DNA from: Protoeuglena noctilucae | Lineage: Eukaryota | Direction: 5' to 3' | NCBI GenBank assembly: GCA_958009085.1 | Contig: OY253670.1 | Location: 1,612,001 to 1,676,000 of the forward strand | DNA: 64,000 bases | Shown here: positions 1 through 64,000 of the stretch, one piece after another | How positions within the stretch are numbered: position 1 is the first letter of the stretch | How the letters are laid out: each line of letters begins with the position of its first letter | Program-made: the position numbers and the translations under genes | The notes under the pieces: model-generated | The model's database searches: none | Told to the model about the DNA's origin: nothing | What the model saw: only the letters and a program-made list of their open reading frames with translations

Positions 1-80
1 AAACGAAGCGTAAAAAAGCTGTCTCTGGAACTCCTTAGAGCCATCCCAGCTGTGCTTATATTCACGTTAATGCACATCCA

Positions 81-368
81 TTGAAACTATTTTTATCTAC
101 CTATGATATGCAACTCTTGATAGACAAACTTGAGGTAGCGAACATAGGCGTTCAAACCGGTGGCATTGTTGACCTCGATGCACCCGCAGTGAAGGTCGAT
201 CTTAAGGACCTTCTCGAGTTGTTTGTCATGGAACTTCAGCTCACCGGAGACAATTCACCAGTGACGTTCGATGTGGTCAAGGGTCATCGTTCTTTCAGGT
301 TTGTGTACAGCCCCGACAAGATTGACATTATTAAGAAGGCGGTCATGACCCTCGATAGACTGGCTTGA
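81..368 (+). CDS. Small hypothetical protein of the virus-like element (likely ATG at 108)
   Basis: Intronless ORF with globular-looking composition, ending just before the repeated upstream motif. Confidence 0.5.
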   Translation: MKLFLSTYDMQLLIDKLEVANIGVQTGGIVDLDAPAVKVDLKDLLELFVMELQLTGDNSPVTFDVVKGHRSFRFVYSPDKIDIIKKAVMTLDRLA

Positions 369-371
369 TGG

Positions 372-393
372 AGAAAAACACCGTAAAGCTTTT
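372..393 (+). promoter_or_regulatory. Repeated pre-ATG motif AGAAAAACACCGTAAAGCTTTT (copy 1)
   Basis: 20/22 identical to 877-898; both copies lie immediately upstream of an ORF start. Confidence 0.55.
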
Positions 394-807
394 TTGTTAT
401 GTATTATTATGATGACCTCCACCTCCGACCCTCAAGCCATCGACGCGCTTCTGAGCTCGACGCCTCTGCCATATGATATCTGTGAGCACATCAGCAACCT
501 TGCAAGTGATGAATATTATTGTCATCGTCAGCAGAAACTAATCCGACTGGTGAAACCTCCCGAGGATTTCATGAAAATCGTCCATGCGAAGACTGGTGAG
601 GTACTGACCAGGGTCATTCTCTATGACGAAGAAGACTTCGACGTGGATGAGGCTGTGGATGCTGTAAGGAAATTTTACCCAGGTAAACGGATAATTTCGC
701 GAGACGATGACTATCTCATATATGGACATGACACTGACATATACACGGGAGACCACGAAGACCACGAAGACCATGGGCCTTGTTGGGTGTGTGATAAGGA
801 CTATTAA
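394..807 (+). CDS. Small acidic hypothetical protein with C-terminal CxxC (CWVC); N-terminal LPYDICEHI is weakly F-box-like
   Basis: Intronless ORF directly after motif 372-393. The F-box resemblance is by eye only. Confidence 0.5.
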   Translation: MLCIIMMTSTSDPQAIDALLSSTPLPYDICEHISNLASDEYYCHRQQKLIRLVKPPEDFMKIVHAKTGEVLTRVILYDEEDFDVDEAVDAVRKFYPGKRIISRDDDYLIYGHDTDIYTGDHEDHEDHGPCWVCDKDY

Positions 808-876
808 TTACTATTACTTCTGTTAAGCCGCTGCAAGCCGTAGCCCCTTCGGGACATATTTTTCAAAAAGCGTTGA

Positions 877-898
877 AGAAAAACGCTGTAAAGCTTTT
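877..898 (+). promoter_or_regulatory. Repeated pre-ATG motif AGAAAAACGCTGTAAAGCTTTT (copy 2)
   Basis: 20/22 identical to 372-393. Confidence 0.55.
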
Positions 899-911
899 CT
901 CCATCCTTATC

Positions 912-1154
912 ATGGGTAAGACGCGATACGTGATGCTTTATGATGCCAACGATAAAGAGCTCGGTATCTTTATCAACTGGAGTCAGGCGAAGTGGGACAA
1001 AAGTAAAGCTACTTTTGAGCATTGGTTCGGAGGCACGCCCGTGAAAACGTCGGACGTAACCTATCAGTCCTTCGACGACATGATGAGCGACATCCGAAGA
1101 CCAGGTAAGATGCTGCCGTGGCATAACGGTTCGCGTGGCTCAAGACCTTCCTAA
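912..1154 (+). CDS. Small protein resembling the RNase H1 N-terminal hybrid-binding (Cauli_VI/viroplasmin) domain
   Basis: MGKTRYVMLY...ELGIFINWSQAK...TYQSF resembles the family pattern GIY.xW..ck...yksF. ATG lies 13 nt after motif 877-898. Confidence 0.4.
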   Translation: MGKTRYVMLYDANDKELGIFINWSQAKWDKSKATFEHWFGGTPVKTSDVTYQSFDDMMSDIRRPGKMLPWHNGSRGSRPS

Positions 1155-1173
1155 CATTTTTATATCCTTTTTT

Positions 1174-1377
1174 ATGAGCGAAGGAGAGCCTAAGACGTCT
1201 TCTTACCTACCGCAGCATAAACGCTATTACCAAGCCAATCGAGAGCGGATTCTCGCGAAAGCGAAGCAACGGTATGCTGAAAACCAGAAGTACCGCGAAG
1301 CCACTATCCAGCGTTCGAAGGAACGGTACAGGGGGCTCCGCCCCCTCAGACCCCCCACCGGTGGCCTGTTGGAATAA
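1174..1377 (+). CDS. Small basic Arg/Lys/Tyr-rich putative DNA-binding protein
   Basis: KRYYQANRERILAKAKQRYAENQKYRE, a helical motif type common in small ORFs of dsDNA viruses and Polinton-like elements. Confidence 0.5.
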   Translation: MSEGEPKTSSYLPQHKRYYQANRERILAKAKQRYAENQKYREATIQRSKERYRGLRPLRPPTGGLLE

Positions 1378-1533
1378 TTTTGGGGGCGGCGTACCTTGCT
1401 GTCGCCCTATTTGGAAATATTTTTTGTGAAGGCCCCTGGGACATGGGGGCTCGGGGGCTCGCTTCCAGGCGTCGCATGAGGCGTAGGGCGTAGGGCATAG
1501 CCCCTACGGCCGCGCGGCTGTTGGAATAATTTT
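1366..1533. repeat. Direct repeat CTGTTGGAATAATTTT (1366-1381, 1518-1533), with a degenerate copy near 1407-1425 and nearby hairpins
   Basis: Exact 16-nt match. Hairpins GGGGGC-TCC-GCCCCC (1331-1345) and CGTAGGG...CCCTACG (1489-1508). Confidence 0.7.
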
Positions 1534-1619
1534 TTATGAGGCGCGTACGGTCAACGCTGGACACGCCAAAGTCAACGCTGGCGCCGCCGTGCGCGTGCCA
1601 TTACTGGCATCAGTAATCC

Positions 1620-4600
1620 TTAGTAAAGAATCCAACCGTCGGACCGCCGTCGTCGCTCCGCGCCGTTCCAGGCGTCGGTTATAGCTAGCTTGTTGATGGC
1701 CACGTTGGTCGTGGTCGACACGGGGGCCGCCACCGGCAGCAGGCTGTTGTAGAAGTCGGTCCCAGTGGTCGTTGTGCACGACAGGAGATTGGAGCCGCCC
1801 GAGTTGCCGTTCAGCTGCACCTGGAGGATGGAGCCTCCGGGGAAGTTGGCGACTGTGACGTTGCCGATGGGGCTGGAGAGCGCGGAGGCCAGGGCGGTCG
1901 CGTTGGTGGCCGCGCTCGTCGAGGTGACCGTGTTCACCAACGTGGTGGAGACATTGGCCGAGGTGGGGTACGTCACAGTGACCTTGTCGCCCACGACGAA
2001 CATGCCACCGAGGTAGACTACGTCCACCTGAGAAATGCCGGTACCATTGGCGATCGGGGTGCCAGTGGCCTTGGAGCCCGTGCTGCCCGTCGACTGCGTC
2101 ACAGTCACTGAGTAGGACGGGAGGGCCGTGCCAGCCGTGCCAGCTGTGATGGTGAAGGCATTTGCCGTGCTGGCCGACGCAGTCCCGTTCAGGGTCTTGG
2201 TCAGCGCTGTGGCGACTGCCGTTGCCGCAGCAGCAGTGGTGACGCTGGCGGTAGGCGTGTAGGCGACGGTGTAGAGTGTGGGGGTCCCAGTGGCCGTGCT
2301 CTTCACAGTGACGGTGATGCTATCGCCGCTTGCCCAGGTGCCACCGATGGTGAAAGGGCCGGTGCCCGAAACCGTGAAACCCGCGGTACCAGCGTTTGTG
2401 TTGGCAACCGCGACGCTGAGGCCCGTGCCCAACGTGATGGTGAGGACGCTGCTGGAGGCTGAAGCCGACCCTCCGCTGTCAAGGGGCGAGCTCATCGCTT
2501 TCAGGAGCCCAGCCGTGACGTTGGCCACGGTCGTCCCATCGACAGAGTTGACGGTGTACGTCGTCGCGACTGCTCCGTACGTCACCTTGATGGTGTCGCC
2601 CGCCGCATACGTGCCGCCGACAGCGATTGCGTCGACCTGGGCCACACCCGTACCACTCGCCACCAGGTTCTTGAACGCTGCCTGCCCGCTGGTGGAGGTC
2701 GGGGCGACAGAGTAGGTGTCAATCGCCGTCCCCGCCGTGGTGGCAGTGAGCACAATGACGTTGTTGGTGGCGATGGTGGCGCCGCCCAGCGGCGAGGTCA
2801 GAGCAGCCTTGAGACCCGCGCCCACGTTGGCGGCCGTCGTCCCGTCCCCGGAATTGACCTTGTACGTGACGGTGGTCGCGACGCTGGAGCTCGGATCAAC
2901 CTCCACGGCAATCTGGTCCGGGGTGGTGGTGGCCCAAGTGCCACCCACGACCACGACGTCCTGCTGGGCCACCGTGGCGCTGGCCGCGTTGACCGTCTGA
3001 CCGACGGCCGTGCCAGCCGACGACGTGGGCGTCACCTTGGTCGTGAACGACGTATTCACCGCCTTGGCCGACAATGTGATGATGGTGGTGTCCGCCGTGC
3101 CAGAGTCAGTCTGACCCTCCAGCAGGTACACCGTGCCGTTGCTCGAGCCGCCCTGCACCGCCGTCAGCGTCTGGGCGGAGTTAAACGTGGTGAGCGCGTT
3201 CGTCGACGCCACGCTCTTGATCGCGGTCGACTGGGCCGTCACGATGAAGCCCAGCGGCTGGGCCATCACGTTGACGGCGAATCCGTCGCTGGTGGTCACA
3301 TAGGTATCCGCCCCGCTAGTGACATAGCAGGTAACCACGGAGGAAGTCGGCGTCGACACATCGCTCATCGTCTTGAGGTCGACCCCCACGCCCGTGCCAG
3401 AGAGCGAATTGGCGCTCGCCACGGCCGACGCGAGGGCGGGGTTGGCCGTGTAAGTGGCCCCCGTTGTGGAGCACGTAAGAGTGTAGCTGCCACTGGTGGG
3501 TACTGCGTTCATGTAAACCTTGAGCGTGTTCCCAGAACTGTCTGCCTGCCCCTCGAGGCGGTACACGGTGCCGTTGCTGGACCCGCCGATCACCGACACC
3601 AGCGCCGTCTCGGAGCTAAAGTTGACGAGCTCGTTCGTGGTCTTCACGCTCTGAATGGCCGTGGTCTGGGCCTTGACGATGAAGCGCACGGGATCGGCGA
3701 CGACCGTGAAGGTCACGATGTCCGTGGTGCTGAGGCCGCCGGCGGACGCGCTGGGGTAGCACGTGATTGTGATGCTCTGCGATTTGCTGATGGCTGCGAC
3801 CGTGCCGATGGTGAGGTTGACGGCGGTGCCGGTGGAGATGGTGGTGGCCACCGTCACGCTGGGGATGACCGTCGTGTCGCTGGGGGTGCATGTGATCGTC
3901 ACGGCGGCGGTCGGGGCCGAGTTGGCCTTGATCGTGACCGTGCCACCCGCCGAGTCCGCCTGCCCCTCGATGCGCACCACCTGGTTGTTCTTCGACGACA
4001 GGTCCGTGTCTGCGCTGAAGGTGGTGTACGTGCCGTCAGTTTTAATGGTATTGATCGCGCCACTCTTGGCGGTGATGACCAGCTGGAGGGGGGTCGCGGC
4101 CACGTTGGTCGACGCGGTGCTGTAGACGCGCCCGGCCGCGTTGGTGGCCGTGCAGGTGAGCTGGACCGTGGAGGTTTTGCTGATGGACTGCACTGCCGGT
4201 AGCGTGATGCTCGAGGCCGTGGTGCCCGAGCCGCTGGCGATCGAGACCGTGTAGTCAGAGCTGGTGGTGCTGTTGGCCAGGACGGCGCTCATGGTGCTGT
4301 CGACCAGGCACGTGACCGTCAGCGCCTCGGGTGCGTTCTGGTCCAGAACGACCTTGAAGAGGCCGCCAGCGCCGTAGGCGTTGCCCTCGATGGCCTGCAC
4401 GCTGTCGTTGGTCGTCAGCTTCTGGTTAGTCAGGAAGCTGGCGCCCGTGTCGCCGCGGATGGCGCTCGTGCCGGGGAGGATGGAGAGCACCAGCGGCGTG
4501 GCCGTGACGGTGGCCGTCGTCGCGTCAGAAGCCGTCGTCTTGGCCGAGGAGAGGTAGGCGCCCGTGACGTCCGAAGAGACTGCGCACGTCAGCGTGGCGT

Positions 4601-5348
4601 CCACGCCGGCCGGGATGGGGTCGACGACGTTGACCGTGAAGGCGTAGGTGCCGGCCGTCAGGGTGCTCGGGAGGGTGGTGCCCGAGGTTGCGCTGACGGC
4701 GCACGTGATGGTGACGGCCGTCGTCCCCGCCCCGCACACGAGCCCGGGGGCGCAGGCCGAGCCGGCCGTGAGGGAGGGGAAGGAGATGGTGACGGGGGCC
4801 GTGGAGCTCGCCGAGGCCAGCGCGTACTGGTTGCTGGCGGCGACGGGCGACGTCGTCTTGGAAGTGATGGTGACCGCCGCAGAGGCGCTGCCGATGCTCC
4901 CGGTCGTGCCCGACGTGCAGGTTAGGTCGAACGAGCCGCCGTCCGCGACGGGCGAGGTGACCTGGACAACGATCAGGGCGTTCAGGTCCGAAACCTTCGA
5001 GCCGCTCGTGACGACGACAGCGGGGCCGCTGACGAGGTTCGTGGTAGCGTCCGTGGTCGTGTTTCCGTTGGCCAGGAGCGTCGACTTGGCCGCGTAAAAG
5101 GAGAGGTCGCTCGCCGTCGCGTGCGCGACGCCCGCGAGGCCGAGCGCCAACGCGCCGGCGAGGAAGAGAGACCTGCGACGCGCGCGGAGGGCGAAGGCGG
5201 CGTGAAACCCGGCGCGCGCGGGGGTGAGGCCGCGTGACTATCCTGTGCATAAGCTTGGCTCGCGGAGATCGCCAAGAACGCCGGCAGGGAACGCGAGAGC
5301 AACGACAGGCAATCAAGGTGCGCTGTGCGTGGGGACTCACCGGAACAT
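1620..5348 (-). CDS. Large (~1186 aa) secreted Thr/Ser/Ala/Val/Gly-rich beta-repeat surface protein; 3' end possibly degenerate
   Basis: Exon 1 ATG TTC CG|GTGAGT (5348-5341), intron 5340-5173, exon 2 5172-1620. Gives signal peptide MFRSLFLAGALALGLAGVAHA. Internal repeats (L/I)EGQ.DS.G and QVD..xGGT...GD.I.VT. Confidence 0.8.
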
Positions 5349-6212
5349 CGCGAGGAACGCTCTGCCCAGGCCTGGGGAGGCCGCGGGTAACTCGAGGCGA
5401 GTTTGCGATGCAGAACCGTACTAAACCTCCTCAACTCCCTGCGTTGGTGTAAAAGAGCAAAGTTAGGACCGCTAATGTCGCGACGCTGGTAATCGCCGGC
5501 TAGCGCGCCCGGGGAACCCGCCGACATGCCAGGTCTGCGCGCGCCGATCGCCCCCTGCCCTGCGCAAATACTCTTAGAGAGCTCGACAGGTAACCACGCG
5601 CACCTGGGGTGGGACAAGGCGAGGCGATGAGGCGGTAAGGCGATTCCCTCTGCGGAACCGGGAAAACGCACTCTTGCCGCGGCGTTCCCGCGCGGTGTCT
5701 TGCAACGTGACTCGAACACCGCCGGCGCGTGGGGTCATGAGGGGCGCCGGGAGAACGCCGTGCAAGCGCCCCTTCGCAGGCGTTCGTCTGACACTGAGTC
5801 AGCCCAATTTGGAGTGAGTCTGCGGACCTCCCTAAACAACCCAGGCAAACCAGCCATCGGGAACAGCGTGAACTGAGTCTCCAGCGTTTCAGGAAAAACA
5901 AAGGCGAGGACTGCTTGGTGAAAGGCGGCTTCTGAGCATCCATAGCTTTTGTAGAGAATTTGTTTGCATTACACCTGACCCCTTGAAGACGGAAGCATGG
6001 CAGAAGTGGCCGAAATAATATTATGTTAAAGTGGGAGGGGCCTTGGTTGCTCTTGAGCCCCCCAAGGTTTTATTTCAATTTGTTTCAATCCTCAGAGCTT
6101 TTTGAGCGACGTATTTAGACCTGATTTTATGTTGAGAATTTCCAGCCGGCCTCGTAATCATTAGCATGGCTTGATTCGTTGCCTGATCTGATAAAGGCCA
6201 ACTTTATATTTT

Positions 6213-6608
6213 TCATCTCAATGACCTCCTCGTCTTTGAAATTTTCAAGTAATAACTTATGATTTTAAGTAAAGGCTTGGGGCTTTGTGGGCCCTGAAGA
6301 GCCATTATGGACGACAAGAGTTTTGTCTGCTTCGTTGGCGGCTTTGTTTGCTCCTGGATCACCCTCGACGTTTCTTCGATTATTATATTTATTCGTTGGA
6401 AAATCATGGGCTTTTTAGGCTGCTTCTGGTAAAGATAGCTTGCTTTTTTTCTTGTCTCGACGTCTTTTCGCATCAAGCTTTTGCCTGAAATTTTACTATG
6501 ATGTGTTCGCTGCATTGCGGCAGCTCGCGATGCGATCCGGTGCCGCAATGTTAAGTTAGTGCGCTTTATGTCCTTCAGCCTCGCCTGGGGGTCCACGCCA
6601 CCGTTCAT
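6213..6608 (-). other. AT-rich island with a Lys-rich ORF of unknown status
   Basis: Region ~5950-6620 is markedly more AT-rich than its neighbours. The 131-aa ORF has no recognisable motif. Confidence 0.25.
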
Positions 6609-6822
6609 TTATAAACAACGTGTTCATTTGCTGCGCAGGGTATGGTAACAGCGCTTTCCGGTGACAACCTATAGGTCAGCCTTATCTCGCTCGGCTCCTT
6701 CCTCAAGCCCTCATCTCTGCGGCCGCGTCTGCACGGCCGCGATGTTCAATGTATGTCCTGCATGCATTTATGCGCCGACCCCAGCGCCTTCCCGGCCATG
6801 CGCTCATTGAAGTCGGCAGCCG

Positions 6823-8171
6823 TCACAGCCGCTCCCACGGGAAGTCTCTCGGCATTAGGCCGCGGCACCGCTCGTGCAGGAGGCCCACCAGAAACGCTAG
6901 CGCGTCCACCAGTCGCGGGCCGGGACGGTTGAACATCTGGTGCCCGTCCACCAGCACCACGCGCCCCGCCCGCACGGCACGCAGGTCGGCCCACCACGGC
7001 TCCCGCGCCAGCGGACCCAACTCTCTCCTGCACGCGAAGGGCAGAGATAATGACTGTTGCAAACATAACTGTCCGGCTCTCCTTGCGTCCGACTCTACGA
7101 CGTCCCCCACCCCTCGCCTGGCCGTGGCAAGGTCGAGCCCGCAAGGGCACACGACCACCCAGTCCGGGTCCGCCTCTCGCAGCGCTGCGTGCTCCACGGC
7201 GAAGGACGGCCCCGCGCCCCCTCCCTCCCGCGCCTCGTTCAGGGGGTGGGAGCCCCCCGCCATGCGAATCAGCTGCGGCGTCCAGTGGCCCCCCACGAAC
7301 AGCGGAGCCGTCCACTCCAGGAACGCCACGCGGGGACGCTCAGGGGGCGCCTGAGAGAGCGAGACGCGGCGAGGCTGGTCGTGTGCCTGCGTCACCATGA
7401 AAAGCGTACGCGTGCTCCCCCGCCGCGCACCTGCTCCGCGGCTGCCGCCACCGGCCGCGCCACGCGCCCCCGCAGCCCCTCTACCGCCCTGCGCGCCTCC
7501 TCCTCCCGCCCCAGCGCCGTCCCCACGCGCATGGCGTCCTTGAAGACGTCGTCGAGGCTCTGCATGCGTGGGATGCCGGTCGCAGGTAGCAACCGTGACA
7601 TGACTTGAGATTCGCAAGCATCCCTGGCAGCGCTCCACTCGCCTGGGGGTTGAGGTCGATGACGGCGGGGTGCGGGTCCATTTCACGCGCCGCCCGGGCG
7701 ACGAGCGCGTAGTCGACGGCGCACACCGCACAGAGGCTCTGGGTGAGGATGACGTGGGGCCGCAACGCACGCAGCGTCTCGATGTCCAGGTGGTAGAGGC
7801 CCCCGCCCTCTTGCAGCATCTCCCGCACTTTGGCGTCCATCTGCTCGCTGGACTCGAACGCGTGCTTCTGCCTGCGTGCGCGGGTGCAGCGGCGCATAGG
7901 ATCCTCGGTGGGCAAACGTAGCGCGACTTGACGGCGCCGGGGAGCAATCAAAAGACCACTCGTACCCAGTCAGGGCGGGGAGAGACGTGACGGACGCAGG
8001 GAAATCGCACTCGTGGCTCCGGCCGACGAGGTTGCGCTCGGCCCCTACTAGGCACGCGATCTCTGTCGCGCTCGGGATCAGAGAAACGACGCGCAGCTCC
8101 TCCGGCGACACGCCCGCCGGGATGACCGCTGGGGCCGGACGCGCCCCCGCAGGAGCCACGGTGCACGCCAT
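6823..8171 (-). CDS. BtuF/FepB-like (cobalamin/iron-siderophore) substrate-binding-protein homologue, multi-exon
   Basis: RVVSLIPSATEIACLVGAERNLVGRSHECDFP; LRPHVILTQSLCAVCAV; FLEWTAPLFVGGHW; VDGHQMFNRPGPRLVDAL. Confidence 0.85.
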
Positions 8172-8480
8172 CTCCGACTGCCTATGGATTTTCCTAGAGA
8201 GGCAAACGACGGCGGCGTCGACGACGGCCGCAATTGTTTTCCCGCAAAGCGGAGAAAGCGTTGATAAAGACTGGCGGTGCTTTTCGCCAGTCTTGGCTGC
8301 TGAACCCAAGCGCCCAAGCTTGCCCAGCTTGGTTTCGTAGACAATTACGACACGCTCAGCCTTGGTTGCTCTCCGCTTTCCTCGGAGGCAGCCAAAAATC
8401 TTGCTGCTGTGGTAAGGCGTGTTCTGGACCCCGGTGCGAACTCGACCCTGCTTAGCGCCCCTCCCGACTGCGTCTGTTGC

Positions 8481-10470
8481 ATGTTGAGTCGATTAGGAGC
8501 TAGGGCAAGCGTCCTCACGCCGGCAGTCGGCAGATACAGCGCAGCGGCGATGGCAAGCCCCGGCGCGACATTCCCAGCGGGAGAATCGCCTGCTCCGGCG
8601 TCGTCTTGGTCGAGCTTATGGAGGAGCGTGCGGTGGATTCGGGTGCGGCGGCCGGGCCACCACCGCAGCGCAGGCTTAGGGCGCGCCGCGGCTCCCACGA
8701 CCGACCGCGGACAGCCTGCGCCGCCGCAGACGTCCCTCCGCGAGGCGCGGGAGGCCGAGCACGCGCTGCTGCGCTACGCGGGGTTACGCGAGGCGGAGGT
8801 CCGGGACGTCCCCTGCGGCCCCTCCCCCAAGCACACGATGCACACTGTGTCGTGCGGCAGCCCCGACGCCCCTCCCATGGTGCTCCTGCACGGCTACGCT
8901 GCGGGCATCGGGTTCTACTTCAAGAACCTCGCCCCGCTGTCCCACCACTTCCGCCTCCACGCCGTGGACTGGCTGGGATGGGGGCTGTCCGGTCGCCCGC
9001 CCTTTAACGCCAGGCGAGGGGCGTGGCCGGGGATGGGGGTTCATCAACCGTGGCATTGGCAACTACCGCTGCCCCGCTGCCGACTCGCAGGACTCGCACT
9101 GCTTGCGCCTGCCCGTTGCTCGCTCTGCTGTCAGGTCAAGCACCGCTGCTCTCTCGCTGCTCACCCTCACCCCGCGCTCCTCCCCCCAGGTCCACCGCGG
9201 AGGCGGAGGACTTCTTCCTCCACGCCCTCGAGCGGTGGCGCCAGGAGATGGGCATCGAGCGCTTCATCCTCGTGGGCCACTCCCTGGGGGGGTACCTCTC
9301 CGCCGTCTACGCCTTACGCCACCCCGAGCGCGTCGAGAAGCTCCTGCTCCTGGGGCCCGCGGGGGTGCCTGCGAAGCCAGCCGATTTCTCCCCCGAGGCG
9401 TTCCGCAAGCGCGCCAACGTGCAGCCCTACACCCTCAGGTGGGGCGTGGCAGCCAGGGGAGGGGCAGAGAGGGGCAGAGAGGAACGCGTGCGGCGGCGAG
9501 GTGACTGTTGGTGTTCAATCAATCTGCAGGTCGCTGATGGTGTCGGTGTTCCCGCGCCTGTGGAACGCGGGCGTGACGCCCGGCGCGGTGGTGCGGCTGC
9601 TGGGCCCCGTGGGGCGGTCTCTCACGGAGGGGTACACCAGCCGGAGATTCGTGGAGGGGCACGGGTTTACGGGTGACCCAGGATGGGTGGGTGGATGGGT
9701 GTCAGTCATGGAGGGGCGAGCACTTGCACACTGTCGCCCTGCCGCCGTGCCTGATGCATAACTATGGAGGGTGCTTTATCACACCGCAGAGGCCGAGAAG
9801 GTGGCCTTCTCCCACTACATGTACCACATCACGGCCAGCCCCGGGTCGGGCGAGTACGCCCTCCGCCACCTTCTCGAGCCCTTCGCCTGGGCCAAGGAGC
9901 CGATTGGGCCACGCGTCAGCCAGCTCAAGGCAAGCGCGTCACGCCTGCGCGCTAGCCAAGCAGCCATGATTCCACGTCGCGACTCTGCGTGATCGCCACT
10001 CAGCCCTCGCACATCTCTCTCCTGTCCATCCATCAGGTTCCGACATCCTTCTTCTACGGTGACTCGGACTGGATGAGGCCCGAGTGTGGGACGCAGGCGG
10101 TCGAGGCGGCCAGGGCCGTGCGCAAGCCCCTCTCCCCCACCGACCTCACCGTCCAGGCGAGGGGGCAGGGATCCTCGGTGCGGAACAGAGCGTCGTTGCG
10201 CCCCACTCGCACCCGCGCACCATCCCGGTCCTTTCTCCGTCTCCACAGATAATCCCCAAGGCCGGCCACTTTGTGTTTCTGGACCAGCCCGCCCAGTTCC
10301 ACGAGGCAGTCCTTCGCGCCTGCCGCCCCCACATGGTCGGGCGCAAGCCGGGGCAGGCGTGGGCCGCGTGCTTCTCGAAGCAGGGGCAGGATGGGGTGGG
10401 CCCGAGGCCGTCAGCGTCGACGTGGCAGCATGACGCGGCAGGTCGAGGCACCACCCTTCGCAGTTGTTGA
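8481..10470 (+). CDS. ABHD4/ABHD5 (CGI-58/Cld1-like) alpha/beta hydrolase or acyltransferase, multi-exon, possible organellar presequence
   Basis: [38 protein letters not shown] (GxSxG); [18 protein letters not shown] (HxxxxD). Confidence 0.88.
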
Positions 10471-10587
10471 CATAGCGAGCACAGCGTCGGTTGTGCGCAG
10501 GCACTCCCGGACACCCTAACCTCTCTACCCTGTCACGGTTGCAGTGTCTAATGAAAAAGCACTCTTTCAACAGATACAGAGGCGCGT

Positions 10588-13500
10588 TCACAGGATGTGC
10601 GCGGGCGGCAGCTGCAGCTCCTCGTTGACCTTGGAGGAGAGGTACTGCCCCAGCAGCGCCCTCAGCTCCTTGTTCTGCCCCTGCAGCGCCTGCACCTCCT
10701 GCAGGTCCCCCGCCCGCGTCTTGAGCAGGCGGTGGTAGCGCTGTAGGGCCTTCTCAAGCGCCTGCCACACGCGCACCCCGCGCTCGCTCACCACGCCGCC
10801 CATGGCCGCCCAGTACTCGCGCTCCTTCTCGCGCATGCGCTTCGTCATCACCTGCGGGCGATGGCAGAGCACGGGCAGGGGTGGGCATGCACAGAACACA
10901 GAGGGGCCGTGCCATGGCATGGCACGTGCATCAGCTGGCCCCTCGCCTGCACGCGGCTCGCCCCCGTGGGCTTGGCCTTGATGTTGCGCGCGTCGTTGCC
11001 GTGCTTCTCCACGAACGTCTTGAGCGCAGCCACTGCGGAGAACGACACGGCCACCCCATGCGCACTCGCGTCCCGCACCGGCCATGCGCGTCGCTCTGGC
11101 CCAGCCGTCACAAGACACCCGACCGAGCCTCGCGAGCGCCAAGCACATGCTCTCCTAATGCTCCATGCGTTCCACTCACCCGCCTCGTTCGGATGCACCA
11201 GCTCCAAGCCCCCATCGTCCGCCTCGACCCTCGACTGGGACGACGTGGGGGACGACGCGCGGGAGTTGCTGGACTGGGCGTGGCGCACCGACGACGCGTT
11301 GCGCGGGACCGACTTGGCGCCGCGCACGCCGCCACCCGGCACGCGCGCCGTCAGGGCCTGGGGGGAGGGGGAGGAGACGAAGTAAGACTCTTGCACTTCT
11401 GCAATTCGATCCTACACTAGCACTTGCCCTTAACCAGCCTTCCCTAATTTGCCTCTCACCTGCACCAGCCTGTCGAACAGCTCCCCGTTGGTGACCCCCA
11501 GGGCGTCGAGGATGTGCCGGACGGTGCGCCGCGACCGCTCCTCGCCCCCCAGCCTCTCCAGTTCCCCCCGCACCCGCGCGTCCACCAGGAACACCGCCTC
11601 CGCCTCCAGCAGCGCCAGCAGCCCCGCGTGCGCCGGGTCCGCCACCTTCTCCGCCAGCTGTCGCGCCGCCTCCCGGTCCTCCTCCTCCGCCGCCCCCTGC
11701 TCCCCCTGCCCGGACTCGATCTCCTCCGCCGCCACCTCCCAGGGGGTGCGGAAGATGTGGTCCCCGGGGGGGCGCCAGCTCAGCCCCAGCTGCTGCTCGT
11801 GGATCACCTTGTCCGCCTCCAGCACCCGACGCACCAGCTCCGCCACCAGCTGGTCGTTGTGCACCCGCACCTCCTGCGGGGGAGCGAAAGCGACTCAGTT
11901 CATGAATGAAGCACCGCCACTCGCGCACCCTCCCTCACCGCTTGGTCTGAGTCGACCCCTGCTGCCGTCACCTGGTACACCTTGAGGTCTGCCTCCTCAA
12001 AGTGCTTGAACTTGTGCTGCAGCTCCTTGAACAGTTCCGTGATGCGCTTGTACTCCTCCGTCAGCTGCCGGTTCTCCTCCTGGTACTTGCGGTCCAGCTC
12101 CGCGTACCTGGGGCGACACGGGGAGAGGCGAGGGAGGAGATGCGTATGGGTGGTGTTGGTGTGATGGTGGAGGCAGTGGGTACTATATCAGATACGCGGC
12201 ACCAAAACCTCGGTCACTGCTACTTGTGTTGCGACAGCGACAGCGCATGCCCATGCCACCCCCAACCCTCCCTCACCTCTGCTTGTGCTGGGAGAGTATG
12301 TCGATCTGCCGGTGCTTGCGCCTCTTGTGGCTCTCCCGCGTGCTCCGGTTCTCGTGCTCCCGGTCCCCCAGGACCTTCCGGTTGTACTCGAGCTTCTCCT
12401 GGTTCAGCTGGAACGTGGCCGCCATGGCCTGCATGTGCCGCTCCAGGTTCAGCTGGTCCTGCGTCAGCCGGACCTTGAGCTGGTTGTGGTCCTCGCTCGT
12501 CTTGACGCGCGTCGCCTCCAGCTCCTTGTCGTACTCCCGGATCTTCGCCTCCATCTCCCTTTGGAACTTGTCCTCCCGCTCCCGGCGGTGCTCCAGCAGC
12601 GCCTTGATCTCCCCCAGGTTGCGCTCCATCAGCTCCGACTGCTCCGCCATGTACGCCTTGTCCACCTCCGCGCCCTCGGACTCGTACAGCTGCGCCATCA
12701 CCTCGAACTGCCTGGGAGTAGGGGGAGGGGAGGGGGCAGTTGGCCGGAAAGGGGCACGCGCTGCGGAGTCGAGGGCAAGGGGTTAGCAGGCATGATGCTT
12801 GTGGCTGCCACGTGACAGTAGATAGGTAGATAGTTAACAAAGATAGATAATGCACGAACAGGAAAACCTTCCCCCGCTCGCCTGGCCATGGCTTCAATCA
12901 TGGCGTCAATGTCCATGGCGTGCTGCTTCAGCAGGAGCGTGTACCCGTCGTCCTTCTGCTTCACCTCCTGCTTCATCTCCTGCATGGGAGGGGCACGCAC
13001 GCAGCGCAGGTGACGGGGCGTGCATGCAGGTTATGGGGCGTGCACGCAGGTGAGACTGAACATGCACAGGCACCCCGCTCGCCTTGATGAGGGTGTCCTT
13101 GCTCTCCAGGATGTGCGCACATGCCTCCTGCTGCGCCTGGATGGCTACCCACAGGTCCTGGGGCACCTCGATGTTGAAGAGGTCGCTCCAGTGTGCCGCC
13201 ACGTCCGCGTTCGCCTGGGGTGGGGGTGGGGCGAGAAGGGAGTGTGCAGAGGTGACCCAGCAAAGCATGAGACACATGGTCATTCGTGGCACTGCTGCTG
13301 CCAGGGGGACCCATGGCGCGCTCGCATTTGCCTCGCATCCGCTCCCACACACAACGCCCTTCCCGTCTCCCCCCTACCTGCTGGCCTCGTCCAGCATGCA
13401 CCACCCACCCTCATCTCTCTCCTCTCTCCTCATCTTCTAGTCAAACAACTCCGCCTCTCACCTTGGCGCTGGCCTCTGCCTCGTCCAGCATCTTGGCCCG

Positions 13501-14228
13501 CAGGTCCTGCCGGCGGTGCTCCTCCACCTCCCGGCGCGCCCGCTCCCGCTGCATGCATTGCACTTTAAAGCCCTCCACTTCAGCGTCCGTCTCGGACCGC
13601 TTGGCCGCCGTCGTCCGCAGCGCCGCAATCACGCGCGTCTTGGCCAGGCCCAGCTCCCGCTCCTGAGGGCGAGGGGGTGGAAAGGCATCGTCATCGCGAT
13701 TGTCGCGTACAAACACTTGCTGCATATTCGCCCTCCTTCCATCGCCGCCGCTCAGCGCCTCGCGTGGCCCGTCCGCACCTTGGGACCCCCGATGGCGTCC
13801 TGGCCCTCCTCCTTCCGCCGCATCGTCTCCCGCTTCTCGACCACCCGCTTCTTGCGCTCATCGATGCGCTTTGACCTGGCGGGGACGGAGCCGGGAGGCT
13901 GCTCAGGAGCGCGCAAAGGTCGCCGTTGCGCATGCTGGGACGCAAGCCGCGTCGAGGAGGAAAGCTCGCTGAGTCCGCGCGGCTTCCCAAGCATTTTATT
14001 CCAGCAATGCTCATTTGCCGACCCACAGACGGGGCCGAGACCGTGGCTCAGCGCGTCCTCAGCAGTCAACATGTCAGCCAACGGCACACCCCCGCGCAAG
14101 TGGAGCGTCGACGGCATAACGTGCGTGCAGCGTTTCGCCGTCGACGCCCATGAAATCCTGCGCGTGAGCGGCAGCCGCCCTCACCTCGACTGGCCCCCGG
14201 CGGTGTCCAGCTCCACGACCTGCTGCAT
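10588..14228 (-). CDS. DRC1: Dynein regulatory complex subunit 1 (CCDC164), multi-exon
   Basis: WSDLFNIEVPQDL..IQAQQEAC..ILESKD; KQKDDGY..LLKQ...DID; QLNQEKLEYN.KVL; C-terminal ALQRYH.LL.R...QNKELRALLGQYLSSKVNEELQLPP. Confidence 0.9.
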
Positions 14229-15177
14229 GGTCACCGCCTGCGCCCTCCCGCCCGGGCCACGGGCGCGGACCCTGTGTTACCGACTTCTCCTGCAAGAAAG
14301 CACGCGCTGAACACGACTCAGCGGCGATGGAGGGGGCCTAGAGCGACCCTGCCATCGACCACAGCCTGCGCGGGTTTCCCGGCGTCCGAACAAGCGCGGA
14401 GACCCCGCGCCGGAGTGGAGACGATAGGTTGTTGCTCAAAGAATCAGCGGATGACAACAACCCCTCAGAACAAGCCACCGTTGTGCCTCCGCACCCGGGT
14501 TGTCGTCAGCTGGCCCCCGAAAGCGAGGATGCCGCGCGCTTCGCGGCCCTATGACGTCACGCGATCTACTAGCTAGGCACAGGGCTAAGCACAGTCACTC
14601 AAGGGCCTGGGAAGCCTTTGGAAATCGCCAGGACAAGCCAGCATGCAAACGATGCCAGCTGGGACGAGACCATACACGATGCCGCGACGGAGGGACAATG
14701 AGCAAGGCACAGGCTCCTTGTTCGGAGTGCTGCCCGAACATCTCTCTGGCAACTTTCAGGGCAACGCCGTTCTGACTTTTCACCGGGGAGCTATCAGGCA
14801 GCTCCCAATCCCTGTTCGTTCCTCGGACGACAGCACGTCCACGTACGCTTTCCATCCGGCGAGCAAGGGCCTCTGTTGTCGGGCTGTGGGCGCTGACGGG
14901 TTGTGCCAAGTTGCTGTCGAATCCCGGCGACGGGACAGGAGATTGTCGCCAAGTACGACTGGAGAGTTCCAAATACCACTCGCTTGAGAACAGGCTGGGT
15001 GCTCCGGATGCACGATGGAGGAGTACGAGCAGTATGTGCGTGCCAAATGCTTGCGCCGCGCCCGCGCCTGTTCTGGAGCGCGAGCGCGGGATGTGACTGC
15101 AGCCGATTGTCTATTGGATAGATCAATTTGACGTGAAGCCTATCAATTCATGACGAGAGTCCGTCTTCGCGCCTGTA

Positions 15178-18100
15178 ATGGCTCCCGAAGATGTGCCTCA
15201 ACTGCAGGACGACCCCGGGTTCGCGGAGGAGGCCGAGAGCCCCGATTCGGGGTACTATGAGGTCGCGGCGTACTGCATCGAGAGCCAGGAGAGTCCGCGC
15301 GAGGCCTTACGCTGCCGCCTGGCGGGATCGAGCTTGCGAGGGGCAGCGCAGTCCCTGCCCCGCGCCGATGGACCTCCCGGCGCCTCCCCGCAGATCACCG
15401 CGCTGGCCTTCGATGCTATGGAGGACGTCCTGTGGGCCGGCACGGAGGACGGCGGCGTCGCGACGCTCACCTGCCCGTCCCTGCACCCCTACGCGCACTG
15501 GAACGCCCACGGGGAGCCCATCTGCGGTGAGAAGAGCGAAGGCATTTGCGAAGCTATATAAGATGCGTCTCTGCTCGCTCTCTCGCTTGCCGCGTCTCCA
15601 TGCAATCCGCCCGCATCTCTCGCTCCTGCCCCGCAGCCCTAGTCCCCTTCGGCCCCGTGTGCCTTTCCGTGTCGGCGTCGTCCGCACGCCTGCAGGACAT
15701 GGGTGGCCCTGCGCTGTTCAAGGTCAACGCCCGCGCCGCGGACCCCAACTGCGCCTTCACCGCCGCGTCTGCGGACGTCGTGTCTGGGACGCTGCTGCTG
15801 GGCACGGCGGGGGGGGAGCTGACGAGGGTGTCGGGGAGGGACGGGGACATCCTCGCAGAGGCACAGGCGAGTGGTGTGATGAAGACGCGGCTGAGTGATA
15901 GGTGACGCGTCGCCTGCAGTCGGGTGCGTGGCTCATCGCTTGGTAATTCTGCTTCGCTCCTCCCCTCGCTCCCAGGTCAGCCGCTCTGACGGGGATGGCA
16001 TCTCTGCCCTGGCGGTGGTGCCCGGGGGACTGACCCTGGCCGTGGGGATGACGTCGGGGTCAGGCGAGGGCACGCAGCGTGGGACGGTGCAATGCATCTG
16101 CACAGCCACACGAGCAGGGTGTGGTTGCTCATGCACCGCAGCAGTGGTTACAATGTCGCATTCACACTCACCGCACCCTCTCCACCCCCAGTGCTCTTCT
16201 ACGACCTGCGCATGTCGCTGTCGGCCGCCCCCGCCGCCTCCGCCTTTGCCCACCAGGGCCCCGTCCGGTCCATCGCATGCAACCCCAAGGGAGACCTCAT
16301 CGCCACCACCGGTGAGCACGCCGTCATGCTTGTCACACCTTACCGACAGGCTCTGTATGCTCTCTCAGACTCGCCCCCCACAGACCAACCACAACCTTCG
16401 CTCCATCCAGGTTACTTCGGCCACCCCCCCCACCGCCTCCCCGACCGGCGCGTGTGCCTCTTGGATGCGAGACGGGGGTACACCGAGGCAGCGCCGGCCA
16501 TGCACCCCATGGGGGCGTCGTGGGCGGCATTTGTGCCCCTGCGCACCGCCACGGGTGAGCAGCGATGGGGAGCACATGTATGCGAGGGATGACTGCCGCA
16601 TGACAATCGTCTCTGTCTGCGAGAAATGGCTATCGAATGACAACTGTCTTTGTGCATGGTGACCATCGACACGTTGCTAACCCACCCTTCCCTGACACCC
16701 CTCCCCTGCCCCCATCCCCCCCCAGCGTCCCTGTGCTCCGATGCCGGCCAGTTCCTCTCCATCGACATCCTCTCCGGCAGTCTCCTCTCCCACTTCCAAG
16801 TCGACACCGCCGGGGCTGCCATCCTCACCGCCGCGCTCGTGAGGCAATGCCACCGCACGCACCCTCACTGCCTTAAAACCGTGATTGTCGCAGCCCTGGC
16901 TTTCCAATCGTGTTGTTACAGCAATCGTGTCTCATCCACTCTCCCCCCCAGTCCCCCTCGGGCGACTGCTACGCCTTTGGTGACGAGGCGGGCGTGGTGC
17001 GGCTGTGGAGTCAGTCCGAGGAACCACGCGTGCAGCTGTACGGGTGAGAAGACGACATGCACCCTGTCATCACGGCACTCAGCAACAGCACTGCGCAATG
17101 CATGTGTGTTGCTCGCACGCATTGCCACACCCCACATGACTGCAACACCACCGCCCTCTCTCACCACACCCCCGCACCTCCCTCTATCCCTCCCCCAGTG
17201 CCCGCCCCGTGTCTCCCCCCCACCCCTTCGCCTTCCATGGCCCCCACCTGAGTGAGGCGTCCCCCTTCTCTGTCGCGCCCCCCCTCGACCCCCAGCCTTA
17301 CCTCGCAGCCCTGCACCAGGAGGGCGCACCCCTGCCGCCCTTCGCACTCCTCTCCGACGACAGGCGAGGAAAGCAGACACAAACACACGCCACCACATAC
17401 CCATTCGCATCGACACGTGTGATTGTGATACCATCTCACTCGCCCACCCTGCTCCTGTGTGTTCCTCACTCACTCCCTCTCCCGCACTCAGTCTCAATGC
17501 CCCCATCCCCGTCGGCCTCCCCCCCCGCACCGTCCACGACGACCTCGTCCCCCACCTCCGCGACGCACCCACCCTGGCACCCGGGGTGGCAGTGGCTGAC
17601 AACCCCGCGTACTCGAGGGGGGTGCCCAAGGCGAGAGAACAGCGATTGCTTGCGACTAGTACTACGCTTGGCGCGGTGTGCATGCACGCGCCACCTCTTA
17701 ACTGCGCCAGCTCACCAATGCAGAGATGGTTCATCCACATTGAGGTAACTCACCTCCTCTCTTTTTATTACTCAGGGCACCCCCACGGCCGAGTCGGCTG
17801 CCCTGCGGTCTTCCCGTGCCCAGGCGCGCCACCGCCGGCGGAAGAAGGGGGCAGGGGACGACCCCGACGCAGCGCAGATGCGGGAGGCGATGCTGGGGGA
17901 GCTGCTGCCACAGGTGAGAGACGGTGTCACAGTCTCCATCCCTGTCGCTCCACCGCCCGGCTACCTCTCGCCCCTCTCTCACCAGCTCTCACACCCACTC
18001 TCTCCCATCCTCACTGTCACGCTCGACTTCCACCCCCATCTCACACCCCCCACTCCCACCGCTCCCCCCCCAGCGCCTGTGTCACGTGGAGGTGCGCCTC

Positions 18101-21100
18101 CCCTCCTCCGCCGGCCGTGCCGCCTTCTCAGAGTTCGACTTCTCCTTCTTCAACCGCACGAGGTTCGCGGGGCTGGAGAACGACGCCGCCAACGCCTACT
18201 GCAACGCGGTGCTGCAGGCGAGGGGGGATGTCATGACATGGCATGTCGTGCCATGCCATGCCATGGGATGTTTGTCTTCACACACTGCAACGCCGTGCTG
18301 CAGGCGAGGGGGCGTGGCATGGCATGCGCTGGTTGTCATGACGCTCTCCCCTTTCTGCTTCGACCATCACCCCCCATCCACCCCCACCCACACTGTACTT
18401 CCTTATACTCTCTCCCGCTCTCACCAACCACCACCCCACCCCCATCCCCCCACCCCAGGCGCTCTTCTTCACCCCGTCTCTCTGCTCCCTCCTCCTCGAC
18501 TACCAGCCCATGCCCTTCCGCGACGCATCCCTCACCGACGAGCTCGCCTTCCTCTCCCACATGCTCCGCACCTCGCCCCCCGGCTCCCCCTGCCAGGCCG
18601 CCAACTTCGTGGCAGCGCTGCGGCAGAACCGGGAAGCCATCGGGCTGGGGCTGCTGGAGAGCCCAGCCAAGGACATGGCGGGGATCACCGGTGAGGAGCA
18701 GTGGTGCGGTATGGGACGCGTGTGTGTTGTTCGAGTGTAGAGAGACAGAGTGGTGGTCAGATGCAAACAGGGCTCGCTTCACACCCTGCCATCCCAGCCA
18801 CTGCGTCTGCCACGATTCGATCGACTCTGATCTCCCCATCCACTGCCATTACAACTCATGCCACTTGCCACCTCTCCATCTGACCACTTTCATCTCCACC
18901 CCCCCCCCCCCCCCCCTCAATCCCCCCCTTCAGGCACCCGGGGGGACCTGGAGGCCACGGCGAGCGTGGTGCGCCACCTGGGCACCCGCGCCCAGGCGCT
19001 GATGCGGTTCCTGCTGCAGCAGATGCTCGCGGAGGACGCCCTGCCGCCCGGGGCCATCAAGGCCATCGTCACCTCCCAGTGGTCGCAGAGGACCACCTGC
19101 CTCAAGGCGAGGAGACATGAGGGGGTGGCAACACACACAACAACACGCAGAATGTCTTTGAACAGTCTGCACGTTCACCGAGCAGCGATATGCGAAGCGA
19201 CGAACGCAGTCCCGTGCATCCACGCTGCACCTGGCCAGCCATGCACGCGCCAGCACTGCGCACTTTTCCATAGCCACCCCTCACCACTCCCCCCCTGTCC
19301 CATGCTCCCCCAGGACCCCTCCGCGGTCATCACCCAGGTGCAGTCCGCGGAACAGATCGACCTGGCGTACCCAGACAGGGCATCCGCTTTGACGAGTCCC
19401 CTCGGCACCGCACTGCCGCCGCCCGCACGCGACCTGCCCAGGGAGGCCATCAACCCCATCGCACTGCCGCTGCTGCGGTGAGGGAGGCGACGAGCAGACA
19501 GCGCTGCGTGTGCGGCATCACTGCAAGCAAGCAGCGCCATGGTTTGTATCTGGGGTGCTACGCCCATTTGCGACGACTAGCACACTCTGTACCATGCAAC
19601 CATCACACTCTCTACCATGCGACCCTCCCCATACCCCCTCGTCCCCCCCCAGTGCCGCGTACCCCCCCAATGCCTCCTGGCGCCCCCCCCGCCCCTCCTT
19701 CTCCGACGTCCTCCGCGCATCGCTGGTCAAGGAGACCACCATGCGGGCGTGGTTCAACGAGGCGAGGGGAGGGACTTTGGCAGATGTGAAACGACCATGT
19801 GCTGCATCGCTGATGTCAGACACAGGCGTGCCATTGCTGCCCACGCAAAGCCCTCTCACTCGCATGCAACAGCTTGGTTACCAGCCCGTCTCTCATCACA
19901 CTCATCACACTTATTGCACTGCTCTCACTCTCACTCACAGGAGCGTGGCTACCAGCCCGTCTCTCAGGACCGCGTCCCCCTCCACCTCCCCCACCTCCTC
20001 GTCGTCGGTGCGGCGCTGCAGGACCCCGCAGACGTGGCATTCTGGCAGGAGGACGACGCGGGGGGTGAGGGCAGGCGAAGCGTGGCTGGCCAATATGCGG
20101 CACACATCATGTCGCCTCCGTTCACTCTCCTCACCCAGTCCTCGCACACCCTTAAATCACCCTCGAACCCACAACCCCCGCCCACACCACCCGATCTCCA
20201 CCCCCACTTCCCCCAGAGCCCTGGCTCCCCGCCGCTGTGGAGGTCGCCTTCAACCCCACCACCCGCGCGGTGCGCGTGGGGCAGGGCCCCTCAGCCCTGG
20301 CGCTGCTGGGGGACCAGGAACACGATCGCGACGATCAAGGCATGCAGCGTGTGGTGTATGACCTGACGGCTGTGGTGTCTCACATGCACGACCCACGGCC
20401 GGCCGCCGAGGGGGAGGACCGGCCGGGTAGCCTGGTGAGGGAGAGTGGGGGGGTGTATGTGGGCATTTGTCAGTACATGTAAGGTGCATGTATGTGAATG
20501 TGCGATGGCATGTGTGGGTGTGGAGGAGCGCGTGCGTGTGGCTGAGCGCGCGTCGCTGGGTGTGTGCTTGGTTCCCAACTGCCTGCCTGCACTGCCTCCC
20601 CTTGCTATTTGCGTGTCTGTCTCAACTGCTTCCTCGCATCTACCCCCCAGGCTGACCCCAAGCGCGAGGGTCACTTGGTGACGCACCTGCGCCTGCACTC
20701 GTGCTACCTCCACGGCAAGCGCAGCACGGCGACCTTCGTTAAGCCAGCCACGCCGGGGCTGTCCCCGCTGCCGGCGAACTGGGAGGCGAGGGGCAGGGAG
20801 AGGGGGGAGGAGGGGGGTGGGGAGGTCAAGGCGGGCGTGGCAGAGGGGAAGGAGGAGCGGGAGGTGAGGGGTGGAGAGGGGTGGGGTGGGTGTGATTTGC
20901 GGGGAATGGCAGAGGTGAGAGATGACGGGTGAGGTGTGTGACATCGCACGTCGTTGCCACAGAGCAGCTGAGTTGTGACAGCCCCCCCCCACCCCCTCCT
21001 TCCCCTCGCAGCCATCCACTCCCCCCCCTTCCCACCTCCCCTCCTCGTCTCGCCGGCTGCTGTCGCCCGGTGACGACGGGGAGCTGGGCCACGGCGACTG

Positions 21101-23258
21101 GCTGCTGCTGAACGACTTCGCGGTCACCCGGAGCAGCGAGGGGGAGGCCAGGGGCATCTGCGGGGGGCTCAAGGCGCCCGCGCTGCTGCTGTTCACGCGG
21201 TGAGGGGGTGGGGCGCTGTACAGGCATGTTGTCAGGGTTACTAGTATTATCATGAATGGGCTGGGTCAGTCAAGCACAGTACTGCTATGTGAGTGTGATG
21301 AACACACGGTGTCGCTCTCATCGCTTCGCTCGCAGCGTGGATCCTGCCTCGCCATCCGCTGCCACCCCCTCTACCTCTGCCCCTCATCCCCGCATCCCGG
21401 CTGAGCTCCCCCCCTCTGGCCGCATCGTCATGGACGCACGCACCTTCGCGGCACTGTGGTGAGGCGCGGCAGCGGATGACAGCACACATGCACATGCAAT
21501 ACATGCATTGACAAAGCAGTTCGTATGGCTTGCATATTACCTGTTTCTCACACGCACCGCATGCCATGACGCTTGCCTCTGTCTCCCATCTCTGCAGCAA
21601 CGACCCCCCCCTGAACGCCAGTAGCGTTGATCTGCTCCCCCCCCGCTTCCAACCCCTGGACATGGGAAGGGAGGCACCGAGGCAGGGAATGCTGGTGGCC
21701 ATCGACACGGGTGAGCGGCGCAGATGGCCACATGCTCTCACCCTCACTCTATCTCCTCCCCCCACTCTGCGCAGAGTTCGTGCAGATGGCCCCTGCCGAG
21801 TGCACATGGTCACATGCTCTCACTCTTACCCTCTCTCCCCTCTCATTTGCAGAGTTCGTGCAGATGGCCCCCGCCGAGTGTGTCTACCGCGACGGTGCCC
21901 AGGTGGTGCTGCGACCGCCCCGACTGTCACTGGCACGCATATCGGGTGAGACGAGACGAGATGAGAGAGGGGCTGACTGGTGCGCAGACACCCACTCGCA
22001 CTTACCGGGCGCCAACGCCCCACTGCCCTGCTCCCACCCCACCCCCAACACAGACATCCGCACCCACACCCACACCCACACTGCTACCCCCACCCCCACC
22101 CACCCCCTCCCCATCCAGTGGTGCGTGGCGACCCCGGCGACCGCACCGGCACGTGTTTCATCGACGACCACGTCCGCCGCGTGGAGCCCGTCTGGGACTA
22201 CCTGACGCGGTTCAGCGGTGTGTCGCCGGGTGACTTGGATGTGGGCACATCCCGCCACCACCTTACCAGTCTGAAGAAGGCGTATCTGAAGCTGAGGTAC
22301 CTGGTCGACTGCGGGTGCGTGCTCGTGGGGCACGGGCTCAGGTGAGAGGGAGAGGGGGGGGTGTTAGAGGTGATATTGTGAGGAACGTGCTGCGACTAGA
22401 GCGCGTATTGGCAATGCATGGGCGGGAGAGTGCGATGAGAGGAGAAGGGCCGGGACGGGCGACGCGACGGTCATTGACAGTCCTCACCTCCCTGCCCCCC
22501 CCTCCATCACAGGATGGACTTCAAGATGATCAACATCGTGGTGCCGCCCGAGCAGATCGTCGACACGGTGGAGCTCTTCCACTTCAAACACCAGGCGAGG
22601 AAGCACAGAGACACACACACGCTAGCTCCTTGCTCGCTTGCGAGATCACAAGCACGCTGTCACTCCCTCTTCCCCTGTCTGCCACTCTCTCACACCCCGC
22701 CTCTCTCACCGCACACGCTGTCACTCCCCTATCCTCTCCTCACCCCGCTCGTGTCGCCCCTCCCGCACACGCGCACGCTCTCCCCTACCCGTCGCCCTCT
22801 CCTCACCCCGCTCGTGTCACCCACCCCCCTCCCCCCCAGCGCAAGCTCTCCCTCAAGTTCCTGGCCTCCTACCTCCTCCGCGTGGGCATCCAGCAGAGCG
22901 TGCACGACTCCATCGAAGACGCACGCACCGCGCTGCTGCTGTACCGGTGAGGGGTGGATGAGAGAGTGGCAGCAGACGCGTCGATGCACACATGTCTACC
23001 CCATTCTATGGTCCGACCACAACCAATCGTACGACCTGCACCTGTTACCCATGCCATCACATCTCTCCCTGTCCCTGCGATGTTTGCAGGAAGTACCTAT
23101 CCCTGGTGGAGCGTGGGGCGTTGGAGGAGACGCTCCTGGGGATGTATCGGTTCGGGAAGGCGCACGGGTGGGACCCCGCGCAGTGGGACGAGGCAGCCAC
23201 GCGGCAGCTGCAGAGGGAGGGGGAGGGGCAGGGAGAGCAGGGGGGGCCTGCGGAGTGA
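15178..23258 (+). CDS. PAN2: PAN2 poly(A) nuclease catalytic subunit (WD40 + inactive UCH + DEDD exonuclease), many introns
   Basis: FDFSFFNRTRFAGLENDAANAYCNAVLQ; VAIDTEFV; FIDDHV...VWDYLTRFSG; LVGHGL; DFKMINIVVPPEQIVDTVELF; RKLSLKFLA...IQQSVHDSIEDARTALLLY. Confidence 0.93.
18198..18312 (+). repeat. Splice-junction echo in PAN2: exon end plus GC donor duplicated, period 86
   Basis: ACTGCAACGC(G/C)GTGCTGCAGGCGAGGGGG at 18198-18226 and 18284-18312. Confidence 0.93.
21771..21880 (+). repeat. Splice-junction echo in PAN2: acceptor plus exon start duplicated, period 78
   Basis: GCAGAGTTCGTGCAGATGGCCCC(T/C)GCCGAGTG at 21771-21802 and 21849-21880. Confidence 0.95.
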
Positions 23259-23982
23259 TGGATGAGGAGGGGCGAGCGACGTGGCTGCATGTTGGCCTTT
23301 GACCAAGCCATGCGATGCCGGTCGTCGACACTGGCAGTGCAGCGTATGTGAGATGGCATGCGCTGTGGCGCTGCCGGTACGTACGCTCGTTCAAGCAGGT
23401 ACAAATACCATCCAGCGCATCGAAATGGCACCGGCAGATCAGGTGTCGTCACAAAGAGGCAGCATGGCAACGAGCGATGGGTTGACAGTGTGCACGGCCG
23501 TGTGTTGGCGCGATCATTATCAAGCGTCGATACCTATGGGTACCTGGCACAGAGAGGGCGTGAGCCAGGGCTAGGGCCACGCCAAGAGGCGCAGCTGAGC
23601 CACTGCTGGGCTGCTGATGTTGATCGGGAACGAAGGCAGGGGCACGCGGGCGGGATGGCCGCCGGGTGCCGCCATGCCTGGGGAACACAGCGAGCAAAGG
23701 ATCGACGACCCAGCACCGGAAAGCAAGGGGTGCTGGGCGGGGGGTTACAGGTACGGGTCACATGCAACGGGCGCATCGGTGCGGCCCTGCTGGGGGTAAG
23801 GCCAGCGGCGCGTTGCTACATGGCCGGCAGACGACACGCAAATCGTCCATCTGCCGCGCTCGCAACACAGAACGCAGGGCGAGTGATGAAGAGGATGTGG
23901 TGGGAGGGGTCGGCAATGGGGCGAGCTTCCATCACTCCGGCAGGACTGCGCCCGACGACCACAGTCGTTGCGTGGGCTGCGT

Positions 23983-24127
23983 CATCACTGCAGGGCTGGG
24001 AGCGGCGGTCACTGCAGGACAGCGTCGGTCACTGCAGTGCTTGCAGCGTCGGCCACTGCAGCGTCGCTCGCAGTGCCATCACTGCAGGGCTGGGAGTGTC
24101 GGTCGCAGTGCCGGTCACTGCAGGGCT
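23983..24127. repeat. Degenerate tandem array of (T)CACTGCAG units overlapping the stop codon of the minus-strand gene
   Basis: CATCACTGCAGGGCTGGGAG at 23983-24002 and 24077-24096; TCACTGCAGGGCT at 24115-24127; further CACTGCAG copies between. Confidence 0.75.
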
Positions 24128-25399
24128 CTCAGCGTGACGTGGAGGGCGTGGTCGGGGAAGAAGGCGTAGACGCCCGGAAGCGCCTGCTCCACGCATCGAC
24201 GGAACCGTGAGATGCCACGCGCCAGCCAGTGGTCGTCGGGGAGACCCGTCGCGCGGGGGGAGGGGCCGCTGCCGAGCATCGTCCCCACGCGGGGGGGCAT
24301 CGCGTGGCTGCCACGGGGGCGCAGCATGTGGGCCAGGGTGACCCCGAACGCGGGGCTGCGGTAGTGGCTCTCGCGGTTCCCATCCCCCGACACGCGCACC
24401 TGCGGGGGAGGCGAGAGAGAAAGGGTCTACTGGGGAGGTGGCGAGAAAGGTGAGGGAGAGACTGTGACCGGTAACAACAAGGACATAGCTGAGTGGACCC
24501 CTGACTGGCAACGCGTGGTGTGCTTACATGCTTCATCGGCACCGCGTCTGCCATGCACTGCCACTCCCTGCCACTCACTGCCACTCACTCCCTGCCACTC
24601 ACCCAGTAGTCCTCGCTCTCTGCCTCCCCCAGCACCGCGTCCACCCGCCGCGTCGACTCCGGGTCTGGGCCCTCAAAGACCGCGAACCCGCCCCTCAGGA
24701 GCAGCAGCGTCTCGGAGAGGGTCGCCTCGAGGGAGCGTTGCTCGTGGATCACCAGGGAACAGTGGCTGCGGGCAAGGCTAACCATCAGGCCTCGCCACAT
24801 TGGCACCAACAGGTCACTACCCATGACGGCACACCCTTCGACCCCCGCAACAGTCCAGACATCCACATCACTTCCCAACGCACCTGACGAGGTACCCCCT
24901 CCCCCCCGCCTCCCCCACCATGGCCGCCGTCGCCTGCTCGCACACGCGGCACAGCGCGGCGTACTGCACGGGGGTGAGGCGGGCGCCGTCCCTGACCACG
25001 CCCAGCGTGACCTTGGGCCAGAGGGACCCGGGGTTCTCCTTGCTGCGTTGCATAAACAGGGAAGTCAAGGTGCTTGCTCTGGGGTCCCTCGGGGCGCACA
25101 ACAGCACCCAGGGACAGGCCATCACGCTCAGCGCTCAGCTGCGCTTGCTCACCAGACGCTGCGAAAGGTCTGCTCGATGTCCCTCTTGAGCTTTAATACG
25201 ACCGACGGAAAGCCCCTGTGGACAGCCGCGGGCGAAGTGCGTCCCTGTCGCCCTTGTGCGGCAAGGCCTGGCCCTTGCAGGGATCGGGACGCCACGTCGA
25301 GCCACAGACGGCGCACAGGACAACTCACGAGAATGCCAGGGTCAGGACGCCATTCCACGCGACGAAGAAGCTGCGAGGCGCCAGGTAGAAGGAAGGCAT
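24115..25399 (-). CDS. Hypothetical protein, possibly 2H-phosphoesterase-like fold (true start may be further upstream)
   Basis: Splices cleanly to MPSFYLAPRSFFVAWNGVLTLAFSGFPSVVLKLKRDIEQTFRSVCKENPGSLWPKVTLG...FFPDHALHVTLRALQ*. The fold call rests only on the KVTL and HVTL motifs. Confidence 0.65.
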
Positions 25400-26002
25400 C
25401 GCCTCGACGAGGGCCGCCAGGGACGACCCCTCCCCGCTGGGCCCAGCGGGCGGTCCCGCTGGCTCGCTGTTGAAGCTGATAACGTTTGCGGACGGTCCCG
25501 CCGGGGCCTCGTCGTTTACACTGACGACATTCTCTGCAAGGATCGCGAGGAGGACGGTGAAATGGAAGTCTGGGTCTCAGGCATGCAACGAAGCAACCCT
25601 CGGGAGCATCCGCGCACCATGTGCGTGAGACTTTTTCCGCGCCGATGGGCCCGGGGATAGATGATGCTTTTTGCCAACTGACGGCGACGGCGCAGCGGCC
25701 CCAAGGGCGGCGCGCGCCACAAATCGGCCGCCAACGCCCCGTGGCCTCTTGCGCTTGCCCCCCATGGCGAACCCGGGCCCGTGTGGCCGGGCCGCGCTGT
25801 GCCCGTGCCGATCTCCCGCCCCGGAGACCCTCCCGCGCTTTCCGATCCCTCGCAGACCGCGAAACAGCGCTCTCTGGCTGACGTCAGGCCGCGGCACTTT
25901 CGCGAACCCCGGGGGAGGGGGTCATCCGCGGAGCCGGGGCGCGGTGCGGGTCAGTTTCGAAGCATCGTGCGCGTACCCGCGGCGTCCCACTGCATCGCGA
26001 CC

Positions 26003-28795
26003 ATGGCGGACAAGCCGGAGGTCGAGACCTTCGCCTGTGAGGCCGCAGCCAGTTCTGGAAGGGGGCCGGGGGAGCGCGCCGGGCCTCCGGGCCGGGCCCC
26101 GATGGCGTTCCCGCGCTGACGAATCTCGTTTTCGGCGCACCCGCAGTCCAGGCGGAGATCAACCAGCTGCTCTCGCTCATCATCAACACCTTCTACTCGA
26201 ACAAGGAGGTGGGCTGCCAAATTTGGAGCAGCGCTCGGCCGGCCCTCCCGATTGCTCCCCCCGCTGCCGATAGCGAAGACGCGCCTCGGGGCACCGCGCG
26301 GGGCGCTGTCGTGGCCCCGGGAGGCCGGCCCGGCCCTTGGCGGGAGCCCGGTGTGCTGAGCCGTGTCCGCGATCGCCGGGCCCCTCTCGGGCCCCCGCAC
26401 GCGGCCGAGCGCGTTGTTTGGATGTTGACGCATCTGCTCGCCGCGCCTCGTGGGCTCCCGGATCCGCTCGCGACGCGCCCAGGCTCCAGACGCCTCCCGG
26501 CCCCGCGTCCGCAGATCTTCCTCCGTGAGCTCATCTCCAACGCCTCCGATGCGCTCGACAAGATCCGCTTCCAGTCCCTCACGGACAAGTCGGTCCTGGA
26601 CAGCGAGCCGGAGCTCTTCATTCACATCATTCCCGACAAAACGAACAACACCCTGACCATCCAGGACTCGGGTGAGCGCCGCGATGGGCCGGAGGACGCG
26701 TCGGAGTCGCTTTTCGGGCGGGGAGGCGCACGCGCGCCCCGCCGGCCCTCGCGCGCGGTGCACGGGCGGTCGACTTCTAGAAGCCCAAGTTGGGGCGCCC
26801 CGGGCGCGCGCGCGCGATTCCCTGCCCGCGCAGCAGGGGTCCGCGTGCGCCTCACGGTCCGCGGGAGACGCGGGGATCGCCTCCTGCCTCGCGCGCGATC
26901 GCCCGGCCCCTCACCGGTGCCGCCCGCCGCGCTCGCAGGTGTGGGGATGACCAAGGCGGACCTGGTGAACAACCTGGGCACCATCGCCCGCTCGGGCACC
27001 AAGGCCTTCATGGAGGCGCTCTCTGCCGGCGCGGACGTGTCCCTGATCGGCCAGTTCGGCGTGGGCTTCTACTCGGCCTACCTGGTGGCCGACCGCGTCA
27101 CGGGTGAGGCAGGCGCAGGCGCAGCTGCATGCTGATGAGACGAAGTGCGTTGCGATGCTGTGCGACGCTGGCAGCGCGGCTGTGTGATGGGCCACCGCAG
27201 TCGCAGTGCTGCAGTACCTCGCTTGCTCTCCTGACCTGAGCCATGACCCCTGACCCGCCTGCCCCCCTTTCCCCCTCAGTGACGTCCAAGCACAACGACG
27301 ACGAGGTGTACGTGTGGGAGTCCCAGGCGGGCGGCTCCTTCACGGTCCGCCGCGCCAGCGAGGAGGAGGCGCAGGGCCTGGGCCGCGGCACGCGCATCTC
27401 CCTGGCGATGAAGGAGGACCAGATGGAGTACCTGGAGGNNNNNNNNNNNNNNNNNNNNNNNNNNNNNNNNNNNNNNNNNNNNNNNNNNNNNNNNNNNNNN
27501 NNNNNNNNNNNNNNNNNNNNNNNNNNNNNNNNNNNNNNNNNNNNNNNNNNNNNNNNNNNNNNNNNNNNNNNNNNNNNNNNNNNNNNNNNNNNNNNNNNNN
27601 NNNNNNNNNNNNNNNNNNNNNNNNNNNNNNNNNNNNNNCGGGGGAAGCTCGCGGACCTGATGCGCTACCACTCGTCCAAGTCGGGGGAGGAGATGACCAG
27701 CCTGAAGGACTACGTCACGCGCATGAATGAGGTGCAGACGGCCATCTACTTCATCACGGGGGAGGTGACAGTGCCCGGCTGTCGATGCGTGCGCGCCTGC
27801 CCCCCTCGCTCGCTTGCCCCCCACCCAAGCCACTCACCCAGTCCCCCCCCCCTTCCCTCTCTCAGTCCAAGAAGGCGGTGGAGAACTCTCCCTTCGTGGA
27901 GAAGCTGCGCAAGAAGGGCATGGAGGTGCTGTACATGGTGGACCCCATCGACGAGTACGCCGTGCAGCAGCTGAAGGAGTACGACGGCCACAAGCTGGTG
28001 TCGGTGACCAAGGAGGGCCTGACGCTGGACGAGACGGAGGAGGAGAAGAAGGCCAAGGAGGAGCTCAAGGCGCAGTTCGAGCCCCTGTGCCGCACCATGA
28101 AGGACATCCTCGGGGACGCGGTCGAGAAGGTGACTGGCGCATGTGCACGCATGGGTGCATGGGGTGTGAGATGTGTGTGAATGCATGTGCCGCACCATGA
28201 AGGACATCCTGGGGGACGCGGTCGAGAAGGCGAGTGACTGGGTGTGGGGGTTGGCATGTGTAGCATCCCACCCAGGGTGCTGTCCTATGACTGCCAGGGG
28301 TGTCACAGCTGCATACAATTACTGCCACTGCCACTGACAAACCATCTCTCCTCTCCTGCTCCCCAGGTGGTGGTGTCGGACCGGCTGGTGGACAGCCCTT
28401 GCGTGCTGGTGACGGGCGAGTACGGCTGGAGCGCCAACATGGAGCGCATCATGAAGGCCCAGGCGCTGCGGGACTCCTCCATGTCCATGTACATGGCCAG
28501 CAAGAAGACGCTCGAGATCAACCCGATGAACCCCGTGATGGGCGAGATCCGCAAGCGCGCCGAGGCCGACAAGAGCGACAAGACGGTCAAGGACCTGGTG
28601 CACCTGCTGTACGAGACGGCGCTGCTCACGTCCGGGTTCAGCCTCGACGAGCCGGCCACCTTTGCCAACCGCATCCACCGCATGATCAAGCTGGGGCTGT
28701 CGATTGATGAGGACGAGGTGGCGGGGGATGACGCCGACATGCCGGCGCTCGAGGAGGGGGCGGGGGAGGGGTCCCGCATGGAGGAGGTGGACTGA
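26003..28795 (+). CDS. HSP90: Cytosolic heat shock protein 90, middle part lost in an assembly gap
   Basis: [67 protein letters not shown]-terminal MEEVD. Confidence 0.98.
27439..27638. other. Assembly gap (200 N)
   Basis: Run of N. Confidence 1.
28086..28230 (+). repeat. Splice-junction echo in HSP90: 45-nt exon end copied into the intron, period 100
   Basis: 28086-28130 vs 28186-28230, one mismatch. Confidence 0.95.
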
Positions 28796-29108
28796 GAGAG
28801 AGACTGTCAGGATGGGGTGTCGATGCTCTTGCCTTGCCTAGGGCTTGGGCGGGGTTTGGGGGGCGAAGCGCGGGGTGCATTGGCCCGGGGCGCGCCCTCA
28901 TCTCTCGCCCGAGTGTGCCTGTCGCGTAGATAGCGGTGCAGCCAGCGCGGCGGGATGTCCGTTCCATTCAAGGGCAGACAGGACAGGCGATGCACAGCAG
29001 CTAGTCGAGAGAAGTGACACTCTATCATCTACCAGTCGTACAAAGCAAAGAGGGGAACAAGAGGGGGAAGTGATAGTAGACATCCTAACTCTATGCGGCA
29101 CCCCCTTT

Positions 29109-32100
29109 TCACCGCCCCTGCTGCGCCTGCACGGCCCTCCGCAGCGACCCACGCACCGCCTCCCCCGTCCCCGCTGCAGCCCCGGGCGGCATGCACGCCA
29201 CCCCCCATGCACCCATGCCCCCGCCACCCCCCGTCTCCTCCGGCCACTCCCCGTGCCGCCTCGCGTCCAGAAAGTCTTCCGCCCCCCTCATCCCCGCCGC
29301 ATGCATCGCCCCCGCTGCCAATGCGTCCCTGGACACCGGCCCCTCCGCCCTGGCATCCACCTCCAGCCCCACCCCCAGCCCCAGCCGCGCATCCCCCGCA
29401 CTCGCGTCCCCCTCCTCCCCCTCCCCCGCCAGCAGCCCCGCCCCCTCCCACGCCCCGTCCCACGCCCCATCCGCCCCCAGGGCGTACCTCCCCGCATCCC
29501 TCGCCACCCCCGCCACCTCCCTCTCCAGCAGCGCACGCAGCGCCGCCCTGCGACCCTCCTCGTGTTGCGCCTCCATCGCCGCCTCCACCTCCTCCTCCAG
29601 CACCCGCAGAGACACCGCCAATGTGCTGCCACTGCCATTACCACTGCCACTACCAGTACCACTGCCATTGGTACCCCCACTGTTACCCCCACCCCCGCCC
29701 TCCCCCTCCCCACCCCCGCCGCTCTCTTCCAACGACCGCCTGGGCCGCTTGGCCCCCCTCTCTGCGCTGAGGCACTCCCCCCCTGCCTCGTTCAGTCCGA
29801 TGCCCCCCATCCGCCCCGCCAGCTCCTCGGGGGCACTGGTGGCCGCTCCCTCGGGCACCGTGGCGAGGCCCAGGGAACGGGAGGGGCGCCTGGGGGGGTG
29901 GGAGAGGTGGGTGAATGGTGAGGTGACATGGCTGGCATGAGATTGGCAGAGGTGAGCGCACGCACTCAGCATCCCCCGCATGTCACACACTCACCTCTGC
30001 ATGTCCTCGAAGTACTCGTGGCACTCCGCCTCCTCCGCCGAGCACCGCCTAGACGGATCGAATGCCAGCAGACGCGCCAGCAAATCCACCGCCTGCTCCC
30101 CCGCGAACCCGAACCGGGAGAAGAGCTTGGGCGCGCGTCCCCTCAGGTTGCGCAGGTACGAGCGCCACTGGGGGTCCGAGACGGCCTCGATGCACGCCCA
30201 GGGGGGGGTGCCGATCACGTCGAATAGGGCCTGGGGGTTGAGGGGAGAGGGGAGTGGGGGGTGTTTGCAATGAGGGGGTGCCGATGACGTCGAAGAGGGC
30301 CTGGGGGGAGAGATGAGGCAATGGGGATGAGGGATGAGGGGGTGACGAGGACAAGGGTCGGCGCGCGCCTACCCCAATGCAACTCCCCGCTTCTTCTCCC
30401 TCACCCACAGCTCCCCTACTTGCCCGCTCTCCTCTCCACTCCCCTTTTCCCCACCCCCCCTCCCCCTCACCTGCAGTTCCCTCCTGGTCGTCTCGCTCCC
30501 CACCCCCCCCTCGTACGCATCTCCCTCGGTGGGTGTCTTGGGCATGCCCATCATGCCGTACAGGGCGAAGAGAGGGGGGACGTGCAGGCGGGGGACGGGG
30601 CGGGCGCCCGGCTGGGGGATGCGCTGCGGGGGTGATGGGTGGGGGGAGTGAATGTGAGTGGGAGTGACAGAAAGAGAGAGTGTGTGTGATAGAGTGAGAG
30701 AGTGGGAGAGTGAGTGAGACAGATTGTGCAATCATAATGACCTAACAAGTGAGTGTGACAGCCATTCATATGCATCACTCCTATCCCACGCCACCCCCTC
30801 GCCTGCAGCAGTTCCGCGAAGATGCACCCCAGCGACCACATGTCCACGGCACTCGAGTACCCACCCCTCGACATGACCACCTCAGGGGCACGGTAGCAGG
30901 GGGTGGCCACGACTCTCGTCAAAGGGGACTGGGGGGGGCAGGCGTGGGTGCAGGAGGCGTGCGTGTGCGTGGGGGCGTCGTCAGTGTCGGTGTCCATAGA
31001 CGGGCAGGGGTCCTGAGATGAGAGGAGAGGAGGGGGGATGCAGTTGGATGGGGTGGCGATGTGGAGAGGGGCAGCGGATGGACAGGCTCACACACTCTCT
31101 GCTGCTCCCCACGCACCCGCACCTTACCTCCCCAGCAACCCACCCTCTCCCCCTCACCTCCTGCACCCTCACCCCGTGCACCCTACCCTCTCCCCCACCC
31201 CCTCTCCCCCTCACCTCCCGCACCAGTATCACCGGCGCCGCCTCCGCCCCCGCCGGCGGCTTCTCCCCGTACCCCCTCGGCCTGGCGTGCCTGGCAGACC
31301 CCAGGTCGCAGAGCTTCACCACCAGGCGACCCCCCGCGGACCGCGTCAGGAGGCAGTTGGCGGACTTGATGTCCCGGTGCCAGATGTCGTTGCGGTGGAG
31401 GTACGCTGGGGGAGGAGTGGGGTGGGGGGGTGCTTGTCAGTAGTGACGAGTGAAGACTGCAAGTCATCATGCAATCCGTGACTACTTCGCAACGGCCTGC
31501 AGCAGCTGTGGCATGTGACAGTGCACGTACTCACCGATGGCCTGCAGCAGCTGCCACATGAGGTCCCGCACCTCCCCCGCGGACAGCTGCCCTTGCAGAG
31601 AGAAGAGGTCGCCCCCCTCCATGTACTCGGTCGCCAAGTACAGGTCCAGCGAGTCCGCCACCAAGCGACCCCCCACCGCGTGACACGCCCCCGTGGATGC
31701 GGGGCGCAGGAAGGCGTCGCGCAGTCGCACCACCCCCGGATGCGCCACGCGTGCCAGCAGCCGCACCTCCAGTATCACCCGCCTGGCGGTGTCCGTGGTG
31801 GCCAAGGCGTTGCCGATGCGCTTCAAAGCCACGCGGGTGCACGTTCGGGCGTCCTCCGCCAAACACACCTGCGAGGGGATGCGCTAGATATATCAGGTGA
31901 TGACCACTCGTGTCCCTGTCTGCTGTCGCCCCTGCGCCTGGGTGAGCCCTGCCCTTGCCTGGCTGAAGGACCCCGCTCCCAGCTTGGACAGAAGGCGGTA
32001 GTGGGGAGGGAGGGACCATTGCTGGCCCTCCACAAACCACACGCCCTTCTCATAGCGACTCTCCACCTGCGCACGGTGAGGAGGAGAGTGGATGCGCGCT

Positions 32101-32271
32101 GAGGGGCAGGGCAGACTGCGCCGGGGGTACGGGGCGCAGCACGGTGCGAGAGGCGCGACGGGGGGCGTGTGGGCTGGCGCGCAGTCTGAGTTCGGGCGAA
32201 ATCTGAGCAAGCGGCGCATGGCGGACGCGCAGGCGCGTGGGACGCACCACCGAGGCGCTCTTTGGTGGCAT
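29109..32271 (-). CDS. CMGC/MAPK-like Ser/Thr kinase with atypical activation loop (start uncertain)
   Basis: [69 protein letters not shown]. Confidence 0.88.
30204..30307 (-). repeat. Splice-junction echo in the kinase gene: acceptor plus ALFDVIGTP duplicated, period 70
   Basis: 30204-30237 vs 30274-30307, two mismatches, both synonymous. Confidence 0.93.
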
Positions 32272-32843
32272 CGCGGCACCGGGCCCTCGGCGCGCCTGCG
32301 CAGCCTCCCCCGCTTCGGGTGAACCTTTCCCTAACCAATGCAAGCCACGACCTTGCAAGAGTGCCAGCGCAGGCCGCGCTATTCCGGGAGCAGGACCGCA
32401 ACAAACACGCGGGGATGGTTAGCCCCGGGGACGGCCGCTGAGGAGCGGGAAACGCCTGGCGGGCGGCGTGCAGACAGAGTGAAGCTGAAAGAAGCCGTGC
32501 AGCACGGCCATAAAGGGAAAGATGCGGAAATGGCGCAGAAAGCCCAGACTCCAGACCCAGCGCGTGAGGTTTGGCTGCCAATCGTATGGCGGGTCAATGA
32601 CGTCGGCCTTGCAAACAGGATGGAAGGATTCCGACCTTTGACGGGCCCGGCTAGCGAGTTTCTGACGGGGTTTTGACCGACGCAGCGACCAACAGGGAGC
32701 CAATGTGTCGATCGCATATAAGTTTGTTCAGTGGGACATCGGGGGAGTGGACGTTGGAGGAATCACCTTCGTAGAACCGCATCCGAGGAGGGGCCCAGCC
32801 TAGCCCGTAGCAAATAGCTAGGCCCGTAGTCACTAGCCCAGAC

Positions 32844-35800
32844 ATGGCGGTGCGACTCAGGCTGGGCGCTATCGCCCTGATCCTGATCGCGGGCATTGCC
32901 AGGTGTGTGCCGAAGTCGGATGCGCTTGCCTGCCACGTCGTGTCCCGTGGGTCTCGTTGCAGGGAAAGGAGCGTCGTGAGTTGTGCCTGTCCGACACGAC
33001 TGCCTGCTGCGCTGGCGCGACCTCCCTCGCGCGAGGGACGGCAGGCGGGGCTGGCCGGCGGTTTGACTTGGGTCGTGAAATCCCTGCGCTTTCGCCGCTT
33101 GTGTGGGGAAAGGTCCGCTTGTGTCGTTCACGGAGATGCCGATCTTGCGATTTCTCGCCATCGCCACCGGCAATCGCCTTTCAGATGCCCGCGAGGCCTC
33201 CTCGCCATGCCCTGCGCTGTTGCGCCCCGTGAACCGCCGGCCGCGGCTTACCTGGACCCCTGCGCTGCTTCCGGGACTCACATAACCGCTCGCTTTGTGC
33301 TGCCGGCGAGTCACCTGCCCTCCCGGCCTCGCCCCGCAGCGTGCGCGCCGCCAGCATCCTCACCATCCCCGTCAAGCTCTCCACGGGCCAGGACGTGTCT
33401 CTGCAAGTGGAGGACGGCGACACCATCGACGCGGCCGTGGACCGCTTCGTGGCGCAGTACCCCTCCGCTGCGGACTTCCATGGGTCGCTGGTCGACGCCG
33501 TCCGCAACGAGGCGAGGAGAAGGATGAGAGGGCTCGTGATGTGTGCTGCTACCTTTGCCCCTTCGCAGTCACCCTGCATCTTTCTTTGCAGCTGTGCGTC
33601 CCACTCAGTCATCGCATGCCACTCCCCCACCTCTCCCCAGGCGGTGGCAGCGCGTCTGATCCCCGAGCTCTCCGTCCCCGTGGCCCGCGAGCCCGACCAG
33701 CCCGCGCTGCTCGTGGTCGACGTCTTCCGCGGCGACGACCCCCTGGCCGTGGCGAGGGAGGCGGCGGCCAAGGCGGGGCTGGTGGGGGACGACGTGGAGG
33801 CGGCCGTGGGGGTCGTGGCGCGGTTCGCCCAGCAGGCGCGGGTGCTGCCGCTCGTGTCGCTGCCCGTGGAGCTGCCCGACGGGTCCCAGGCGCCGCTGGA
33901 GCTCTTCAAGGGCGACGACGTGCCGCGCGTGGTGGCGGGGTTCCTGGAGGCGCGGGGGCTGGGGGGGGAGTACGCGCGGAACCTCGAGGACCACGTCGGC
34001 GAGTAAACATGGGGATGGGTGGAGAGATGGGATGCTAACATGTCTGCAGTGACACACTTGATGCAATTGTTCTGTGACGATGCCGCGTGTCTCCTCCCCC
34101 GCAGTGCGTGAGGCGCAGAAGCTCCGGCTGATGCCCCTCATCTCCGTGGAGACGCAGATGGTGGTGCCGGGGCAGCAGGTGGCCGAGACGGTCATGGGTG
34201 AGGCAGGGGGGGGGTTAGTGTGCACACGTGACCGCCACGGTCAAAACGCCAGGCACTGTGGCATTGGTGGCATGCGTCACCCTCTCATCTCTGCAGTGGA
34301 AATGCATGTAAGAGAGAGTACTCACAGTCACCTGCACCCCCTCTCTCCCCCCCCTTGCAGTGGAGGTGTACGAGGGCGAGAGCATCGACGAGGTGGTGGC
34401 CGTGTACGCCCGCGCCTACGACCTCCCCGAGGAGAGCCAGGCGCGGCTGGCGGCCGTCATCCACGACCGCGCCCGCTCAAGGCGCCTGGTGCCCGCGGCC
34501 ACGGTGCCGACGCAGATCGTGGACGCCGAGGGGCAGGCGCGGGTGCTGGACCTGCCCATCTTCGTGGGGGACACGGAGCAGGAGGCCGTGGACAGATTCC
34601 TGGCATCCCTCGGCATCGACAAGGCCACCATGACGCAGGAACAGGCGAGGGGGGGGTGGCTGTGGGAGAGTGTGCGTGTGCATGGCCACCGTGACGCAGG
34701 AGCAGGTGAGGGAGCTGGGAGTGGGCATCATCACTGAGAGTGCCATGCACCCAGTGCCCCTCCGTCGCCCGCCACCCAGTCCCGCAACTGGGTGCCGTGT
34801 TGACCTTCCCCTCCCTCATCTCTCCCCCGCAGCTGGGTGCCATCTTGACTCAGGTCAAGTCCACGGCCGTGGAGGCGCGGCTGCGGCCGGCCCTGGTGCT
34901 GCAGTACGACACGCCCCAGGTGAGCATAGCATGGCATGGCGTGGCATGGCATGGGATGAGATGGCATGTGCTGCAGTACGACACGCTAGAGAGTGTCATG
35001 CGTATTTAACGGCAGCTGATCGGCAGCCACTGGCATCCCTGCATTACAGCCCCCTCTCCCTTCTCTCCCCCAGGGTGCCAAGGAGCTGGACGTGTGGTAT
35101 GGCGACAGCGTGGAGGCCCAGGTCGGGTCCTTCGCGGACGCGCACGGGTACGCGGCGGAGGAGAGGAACAAGATGATCGCGGAGGTGAGGGGGGTGACAC
35201 TTTCATTGCTATCTCTTCCATCCCATACACCACTCCGCTCTCCCCTTTTATAGGACAACACCACTCCCCTATCCCTCACCTCTCCCCCCATCCACCCTAC
35301 ACCTCCCTCTCCCCTTCTATAGTACTACACCACTCCCATCCCTCACCTCTCTCCCCCCATCACCCCCCCTCAGGTCCACGACCTCCTCCGCCTCCGCGGC
35401 CTGGAGCCCCTGCTGGTCGAGAACATTACCCTCCCCGATGGACGCGTGGTGCCCTTCCGGCTATTCCAGGGGCAGGACGTCGAGGCAGCTGTGGCCTCCT
35501 TCCTAGACAGAGAGGGGTTCCCCGAGCACCGCGCCAACCTGCTGCAGCACGTGCAGGAGGTGGGGGTGCAGGGGCGGGTGCTGCCGGAGCTGTCCCTGGC
35601 CGCGCGGGTGAAGGGGAAGCCCGCCGAGCTGCACATGTTCCGGAGGGACGAGCCGGACGAGGTTGTCAGGGTGTTCGCACAGGTGAGGGGGGGGGAGGGG
35701 GTGGGTGGCAACTGTGTGTGACTGAGCCACACTGCATATCATCATGAGCCAAAGGCTGGTGTGTTCGCCCGCCCCTGCCGCCACGCATCGCTCACCCCCC

Positions 35801-36209
35801 ACTCTTTCGCAGGAGAACGCGTTGTCCCCCGAGGAGGCCTCCGATCTCCTCCGCGCCCTGGTCTCGGCTGCCATGGAGAGGCGCCTGCTCCCCGTGGCAC
35901 GCGTGCCCATCGAGGGGACGACGCTGGAGGCGAGGCGGGGGGTTACATGTCACCACGCATGCTGTGTGGAATGATGACACGCATATACAGACACTCGCGT
36001 GCGACGCACACCCATTGTGTGCAGCAACGCACCCCTGCTGCCCCGCATCACCCCCTTTGCCCCACTCCCCCCACCCCCAGTTCCTTCTCTTCGATGGCGA
36101 CAATGTCTTTGACAAGGCCGAGGAGTTCCTCCACGCCCACGACCTGGCAGACACCGTGGACCTGCGCTCTTTGGTGCGCATGGTGCAGCTGTCGCACGTG
36201 GGGGCGTGA
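32844..36209 (+). CDS. Secreted-type protein built of about 9 copies of a ~60-70 aa repeat
   Basis: Signal-like MAVRLRLGAIALILIAGIA; repeat core (L/V).(V/L)..G(D/E)....V..F.....L in successive exons. Confidence 0.75.
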
Positions 36210-36611
36210 GGCCACGAACATGCTTAGGGGTGAAGGGAAGGATGCGAGATGGGGTGCTGTGGCCATTAACATGGCGTGTAGCTCGGCAGTTGAGGTGCCC
36301 TTGTGCAGGGCCATGGACGGTGGAGTGGGTGTGCTCAGGTGCTAGCTGAGACGCACCGCAAGGCATAGGATGCGAGAAAGCGAATGGGATGGGAGGTGGT
36401 TGATTCACGACAGCACTGGCCCGGACAACGGCCGTTTGAACGTGGCAGTGGGGCTGGCAACGCGAGTCACGAGTCACTTTCAGTCGCAGCGTCACTGACA
36501 CGGGACACGGCATCGCTTGCTTGACAGCCGCAGTCACGTGGAGTCACTAACCCTGGGCTTGGGGGCGCACCATCGCTGGCCTCGCCTGCACCGCCGCAAC
36601 CCCCGCTGCAT

Positions 36612-39354
36612 CTACGACCCCTCGCCCCCCTCGCCACCCTCGCTCCCCTCGCTCCCCTGCCCCGGCTTGCGCGCCACCAGCCTCAGCACCCGGTCCCGCC
36701 CCACCGCCCCCCCTCGCACCTGCAGCCGCGCCCCGTACTCGCACACCAGCCCCGCCGCCCACACGTGACGCAGCAACGCCCACTTGTCCTCACTACGCAT
36801 CACTGGGGGCAGCACGCGAGGGCACAGCATGGTGCACGCACATCTAGCTTGCCATGAGTAATATCGTCACACACGACAGTCGCCACCTCCGCATCGCATT
36901 CCCAGGCACAGCCACCCCGCCTGCCGCACTGCGTCTGCGCCCCTCACCCGCTTCCAGGCACAGTGCCCCCCCCGGCCGCAGCACCGACGCCACCTCGGCC
37001 ACCGCCCCCGCATCCCGCACCAAGGCCTTCACCACCGCCGCACCCGACTCGTCACCCCCGCTGCCTGGGCCCAGGTACACCACTGCCACATCGAAGAGGC
37101 CCCCACCCGTGGGACCCACTGCGGGAAGAGGAGCAGTGACGCATGAGATCACGGCACCCGTATGCCACTGCCACGAGAGGCTTGCTTGCGATGCACAGAG
37201 ACTTGCAAACACTTGACATCTCTTGCCATCTGCCCCACTCCCCTCGCCTTGCACCGCCGGCCCGCAGCTCCCCTCCGCCAGTGCCTCCCCCGCGAACGCC
37301 ACCGCCATGAGACCCCTCCGCAGGCACAGGCCCGGGTCCGCGTCGATGCCCACGCACTGCAGTCCCTGGCTGGCCATGAGCTTGGTCAGCGCGCCCGCCC
37401 CGCTCCCCACGTGGAGCACGCGGTGACCTGGGGGCAGCGGAGAGGTGGCGAGGGTGGTGGTGCGGTGGCAAGGGTGGAAAGCGCACGTCAGGGAGCGAGG
37501 GTGGTGGAGCACAGGTTGTCATCATCGACAGAGGGGGAGATGGAGAGGATGGCACAGCTATGCGCATGCACACGTGAGTAAGAGTGACTAGTGCGTCGCG
37601 CGTGGGCTCTGCGCGCATCCAACTTCCACTCACCCAGCGTGGGCGACCCCTGCATGCCCCCCGCCGCGTTGCCCATCCGCGGGAACGACGACTCTGCCGT
37701 GGCGATCACCCCCCGGCTGTACATGTCATCCAAAAAGTCGATGCCGGGTGGGGGCGCGCCCGCCATGCCTGGGGAAGGAGTGGGGAGTGGGTACGTGAGG
37801 GATGGGCAGTGGCATCCGTCAGTGTCAGTGCAAGGGTGAGTGGTGGATGCATGTGCCTGCCCTGCCAGCGTCACAATGTGCCATCACTCACGCACTCACA
37901 CCCACGGCCACCCCCCCACTCACCCGTGTCCGGCAGCTCCCCGTCGACGGACTCCAGCGCCGCTTCCCTCGCAGTCGCGCCCGCCTGGTCCCACGAGAAC
38001 CCCGGCTGCCAGGGCCGGGGAGGGGCGGGGCGGCCAAGCCCGGGGCTCACGCGGCCGTCTTGCAGCCGGGACAGCAGGTCGGGCAGACCCGAGACTGGGG
38101 GGGTTGGAGGCGGCATGGGTGCGGAGAACGCAGGGGGCAGGCGGTGTGCAGGCCTGCCGAGCTGCCACTGCCCGTCCCCCAGTGTATGGTCATGTCGCAT
38201 GCGTGTCACACTGCGCATCTCCTGTGGCAACCACTGCACTCGCAGAGCACGCTTCACAGGTCTCACCCGTGAAGGTGGGCACTGCCCCCCCCAGCGCCCC
38301 CGCCGCCGCCACCTCGTTCCCCCCCTCCTCGATGAAGCACGTGGCGGTGCCTGCCCCGTTGCCGCACTCGACGTCCTCGGTCGAGTCACCCACCATGAGC
38401 ATGTCACGGGGATCTGAGGGGAGAGAGTGGCATATGGGCATGGGCACGCTATGGCAGAGAGGGCAGCGCAGCGAGCAGAGGGCATTACGTGTCGCATCGG
38501 TCAGGCATGTGTCGCAGCAGCACTGACTGTCCCCCCCCTGGCCTCACCCACGCCCCACTCGTCCGCCAGGTCCCTCAGCAGTCGGTAGTCGGGCTTCACA
38601 TGGCGGTGGTGCCGAGTAATCACAGCGTCGAAATACCCCTCATACCCGGGACCCAGCACCCGCAGGAACCCATCCACGCTCGCGGGGGTGTTGCGCGTCA
38701 CCAGGGCCACGCGGGTGTCACCCGACGCCTTGAGGTAGTCGAGGAGCTCTCGCAGACCGGGCATGATCTGCAGAGTCTCCACCGCCTGCCTCTGCGGACG
38801 GACCGGTAGGCGACGGTGAAGGGGTGGCAACACAAGGGCAGCGGTGGGGGCAGCGGTGGAGGGGGCAGCGCCAGGGGTAGCAGTGGGGACCGTGCACCAC
38901 ATCTGCCGCTCCTGCTCCGGCTGCCCCTCGCCTCGAGCTCGATGATGAGCGCCATGGCGTCGGCAATGCGGGCCTCGTCCGGCCAGGCCTCCATCGTCGT
39001 GAAGAGGTCGCCGAAGGGGATGCCGCACCGCTCTCGCATCGTGTCGAAGTCGATGTTGGACACCGTCAGGGTGCCATCCATGTCAAAGACGACGCCCTTG
39101 TAGCGGAACGGCTTTGAAGGGGCAGCCGGGACGGTGCCGGCCACGGCGGGCGCCGTGCCACGCGCCTGGACGAGCCGCGTGCCAGCGAGAGGCCCAACGG
39201 AACGAGCGGTCGGGAGAGGATGCAGCGTGGAGAACCGCGGCGCAGACTTCCGTCGGCTGCAAAAGGGGCACACGGTGAGAATTCGCGTCCATCAAGGAGA
39301 TATGTGGGAATTGGACTGGTCCCTTGCGCGTCACTGACCTCCAGCTCACTGCAT
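36612..39354 (-). CDS. HAD-family hydrolase fused to a C-terminal class I SAM-methyltransferase-like domain
   Basis: VVFDMDGTL (motif I), LVTRN (II), KPD (III), MVGDSTEDVECG (IV); then VLHVGSGAG...VGIDAD...FDVA...VLRPGGALCLE. Confidence 0.8.
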
Positions 39355-39838
39355 CTGCGACTCTTGCGGTCTCGGGGCGGACATCGAGCAAGCGCGGGCC
39401 CGCTCCCACAGCCGTAGGCCCCATCGCGCCCTCGACGCGCGCGCGGGCTGGAGAGCCGCAAGCGATGGGAGGATGGATAGAAGGGTGCGCTAGGCACGTC
39501 GGCACAGCGATGTATTCTGAAATGGCGCCGCCCACAAGCTTGAGATGTGCAGCCCCCAATTCAGTGCCGAGATTGCGGGTCCAAACCCCCAGCTCACGTT
39601 ACAGATACGAATTTGTGCCGAGACAATGACTCGCTGGCCAACTTACCTCGCGACGGACTCGGGCACTTCTCGGGCACGCCCGCCCGACAGCTCTTCTCGC
39701 GATCTCCCCCGCCACGCCCGACGGCCAGTCGTGCTATTTCGAAGTCTCACTGCTGCCAGGTCGTAACGGTCGCAGCGCGGATCACAGGCGGACCTCCGAG
39801 GTTTCACAACACCGCACTTGGGGGGGCGGAATGGGACG

Positions 39839-41831
39839 ATGGCAGTGAACTCGTGAGTGCCCGGGCGTTCCTCGACAAGACATCGACGAGCGCTGCAGCT
39901 TGGCCCACCACCGGCGCTTCCCAGATCCGCGCCGCGGCCGGGAGGGGACACCGTGTCCGAATTAGGCAGGCTCCGCGCACGCGGCTCGCTCACGCCCACG
40001 CCCCCCGCCTGCGCAGTGTGCCTGTCGAAACGGGGGGCAAGGATGCCCCGGCCATCAGCAGGCGCGAGCTCCTAGAGGAGTACGGATGCGCGGGAGGTGA
40101 CGGCCTGACGACGGCGTGCCGCGCCGCGGCGGGCTCGCGGCCGCTGCGCTCGGGGCTTGTTCGCCCGGCTCCCGTGTGGGCGTCTTTCCCGCAGCGCCCG
40201 CGCGCGCCCCTGGCGGTCGGCGGACCCCTCCGCGGGGGCCAGCAATCTGTTGCGTGGCCGGGCCACGCCGCCCCCGCGGCCCGCTCGCCGCGCGACCCGC
40301 CCCTCCCCGCGCTCTCCGCAGGTGCGGGCGAGCCGGTGTGGACGTCGCGCGAGAGGCGCCACGACTTCTACCGCTACGAGGCGGAGGAGGAGGTGCACAC
40401 GACCCGCCGCAAGCGCATGCTCCGCAAGTACCCTCAGATCCGGGAGCTGTACAAGCCCGACCCGATCATCGCGGTGCAGACGCTGTCGGTGGTGGCCATG
40501 CAGATGGTCATATGCTGGATGATGCGGGACAAGGCCTGGTGGTTCGTCGTCCTGTGGTGCGTGCGGCCGCTGTCATCGCAGGCGTGCATGCCCTGGCTGG
40601 CTCTCTCCAGCACTCCAGGGTGTCGACCCCGTGTATCTCTCCCGCAGTGGCTACTTCGTGGGCGCATTCGCCAACCAGAACCTCTTCCTGGCCATCCACG
40701 AGCTCACCCACTGCACGGCGTTTGGCATGCGGCGCAAGTGGCCCAACATGCTCGTGGGGTACCTGGCCAACACCCCCGCCGTCGTGCCCATGTTCACCAG
40801 CTTCAGGAAGTACCACATGGACCACCACACGGCCCTGGTGAGTGACAAGAGGAGGGGCGCATGTGGGGTTTGGTGTGTGACGATGCAGTCGCGGAAACGG
40901 GTCACCCCCACCAACCCCACCCACCGTCGCTGCTCCCCCAGGCCGTGGACGGCGAGGACGTCGACGTTCCCACGGCATTCGAGGGCCTCCTCATCAACAA
41001 CACCTTCACCAAGCTCACGTGGGCGTCCCTACAGGTGACCTAAACACACTCTTGAATGCCTTCCATGCGCATGCATGCATGCCCCCTCGCCACTAGCATG
41101 CCCACCTCCCTCCCTCACCCCTGCAGATCCTCTCCTACGCCCTCCGCCCCGTGCTGGTCAAGCCCAAGCCCCCCGCCCTGGACGACGCCCTAAACTGGCT
41201 CTACATCCTGGCCGTCGACGCCCTCGTCCTGCGCTTCTGGGGCCTCCAGTCCTTCCTCTTCCTCGCCTACTCCTCCCTCCTGGGGGGCGGCCTGCACCCG
41301 ATGGCCGGCCACTTCATCGCCGAGCACTACGTCTTTGTGGACGGGCAGGAGACCTACTCCTACTACGGCGCCCTCAACTGGATCACCTACAACGTCGGGT
41401 ATCACGTGGAACACCACGACTTCCCGCGCATCCCTGGCACGCGGCTGCCCGCCCTCCACCGCATCGCCCCGGAGTTCTACCAGCACCTCTACCACCACAC
41501 CTCCTGGGTGTGGGTCATCTGGACCTACATCACCTGCCCCGCCATGGGGCCCTTCGCGAGGTACAAGCGCAAGAACTACTTCGAGACCAAGGCAGCGCGC
41601 ATCAAGTCCAAGGTGAGAAGCGAGTGGCGTGATGCGCATGAACAGCATGTGTCTCCTCATGCCGTCTGGTAGCTGTGAGGTCGCATGCACTTGGACCACT
41701 GCCCCAGCATCACCGTCACTTTGGCCCCGTGTCGGTGCACGCAGCTGCTGCAGAGCTGCGACGACGACGGGCGCGCCACGAGCAAGAACAGCGACGCCGC
41801 GCGCAGCCACGGGTCGAGCGCGACGGAGTGA
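39839..41831 (+). CDS. DES1: Sphingolipid delta-4 desaturase / C4-hydroxylase (DES1/DEGS family)
   Basis: H..RRK.ML.KYPQI; His boxes HELTH, HMDHH, HVEHH; HPMAGHFIAEHY; QETYSYYG. Confidence 0.95.
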
Positions 41832-42353
41832 CGGAGCAGCGTCGGGGTCAGCGCCTGCGGTGGCGGGCGCATCGGGGTGTGTGGCAGTGCCTGTCCGCGC
41901 CGGCTGCCCTGGGAGACGGGGCGTCGCTGGCTGGCGTGACGGCGCTGCTGTTAGTGCTTGCATGATGTGTCACGGTGATGCCGGCATAGAGCTGTGTTTT
42001 GAAGTCATGGTGTCGCTGTCAGCGTCAGACACTGGCGTGACGGTGGGGTGCCTAGCGTCGCTGTGGGGGCTATGATCCCCGAACCGTCGCGCTACATGCC
42101 ATTTTGCCCCTTCTTCCGGTGCGCCCGTCGTCCCGCTGCCGTCTCCTGACCCTTGCCTCCCCAGCACACCCAGCGTGTTATCTCAGAGAAAGACTCCTGG
42201 CCACCCGCGTTGCGCGCTCCCGACACCCAGTGACTGTGCTGCTTCCAATCATCGCGACAAGCCGTTCGGCACACGTCGCGGCCGCTCTCGGCGCGCTGCT
42301 CGTCGGGGGAGACGCACGGACTGTGCTGCGCGGCCGTGGATCGCGCGCGGGCC

Positions 42354-42940
42354 ATGGCGGCGTCCGTGGGGATGAAGCGGAGGCCGGACAGCGATGCCGT
42401 GTCCCTGGGTTTCGGCGTCCCGGCCATCCGGAGCCGCCCCACGCGGGCCGACCCGTTCGAGGAGCTGATGGCTTCTAGAGTGAGGCGCCCTCGAGGCTAC
42501 GCGGCGCAGCTGTTCAAACGCTGCTTCCTGACGCTCTTACTGAACGCGTCGCTGGCCGGGGAGGAGGGCCCCGAGCGCCACGGAGGCGGCGCGCGGTTTC
42601 AAAACTGTTCGGCTGAGCTTGCTTCGGCCGCAGGGGCGTTTATTGACGGAGGAAGACTGTTCCATGGGCCTGGACGAGACGAGGTGTTCGCACTGGTGAG
42701 ACCCGCCTCCTCAGCCCCGCGCTGCCCTCTCTGCCGGGCCTCTGCCGGGCGACCCCACCTCCTCGCCTGCCCCCACCTCCCTGCAGCGGCACCTGGCTGG
42801 CGTGCGGGACCGCCTGCACGTGCGATCGGTGCGCCGAGGTCCTCTGCCCGACGTGCAGTGTCAAGGACTACGCCATGCCCCAGGACCGGACCTTCTGCCT
42901 TGACTGCCACGACGCCGAGAGGGCCGCACGGCGCAGGTGA
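42354..42940 (+). CDS. Small 3-exon Cys-rich zinc-finger protein, Siva-like C-terminus
   Basis: GT-AG introns with donors at about 42480 and 42696 join to ...RCSHCGTWLACGTACTCDRCAEVLCPTCSVKDYAMPQDRTFCLDCH...*. This product is absent from the ORF track. Confidence 0.7.
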
Positions 42941-43460
42941 CGTGCAGGAGGCCTTGCTCGATGTTCCTAGTTGATATCGGTGCATGTATCTCGTGCTTGG
43001 TCATGATGGCTGTCCCTGTACTTGGCACGCGATTGACCCACACAGCTGCCGTGGCACGCAGGGCCTCCCCCTCTGGGCCAGCTAGCGGCCCCCACACCCC
43101 ATCCGCGGCGCGCGTCGCGAGCGGAGTGCCCCCCGCCAGCCCCGCCGCCACCCCCGCACCGGCGTCCACATTGCGGGGCAGCGCAGAGGCAATCACGCTT
43201 GCCACGCCCCACTCCGGCGCGCCCTCCCCTCTGCCGTCCGGGGTGTGGGGCGCTGGCATCCGCAGGGCCACCGTGAGCCCCGCCAGCGCTGCTGTCGTGG
43301 GGGGCTCCATGTGGTGATACGTGTGCCATGGTTTGGCTGCCGTGGTCGTGCCCTCCGTCTTCCCTCGCTGGTTAGTCTCCAGTCATTCGTATCTTCGAAT
43401 ACCTTAATCGGAGTCTATTTATTGAACCACTGCCGTACTACTCCAGCCCCACTCGTCGCT

Positions 43461-44521
43461 TCACTCCACGTCGGAGTCCTCCAGGTCCGCCCGCATCTGC
43501 TCCATCGCGCCCTCGTCCACCTCCACCCTAGTCTTCCCACCCGCACCCGCAACCCCGACTGCTTCTCCCCCGCCCCAGCCACTCGCGTGCGCGCCCCCTC
43601 CTCCCGACGGCGCCAGTCGCGCCCTCACGGCCATGATCTCCTCAGGCGCGCTGTCCTGACTCAGCCCCTCCTGTGCCAGCGAGCCCCGCAGCAATTCCAC
43701 CGCGAAGGACCCCTGTTCGTCCGCGTTCGCATCCGACACCATCGACAGCACCTCCGGCCCCACCTCAATGCAGGCAAGCCTGCAGGTGAGACGACAGATG
43801 GCGGCCCACTCAGCAGCCGTGCAAACCGCACTCCTGACCATCAGCGGCACCTGCCATCTGTGCCAGGCAACATCCGTGCAAGGGCGCAGCCAGCCCTCTT
43901 CACCTGCATATCTGCAGCAACCGCCGGGCCAGGTGCACCTCGATGGGACGCCCCAGCACTGCCTTGGCCGCGCTGGTCCCCTTCTTGGCACCCGCCCGCG
44001 CCCTCTGCGGTGCAACGCGGTGCGACGTGGCGTCAAGGTTGCCAGTCACGTCCCATGCCAGACCACAGCTTGGCCGCACAGTGCCATGCCAACGCTCGCC
44101 TTGGGTGCTGGCTGCTTCCCATCCTCATCTTCCTGCCCGCCCGCACTGCCGGCCGCGACTCCCGGAGACTGCTCGGCGAAGATCATGTCGACGGTCGCAC
44201 CCGCCACGTGCTGCATTGGCACAAGCAAAGAGGGCCTCGTTGCTGGCCTCGTGACGGGCCCTAGCGAAGGCTCTACGGCCCCTGCCCGCGCACCATGTAA
44301 TTCTTCAGGGCTTTCTCCTGCAGGCCCAGCTCTTGCTCCAGCATGCGGAGCAGCCTTTTGACCGTGAGCGCCTCCTCATTCGCGAGGATGTACTGCAGAG
44401 GGAGACCCAACGCGTTCTCCGCTGGCAGTCGCTGGCAGACAAGACCGACACTCGCGGTGCTGTGTCTCACCTCCTTTCGCGCGAGAATCGCGTCCCGCAC
44501 GGACTCCACCGACACCGCCAT
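43461..44521 (-). CDS. Putative DEK-C / HIRIP3-like chromatin protein
   Basis: N-terminal helical VRDAILARKEYILANEEALTVKRLLRMLEQELGLQEKALK; acidic C-terminus. Family assignment by resemblance only. Confidence 0.5.
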
Positions 44522-44869
44522 CGGCGTTTGCGCCAAGGTGCACTCCCCGAAGCCGGAGTTTCGCAATCTGCAGCGCCGAGCAGAAAGACTAGCAATCAGG
44601 CGACGTAATTCAGGAGGTGCGCTCTTCGAAACACCGGTCGCGAGCCGCAGGGACGCTCTGGTGTCTACGAGGAGGATTCGATAGATTTTTCAAAGTCTGT
44701 CCTTCCGCGCTCCCTTCTCTCGCCGTCGTTCGGTGCTGCACTGTCACTGAATCCAGCGGCATCGTCAGGATGTGCCGAAGAGCTCCGTTTGCTGTGAAAC
44801 GGCAGCGGCTGTCGAGCGCCAGAGGGCAACAGGTCTTCAACGTCGCACCCGGCGCGTCATTCGCATTCA

Positions 44870-46912
44870 TCACTCGATGTTATAGCGCTCCAGCACGGAG
44901 GCCACCGTCTCGCGCTGCGCGGCCAGGTGCCCGAGCACGTCCGTGGCGAACTCGACGAACTCGTGCCAGTCGATCTCCCCGTTCTCGTCCGCGTCCACCG
45001 TCTGCACGATGGCCTGGATCTGCAGCGGCGTGAGCCCCAGCTCGGTCGTGCCCAGCGCGTGCAGCATGTCCACCGCCTCCACGTACGATAGCACGCCCCG
45101 CCCGTCCGTGTCCGCGTTCTCAAAGATCTGCGGGGACACGCGGGGCTGGCGTCACATCACGCTAGGGCAAAAGAAGCGATCCCTCGTATGCCCGGGACCT
45201 CCCAGGTCTCACCTGCGCCAGGAGCCCCGCGGCCTCCTGCGGGTCCACGTCGGCGAACTCCTGCATGGCGTGGCTCTCGGCGGCCGCGGCGACCGTCATG
45301 GCGCGGTCAGTCTGGCTGCGCATGCCCATGCTGCGCTGGATGACCTCGGCGGCGGCGGGGACCAGCCGCGCGTAGGCGATGGTGCCCGTGTCGGCGTTGG
45401 GGGTCGCCTGGGGAAGGGCCATGATGGTGGCCAGCTGGAGGCGGGAGAGGCCCAGCCACTGGTAGGACATGTCCATCAGGGCCGCGCGCACTTCCTTGGC
45501 CGGCAGGTGGCCGCTGTCCTCGGGGTCCAGGCGGGAGAAGCCCTCTAGGAGGCCACGCTGCAGGGCGTCCTGCGACACACGACACGGGGGGCAGGTGCTG
45601 CAAGGGGGATGGGTGCACGTCCAGGAGCCAGCGGTGTGGTGGGAATGGCGAGTGCAGAGTGCCGAGTGCCGCCAGCTGTGCCCCCGGGCTGGGCTCCCCG
45701 GCTGTACTAAAGCACTGTCCCTCGCACCTCGGACGACCACGCCGCCTCATGCACGAGGTCCTGCGCCAGTCGCTCGGTGAGCACGGCCAGTGCGACGGGC
45801 ACGAACTCCGCGTACTCGATGGCGCCGTCCTGGTTGACGTCGGCTGCCGACATGATGAGGTTGATGTCCTTGCGCGTGAGGCCCAGGTCGGCGTTCACCA
45901 GCGCGTTGCTGCGGGCGGGGCACGGCGGGACGCCTCGCGAGAGGGCAGAGGCTGCAACATGTGTTGCCACATCTGCCGTGTGCATTATTACCACGCATCA
46001 CCCCCACGCCCCGCTCACCGGAACTCGGTGCGCGACAGCCAGTTGCTGCCGTCGCGGTCGGCCTTGAGGAAGATGGCCCGCAGACGCGCGTCCAGCTGCT
46101 CCTTGGACATGCCCTTCACCAGGATGGCCTCCGCCTGCCGCAGCGCCTCCGCCTCCCTCTGCAGCCGAGCGGGGGGGCAGGGCAGCGTGAGTTGACTGCA
46201 GCAGCGAGCACGCCACGCCTCATCTCCCGCACAGGCTCCCGCACCTGCTTGCTGGCCTCGGCCACCTCCCCTGAGACCTGCATCGACTGCAGCAGCTCAA
46301 TGGCCAGGGGCATGAACTCCCCGTACTCAATCACGCCGTCCTCGTTCTCGTCCACCTCGGCCATGATGGTGTTGATCTCGCGGCTCGTGAGGCCCAGGCG
46401 AGCCGACGCCAGGCACTTCTTGAACTCCTGACGGTCCAGGAAGCCGCTCTGGTCCTCATCGAACTCCTGCAAGGTGGGCGGGCAGGGCAGGGCAGCGTCA
46501 GCGACCACCCACCACCGCAGTTAGCAGGTCCCATCTCGTCCCCCGTCTTGCCTTGAATATCTGCAGCACAATGTCCTCCAGCTCCTGCTGCGACATGTCG
46601 GAGATCTTGTGGTGCTGGCTCGACGCCACGGCGCCCATGGTCCCCGCCGACTCGCGCAGCAGCTCCGCAAAGTACTGCGATCCGAACTCGTAGATGTTGT
46701 CCGGCTGCGGGCGGCAGGGCGGGGAGGACAGGGTTCCAGGGTCGCGCCCAGCCGCGGCGGCACGGCATGGCACAGCGGAGGGCGAGGCACGAGGCCCGCA
46801 GCTCCCTCCGATGGGTCCTCGCCTGCTGCCTCAGGATCTCTCTGGAGAAGTTTTTTAGCAGCGCGGGGAACCCCGGCGGGATGCTAAAGATCTTTTGGTA
46901 GCGTGACGACAT
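44870..46912 (-). CDS. RSP7: RIIa (D/D) domain plus multiple EF-hand protein, radial spoke protein 7-like
   Basis: IPPGFPALLKNFSREILRQQPDNIYEFGSQYF; EF hands DEDQSGFLDRQE, DENEDGVIEYGE, DRDGSNWLSRTE, DVNQDGAIEYAE, DADENGEIDWHE. Confidence 0.78.
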
Positions 46913-47978
46913 GGCCCCGCCTGCCCGCCGAGGGGGCCTGCCCGGGGGTCTCCCGCACCTCCTCCGCCGAGTCTACCTGTATCTGCAACGGTGCGAGGAT
47001 CCAGCGAAGCCAATAAGGGCACCACGGGAGCGAGAGACGGCGGACTCGGGAACGCTGCCCCGCCAGCACATCCAGCGCGCGGTTGAGAGCAGCAACCTCT
47101 CACCTGCTGCTACTTGGACTCCTCAGCAGTGCGCCAGCCTCAGACTTTGTTCACTGTGCGCCACACGCTCCTGCGGGCGACCCATGTCAGCGGTCACGCA
47201 GCAGCGCGCAGAAACGCCCCGGCCGCGACTGCATGGCAACGGGGGTGAGAGCGGGGGAACCGCGTTTGCAAGGTCAAGGCAGACCGCGATGGCGGGGTGC
47301 ATTGGAAGCGGAGGGGAGGGCGGCAAGCAGACCAAAGATGGCACGGGGTGCCTGGCCCGCCCGGCGCTGCGCTTGGACTGAGGGAAGTGGACGCAAGCGT
47401 GCGAAACAAGGACTGTTTAGACAACCGAAGCGCGGCATTCCCATGTCAAGGCGCGCGTGTTTCGCGCCCCGCATGTCGGCCCCTGCATGATGACCCCGGA
47501 CATTCGTCCATGGGCAACAACTGGGACCGCGCGAGAAAACCAGTTGAATCACGATACCCCTCGATCAAACGTATCCCAGGGAAGCCGCGGCGGACGACCC
47601 TCATCCGGGGCAACTCACCCAAACAATAAAGTCGCCCGAGATGCACAGGGAATGCGTACACTATCGCATAAGGACGCACAACGAAGTGGTGGACCGCACG
47701 GGGCCCTCCTGGGGACGAACGAGCCCCGAGTTTCGCGCGTCAGAATTTGCCCCGTTTCACATCTTCCCGATGCTCTCGCGCCATCGTCGCCATCAGTATT
47801 CCGCAACGTCGCTGCGCAACCAGCCCGCCTTCTTTCCACGCCCACTCACGGGTCGAACTCGCTCACAACACAAAGTCCGCGGCTTTTCTGCATCGCAGCC
47901 GACCTTCGAGGCGACGGTTCATTGCGAGGCGTATCCCGTCATCGCGGCGTGCGCGAACCGACCGGACGGCCCTCAGAT

Positions 47979-50206
47979 ATGGCGATGCATGTCTGCGTCC
48001 CGCGCATCGCCCGTGCGGCGCCTGGGGCGAATGACGCGGCGCCTTTTCAGGTCCGCCGTGCAGCTGTGCAGCCCATCTGGCGTCCCGCGGATCGCCAACC
48101 GCTGGGACGAGGGAAGAGGGCGCGCGGACCCCCGCACGGTCCGTGCCGCGCCGCGTGGCTCGCCGACGTCGCGGCCGCGTCCAAGAAGCTGCCTTCGCCG
48201 CCGATGGAGGCGATGAAAGATATCGCGTCTGTTGGGATGAGCTTTTCCGCCGAGGCCACGCGCGCGACGGTGCTTGCGGCCTCGGGGATGGTGGCCACGT
48301 ACGTCGCCGCGTGGGCCGCGCTGCGGTGGCTGGAGGGCGTGAACGAGCGGGTGCAGGCGGCCGCACGGGACAGGTCGATCGTCGATGGGACGGTGAGGCT
48401 CCCCCGATGCGCCGGAGGCCGTCCAGGCCTGGCGGCAAGAGCGAGGGTGCAGATATACCCACATGAATGTGCCCCCGTCGCAGGAACTCTTCGGCGTGCT
48501 CTTCTCTCGCGAGGTTCTCTTATCCACGACCGTCACGGCGATCAAGCGCCCCCTCGAGATCCTGCTGCCCCTGGGATCGGCCGTGCAGGCCCTGCGCATC
48601 CTCTACGCCTACATCGACTGGCAGGTCCACACGGCCAAAGTGCAGCTGCCCAGGTCAGATGCGAAGAGTGCTGTGACCGGCCGATGCCGTGCGTGTTGTT
48701 CCGCCCCAGCATGCCCACCGTCATACCCCCCCAACTGTGTCCCCCCCTGCAGCAGCCTCGAGAGCGCCGCGCATGCCGTGCTGCACGCCCTGGGCGCCCT
48801 GGACTCCGCCGCCTCGCGTGTCATGCACGTGGCCCTGGTGGCCCTGGCCGGCTGGGCCATGCTGCGCTTCAAGGATCGGCTGATGCAGTTCGCGGTGGAC
48901 GACGACGACAAGCGCGTCGACAAGCAGCGAATGGTGCTCAGGGCGCTGCTGCCCATCTCGGGGTGAGACTGGCGAGGTTGAGCTGGGACGGAGCAGCCGC
49001 GGGCCCCACGCCAACTGAGCCGGGCTGCTAGGCCCTCCTTGCATGCCGCTCTCAGCCAACTCTCCCCTTCCCCTCTCCCCCAGCCTCATCACCTGGGTGC
49101 TCATCGGCGGCGTCGCCCTCACCATCCTGCGCCAGTTCGGCATCGACATCCAGCCCCTCCTCACCGTCGGGGGGTTCTCCGGCGTCGTACTCGGCTTCGC
49201 GGCACAGGTGAGGACGTGCCTCATCCATGGCAATCACATGACACGCATGCCATCTGCAGCTGTCCGAACACACAACACATCCCCCCCTCCACCCCCCGCC
49301 CTTCTCCCCACCCAGGGCCCCCTCACCAACCTCCTCTCCGGTCTCCAGCTCTACCTCTCCCGCCCCTTCGTCGTCGGGGACCGCGTGGAGCTCAAGACCC
49401 CCGGGGGCGGCACCCTCATCACGGGGTTCGTGGAGAGCATCGAGGCGAGGAGGGCCACGACTGCCACGTGTCATGCATGACGCGACGCTAATGGTCGCAC
49501 CTAGTCATCATCGGCACTAGATGAGTGACACGAGCGGTGTAGTGGTCATGGTTGCGGACGGCGAGTGATACCTACACCCCCCCCGCAGCCCCTGCGCACG
49601 TGCATCACCTCCGACACCTATTACCCCGTCTCCATCCCCAACAAGATCGTCACCGACACCCTCGTCACCGTCCTCTCCAAGCCTGCCGCCAGCACCTTTG
49701 CCAACACCCGCATCGGCCGCCAGGTCACCGCCACCCTCAACGTGCGATACCACGACATGGACAAGATGCCCGGGATCGTGGCGGAGCTCAACACGTGGCT
49801 TAAGAACCACCCGGGCGTCGACCGCAACAAGCCCTACTACGCCGTGTGGAGCGACATGAGCCACTACAACCTGGCCATATCCGTCCTCTGCCACACCAAC
49901 CGGCTGTGGTCGCTGCAGGCGTCCCGACTCAAGCAGGAGCTCTTCCTGGAAGCCAACCGACTCATCCGCAAGGCCGGGTGAGGGATTGCGAGGGGCAGCG
50001 GCAGGCGGCAAGGACGGCGTGGTCGACATGCGAGCACCGACATGCGAGCATCCACACATGCATTTCGGCACCGCATCCGCAGGGCCGACTTCGCCGTGCC
50101 GACGCACATGGTGGAGGTCGTGGAGCGGGGCAACGGCGGCCACGCCAACGGCGTGTCGGACGCCGTCAAGGCCGCCGGGGCGGGTCCGGGCCTCGGGGGC
50201 CGATGA
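47979..50206 (+). CDS. MscS-like mechanosensitive channel, probable organellar transit peptide
   Basis: FGIDIQPLLTVGGFSGVVLGFAAQGPLTNLLSGLQLYLSRPFVVGDRV; VSIPNK. Confidence 0.9.
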
Positions 50207-50576
50207 GTGCAGACAGGGTCCGCGTTGCCCCGAGACGAGCATCGTGCCGCACCCTTTTTTGCGACTAGGGGGCCCTTCCCTATTTTTTCACAGGGCCCCA
50301 GTTTCAGCCCCGACCTTTTCCTCTGAGTCCCTCCCTTTCATATGGCGCGCAAAAGTACGTCACTGCACCCTAGCATGCTTGTCAGTGGCGGCTCGCCCCA
50401 GGCGGGCACCGCGGGGACGGGCGTCCGCTCGTCTTCCGGCCCCCGCCCTCCTCCGACACGCCAGTAATCGCGCCGATTCCACATCCTCGCTGTTAATTGA
50501 CGCGTTTTATCTCGCTGAAGAGACTGTGAGAGCACAGGGACGCGCGCATCGCCCGCTCGGCCCTCTCCTGCCCAGC

Positions 50577-53500
50577 ATGGTGGAAATCGTCGAGCTGACC
50601 GGCCCGGACGCCGGGAGCGTCACTAAGCATGGCGCCGCAGTCGAGCGAGAGATCCAGGAGGAGATCGCGCGGCTGAAAGCCGAGGTCAAGGCGCAGCGAG
50701 ACCGGGCACTGGCCCGGGAGCAAGAGGACTTCTACGCCGACCCGGAGAACCGTCGAGGCATCCGGATCACGGAGAAGGATGTCCCGGTGTACGCCAAGGT
50801 CGTGCACACGACCCTGCAGTATCGGTCAGCCGCGGGGAGGCGCGCGGCTGCCTTGTTGACGCTCCTCCGGCCTGCCACTCTCGCCCCGCGCGATGCCTGT
50901 TCCCCCGCGACCGCCCCCCAGGAACGGCGATTCTTATTCCGGGGAGGTCCTCGCGGGGATATACAGGCACGGGAAGGGCACGCACGTCTGCGCCAAAGGG
51001 GACAAGTACGAAGGCTCGTGGCACTACGACCGTCGGCATGGGCGCGGCAGGTGGGAGGCGGAGTCGAGCAGCGGTGTGCGATGTGGCATCGCTGGAGTGA
51101 CTGCGACGCAGCTGCGTCCTTGCCGCATGCGAGCGCGCCCCATGCCACAGCACCTGCCACAGTGTCCAGACACGCACTCACCTGGTTATGCGCTCATGCC
51201 TGCGAAGCTGATGCCTCCACCCATCGCAGGATGGAGTTTGCGCGTGGCCTGATCTACGACGGCGACTGGGCGGATGACCAGGCTCAGGGGCACGCCATGT
51301 GTCAGTACGAGAACGGCACCGTCTACAAGGTGAGAGCGAGAGATCCGTGAAGGGGTGAGATCGAGGCAGGCTCGCAGGGCAGGGACAGCAGACGAGTGGT
51401 ACTTTGCCATGGTGATGCTGGCATGACACCGGGCGATGTGCGTTAAATGCATGGCACATGGCCACATGGCCACCACATGCTGGCCTTGCACGGGTAGCCA
51501 TCGCTTTGCGGCTGCAGGGGGAGTTCGCCAGCGACGTCCGCTGCGGTTGGGGCCGTGCCACGATGCCCGACGGGTCGTGGTACGAGGGGGAGTGGGACCG
51601 GGACCGCATGCACGGGCAGGGCGCCTTAACTCACGCGGATGGGTCTTACTTCGAGGGGACCTTCCGAGAGGTGAGGGGATGTAGCAAACAAACATATGTG
51701 AAGTTTTGATGTGGTGATGCGTGGTCAGCATGGCAATTGAAAGATGATGCGTGTGCATGCACCGCACTCGTCTGTCGGTGTTGCCAAGGGTCTCATCTGC
51801 CCCCCTGCAGGGCCAGCGTGTCCAGGGTCGCTTCGTGCATGCCGGGCAGGGCGCAGAGTACGTGGGCGAGTTCGCCCAGGGAGACCGTGAGGGCCATGGT
51901 GCCATGACGGTGGAGGGGCAGTGGCGATACGTGGGGGAGTGGCGGGGAGGGCTCAGGCACGGGAGGGGCACGTGCATGTACGCGGATGGGGCCACGTATG
52001 AGGGCATGTGGGCGGAGGACGTGCGGTGCGGGGAGGGGGTGCTGGTGGAGCCGAGGGGGCTCAAGTGAGCGGGCGTGCGTGGTGGAACAGTGCGGGCATG
52101 CTGACTGCGTAGAGGCATGTGTGAGTGTGGGGTTGGGACTGGCAGCTATGCTAATATGACCCTTTCTTCCTGTTGCAGGTACGAGGGGACGTTCGCAGAC
52201 GACGTGCCCCACGGGCAGGGGTGCATGGTGCTGCCGACGGGGGACAAGTACCGGGGGCAGGTGCAGAGGTGAGGAGTGCACGGTGATGGGGGCACATGCA
52301 GAGGTGAGGGGTCGTGTGGGCAGTCACTGTCAGTGGCCACTCCACTCCCACTCGTCATCCCCGTCAGCTCTCTGCTTTCGCAGGGGCCTCCCCCACGGCC
52401 GAGGGCAGGGGGTGGGTGCGGACGGGGAGGCTTACGACGGCGAGTGGGTGGGGGGACAGCGAGAGGGGCGTGGCACGTGCCGGTACGCCAGCGGCGATGT
52501 CTACGAGGGCGAGTGGGCCGGGGGCAAGCGTCATGGGCGGGGCGTGTGTCGCTTTGCGGACGGCGTGACCTTCCGGGGTCTCTGGGAGGGCGACCTGTGG
52601 GTGCAGGCGGGGGCGGATGCGGAGCGGAGTGAGGCGGAGGGGGCGGGGCTGGGAAGGGCGGTGGCGGGGGAGACGGCTGCGTTCCGAGTGCAGGTGCGGA
52701 GAGGCTGGACTAAGCACGGCTGCATGGCTTAGATCACTTTCTCTTTAGACATCCGTGACAGGATGTGCATGGCACAATCACCCGGTGCCTGTCCTGCGCC
52801 GCCCCAGGCCAGGGACCCCGAGGGCAACCCCCGACTGACGGGGGGCGATGCGGTGGAGGCGACGCTGCTGGGCCCCGGGGGTGTCAGGGAGTCAGTGACC
52901 GTGGCGGACAGTGGGGACGGGAGCTACGCGTGCACGTACCTGGTGCGGCGTGCGGGGTCGTGGCAGCTGCGCGTGGAGGTGTCGGGGGAGGAGATGGCCG
53001 GGTCGCCATTCACGGTCCGCGTTGCACCGGGTGCCCCGTGCGTCAAGGCAAGGGGTGGGGGTAGCTGTGGGCGAGCTGTCTGTTTGCAGCGCACTCGTAA
53101 TCATGCTTCCAACCAGCCATCACCCACGCCTGTGTCGCAGAAGAGCGTGCTGGTGGGGGAGGGCCGCCGGTCCGCGCACGTGGGCGTCCCCACCCGGGTC
53201 TTCCTGGAGATGCGGGATGGGTTTGGCAACGCATGTGGACCCGATCATTTCTGTGACTTGGCTGCGGTCTCGGCGGAGCTGGTGTCCCACGCCGACCTCG
53301 TCACAGCCGGTGAGGAAGGGAGGGGTGCGACTTGCAAGATGCCAGTCGATGAGCCACCAGTTGCATGGCTGCAACTCACCTCTCATTAATCGGTATCCAC
53401 TAACATCCACCCACCTTTTCCGCACTCAGAGGCGGCCCTGGAGTCTGAGGGCCGCGTCTCTCTGACCTACGCCCTCCCCTGCCCCGGCATGTACCGCCTG

Positions 53501-54099
53501 ACGGTGGCTGTGGGGGGCGTGGTGGTGCCGGGGTGCCCTTACTCGGTGTCAGGGCAGCTGCCTGGGGTGGTAGGAGACGAGGCGAGGGAGGGGGCGGGAG
53601 AGAGCGAATCAGTGGGACAGGGGAGCGAGGGGCAAGGAGCAAGCGAGGCCGTGGCAGTGGCAGTGGGGGATGGGAAGGGAGAGGGTCAGGCTGCGGCAGG
53701 CGTGGAGGATGTGGCGGGTCGGTGGGCGCGCATCGCCGAGGCGGAGTTTGCGAGGGACGGGGACGCGCGCGGCTGGGAGAGCGAGGAGGAGGGGGAGCGA
53801 CTGACGGCGCAGGAGCGGTACGCGAGGGACCACCCGGGGGTGCCCGTGGTGGAGAACCTGGAGGACATGTGGATGCTGACCAAGTACCAGGTGAGGGGGG
53901 CAGACGAACAGGTGTGGGACTGTGGGGTTCTCGTGACAGCTGCGAGACTGATGACCTCTGCCTGCCTCTCTCGTCACAGAATGAGGTGAAGGCGAGGGAG
54001 GAGGCCCAGGCGCGTGCCAGGCAGGAGGCCAGGCAGAGGCGCAGGCAGGGCATCCGCGCCACGCTGGCTGCCAAGTACGCGGGGGGTGCGGGGGCGTGA
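50577..54099 (+). CDS. MORN-repeat protein with filamin-type Ig domains
   Basis: Many Y.G.W....R.G.G repeats; ARDPEGNPRLTGGD...DSGDGSYACTY....G...L.V.......GSPFTV. Confidence 0.88.
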
Positions 54100-54326
54100 G
54101 TGTAACTGCCAGGGCAGCGAGCGCGTCGCTTTCAACAACAGCGGGGCGTCGATGGGGACGCCAGTCGCATGAGCCATGCCGGATGAGTGGCGCTAGGGCA
54201 CTACGAGGGCGGCGATGCTTGGCATGCCTATTGAACAACAGCTGCCTCCTTCCCACCTCTGCCGCCACACCCACGGCCTCTCCTCAATTCACACCTTGGC
54301 AACCACGCCCATGGCCTCTCCTCTCC

Positions 54327-57300
54327 TCACACCTTGGCCGTCTTGGGCCTCACGGGCGTCCCCTTGGGCCCCGCGCCCGGCCCCTTGGAGCTGGGTCGCT
54401 TGGCGGGGGAGGGCGCGGCAGCGATGGCCGCCTTGGAGCTCGTGGGGCGGCCCACGGTGGTGCTGTTCACCTGGGGACAGCCGCGAAGGGGTAGTGGGTC
54501 TCGCAAATGCACACTAAGCACACTAAGCACACAGCCCACGCCTCCCCATCTGCTGGAAGCACACAAGCCCACGCACACACACACCGCCCCAGCCACCGCC
54601 CCCCCCCTCGCCTTGGCCGCGAACTCCATGGAGCACTTGGTCTCCTGGGCCGACCGCACGGCCGGGCTGACGTTGACGAACATGAGCGTCTTGGCCTCCC
54701 CCTCCAGCGCTGGCTTGAGGAGCCAGGTGAGCTTGGAGGAGCGGTAGTTGACGTGGGCGCGCCCGTTCTGCGCCCGCGCCACCATCTGCTGGAAGCACGT
54801 CTTGACCGCCGACAGGGAGGCGTTAATGGACACGGCCTCGCCCCGGCGCTCCCCCTCGGCCAGCGAGTCCTTGAGGCGCTCGCTGCCCGCCAGGTCCACC
54901 ATGTTGAGGCTGCTCTTGAACCGCACGCCCAGCTCGTCGTTGCGGCCCTCGATCCACAGCACGAACACGCTGTGCGACCGCGACGACCGCTCGTTCATGG
55001 CCGTGGCCGCCACGCTCCGCTGCGCCATGGCCCGCTCCACCAGCGCCTGCACTTCCCCCTCCGACGCCACCTCCACCACCGCGCAGTTGGTCAGCGTGGT
55101 GTCCTTGTCGAACTCGTCGTGCTGCACCTCGATGCGCTCCCCCTTGCGGCCGTGCGGGTCCCCCAGCAGGTCCCGGTACTCCTCCATGTAGATCTCCAGC
55201 ATGGAGACACGCATGCGGTACTCCCAGCCCTGCAGGCGCAGGGACTCGCTCTGCCGGAACACCTGGGCCATGGCCCTGGGGGATGGGGGGGGAGGGCAGC
55301 GAGTCAGCTATGCATATCTCTATCCAGTCTCCCTGTCATGACTGCCTCCCTGATAGCTACTTTTCATGTCTCGTCCCATCTCATCCCCTCTATCCCGCAT
55401 CCCTCCACGACCCCCCCAGGTCCCACCTGGGGATGGTGCCCGGGTCCTCCGGCGTCCCCATCATGGTGTGCGTCTTGCCAGACCCCGTCTGCCCGTACGC
55501 GAACACGCACACGCGGTACCCGTCCAGCGCTGACTGCACCAGCTGAGACATCTCCTCGAACACCGCCTCCTGGGACGCCCCGGGGCGGAAGACGCGGTCG
55601 AAGCAGAACTCGTGGCGCTGCTCGCGGTCGTTCCTGATGACAAGGGGGTGGGGGGAGGGCGGTCGCGCTCAGTGCCACGACTTGCGTGCCCCTGCTTCAC
55701 GGCAGCAACCCTCTCTCACTACACATGCCTCAACGACGCTCATCCCCCTCATCCCCCACCTGGTATACTTGAGCTCCAGCGCCGTGTCCCTCCTCTCCAT
55801 GTCCTCGTAGTAATCCACCGCGCACTCCTCCGAGTCCCCCGCGCCGTCCCCCGCCCCCTCGGCGTGCAGGGGGCGCACGCGGCAGAAGACGCGGATGTTG
55901 CCGCGCAGGTCCTGGATGACGTTGTGCAGGCGGCGGCGGTGCGTCTCGGCCTCCTGGAGACTGCGGGGGGCAGGCGCGCAGGGACACGGGGTGAGGGCCG
56001 TGGCAGGTCACGCAGTCCGGCAGGCAAGGGGCGCCAGGGGACCCCTCACCTCTTGCGCAGGGTGTGGGTCTGCTGCTCCAGGTCCCTGCACCTCGACTGC
56101 AGCGTCGCCGTCCCCTCCTCGCTGCGCACCGCCGCCTCCCGGCTCATCCGCGACTGCGCCGTCAGCACCTCCACCTCCCGGCGCAGGCTGGCGATCAGCT
56201 GTGCCTGGTCGCCGGACGTGCTCTGCAGCTCCTGGCGCTTCCGACGCAGCTCCGCCAGCTCCTCCTCCAGCGACCGGTACATGCCTGCGGGTGGGGCAAA
56301 GCAGCGCTACTGGGTTGGGTGGGCGGCACTGAATAGAGGCCAGCGTGGCGCTTTCTCCAAAGATCTCCCTCCCTCACCTTGCCACCGCTGCAGCTCCTCC
56401 GTGGCCGCCGCCAGCTCCCCCGCCAGCCTCTCCCGCTCCGTGGTCGCCTCGTGCAGCTCCCGCATCTGCGTCTGCGCCTCCCCACGTGCGCGCTGAAGGG
56501 AGGCCTCCAGGGACGCGGCGCGCTCCTGGGCCTCGGCGGCGGCCGCGGACAGAGCCTCGCGGTCGCGGCGGGCAGTCTCACGGACCACCTGCGGGGGTGG
56601 CGGGGCAAGGCATGGAGCGGGTCTGTGTCTCGCCCTTCCCTCGACGCTCCCGGGGTTGCCCCCGCCGCTTCTCACCTCCCTCTCCGCCCGCGCCTCATCC
56701 GCCGCCCGCTGCGCCGCCCCCAGCTCCTCCCTCAGCCGCCGCGCCTCATCCCCCGCGCGCTCGGCTGCCGCCCGCGCTTCGGCCGCCGCGCCGCGCAGGT
56801 CCGCCGCCTGGCACTGCGACTGGTGGAGCTGCTCCTCCAGGGATGCGCGCTGGGACTGCGGGGGGCGCCGAACGGTGTGTCGCTTCACACACACCTGCGC
56901 ATCTGCGCACACCTGCGCACCCATCCCAGCCTGTTAGGCATCTTCCCAACCCGCGCTCGTCCCTCACCGCGTGGGCCTCCCTCGCCGCCCCCAGCCGCTC
57001 CTCCGCCGCCTCCGCCCGCTGCCGCAGGGACCCCAGGTCGCCCTCGGCCGCGGCGCGCCTCTTCTCCGCCTCCTCCGCCCGCACCCGCATCGCCGCGGCC
57101 TCCTCTCCCGCCACCGCCGCCCGCGACCGCGCCTCGGCCGCCTCCTCCACCGCCGCCGCCGCCCTCGCCCTCGCCCCCGCCTCCTGCTCCTCCACCCGGC
57201 GCGCGTGCTCCTGCACGCTGCGGGCCAGCTCCTGCGCCCGGTCCGCCACGCCGCGCGCCTGCCGCGCCTCCTCCCTCTCTGCGGCCGCCTCCTCCCGGGC

Positions 57301-58507
57301 AGCCAGCGCCTCGGCCGCCCGCTCGCGCAGGGACACCTCTAGCTCCGACTGAGGGCAGGGACAGGGGCAGGGTTAGCCACACGGTCACGGCATGCCTTGA
57401 CATCCGCAGTTGCGAGTATGGCCAGCATGGCACGCACAGGGCACACCGTGTCACCCCTGCCTTCTGCAGGATTTCCAGGGAGTGCACCCACGCCCCCTCA
57501 CCTGCCGGGCCCGCGCCTCGTCCGCCGCTTTCTGCGCCGCCCTCTCCCGCTCCTCCGCCTCCCCCAGCCGCCCCCTCGCCGCGTCCAGCGCCTCCTGCCT
57601 CGCCTCCGCGTCCGCCTGCGCCTGGTCAGCTGTGGCCTGGAGCGCCGCCACACGAGCCTGGAGCACCACCACCTCGCCCTGCAGGGGGAGGACACGAGCA
57701 ATCCGGCACCCCCGCGTGCTGCCAGACAACCCCTGCACTGCCAAGCCTTGCCTTTCATGCGCTGCCTCACCTCCAGGCGGGTGACGGTGGCGCGGCTGGC
57801 CTCCCCCGCGCGCTCCAGCTCGGCCCTCAGCCACCGCACGCACGCCCGCGTCTTCTTCAGCAGCGGCATCGCCTGCGCCAGCTTGTCCTTGTGGTCGAAC
57901 TTCTTCCCCGTCACCTTGGCCGCCAGCAGGTCGTCCACGGTGAGGCCCTCCACGCGGGAGATCTGCGGGGGAAGCGCGGGGTTGTCAGCAGTGCGCAGCG
58001 CAGTGCGCAGTCAGGGGCCCCGCCACGCCGCGGCCCTCGCCTCCAGCCACTCGTCCGCCACCGCCGCGCCGTTCACGGGCGCGTCCTCGCACGACGTCGT
58101 GTGGACCACCGCCGCGCTTCTCTTCGGCGCGGGGGGCTTCAGAGGCGTCGACTGCGTGTTAGGTACCGGCTCCTTCCGCTTCTGGCCGGGCGAGGCCGCG
58201 GGTCCCGGGGCCTGCAAGAGCGGAAGTGACGGGCTCCGTCGCGTCAGGTGAAGCGCTGAAAACCGGCACGGCCGCTTGAACCGCTTGCTAGGGCGATCGA
58301 CATGCCGCGAAACGGTCGACATGCGGCCCGGGACGCGCCCTGCCGGGTGCGGGGCGAGGGCACCCCCGTTGTTGCCCCGGGGCGCCCCGGGCCGGTCACG
58401 TCAAGCAGCCATCCGGGATTCCAGCGAGACCAGCAACTCACGTTTTCATCTTTTTCACCGAGCACCACCTCGGTGGGCTGCTGAAGGCGCGAGCGCCGCG
58501 GCAGCAT
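54327..58507 (-). CDS. Kinesin-14 (C-terminal motor; NCD/KIFC1/ATK-like)
   Basis: Long coiled coil, neck [49 protein letters not shown]. Confidence 0.95.
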
Positions 58508-59111
58508 CGTCGGCTGCCCCCAAAATCGAATTCCGCACGATGGGGGGCGATGCTATCGCTGTTCTGGAAGTGCCGAGTGGTTATGCGGCTGGAGACCCGG
58601 GAAGAGCGCGGAAAGCAAGTCCGTTGGCTCGGGTAGGTCACTTGCACCATGACCAGGGTTGCCCAAGCGCCGCATCCACGACACGGCATCCGCAAAACGC
58701 ATCATGTTCATGTGAAGGGTATGTGTATGATACCACAGGACGTGTCCGACGCCTGATTGTGGAGAACCGGGAGCAGCCCCACTCCATCCAAGGTCACGCA
58801 GGCCTCTCGTGGTGCCCGGTCCATCTCGGCGACCTGAACTAGGAGTCTGCAAGCGAGACATAACCATAAATTCGCCTCGCTTACACGGCGGCACCTATAT
58901 CCCCGCAATTGCAAGCGACTGAGGGTCGGGGCAAAGGGCGAGTGGCGTGCGCGTGCTCGCGTCAGCTGAGCGCTCGTTTGGCGACGTCGTGGTATGTGCG
59001 AGGACATACTCCATGCGATGTTACCTCCGGCTCATCCGTAAGTGCTCTCGCCCGCAGGCGTCGCCCGCCCGGCGACCAAACGGCGGGCACTCTGTTGCAG
59101 CCGCGCGCGCG

Positions 59112-61020
59112 ATGGAGGAGGACGAGGAGTGCGAAGGATTCCGCGTTGAGTACGAGGACAGCTCGAGCGTCCGATCGGGGGCGGCGCGCGATGGCGGAAG
59201 GCGCTCCGCCGCAGGTGCCCAGCCTGCCCCGCCTGCCCTGCCTATGCACGTGCTTGTATCCGCCCGTGCCCCCCGCCTCATGCCCCCGCCCGCCCCCTCC
59301 GCGCCTGCAGGAGCCCTGCGGCCGCGCCGCGCTGCCCCCTCGCCCCTCGAGGGTTTACCCAGCAGCCAGGAGGACCCCCGCCCCTTCCCCGCGCCTGCCC
59401 CGGGCTTCCCCGCCCCCGAGGACCTCCTGGCCCACGCGAGGGGCATCCTGGAGGGACTGCAGGGGGAGGAGCCTCCCGGCGGCACCCCGGACGTCGCCCC
59501 TGCGGCGCCATCCACGCGTGAGACGGGGGTGCATGCGGTGGAGGGGCGGTCAGAGAGCAAGCGCCCTGTCCCGCCGGCACTGACTCGCGTGGCGGCGGCG
59601 ACGGTGACGGCAGCGCCAGGGTCGCCGCGACACGAGCCCCCGCCCCAGACGCCTCAGCCCGGCACGCGCTCTGCCCCCGGTGAGCGTGGACGCAGTGGTG
59701 GCGTGTAGCAGAGAGTGCTGCACAGGTATGAGTGTGTTCTCTGTGCGGGATGCTTTTCCCCCCTTTCTCCACGCAGCCGTGCAGCCCCGCCCCCCACCAA
59801 CCACCCGTGGCGGCCGCAAGCGCAAGGCTCCCCAGGAGCACCCCCTCTACGGGAACCCCAGGGCGGGGAGGGGCAGAGGCGAGTCGGCCAACGCGTCACT
59901 TGTTTGCCTGTCACATACCCCCTGCTCCCTATCCCACATGCCTCTCCCCCACCCCAGGCCGCTCCCCACGACAGACGGGGTCGCCCCCGGGGTTCTCCAT
60001 CCGACGCCCAGCAGCGCCCGTGCCACCCGGCGCCCCCGCCACTGTGGCCGCGGCCCTGCGCGCGGCGGCGGCGTCCCCTGCCGGGGGAGCGGGTGCGGGC
60101 GGGGCGGGTGTCGTGGGCCGAGCCACGGCGGTGCAGCGAATGATAGAGGGGGCGGGCGGTGGATGGGACGGGGGTGCCGACGAGGTGGAGGGGGGCCTGG
60201 CAGCTGAGGAGGACGTGGGGCGAGGGCAGGCGCACACCCCAGACACGGCCGCTGCCCCGGCCGGGGGTGCGGGGGCACCCTCTGCCATGCGACACTTCCT
60301 GCGGGTGCGATGGCCAGCATGCGCATGGAAGCGACACCTGTTCGTCGCATACAGCCTCGATCTGTGACCCTGCGCTCCCCTCCCCCAGGTCATTGGCGAA
60401 CAGGCCGGCCCCTCGGCCGCCCCACCCGCGCCCCGCCGTGCGCGTGGGCCGGCGAGGGGAGGCGGCCCGGGGTCGCTGGTGCAGCAGATGCGGCACGCCA
60501 TCGAGAGGGCAGGGCGAGGGGACGGTGACCGCCTGCCCCACCTCTGTTGTTGCTGCCGCTGCCTTTGTCGCACTCGCACCCCATGCCCCACCCTGCCCCG
60601 CCTCTGCCTCTGCCCCCAGGGTCACCTCCCCCCGCCCCTCTCCCCGCCGCCCCCCGCGTCCGCGTCCTCTCCGCCACCCGGGCCCTGGGAGTGTGGCTCC
60701 TGGCGTGCGTGGGGGAGTCGGGGGCCGCCCCTGCCGAGGCCGACCTGGGTGCCCCCGGCATGGAGCCCGGCAGCGCGGCCCTGGGGGAGCTGCCGCTGGG
60801 GGCCAGCATGGCGCCTGCCAGGCCATCGCCGGGGTGGGAGGGCGGGGCCTCGTGGGGCGCCGAGGGGCGCGGGTGCGCGGTGGTGGTGCTGGATGCGGTG
60901 GGGGACGCCGCGGGGGTGGCGCCGGGGGCGCGGCTGGAGCTGCGGGGGCCGCTGTGCGTGGCGCGGGGGGAGGGCGAGGACCCGCCCGTGCTGCTGGCGC
61001 TGGCGGCAGTGTGCGTCTGA
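59112..61020 (+). CDS. Hypothetical protein, disordered N-terminus and possible C-terminal OB-like beta domain
   Basis: ATG 59112, GT-AG introns, final exon VRVLSATRALGVWLLAC...VAPGARLELRGPLCV. Confidence 0.5.
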
Positions 61021-61106
61021 CGCAGTCGCACGCAGGACAGCGCAGGGGTGTCTGTGCTTGACACAGTCGCATTCAAGCAGGGTCGGGCAATGCAGACATC
61101 TACGCG

Positions 61107-62718
61107 TCAGTTGAGGGCGTCCCCCTCGCTGGGCCTCGCCATGCGCCCCGCCACGCTGATGCTCGCGGGCTGGGCCGACAGCACCAGCCCCTCCCCCTCG
61201 GCCCCCTCCTTCCCCCGCCTCCCCCGCGCCTCCCTCCCCGCCGACACGCGCGTGGCCGTGGCAGCTGCAGTCGCATTCGCCCCCGAGGCCGCCACTGCGT
61301 TCAGGTCCTCTGCGGCAGCCCTGGCCGTCACGTCCTGGAGGGTGCGGGAGAGGGCCTCGAAGAAGCAGAAGAACACGGCGGAGTTGATGCCGTTGGAGAT
61401 GGCACGGGGGCCAATGCCTGGGGGATGGGGGTAGGACAATGGGCGTAAGACTGTCAACTGCGCTGGCATGGCAAGGCGTGGCAAGGGGGTGGTTGCCGGG
61501 TCGCCATGGCCCTTATGTCTTACCTCGGAGGAACGCGCCGGCACCCCCCTGGCTCCACACGTTGGCCGCCGCCTGCACCATGCCCGGCCGCTGCGAGGCG
61601 TTGACCATCATGTTGGTCTTGACCACGTCCAGTGGGGTGGTGGCCGCGGCGGCAAAGGCACCCGCCACGGCGCCCATCGCGAAGTCCTCCTGTGGCGACG
61701 CCTGGCGCCCCTTGACCCTCCGGTGCAGCTGACGCTGTGGAGGCGAGAGAGAGGCATGCGATGAGCACGTGCCAGTCCATGCCATGCATGCTTGTGCATA
61801 CTATGCGTACCACCGCACATCTCGCCCCCTGGTCTCACCAGGCTCTCGTAGGCTGCGAATTTGAATGCCATGTCCGGGATGTCCTCCAGCAGCGTGGGCA
61901 CGAACCCCGTGAAGAGGCCCCGGGGCCCCACCGCGCGGAGGATGGACGAGGCGGCGTGACCGGCGCTGGGGTAGCGCCCCGCCTGCACGCTCCGGATGCA
62001 CACCGCGATCGGCACCTTGACGAAGGAGCTGCCGGCCGCGGCGGCCGCCCCCGCCACGAACGCCACGGCCCAGGCGGGGGCGGAGGAGAAGGCACGGCTG
62101 AGGGCGTTGTGCGCCGCGCCGTAACAGGCGAAGTAGGCCCCGATGGCGATCCCCGCGCCGGACGCCGCCCCCACCACCCCAGAGTAGAGGGACGCCACGC
62201 GGGGGAGGGCGCGGCCCAGGGCGTCGCGCACACCTGCCCCGGCCAGGGGCGGGGTGACGAGCTGCGGGACCTTGGAGGAGCCGGCGCTGGAGCCGGACTG
62301 CATGCGGACCTTGATGGTGTCGATGGGGTGGATGGTCGACTGGGACGCCGCCCGCGCCAGGGCACCCGCCAGCACATCCGACGCGGGCTTCTCCCCGCTG
62401 CGTGGAGGGGGCAGGGGGCGGTGAGCGGGGCGGGGCTGGGGCGGACCCACCCGGTGCGGCGTCAGCTGACGGGGCATCGTGCGCTCACCTGGCCGGCGAC
62501 GGGGTGCCCGCCTTGGCGTCCGCGGCAGCCGTGGCGGTCATCGCCGCGAGCGCCGCCCCTCTTCGCCGCCTGCGCCCCCCCGGCAGGACGCTGCGCCGGG
62601 CGCGGTCCAGGTGGCTGGCGAGGGCCGAGAGGGGGCCCGGGCTGGCCTCACAACTGCCGCCCCGGGAGGCGAGGGGCGTGAGCGCTCCCCCGGCGTCGGA
62701 AGCGGCAGTCCTCCCCAT
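61107..62718 (-). CDS. Mitochondrial carrier family protein, SAM-carrier-like (start uncertain)
   Basis: HPIDTIKVRMQ; GLFTGFVPTLLEDIP; TTPLDVVKT; GIGPRA. Confidence 0.9.
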
Positions 62719-64000
62719 GCAGCACTCGATTTCTGAGCGGGACAGGAGGCGGCGGCGGCGTCAGGACGGGCGGCGCGAGGGCATGGCAGGTGCGGCTGTG
62801 CTTGTGCAGGGGCCCCCGGCGGTCTGCGGGCCCCCGGGACGGCCCGGGGCAGCGAGAGCTCGAAACCGGCTACGACCATGAGATCTAGGGAGCAGCGAGC
62901 AGGGCGGGGCCCTCAAAGCCGCCGGATTCGCGGCCTGCCAACGAGCCCCCTGGACAGCCCCCGCGCGGCCGAGTCGCTGAAAAAAGCGCCTCCCCCGATC
63001 GTCCAGCGCTCAAAATATAACGCCTGCACTCCGCGCAGTGGCGCGATTCCGAGAAAGCGCACCGCGCGGATACCGCGGCGAAATTGAGGGGACGCGATGG
63101 AAACGCGCGAGCCCTCGCCCCCTGCACCCAGCACCGTGTGCGCTGCGCAAGACCGGTCTCTCAAAGCGACGTGGCCACGTCGCGACGGTCGGAAAGGGGG
63201 GATCGCCGCGTGGGGGGACGCCTTCAACGGGCGACCGGTCCCCGGGCGCACAAACGCGATCGCCCGGCGCGCACTCGCTAGACGAACGTCCCAAGGCCTG
63301 AATGCAGCGCGGGCGATGACGCATCACGCTCACCCTGCGGAAAAGTCGCTCAATTCGCTGGGCCCCACAAGTGTGCGAAAGACAGGAGAATGCGCAACTG
63401 CAAGGACAAAGCTGGTTCGTGTAACTGATGGACAGCCAGTCGTGGTTTGTCACTGAGGTCGTTCAAGAAGTTCGGGCAGGCCTTAAAACCCTACCCAGCA
63501 GTGGGAGGGTCCCGGCCAACGAGCAAGGCTGCAAAACGCTGGTGTGGTGACTGCGGGACCGGGTCCGGCAGCAGCTCCAGCAGATCATGTGTTCAAACGT
63601 CGGGTCCGCAACAAACACGAGTGCGGGCCAAGACGCGAAGCCAGCGGGCGCCCAAGGGTGTCGTGGTCTGGAACAGCAAATGTCTCGCGCCAGCAATGCT
63701 GGCTAAACTCTCCAGCGCCGGGCAACGCGTGCCCGGCAGCGGTGGCGGGGGCGGCGGACATGAGAGGGAAGTGGGGACAGTGCGAGCCCGGCAGTTGCTG
63801 TGCCGGGCTCCCGCGCAACATGGGCGTACTCGGAATGCATCGACGGGCCACCGCGCGCCCGGCTGCCCATCCCGGGTGCGGTCGCTGCGGTGACGGGGGG
63901 ATGCGAACGGAGAGGGGTGGGGAAGGATCCTGTCACTTGTAAGCGCCCACGGGGAGGTCGGCGGCAGAGGGAGGGAAGGCGGGGTTGCGCCAGGGCGGGG

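Follow-up and report, generated by a model that had tools for sequence, protein, structure and literature searches.

Introduction

Why should a large minority of the introns in one stretch of a green-alga genome begin with GC, and why should these donors adhere to a single flanking motif so much more strictly than the GT donors beside them? In the SpliceRack survey of animals and plants, U2-type GC-AG introns amount to 0.4–0.9%; their donors bind U1, with a better match to the consensus elsewhere in the site making up for the +2 mismatch, and they are removed by the major spliceosome (PMC1557818). For the DNA considered here (the "window", i.e., the whole 64-kb stretch that was analysed), a sequence-only reading had listed 28 donors of the form AG/GCRAG, where the slash marks the exon–intron junction. 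We discuss the evidence for these donors, their grammar and their likely cause, and conclude that they probably belong to ordinary U2-type GC-donor introns, making up ~30% of the window's introns; the nuclear genome concerned has 66% GC and is that of a green alga which an HSP90 tree places with the pedinophyte YPF-701.

Source Organism

The contig stems from a marine green alga with a GC content of 66%. An HSP90 phylogeny, which had been proposed as the means of placing the organism, was calculated as a maximum-likelihood tree of 34 rows; it unites the source with the pedinophyte YPF-701 (Akinorimonas japonica), its nearest named relative there, in a clade with support of 100/99, as the result of one gene in a tree where several prasinophyte classes are unsampled. 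The best named kinesin match is that of Tetraselmis (50%). Judged from these sequences, the organism is a green alga and neither a haptophyte nor a dinoflagellate, the lineages which the sequence-only reading had brought up. The YPF-701 genome comprises 28 Mbp with 70% GC and has the strongest codon bias among the compared green genomes, and the main text of the preprint contains neither the word "splice" nor "GC-AG" (bioRxiv 10.1101/2021.10.04.463119).

The window was taken from a metagenome assembly and has an N gap at 27439–27638. A suspicious 100-nt duplication is found in HSP90, where the end of the exon recurs, followed by a GT donor, 100 nt upstream of the candidate donor 28230.

Evidence for GC Donors

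All 28 listed positions read AG/GCRAG on the strand given in Table 1, with GCGAG occurring 24 times and GCAAG four times. On both strands together, the heptamer AGGCRAG is present 58 times, where a first-order Markov model predicts ~24; for AGGTRAG, 52 occurrences compare with a predicted ~12. The 58 occurrences are distributed over predicted donors (31), sense exons (4), sense introns (3), regions antisense to genes (8) and regions outside gene models (12).

Table 1. Introns with GC donors in the 64-kb window (window positions; exon letters in lower case; x/16, identical residues around the junction)
Donor	Intron	Strand	Gene	Donor site	Class	Evidence
7117	7028–7117	-	g1 (periplasmic-binding-like protein)	cag/GCGAGG	listed	motif, predicted; RNA: X8 piece end at 7026 and 363-nt length fit
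7642	7560–7642	-	g1	cag/GCGAGT	listed	predicted; X8/X11 contig boundary at 7643
9014	9014–9189	+	g2 (ABHD4/5-like hydrolase)		listed	RNA joint X8, X9, X11, GC..AG only
9930	9930–10036	+	g2	aag/GCAAGC	listed	RNA joint, 3 runs
10157	10157–10248	+	g2		listed	RNA joint, 3 runs
10946	10852–10946	-	g3 (DRC2/CCDC65-like)		listed	predicted; gap-free in 4/7 homologues, 11/16 with P0268
12881	12712–12881	-	g3		listed	predicted; gap-free in 7/7 homologues; X8 piece 12275–12709 has the flanking exon's length
13082	12980–13082	-	g3		listed	predicted; gap-free in 7/7 homologues
15867	15867–15975	+	g4 (PAN2)		listed	predicted; gap-free vs P0252, 6/16
16064	16064–16191	+	g4		listed	predicted; gap-free vs P0252, 8/16
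17364	17364–17491	+	g4		listed	predicted; gap-free vs P0252, 5/16
17631	17631–17775	+	g4	aag/GCGAGA	listed	X11 17-letter loose end is the exon start at 17776; gap-free vs P0252
18218	18218–18458	+	g4		listed	predicted; gap-free vs P0252, 10/16
19107	19107–19313	+	g4		listed	predicted; gap-free vs P0252, 2/16; weak, with a length divisible by 3 and no in-frame stop
19762	19762–19940	+	g4		listed	predicted; gap-free vs P0252, 13/16
22595	22595–22839	+	g5 (PAN2 exonuclease part)		listed	RNA joint, 3 runs; 14/16 vs P0252
30802	30624–30802	-	g8 (kinase)		listed	ab initio
31958	31869–31958	-	g8	cag/GCAAGG	listed	ab initio; retention gives 2 in-frame stops
33512	33512–33640	+	g9 (repeat protein)		listed	ab initio
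34645	34645–34832	+	g9		listed	ab initio; retention gives frameshift and 3 stops
35930	35930–36080	+	g9		listed	ab initio; retention gives frameshift and 2 stops
38931	38792–38931	-	g10 (HAD/methyltransferase)		listed	ab initio; no in-frame GT within 45 nt
44099	44005–44099	-	g12		listed	ab initio
46551	46467–46551	-	g14 (EF-hand)	aag/GCAAGA	listed	ab initio
46822	46705–46822	-	g14		listed	ab initio; no in-frame GT alternative
49445	49445–49588	+	g15 (MscS-like)		listed	ab initio; retention gives 3 in-frame stops
53048	53048–53140	+	g16 (MORN/filamin)	aag/GCAAGG	listed	ab initio; weak, as the length is a multiple of 3 without a stop
54611	54471–54611	-	g17 (kinesin-14)		listed	predicted; gap-free, 11/16 vs P0121, 7/16 vs P0122
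28230	28230–28366	+	HSP90	aag/GCGAGT	extra candidate	predicted; DAVEK/VVVSD, 16/16 vs P0005, P0007
37247	37119–37247	-	g10	aag/GCGAGG	extra candidate	ab initio
58040	57963–58040	-	g17	gag/GCGAGG	extra candidate	predicted; gap-free vs P0122 (7/16), not vs P0121
	13663–13763	-	g3	cac/GCGAGG	doubtful, imperfect exon end	predicted; gap-free in 2/7 homologues only
	33999–34104	+	g9	tcg/GCGAGT	doubtful, imperfect exon end	ab initio
	45598–45725	-	g14	ggt/GCGAGG	doubtful, imperfect exon end	ab initio

The RNA data comprise four metatranscriptome runs of one study, from at most three samples, used as assembled contigs instead of reads and covering window positions 5000–24999. The splice joints considered are 15 listed of 53, among which 11 resolve to GT..AG and four to GC..AG only. 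The latter fall exactly on the claimed donors 9014, 9930, 10157 and 22595, in three runs each; these transcript junctions thus start with GC and end with AG, as befits U2-type GC-AG introns. Three more donors are supported by other features of the contigs, namely 17631 by the loose end of an X11 contig, 7642 by a piece boundary shared by two contigs, and 7117 by the length of a 1147-nt X8 contig, whose 363 unlisted letters correspond to the exons 7431–7559 and 7118–7350 plus base 7027. This amounts to RNA support for seven of the 28 claimed donors (four joints, one loose end, one piece boundary, one length fit). At none of the seven does any register yield GT, and these contigs contradict none of the 28 claimed donors. 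X5 (DNA) and X8 (RNA) are runs of a single sample, with X5 containing 0.99 of the stretch's words; across the DNA runs, 98–100% of these words are present.

A self-trained ab initio gene finder, in which GT and GC donors carried equal penalties and shared one matrix, predicted an intron at each of the 28 sites. Over the 64-kb window it returned 121 introns in 19 gene models, i.e., ~6 introns per model, and 115 introns were kept after curation. Eleven of the 15 listed RNA joints were recovered exactly and four were missed; errors include a GC donor wrongly called at 8651, a spurious GT intron at 10396–10686 and the splitting of PAN2 into two genes. The Viterbi score was 3176 with GT and GC donors, 2826 with GT alone, and 2878–2947 when GT was combined with GG, GA, CC or CT, and these decoys furnished 1, 2, 0 and 1 donors with full flanks, respectively, versus 31 for GC. 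The list of 28 is incomplete by at least three full-consensus donors (Table 1, extra candidates). All three imperfect-flank GC donors come from the gene finder.

For 21 of the 28 claimed introns the length is not divisible by 3; in-frame stops occur in two of the seven others. In-frame GT alternatives within 45 nt all score ≤0 on the donor matrix versus 2.7–7.0 for the GC sites, a comparison that is partly circular. Alignment to orthologues, required to be gap-free within 8 residues on either side of the junction, supports ten claimed sites beyond the seven RNA-backed ones, in PAN2 (where P0252 is the PAN2 relative compared), g3 and the kinesin gene. For the other 11, the evidence consists of ab initio prediction and frame arguments; among these, the predicted junction at 31958 (GAGSFSQ/V) looks like the glycine loop of a kinase. 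The 28-site observation of GC donors is real and confirmed.

Share and Grammar of GC Donors

GC-AG introns account for 34 of the 115 curated predicted introns (95% CI 21–39%, from one 64-kb window with ~19 gene models) and for seven of the 20 RNA-supported introns. The large minority that had been claimed is therefore upheld, while its size, put at roughly a fifth, is nearer 30%.

That GC donors are strict and GT donors have varied exon ends is borne out by the curated predicted introns, where A at −2 is found in 32/34 GC versus 45/81 GT donors (p = 2.6e-5). Since the donor matrix was trained on the finder's own output, this strictness is partly circular in the full set; the RNA-supported introns, which are free of this circularity, show A at −2 in 7/7 GC versus 4/13 GT donors (p = 0.005). 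Complete AG/G.RAG flanks occur in 31/34 GC versus 28/81 GT donors (p = 1e-8), and among RNA-supported introns perfect flanks are seen in seven GC and two GT donors, imperfect ones in no GC and 11 GT donors (p = 0.0005). Viewed from position +2, C is present in 31 of the 59 perfect-flank donors (53%; 31 C to 28 T) versus three of the 56 imperfect-flank donors (5%; 3 C to 53 T). In GT donors, what is kept is G (−1) and GAG (+3 to +5), with −2 being variable. If A is needed at −2, GC donors would be confined to CAG, AAG and GAG codons and thereby to phase 0, which is seen in 26/34 of them versus 36/81 GT introns (p = 0.002).

Apart from the donor, both classes are alike in intron length (GC 128 versus GT 129 nt), in the CAG acceptor (34/34 and 80/81) and in the pyrimidine fraction at −20 to −4 (0.80 versus 0.79). 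The features of U2-type GC-AG introns are thus found at both ends, i.e., a GT-AG-like 3' end with pyrimidine tract and YAG, and a 5' splice site whose remaining positions fit the U1-pairing consensus no less well than those of GT donors. The background C/(C+T) is 0.59–0.61, with 0.61 in intron interiors, and coding third positions have ~86% GC.

U12-type (minor-spliceosome) introns were considered and rejected, as none of the 115 curated donors carries RTATCCTT or GCATCC, nor ATCC at +3 to +6; Chlorophyta have been reported to be without minor introns and minor snRNAs (PMC11347168). No snRNA gene was found in the 64-kb window.

Origin of the GC Donors

The proposal that exonic AG and U1 pairing compensate for the mismatch at +2 fits the contrast between strict GC and relaxed GT donors, and this compensation reading is supported. 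Mechanistically, C at +2 would leave the donor one base pair short with U1 snRNA (5' end) and would be tolerated only where every neighbouring position pairs; under strong G+C pressure, T-to-C changes at +2 would then drift toward their neutral frequency at perfect-flank sites, and no change of snRNAs would be required. The pattern equals the compensation rule published for GC-AG introns of the major spliceosome (PMC1557818), which makes altered snRNAs unneeded. The grammar is also that of the SpliceRack GC-AG introns, with a better U1-consensus match than in GT introns and similar 3' sites, whereas the share is roughly 30–80 times the animal and plant frequency.

Comparably high shares are known from other algae. 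In Emiliania huxleyi, GC-AG introns make up 56–60% at a genome GC content of 65%, to which the authors ascribe this share, noting that GT-only gene finders mis-predict (PMC4028052). The haptophyte resembles the source alga in its GC-rich nuclear genome, very high GC-donor share and canonical AG acceptors; however, it belongs to another eukaryotic supergroup, GC-AG introns are the majority there, and the conditional rule (GC only with perfect flanks) is not described in the available part of that account. For the pelagophytes Aureococcus anophagefferens and Pelagomonas calceolata, with predicted shares of 14–17% and ~14%, respectively, high GC has likewise been held responsible, with 0.32% in the low-GC relative Aureoumbra (bioRxiv 10.1101/2024.10.30.620910). 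These picoalgae are, like the source alga, marine and GC-rich with an elevated GC-AG share; unlike it, they are stramenopiles, with a lower share and 0.1–0.9 introns per gene versus ~6 per gene model.

Chlamydomonas reinhardtii, a chlorophyte as well, has a genome GC content similar to that of the source alga and a GTGAG-like donor consensus. Its ESTs, in contrast, contain 532 GC-AG versus 25,053 GT-AG introns, about 2% (PMC2846911, Table 2), so that high GC is not sufficient for a high share and GC content is not the whole cause. It is conceivable, although rather unlikely, that a pedinophyte-like lineage independently arrived at ~15 times the Chlamydomonas share through a shift in the parts of the spliceosome that read the donor or in its population-genetic regime. 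If so, GC content would not be the sole cause, position +2 would be effectively neutral once five flanking positions pair, and the shifted part would be the U1 5' end, the U6 ACAGAG box, U5/Prp8, or the population-genetic regime; the lineage would then serve as a natural gauge of how much pairing U1 recognition needs.

An outright alteration of the machinery, with a variant of U1 (or of U6/U5-Prp8) that reads C at +2 explaining the high share in place of GC pressure and compensation, appears quite improbable. The Chlamydomonas value, by which GC content alone seems insufficient, speaks in its favour, as does the U1 isoform variant that has been put forward to explain the GA donors of Eurytemora and Oikopleura (PMC7072748). 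However, a U1 pairing with C at +2 would render GC donors the stronger class, with no need for compensation, while the flanks are actually stricter at GC than at GT donors, as an unaltered U1 predicts; this is an inferential argument against altered snRNAs. Moreover, GT donors are still the majority and share the consensus at +3 to +5. More improbable still is a functional class of deliberately weak sites, held by selection instead of drift, with a role in the retention of introns or in regulated splicing. The authors of the Emiliania study tie non-canonical junctions to frequent intron retention (PMC4028052), and one X12 contig of our data is unspliced across 9029–9464; the latter may represent DNA carry-over or pre-mRNA, and contigs cannot gauge retention. 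Against such a class stand the equal length, acceptor and pyrimidine tract of GC and GT introns, the scatter of GC donors over all kinds of housekeeping genes, and the closeness of the perfect-flank C share to the background C/(C+T), as neutrality expects.

That mis-modelled genes or assembly errors mimic GC donors, with real transcripts using nearby GT donors, is a very remote prospect, even though the assembly is metagenomic, contains the gap and the HSP90 duplication, and was annotated with a gene finder that does err. For the RNA-covered part, this explanation is largely refuted by the seven sites spliced at GC; in addition, the DNA runs contain nearly all of the stretch's words, no decoy dinucleotide yields a like pattern, and all in-frame GT alternatives score poorly. 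Introner families exist in Micromonas, and GC-AG introns might in principle be copies of a spreading intron-generating element with a GC donor. This idea is hardly credible here, given that an all-against-all blastn comparison of the 121 predicted introns in the 64-kb window returned short low-complexity matches and antisense self-overlaps and no intron families. Ordinary U2-type introns, with compensated GC donors accumulating under GC pressure, are thus the preferred reading.

Implications

While abundant GC donors are already known from a few GC-rich algae, the green-alga case is new as far as the literature was searched, no earlier account of abundant GC-AG introns in green algae having been found there. 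It would add a third independent algal group, after the haptophytes and pelagophytes. A GT-only gene finder would mis-model about three in ten introns; at ~6 introns per gene model, this implies that most multi-exon genes would be mis-modelled, including those of relatives in environmental bins. Finally, the conditional occurrence of C at +2, frequent with perfect and rare with imperfect flanks, would provide an in vivo measure of the U1 pairs that make this position dispensable.

GC Donors in the Sequence and in RNA

Splicing takes place at GC donors in this window; the GC is conditional on perfect flanks around the donor (AG|G.RAG), and the 3′ ends of the introns are the same as those of GT introns. 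Such donors had been claimed at about 28 sites in a sequence-only reading, and AG|GCRAG is read directly on the respective strand at all 28 of them (GCGAG at 24, GCAAG at four). In the window, which has a G+C content of 66%, both donor-like heptamers are enriched, given that AGGCRAG occurs in 58 copies on both strands and AGGTRAG in 52, compared with approximately 24 and 12, respectively, expected under a first-order Markov model of the window. The claimed sites represent 28 of the 58 AGGCRAG heptamers.

RNA material was available as assembled contigs, not reads, from four metatranscriptome runs (X8, X9, X11 and X12; one study, at most three samples), which were aligned to 5000-24999 only. Sampled words of 9000-18999 are contained to 98-100% in the DNA runs and to 27-41% in these RNA runs, the latter being expected because only exons are represented. 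The alignments yielded 53 joints in 5000-24999, 15 of which are listed and were tested in every register that their ambiguity permits. Among these 15 of 53, 11, including one minus-strand joint, are resolved to GT..AG, and four, for which GC..AG is the sole resolution, coincide exactly with claimed donors. Indirect RNA support was obtained for three further claimed donors (17631, 7642 and 7117). The loose end of a contig at 17631 (17 letters) is identical to the exon start at 17776, and another at 16313 (14 letters) backs a GT intron at 16312-16410. In two contigs, the boundary of an aligned piece falls at 7643, and in a 1147-nt contig of run X8 the 363 letters separating the pieces listed for it correspond to exons 7431-7559 and 7118-7350 plus base 7027, which supports the GC introns 7560-7642 and 7028-7117 and the GT intron 7351-7430. 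From the 15 joints listed of 53 plus the indirect cases, 20 introns (7 GC, 13 GT) are RNA-supported. The possibility that transcripts use nearby GT donors instead was checked, and no claimed site is contradicted among the joints listed for 5000-24999. GC alleles are present where spliced RNA is seen, since DNA run X5 and RNA run X8 share one sample.

Eight contig loose ends (9319, 11727, 12086, 12654, 13552, 13653, 19452 and 20009) match no predicted intron boundary, and the letters of those at 13653, 13552, 20009 and 19452 gave 0 matches each when searched in the window with up to two mismatches. These loose ends derive from other loci or organisms and are uninformative on GC donors.

GC introns with RNA joints and GC junctions of the PAN2 gene aligned to its relative P0252
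Position	Strand	RNA evidence	Identity to P0252 at the junction
9014-9189	+	GC..AG joint, three runs	
9930-10036	+	GC..AG joint, three runs	
10157-10248	+	GC..AG joint, three runs	
15867	+		6/16
16064	+		8/16
17364	+		5/16
17631	+		6/16
18218	+		10/16
19107	+		2/16
19762	+		13/16
22595-22839	+	GC..AG joint, three runs	14/16

Homologous Proteins across GC Junctions

Relatives were retrieved with single exons as queries, and the spliced predictions were then aligned to them. The PAN2 relative P0252 (1409 aa, 43% identity overall) aligns free of gaps over ±8 residues at all eight PAN2 GC junctions. Junction 54611 is likewise gap-free against the kinesin-14 relatives P0121 (11/16 identity) and P0122 (7/16), as are 13082 and 12881 in all seven of the DRC2-like homologues, which align end to end at 38-50% identity, and 10946 in four of the seven. 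Support independent of the gene finder (RNA and orthologues) is thereby given for 17 of the 28 claims; the other 11 are ab initio only.

The environmental kinesin relatives P0121 and P0122 share 76% and 69% identity with the prediction. Like P0245 and P0252, environmental relatives of PAN2, they are recorded as single long proteins with lengths of 929-1409 aa, and the contigs carrying them measure 3.7-66 kb; if these contigs are genomic and were called without intron models, related lineages would be devoid of the introns seen here. A metagenome scan with the kinesin exon found 25 loci with a top identity of 40%, hence no close relative among them.

Gene Models, Decoy Control and the Share of GC Donors

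Genes were modelled with a purpose-written Viterbi gene finder whose coding model, a second-order Markov model with three-base periodicity, was trained on the predictions of the finder itself. GT and GC donors carried the same penalty and were scored with a single common donor matrix, and all acceptors with a single acceptor matrix, the 15 RNA joints serving as the seed; a version without splice-site matrices placed boundaries badly and was replaced by the matrix version. For the window, 19 gene models with 121 introns (82 GT, 39 GC) were obtained, including an intron at all 28 claimed donors, and 11 of the 15 listed RNA joints were recovered exactly. Errors comprise a GC call at 8651 in place of the GT donor that RNA shows at 8643, a GT intron placed over 10396-10686, a stretch which RNA contigs cross unspliced, the breaking of PAN2 into two genes, and an antisense 5′ part appended to a kinase gene. 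Curation removed five implausible GC calls (8651; 27405, which enters the N gap; 34485; 38982; 50840) and one GT call of 1564 nt. The curated set consists of 115 introns, 81 GT and 34 GC, corresponding to a GC share of 30% (95% CI 21-39%; one window). GC donors are, thus, the large minority that the sequence-only reading had seen, at a share somewhat above its estimate of roughly a fifth.

As a decoy control, GC was swapped for other dinucleotides with the same matrices retained, and the outcome was scored by the total Viterbi score and by the number of alternative donors with full flanks (AG|..RAG).

Decoy control of the gene finder
Donors allowed	Total Viterbi score	Full-flank alternative donors
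GT + GC	3176	31
GT only	2826	none allowed
GT + GG	2947	1
GT + GA	2944	2
GT + CC	2878	0
GT + CT	2902	1

The scarcity of decoy donors is not due to a lack of candidate sites, because the window holds 46 AGGGRAG heptamers. The length of 21 of the 28 claimed introns is not a multiple of three, and two of the remaining seven contain in-frame stops. None of the in-frame GT alternatives within 45 nt of the claimed donors reaches a donor-matrix score above 0, compared with 2.7-7.0 for the GC sites, a comparison that is partly circular because the matrix is self-trained.

Donor Grammar

Strict exon ends at GC donors and tolerant ones at GT donors, as described from the sequence alone, are evident in the curated set and also in the RNA-supported subset (20 introns, joints listed), which is without the circularity of the self-trained matrix. 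In this subset, A at -2 is found in 7/7 GC versus 4/13 GT introns (p=0.005); perfect flanks are present in seven GC and two GT introns, imperfect ones in no GC and 11 GT introns (p=0.0005).

Donor positions in the curated set (Fisher's test)
Feature	GC	GT	p
A at -2	32/34	45/81	2.6e-5
A at +4	34/34	69/81	0.017
G at +5	34/34	74/81	0.1
Full AG|G.RAG flanks	31/34	28/81	1e-8

G at +3 is shared by 109 of the 115 donors. Median intron length is alike (128 nt for GC, 129 nt for GT), with no difference in CAG acceptors and pyrimidine tracts either. The second intron base (+2) is C in 31 of the 59 perfect-flank donors (53%), which is near the background C/(C+T) values of 0.61 (intron interiors) and 0.59 (positions +6 to +25), and in three of the 56 imperfect-flank donors, these three being the least certain predictions. 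GC introns are more often in phase 0 (26/34 versus 36/81 for GT, p=0.002), where they are preceded by the codons CAG (10), AAG (9) and GAG (6); this bias arises because A is needed at -2 while third codon positions are approximately 86% GC.

The predicted introns show a strong asymmetry: their 5′ part is rich in G (GTGAGGGG or GCGAGGGG), and their 3′ part is rich in C/T and ends in CCCCAG. A branch signal is not obvious; the branch-like motif CTRAY lies within the last 60 nt of just 21 of the 121 introns, so that no branch consensus is defined.

Mechanism and Known Systems

According to PMC1557818, GC-AG introns are of the U2 type and bound by U1, with a closer match elsewhere offsetting the mismatch at +2. 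The compensation of +2 by the flanks that had been proposed from the sequence fits this published rule, full flanks being far more frequent at GC donors. U12-type introns were ruled out, with their motif in 0 of the 115 curated donors, and so was an origin from introners, no intron families being found in the window when the 121 predicted introns were compared. Pressure towards G+C would convert a T at +2 into C at donors whose leftover U1 pairing suffices, and +2 at perfect-flank donors would consequently lie close to neutral composition. That flanks are stricter at GC than at GT donors speaks for a U1 nucleotide opposite +2 that is probably unaltered; Rfam models at gathering thresholds gave no snRNA match in the window. 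The genome of Chlamydomonas is similar in GC content to that of this organism. Genome GC is not the sole factor, because GC-AG introns make up only about 2% in Chlamydomonas ESTs (532 versus 25,053 GT-AG; PMC2846911, Table 2).

GC-AG introns are reported at 56% of 241 curated junctions in Emiliania huxleyi (approximately 60/40 overall; PMC4028052), at 14-17% in Aureococcus and approximately 14% in Pelagomonas, with high GC given as the cause (bioRxiv 10.1101/2024.10.30.620910), and at 0.4-0.9% in model animals and plants (PMC1557818, Table 1). Searches of the literature covered, largely that outside subscription journals and supplements, yielded no paper describing a high GC-AG share for green algae, prasinophytes, pedinophytes or Tara genomes; the terms "splice" and "GC-AG" are absent from the main text of the preprint on the pedinophyte YPF-701 (bioRxiv 10.1101/2021.10.04.463119). 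Within this literature, we rate the GC-AG phenomenon and its grammar as already known, and as new both the lineage showing it and the conditional rule in its clean form.

The Organism

The gene set, named by reading of the predicted proteins and from precomputed Pfam labels, is that of a flagellate eukaryote (PAN2, HSP90, a DRC2-like protein, kinesin-14, sphingolipid desaturase, MscS, a mitochondrial carrier and others), and the top named database matches are to green plants and algae. HSP90 matches Trebouxia, Parachlorella, Pedinophyceae sp. YPF-701, Micromonas bravo and Pterosperma at 78-82% and a metatranscriptome protein at 97%; the best named kinesin match is Tetraselmis (50%). An HSP90 phylogeny had been suggested with the sequence-only reading; in a maximum-likelihood tree (34 rows, LG+G4), the closest neighbours of the window are two metatranscriptome proteins (support 100/99), followed by the protein P0008 (98/85) and by YPF-701 (100/99). 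These comparisons firmly place the organism among the chlorophytes, and it is neither a haptophyte nor a dinoflagellate; its pedinophyte affinity is tentative, because the tree covers one gene and samples the prasinophyte classes incompletely. The 70% GC and extreme codon bias of the YPF-701 genome, as given in the preprint (bioRxiv 10.1101/2021.10.04.463119), agree with this placement.

Further Features of the Window

In HSP90, an exon end with its donor is tandemly duplicated at 28087-28234 (period approximately 100 nt). The first copy has the end AAG|GTGACT and the second AAG|GCGAGTGACT, i.e., the site of the first copy plus a 4-nt GCGA insert, which results in a GC donor. The duplication may be real or may reflect two alleles or strains merged by metagenome assembly; the segment is single in transcript-derived proteins. 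The only N run of the window, a 200-N assembly gap at 27439-27638, also lies inside HSP90, whose middle domain is lost; the false GC intron called at 27405 is the gene finder's way of spanning this gap.

The minus-strand gene at 1623-5348 encodes approximately 1186 residues, repetitive and rich in Thr, Ser and Ala, with a hydrophobic N-terminal leader, and is almost one 3.5-kb exon with a single GT intron past the first 8 coding bases; a glycoprotein that is secreted or sits at the cell surface is the probable product. The repeat-protein gene g9 (32844-36206, plus strand) comprises about eight tandem units, each approximately 65 residues long and belonging to no family that we know, and contains three claimed GC donors. 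A loose end of 25 T at 6730 marks the poly(A) site of the periplasmic-binding-like gene g1 (minus strand), and the same contig has an intron at 7872-7965, upstream of the predicted start codon and, hence, probably a 5′ UTR intron. Run X12 contains a pair of "backward" joints that lead from 22081 to 18898 and to 18896, with 2-3 letters in between; both ends lie in predicted introns (18691-18933 and 21946-22118), and the bin 21675-22341 shows a depth spike of 996. Contigs from a different, abundant organism, or chimeras of low complexity, are the suspected source.

Follow-up and report, generated by a model that had tools for sequence, protein, structure and literature searches.

Decaying copies of exon ends and splice sites within introns of a GC-rich, marine alga-like genome

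Genes and Junction Echoes

The window, the whole 64-kb stretch of DNA that was surveyed, contains 107 introns. Its genes include PAN2 (UCH_1, RNase_T), HSP90, a protein kinase (Pkinase) and a MORN-repeat gene, all confirmed by Pfam, as well as a repeat-protein gene. The gene models built in this analysis reproduce four HSP90 RNA joints and are imperfect, the exon at 21336-21458 having been missed. In this window, about one in ten introns of the GC-rich, marine alga-like genome bears a decaying copy of its own exon end and splice site, termed an echo here (Table 1). Each of the listed pairs lies across a predicted exon/intron border, and the copies are always in direct orientation, with periods between 35 and 100 nt. 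By repeat search the copies are 75-97% identical; they diverge by 3-25%, with unique spacers between them. The initial annotation had listed about 11 echoes in five genes. Ten of these stand, and the eleventh (34292/34356) is not supported, having a score of 18 and a rank of 15th among 107 introns. Two further pairs (22595-22839, acceptor, and 31013-31214, donor) and one weak pair (13491/13397) were added.

Table 1. Positions of junction echoes in the window.
Feature	Span	Strand	Functional copy	Echo	Period (nt)
Weak candidate, intron 13215-13461	13377..13491	-	exon stretch 13473-13491	13377-13397	94
PAN2 donor echo	18198..18326	+	18198-18240; exon to 18217, GC donor 18218	18284-18326	86
PAN2 acceptor echo	19845..19966	+	19916-19966; exon from 19941	19845-19895	71
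PAN2 acceptor echo, complete two-unit tandem	21720..21880	+	unit 2, 21802-21880; exon from 21853	unit 1, 21720-21801	78-82
PAN2 acceptor echo, intron 22595-22839, new here	22733..22852	+	22796-22838, on into ~13 exon bases	22733-22775	63
HSP90 donor echo	28086..28236	+	28086-28136; exon to 28129, GT donor 28130	28186-28236	100
Kinase acceptor echo, three copies	30204..30352	-	30204-30247 (exon 29995-30230)	30274-30317; older partial copy 30334-30352	70, 64
Kinase intron 31013-31214, donor-side repeat of GAGGTGAGGGGGAGAGG type, low complexity, new here	31119..31224	-			43-59
Kinase donor echo	31490..31560	-	exon end 31535-31560, GT donor 31534	~31490-31517	45
Repeat-protein gene, donor echo 1	34620..34712	+	34620-34651, GC donor 34645	34681-34712, GT decoy 34706	61
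Repeat-protein gene, acceptor echo	34781..34849	+	34826-34849; exon from 34833	34781-34804	45
Repeat-protein gene, donor echo 2	34896..34986	+	exon end 34896-34919	34968-34986	72
MORN-repeat gene, donor echo	52253..52312	+	52253-52277, GT donor 52269	52288-52312, GT decoy 52304 intact	35

In PAN2, the donor pair 18198/18284 matches over 43 nt at 88% identity (probe score 53, rank 1). Decoy and authentic donor have equal scores (8.1), and the similarity extends for about 39 columns into the intron. The best preserved echo is at the acceptor pair 21771/21849 (32 nt, 97%; probe score 59), within a stretch (21720-21880) that TRF resolves into a 78-nt unit present in 2.0 copies (83% matches). Its decoy AG (21773-21774) survives and is weaker than the authentic site (4.7 vs. 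8.5); splicing at this upstream acceptor (21775) would yield an open, in-frame insert of 26 codons. The decoy AG is gone in the pairs 19845/19916 (51 nt, 75%; probe score 40, rank 1), at the homologous place, and 22733/22796 (43 nt, 81%; probe score 31, rank 1).

The HSP90 pair 28086/28186 (51 nt, 94%) has an intact GC donor in the echo at 28230, which scores 6.7 against 6.0 for the authentic donor. At the kinase acceptor, the pair 30204/30274 (44 nt, 86%; probe score 58) keeps the AG in the echo, and the decoy acceptor scores 9.3 against 10.3; intron parts can be aligned across all three copies, the third (30334) being weak. The kinase donor pair 31539/31494 has 5 mismatches in 26 positions and has lost the decoy donor (probe score 30, rank 1; best other intron 27). 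The repeat at 31119..31224 also ranks 1 (probe score 39), and its low complexity lowers its evidential weight.

In the repeat-protein gene, donor echo 1 matches over 32 nt at 88% (probe score 44), with a decoy stronger than the authentic donor (10.0 vs. 8.1). The acceptor pair 34781/34826 scores 33 at rank 1 (best other 22), its decoy AG being mutated to AA. The pair 34896/34968 (probe score 38) has lost its decoy donor and is spaced by a GCATG-type pentamer run (TRF 34924-34968, period 5). The MORN pair 52253/52288 (25 nt, 88%; probe score 35, rank 1) carries a decoy scoring 9.5 against 9.1. The weak candidate 13491/13397 reaches a score of 30 at rank 1 through 14 exact bases and a gapped extension.

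Own-Intron Similarity and Controls

Each junction was represented by a probe of 30 exon nt and 12 intron nt, and each of the resulting 214 probes was compared by alignment with the intron it came from and with the remaining 106. The initial annotation had held that introns resemble their own flanking exons and had proposed such a comparison. Of the 214 probes, 13 scored at least 30 against their own intron, where the other introns lead one to expect 0.15; the own intron was the top rank for 15 probes (2 expected). Tile matches scoring at least 34 numbered 108 against 3 expected. In the reverse-complement control a score of at least 30 was obtained by a single probe (1/214), and direct junction copies stand to inverted ones as 13 to 1. 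Probes taken from the exon interior, 45-87 nt off the junction, gave no match to their own intron at a score of at least 26 (0/214). One inverted junction copy, with a score of 41, occurs in intron 24400-24602.

Independent Contigs and Spliced RNA

The window was compared with contigs that a separate study obtained from a cultured organism (X1, X4) and with RNA contigs (X9, X11); the MORN echo lies outside this coverage. The X1 contigs cover 17000-22089 with 0 other letters and 1 gap, and 27639-36999 with 0 other letters and 0 gaps. The X4 pieces likewise have 0 other letters, and X1 and X4 are colinear across all ten covered pairs. Assembly stutter, which the initial annotation had named beforehand as its own possible refutation, is excluded because the contigs of that separate study match the DNA with 0 differences. 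More broadly, the chance that the echoes are an assembly or haplotype artefact of a metagenome-derived contig is close to negligible. The window may come from a metagenome sample and does contain a 200-N gap at 27439-27638, but the copies differ from each other and have unique spacers between them, and an unspliced contig of the RNA library (X11 record 11), spanning 28103-28394, runs through both HSP90 copies.

Over 17000-36999 no inserted or missing letters are listed for X1, X4, X9 and X11 that would indicate copy-number polymorphism, weak evidence in contigs that drop rare variants. The divergence of the exon parts, from about 3% to about 20%, suggests several ages, and the process may be ongoing, as had been proposed, but no presence/absence difference is listed among the contig sets compared.

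RNA contigs (X9, X11) join HSP90 position 28129 to 28367 (listed as 28127>28365, cut +2), skipping the echo. One X9 piece ends at 31535, the authentic kinase donor site, and one X11 piece at 30229, the authentic kinase acceptor site. Use of the outer site is seen at at least 3 of 12 junctions among the RNA joints listed (HSP90 donor, kinase donor and acceptor), and the reading frame points to the same use at the other nine. The earlier claim that tandem duplications cross junctions and that the extra copy is spliced out agrees with these joints, with the direct and close copies of exon end plus intron and with the two-unit tandem.

Intron Length and Fate of Decoy Sites

As had been predicted for introns that grow, echo-bearing introns are longer than the rest (median 188 nt, n = 11, vs. 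128 nt, n = 96; p = 0.0017). Decoy splice sites, also anticipated, are present in intact form, and four of the six donor decoys equal or exceed the real site in strength. Age erodes the decoys: the GY or AG is gone in 5 of 11, and the four least diverged all retain theirs. Sliding or gain of introns, a further suggestion of the initial annotation, is not borne out within the 64-kb window, where no moved or new intron was seen.

The 5 differences among the four youngest pairs, a small sample, all fall at synonymous third positions; older echoes contain non-synonymous and frame-breaking changes. Within the same small sample, differences that are all synonymous exceed what a freely drifting echo would predict.

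Origin of the Echoes

The echoes are probably relics of local, head-to-tail genomic duplications of 35-100 nt that spanned an existing splice junction. A donor-side event would produce the order exon end, donor, spacer, copy of the exon end, copy of the donor and rest of the intron, and an acceptor-side event its mirror image. As long as the outer site (upstream donor or downstream acceptor) is still used, the mRNA would be unchanged and the extra unit would become intron; the intron would gain one period, and the inner copy would be a decoy splice site that subsequently decays. Duplications of this kind would thus lengthen introns and plant decoy splice sites. Since the copies hold the exon end together with the intron start or end, the template was unspliced genomic DNA, not spliced RNA. 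The duplications themselves may be caused by replication slippage or by end-joining repair synthesis.

Junction periods have no frame preference (multiples of three in 4/10), and exon-internal repeats have periods that are multiples of three in 9/11 (p = 0.0014 vs. 1/3), as expected if duplications arise generally and are then filtered by reading frame. Full-unit adjacency is seen at 21720-21880 and in the kinase three-copy array. In HSP90 and 34896/34968 the units are alignable only in part: the intron-derived parts hardly align and the exon-derived parts are 94-100% alike.

Strictly uniform placement of the duplications does not fully agree with their distribution. Ten of the 14 non-coding duplicates are at junctions, the others being only two intron-internal and two non-genic loci, and a neutral simulation with equal decay gives a junction share of 0.37 (p = 0.009). 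The exon-derived part measures 13-51 nt and makes up the smaller share of every unit; it exceeds 60% of the unit in 0/12 cases, against about 50% in the simulation. A plain uniform-neutral model does not fit fully, and the junction excess and the minority exon part call for extra filters or a positional bias. With a 2-3 times faster divergence of intron-type sequence, the simulated junction share rises to 0.54-0.58, with divergences of 0.14 in the exon part and 0.36-0.42 in the intron part; the observed values (about 0.10 and about 0.3) are close to these. Two filters may accordingly act. Intron-type, low-complexity sequence might decay two to three times faster, so that wholly intronic or intergenic duplicates fade sooner; and selection might remove units whose exon part is long, or acceptor units without a branch point of their own, since the decoy would be used.

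A positional bias could instead lie in the mutation itself. Breaks or stalls in the structured, low-complexity ends of introns (G-runs after GTGAGG/GCGAGG donors, GCATG pentamer runs, C/T-rich acceptor tracts) would be repaired by synthesis that re-copies up to about 100 nt, the unit having one end anchored in the intron and a short reach into the exon. Besides the junction share and the constantly small exon part, this agrees with GCATG/CATGG-type microsatellite spacers in three donor echoes, a fivefold enrichment of GCATG in the first 70 nt of introns and a weak clustering per gene (3/5 kinase introns affected; permutation p = 0.096). If true, it would mean a junction-coupled engine of intron growth and standing decoys, fast enough to have marked about a tenth of the introns, rather than survivorship of random duplications. 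It is nonetheless unlikely: the excess vanishes with the faster intron decay (p = 0.15-0.23) that the observed exon-to-intron divergence ratio independently suggests, the exon-internal repeats in multiples of three indicate duplications away from junctions as well, and in the clearest case the ends of the unit show, by eye, no evident coincidence with G- or C-runs.

Templated insertion occurs in polymerase-theta end joining, and a break within an intron might be repaired by copying a nearby stretch of 20-50 nt that happened to be the junction. HSP90 and 34896/34968, in which the recognizable copy is limited to the exon end, joined in HSP90 by the donor, would fit such a patch, as would the inverted copy in intron 24400-24602. 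Yet this origin is improbable, given the whole-unit similarity at 21720-21880, at the kinase acceptor and at PAN2 18198 and the 13-to-1 preponderance of direct copies; it offers no reason for the junction as template, and the poor intron alignment is explained by the microsatellite spacers. Selection might also retain echoes as working decoys, for instance in tuning splicing or in regulated unproductive splicing. The strength of the donor decoys, the synonymous differences of the youngest pairs and the open insert behind 21775 speak for such a role, which is nevertheless very unlikely in view of the decoys that have lost GY or AG, the non-synonymous and frame-breaking changes of older echoes, the unrelated genes with no shared sequence and the dominant HSP90 RNA that skips the echo.

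Relation to Known Systems

A tandem duplication of exonic AGGT was reportedly put forward by Rogers in 1989 as an origin of introns. In the tandem genomic duplication model, as outlined in the sources cited, a local duplication supplies a second splice site and the segment is removed as an intron, leaving the coding sequence unchanged (Lehmann et al., 2010, PMC2891723; Hellsten et al., 2011, PMC3265369; Yenerall and Zhou, 2012, PMC3443670). There, a new intron arises from exonic AGGT and corresponds to one unit, its 5' part copying the start of the downstream exon and its 3' part the end of the upstream exon; in the present cases a junction that was already in place is duplicated, and its intron simply becomes longer. 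These introns measure 115-245 nt, exceed the unit in length and hold sequence that is not exon-derived. Intron creation of the Rogers type was rejected: the echoes are inside introns that reach well beyond the unit, and donor echoes derive from the upstream rather than the downstream exon.

In human F7, the first unit of the 37-bp minisatellite of IVS7 spans the exon 7/IVS7 border, and identical pseudo-donors located after the authentic donor stay silent, the most upstream donor being chosen, according to the account of this locus (Borensztajn et al., 2006, PMC1557585). As in that account, the six donor-side echoes described here consist of a head-to-tail unit with exon end and donor, and the upstream site is used at the HSP90 and kinase donors and, by reading frame, probably at the others. 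F7 IVS7, as presented there, is a single locus with copy-number polymorphism in a genome of long, exon-defined introns, whereas here about 12 independent two- or three-copy events occur in 107 short introns, on the acceptor side too, with diverged copies and no polymorphism seen. A 403-bp duplication of the exon 8/intron 8 junction of FGG, which leads to afibrinogenemia, likewise combines 169 nt of exon end with the donor and 232 nt of intron start, as far as the case is described (PMC9052919). That duplication is deleterious: the predominant transcripts keep the intron or are spliced at cryptic sites, and few are spliced correctly. The exon parts here, in contrast, are 13-51 nt long and the genes look intact; the harm reported for FGG is consistent with selection against long exon-derived parts.

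Direct repeats that overlap splice sites, with repair synthesis suspected, were described in a 2009 Daphnia study, as quoted in PMC2809761. In the quoted description they bracket foreign sequence at either end of a new intron, whereas here both copies are on one side, 35-100 nt apart, and the intron continues. A genome-wide survey of small intragenic duplications and their effects on splice sites is kin in subject. The mechanism is already known, and the new element may be the density of junction echoes, which looks unusual. Introners and other transposon-made introns have border repeats and are common in some marine algae, as summarized in the source cited (Gozashti et al., 2022, PMC9860276). 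An introner family was rejected, since an all-against-all comparison of the 107 introns (5,671 pairs) peaked at a score of 50 with the 99.9th percentile at 43, these matches being of low complexity. Unlike the border repeats of introners, the repeats here are local exon copies and not target-site duplications.

Junction Echoes

Within the window, introns carry echoes, near-copies of their own flanking exon end together with its splice site, at a frequency well above expectation. Probes consisting of 30 exon and 12 intron bases were taken from both sides of 107 introns (214 probes), and each was aligned to its own intron, excluding the self-match, and to the remaining 106. The own intron scores at least 30 for 13 probes (0.15 expected) and at least 34 for 9 (0.02 expected), and is top-ranked for 15 of the 214 (2 expected). 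Reverse-complement junction probes reach 30 in only 1 of 214 cases, and exon probes placed 45-87 nt off the junction yield no score of at least 26 (0/214). The initial annotation had claimed such resemblance of introns to their own borders; this own-intron versus other-intron check, which the annotation had suggested and which was run here on the window, confirms the observation. Both a direct-repeat search and TRF recover the annotated pairs in place. Ten of the 11 stand in the own-intron test. The pair 34292/34356 is dropped: no more than 9 of its bases match exactly, and with a score of 18 it ranks 15th. The probes add three cases: an acceptor, a low-complexity donor and a weak pair (see table). 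A repeat at 20785/20839 is purine-rich low complexity within an exon and is left out of the echo count. One inverted echo is also seen in a minus-strand gene, where the reverse-complement donor probe matches the 3′ part of the intron (40 columns, score 41); the two arms could pair, drawing the intron ends together.

The echoes are also present in independent DNA. Contigs of four runs were compared with the stretch 17000-36999, outside which the MORN pair falls. In X1, a DNA run of a cultured organism from a study other than that of the marine metagenome sample from which the window may come, the contigs show 0 other letters and 1 gap over 17000-22089, and 0 other letters and 0 gaps over 27639-36999; the contig pieces of a second such run, X4, likewise contain 0 other letters. 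Inserted or missing letters are listed for none of the four runs in this stretch, and 27000-35100 is present at 0.99-1.00 of sampled words in one study's cultured "organism A" runs. Assembly stutter, which the initial annotation had named as a possible refutation, is thus excluded: the independent contigs carry the echoes unchanged, and echo copies differ by 3-25% from the functional copies.

Splice Site Use

At the three echo junctions with RNA evidence among the matches listed, the contigs point to use of the authentic outer site (upstream donor or downstream acceptor). HSP90 contigs from two RNA runs, X9 (at a depth of 2193) and X11 (251), connect 28127 with 28365, the cut lying at +2. Exon end 28129 is thus spliced to 28367: of the two donors the upstream GT is the one chosen, and the intron encloses the echo along with the GC donor at 28230. 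In the kinase gene, an X9 piece stops at 31535, the authentic donor, and an X11 piece at 30229, the authentic downstream acceptor, rather than at the intact decoy (the inner splice-site copy) near 30300. At the remaining nine junctions, outer-site use is predicted from the reading frame. The HSP90 echo contains an in-frame pseudo-exon that was called by the first-round gene finder and is skipped in the RNA contigs, illustrating the hazard from decoy sites. Two near-identical database proteins, P0121 and P0125, were rejected as splicing evidence because they are unspliced read-through ORF calls, and a protein search to confirm the junctions found the repeat-gene exon in no longer transcript-derived protein.

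Echo Structure and Decay

The periods (spacing of the copies) are 35, 45, 45, 61, 63, 70 (64 to its third copy), 71, 72, 78-82, 86, and 100 nt; the low-complexity case has 43-59 nt. Of each unit, 13-51 nt (a fraction of 0.2-0.58) derive from the exon, and acceptor units include 28-50 intron bases. Over ten pairs in ungapped alignment, setting aside the mis-registered 22595 pair, 27 of 260 exon-derived positions are different (9, 5, and 13 at codon positions 1, 2, and 3); intron-derived parts, where alignable, are approximately 25-35% different including gaps. In the least diverged pairs (18198, 21853, 28086, 30204), all five exon differences are synonymous third positions, which exceeds the expectation if the echo alone drifts, the sample being very small.

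Donor decoys equal or surpass the authentic site in 4 of 6 cases and have lost the GY dinucleotide in 2 of 6, and AG is kept in 2 of 5 acceptor decoys. Introns with an echo have a median length of 188 nt (n = 11), compared with 128 nt for the rest (n = 96; p = 0.0017, Mann-Whitney test, one-sided). Within introns, GCATG is concentrated in the 5′ part (first 6-76 nt, 107 introns), with 7.5 occurrences per kb vs. 2.1 in the 3′ part and 1.5 in exons; the corresponding values for TGCATG are 3.0, 0.7, and 0.3. GCATG often occurs in pentamer runs and, judged by this distribution, looks like a donor-proximal intronic motif.

Coordinates of decoys, additional echoes and other features of the window
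Feature	Position (strand)	Decoy score	Authentic score	Particulars
Donor decoy	18304	8.1	8.1	
Donor decoy	28230	6.7	6.0	HSP90, GC donor
Donor decoy	34706	10.0	8.1	
Donor decoy	52304	9.5	9.1	
Acceptor decoy	30300	9.3	10.3	kinase
Acceptor decoy	21775	4.7	8.5	PAN2; 21775-21852 (+), if used, would add 78 nt, open and in frame (26-residue insert)
Additional echo, acceptor	intron 22595-22839			
Additional echo, donor	intron 31013-31214			low complexity
Additional echo, weak	13491/13397			
Inverted echo	intron 24400-24602 (-)			
HSP90 pseudo-exon	28203-28229 (+)			27 nt, bounded by AG and GC decoy donor
PAN2 exon	21336-21458 (+)			123 nt, open, in frame; divides predicted 398-nt intron into 136 + 139 nt
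GCATG runs (examples, TRF)	18228-18265; 34924-34968			
Repeat gene	33340-36209 (+)			
Coiled coil	56675-57196 (-)			upstream of kinesin-like motor
24-nt array	23983-24135			unit TCACTGCAGGGCTGGCAGCGTCGG, x5
N gap	27439-27638			200 nt
Left end	1-1600			G+C 52%

Origin of the Duplications

When direct repeats spaced up to about 250 nt apart are counted without regard to annotation, 108 probe hits reach a score of at least 34 (3 expected), and these merge to 25 clusters. Ten of these span junctions, 2 are intron-internal (24562, 35217), 3 are non-genic at 2 loci (23983/24060, 54250), and the remaining 10 fall within exons, where the coding sequence is of low complexity or encodes coiled coils or MORN repeats. 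In an ungapped count, 9 of 11 exon-internal periods are multiples of three (p = 0.0014 vs. one third), compared with 4 of 10 junction periods. This pattern is typical of duplications that arise everywhere and are frame-filtered in exons, but not at junctions.

Uniform placement of such unit lengths offers an opportunity of 0.178 for junctions, 0.178 for intron-internal positions and 0.28-0.32 for other DNA. Simulating births at a constant rate, with neutral decay and constraint on the functional exon, gives a predicted junction share of 0.37 among detected non-coding duplicates, vs. 10 of 14 observed (p = 0.009). The core of the mechanism proposed in the initial annotation, short tandem duplication in gene bodies, is supported; this support does not extend to uniform placement or to ongoing activity. 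If intron-type sequence is set to diverge 2-3x faster, the predicted junction share becomes 0.54-0.58 (p = 0.15-0.23), and the predicted divergence, 0.14 in the exon part and 0.36-0.42 in the intron part, nears that observed. Such faster decay is inferred and plausible, given that C/T-rich tracts and GCATG-type microsatellites make up the intron parts. A second misfit concerns unit composition: none of the 12 detected junction units is >60% exon-derived, vs. about half expected from the simulation. This deficit may reflect selection that removes exon-rich decoys and acceptor units without a branch point of their own, or a mutational bias by which the unit has one of its ends anchored in the intron. 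In line with such selection, a junction duplication in human FGG that includes 169 exon bases is mis-spliced (PMC9052919). The initial annotation had also envisaged intron gain or sliding, and no sign of a moved or newly created intron is seen in the window.

Relation to Known Systems

Several known kinds of intron change are excluded. The top score among 5,671 intron pairs is 50 and reflects low complexity, unlike introners; the introns exceed the unit length and extend past the unit, unlike Rogers-type new introns; and the repeats are not located at both intron flanks, unlike break-repair intron gain. Tandem genomic duplication is reviewed as a genuine route to intron gain, with 188 events in seven taxa (PMC3443670, Table 1), and Lehmann et al. 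ascribe to it 5 of the 31 novel intron positions in Drosophila (PMC2891723). The nearest known structure is a 37-bp minisatellite in intron 7 of human F7; its first unit crosses the exon border, its pseudo-donors are silent and the most upstream donor is favored (PMC1557585). The junction-duplication literature compared comprises single-gene cases and reviews, in which this density in an alga is unreported, the likeliest baseline, the survey of Gao and Lynch (2009), lying outside the comparison. Because no report of such density was found, the echoes are classed as a new, unusually dense case of a known mechanism.

The HSP90 exon found 80 loci in a metagenome scan (best identity 82%). The intron is absent at the HSP90 position in 73 of 74 loci matching both exons, a ratio that says nothing about the age of the intron, since transcript contigs are numerous among these loci. 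A separate scan of this kind with the repeat-gene exon yielded no relative.

The biology is ordinary in kind, and the new element is its unusual density. Intron change by tandem duplication has so far been accepted mostly on scattered single cases. With datable junction duplicates in about 12 of 107 introns, several quantities would become measurable in one organism: the speed at which introns grow from their own borders, which duplicates selection purges, and, through the four strong donor decoys, the choice of a short-intron spliceosome between equally good sites 35-100 nt apart. That the exon-derived part stops at about 50 nt is a rule specific enough to be tested. Should the pattern prove genome-wide, gene prediction would be affected too, as the false 27-nt HSP90 exon exemplifies. 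The window suggests an organism suited to the study, at scale, of border-driven intron growth and duplicated-site choice.

Gene Models and Base Composition

Gene models were built with a small exon-chaining program, self-trained on the window. They comprise 15 gene blocks with 108 introns (median 131 nt), with exons making up 28.7 kb, introns 16.1 kb and other DNA 19.2 kb. All four HSP90 RNA joints are recovered, and Pfam supports PAN2 (UCH_1 and RNase_T), HSP90, the protein kinase and a gene with MORN and filamin repeats. The models are imperfect: one PAN2 exon (see table) is absent from the prediction and was spotted by eye. GC donors account for approximately 22% (67 GT, 19 GC, 1 odd among 87 training introns), far above the usual share of about 1%, and those in predicted introns are mostly GCGAGG. 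In GC-AG share and intron size, the window is nearer to pelagophytes (14-17% GC-AG; bioRxiv 10.1101/2024.10.30.620910) than to Emiliania, with 56-65% GC donors (PMC4028052). Among named organisms, those closest in HSP90 are green algae and land plants (80-82%), which gives no more than a hint of affinity. Zero Rfam families match in the window.

G+C is 65% across these 64 kb of eukaryotic nuclear DNA and lower at the left end than elsewhere (~65%). The repeat gene encodes a repeated domain of ~85 residues without a Pfam match; distant database relatives, proteins of 570-950 residues, contain 5-12 such stretches. The coiled-coil region harbors in-frame repeats with periods of 42, 51, 63, and 84 nt. 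The 24-nt array lies between PAN2 and the neighboring gene, where it overlaps the end of predicted exon 24115-24399.
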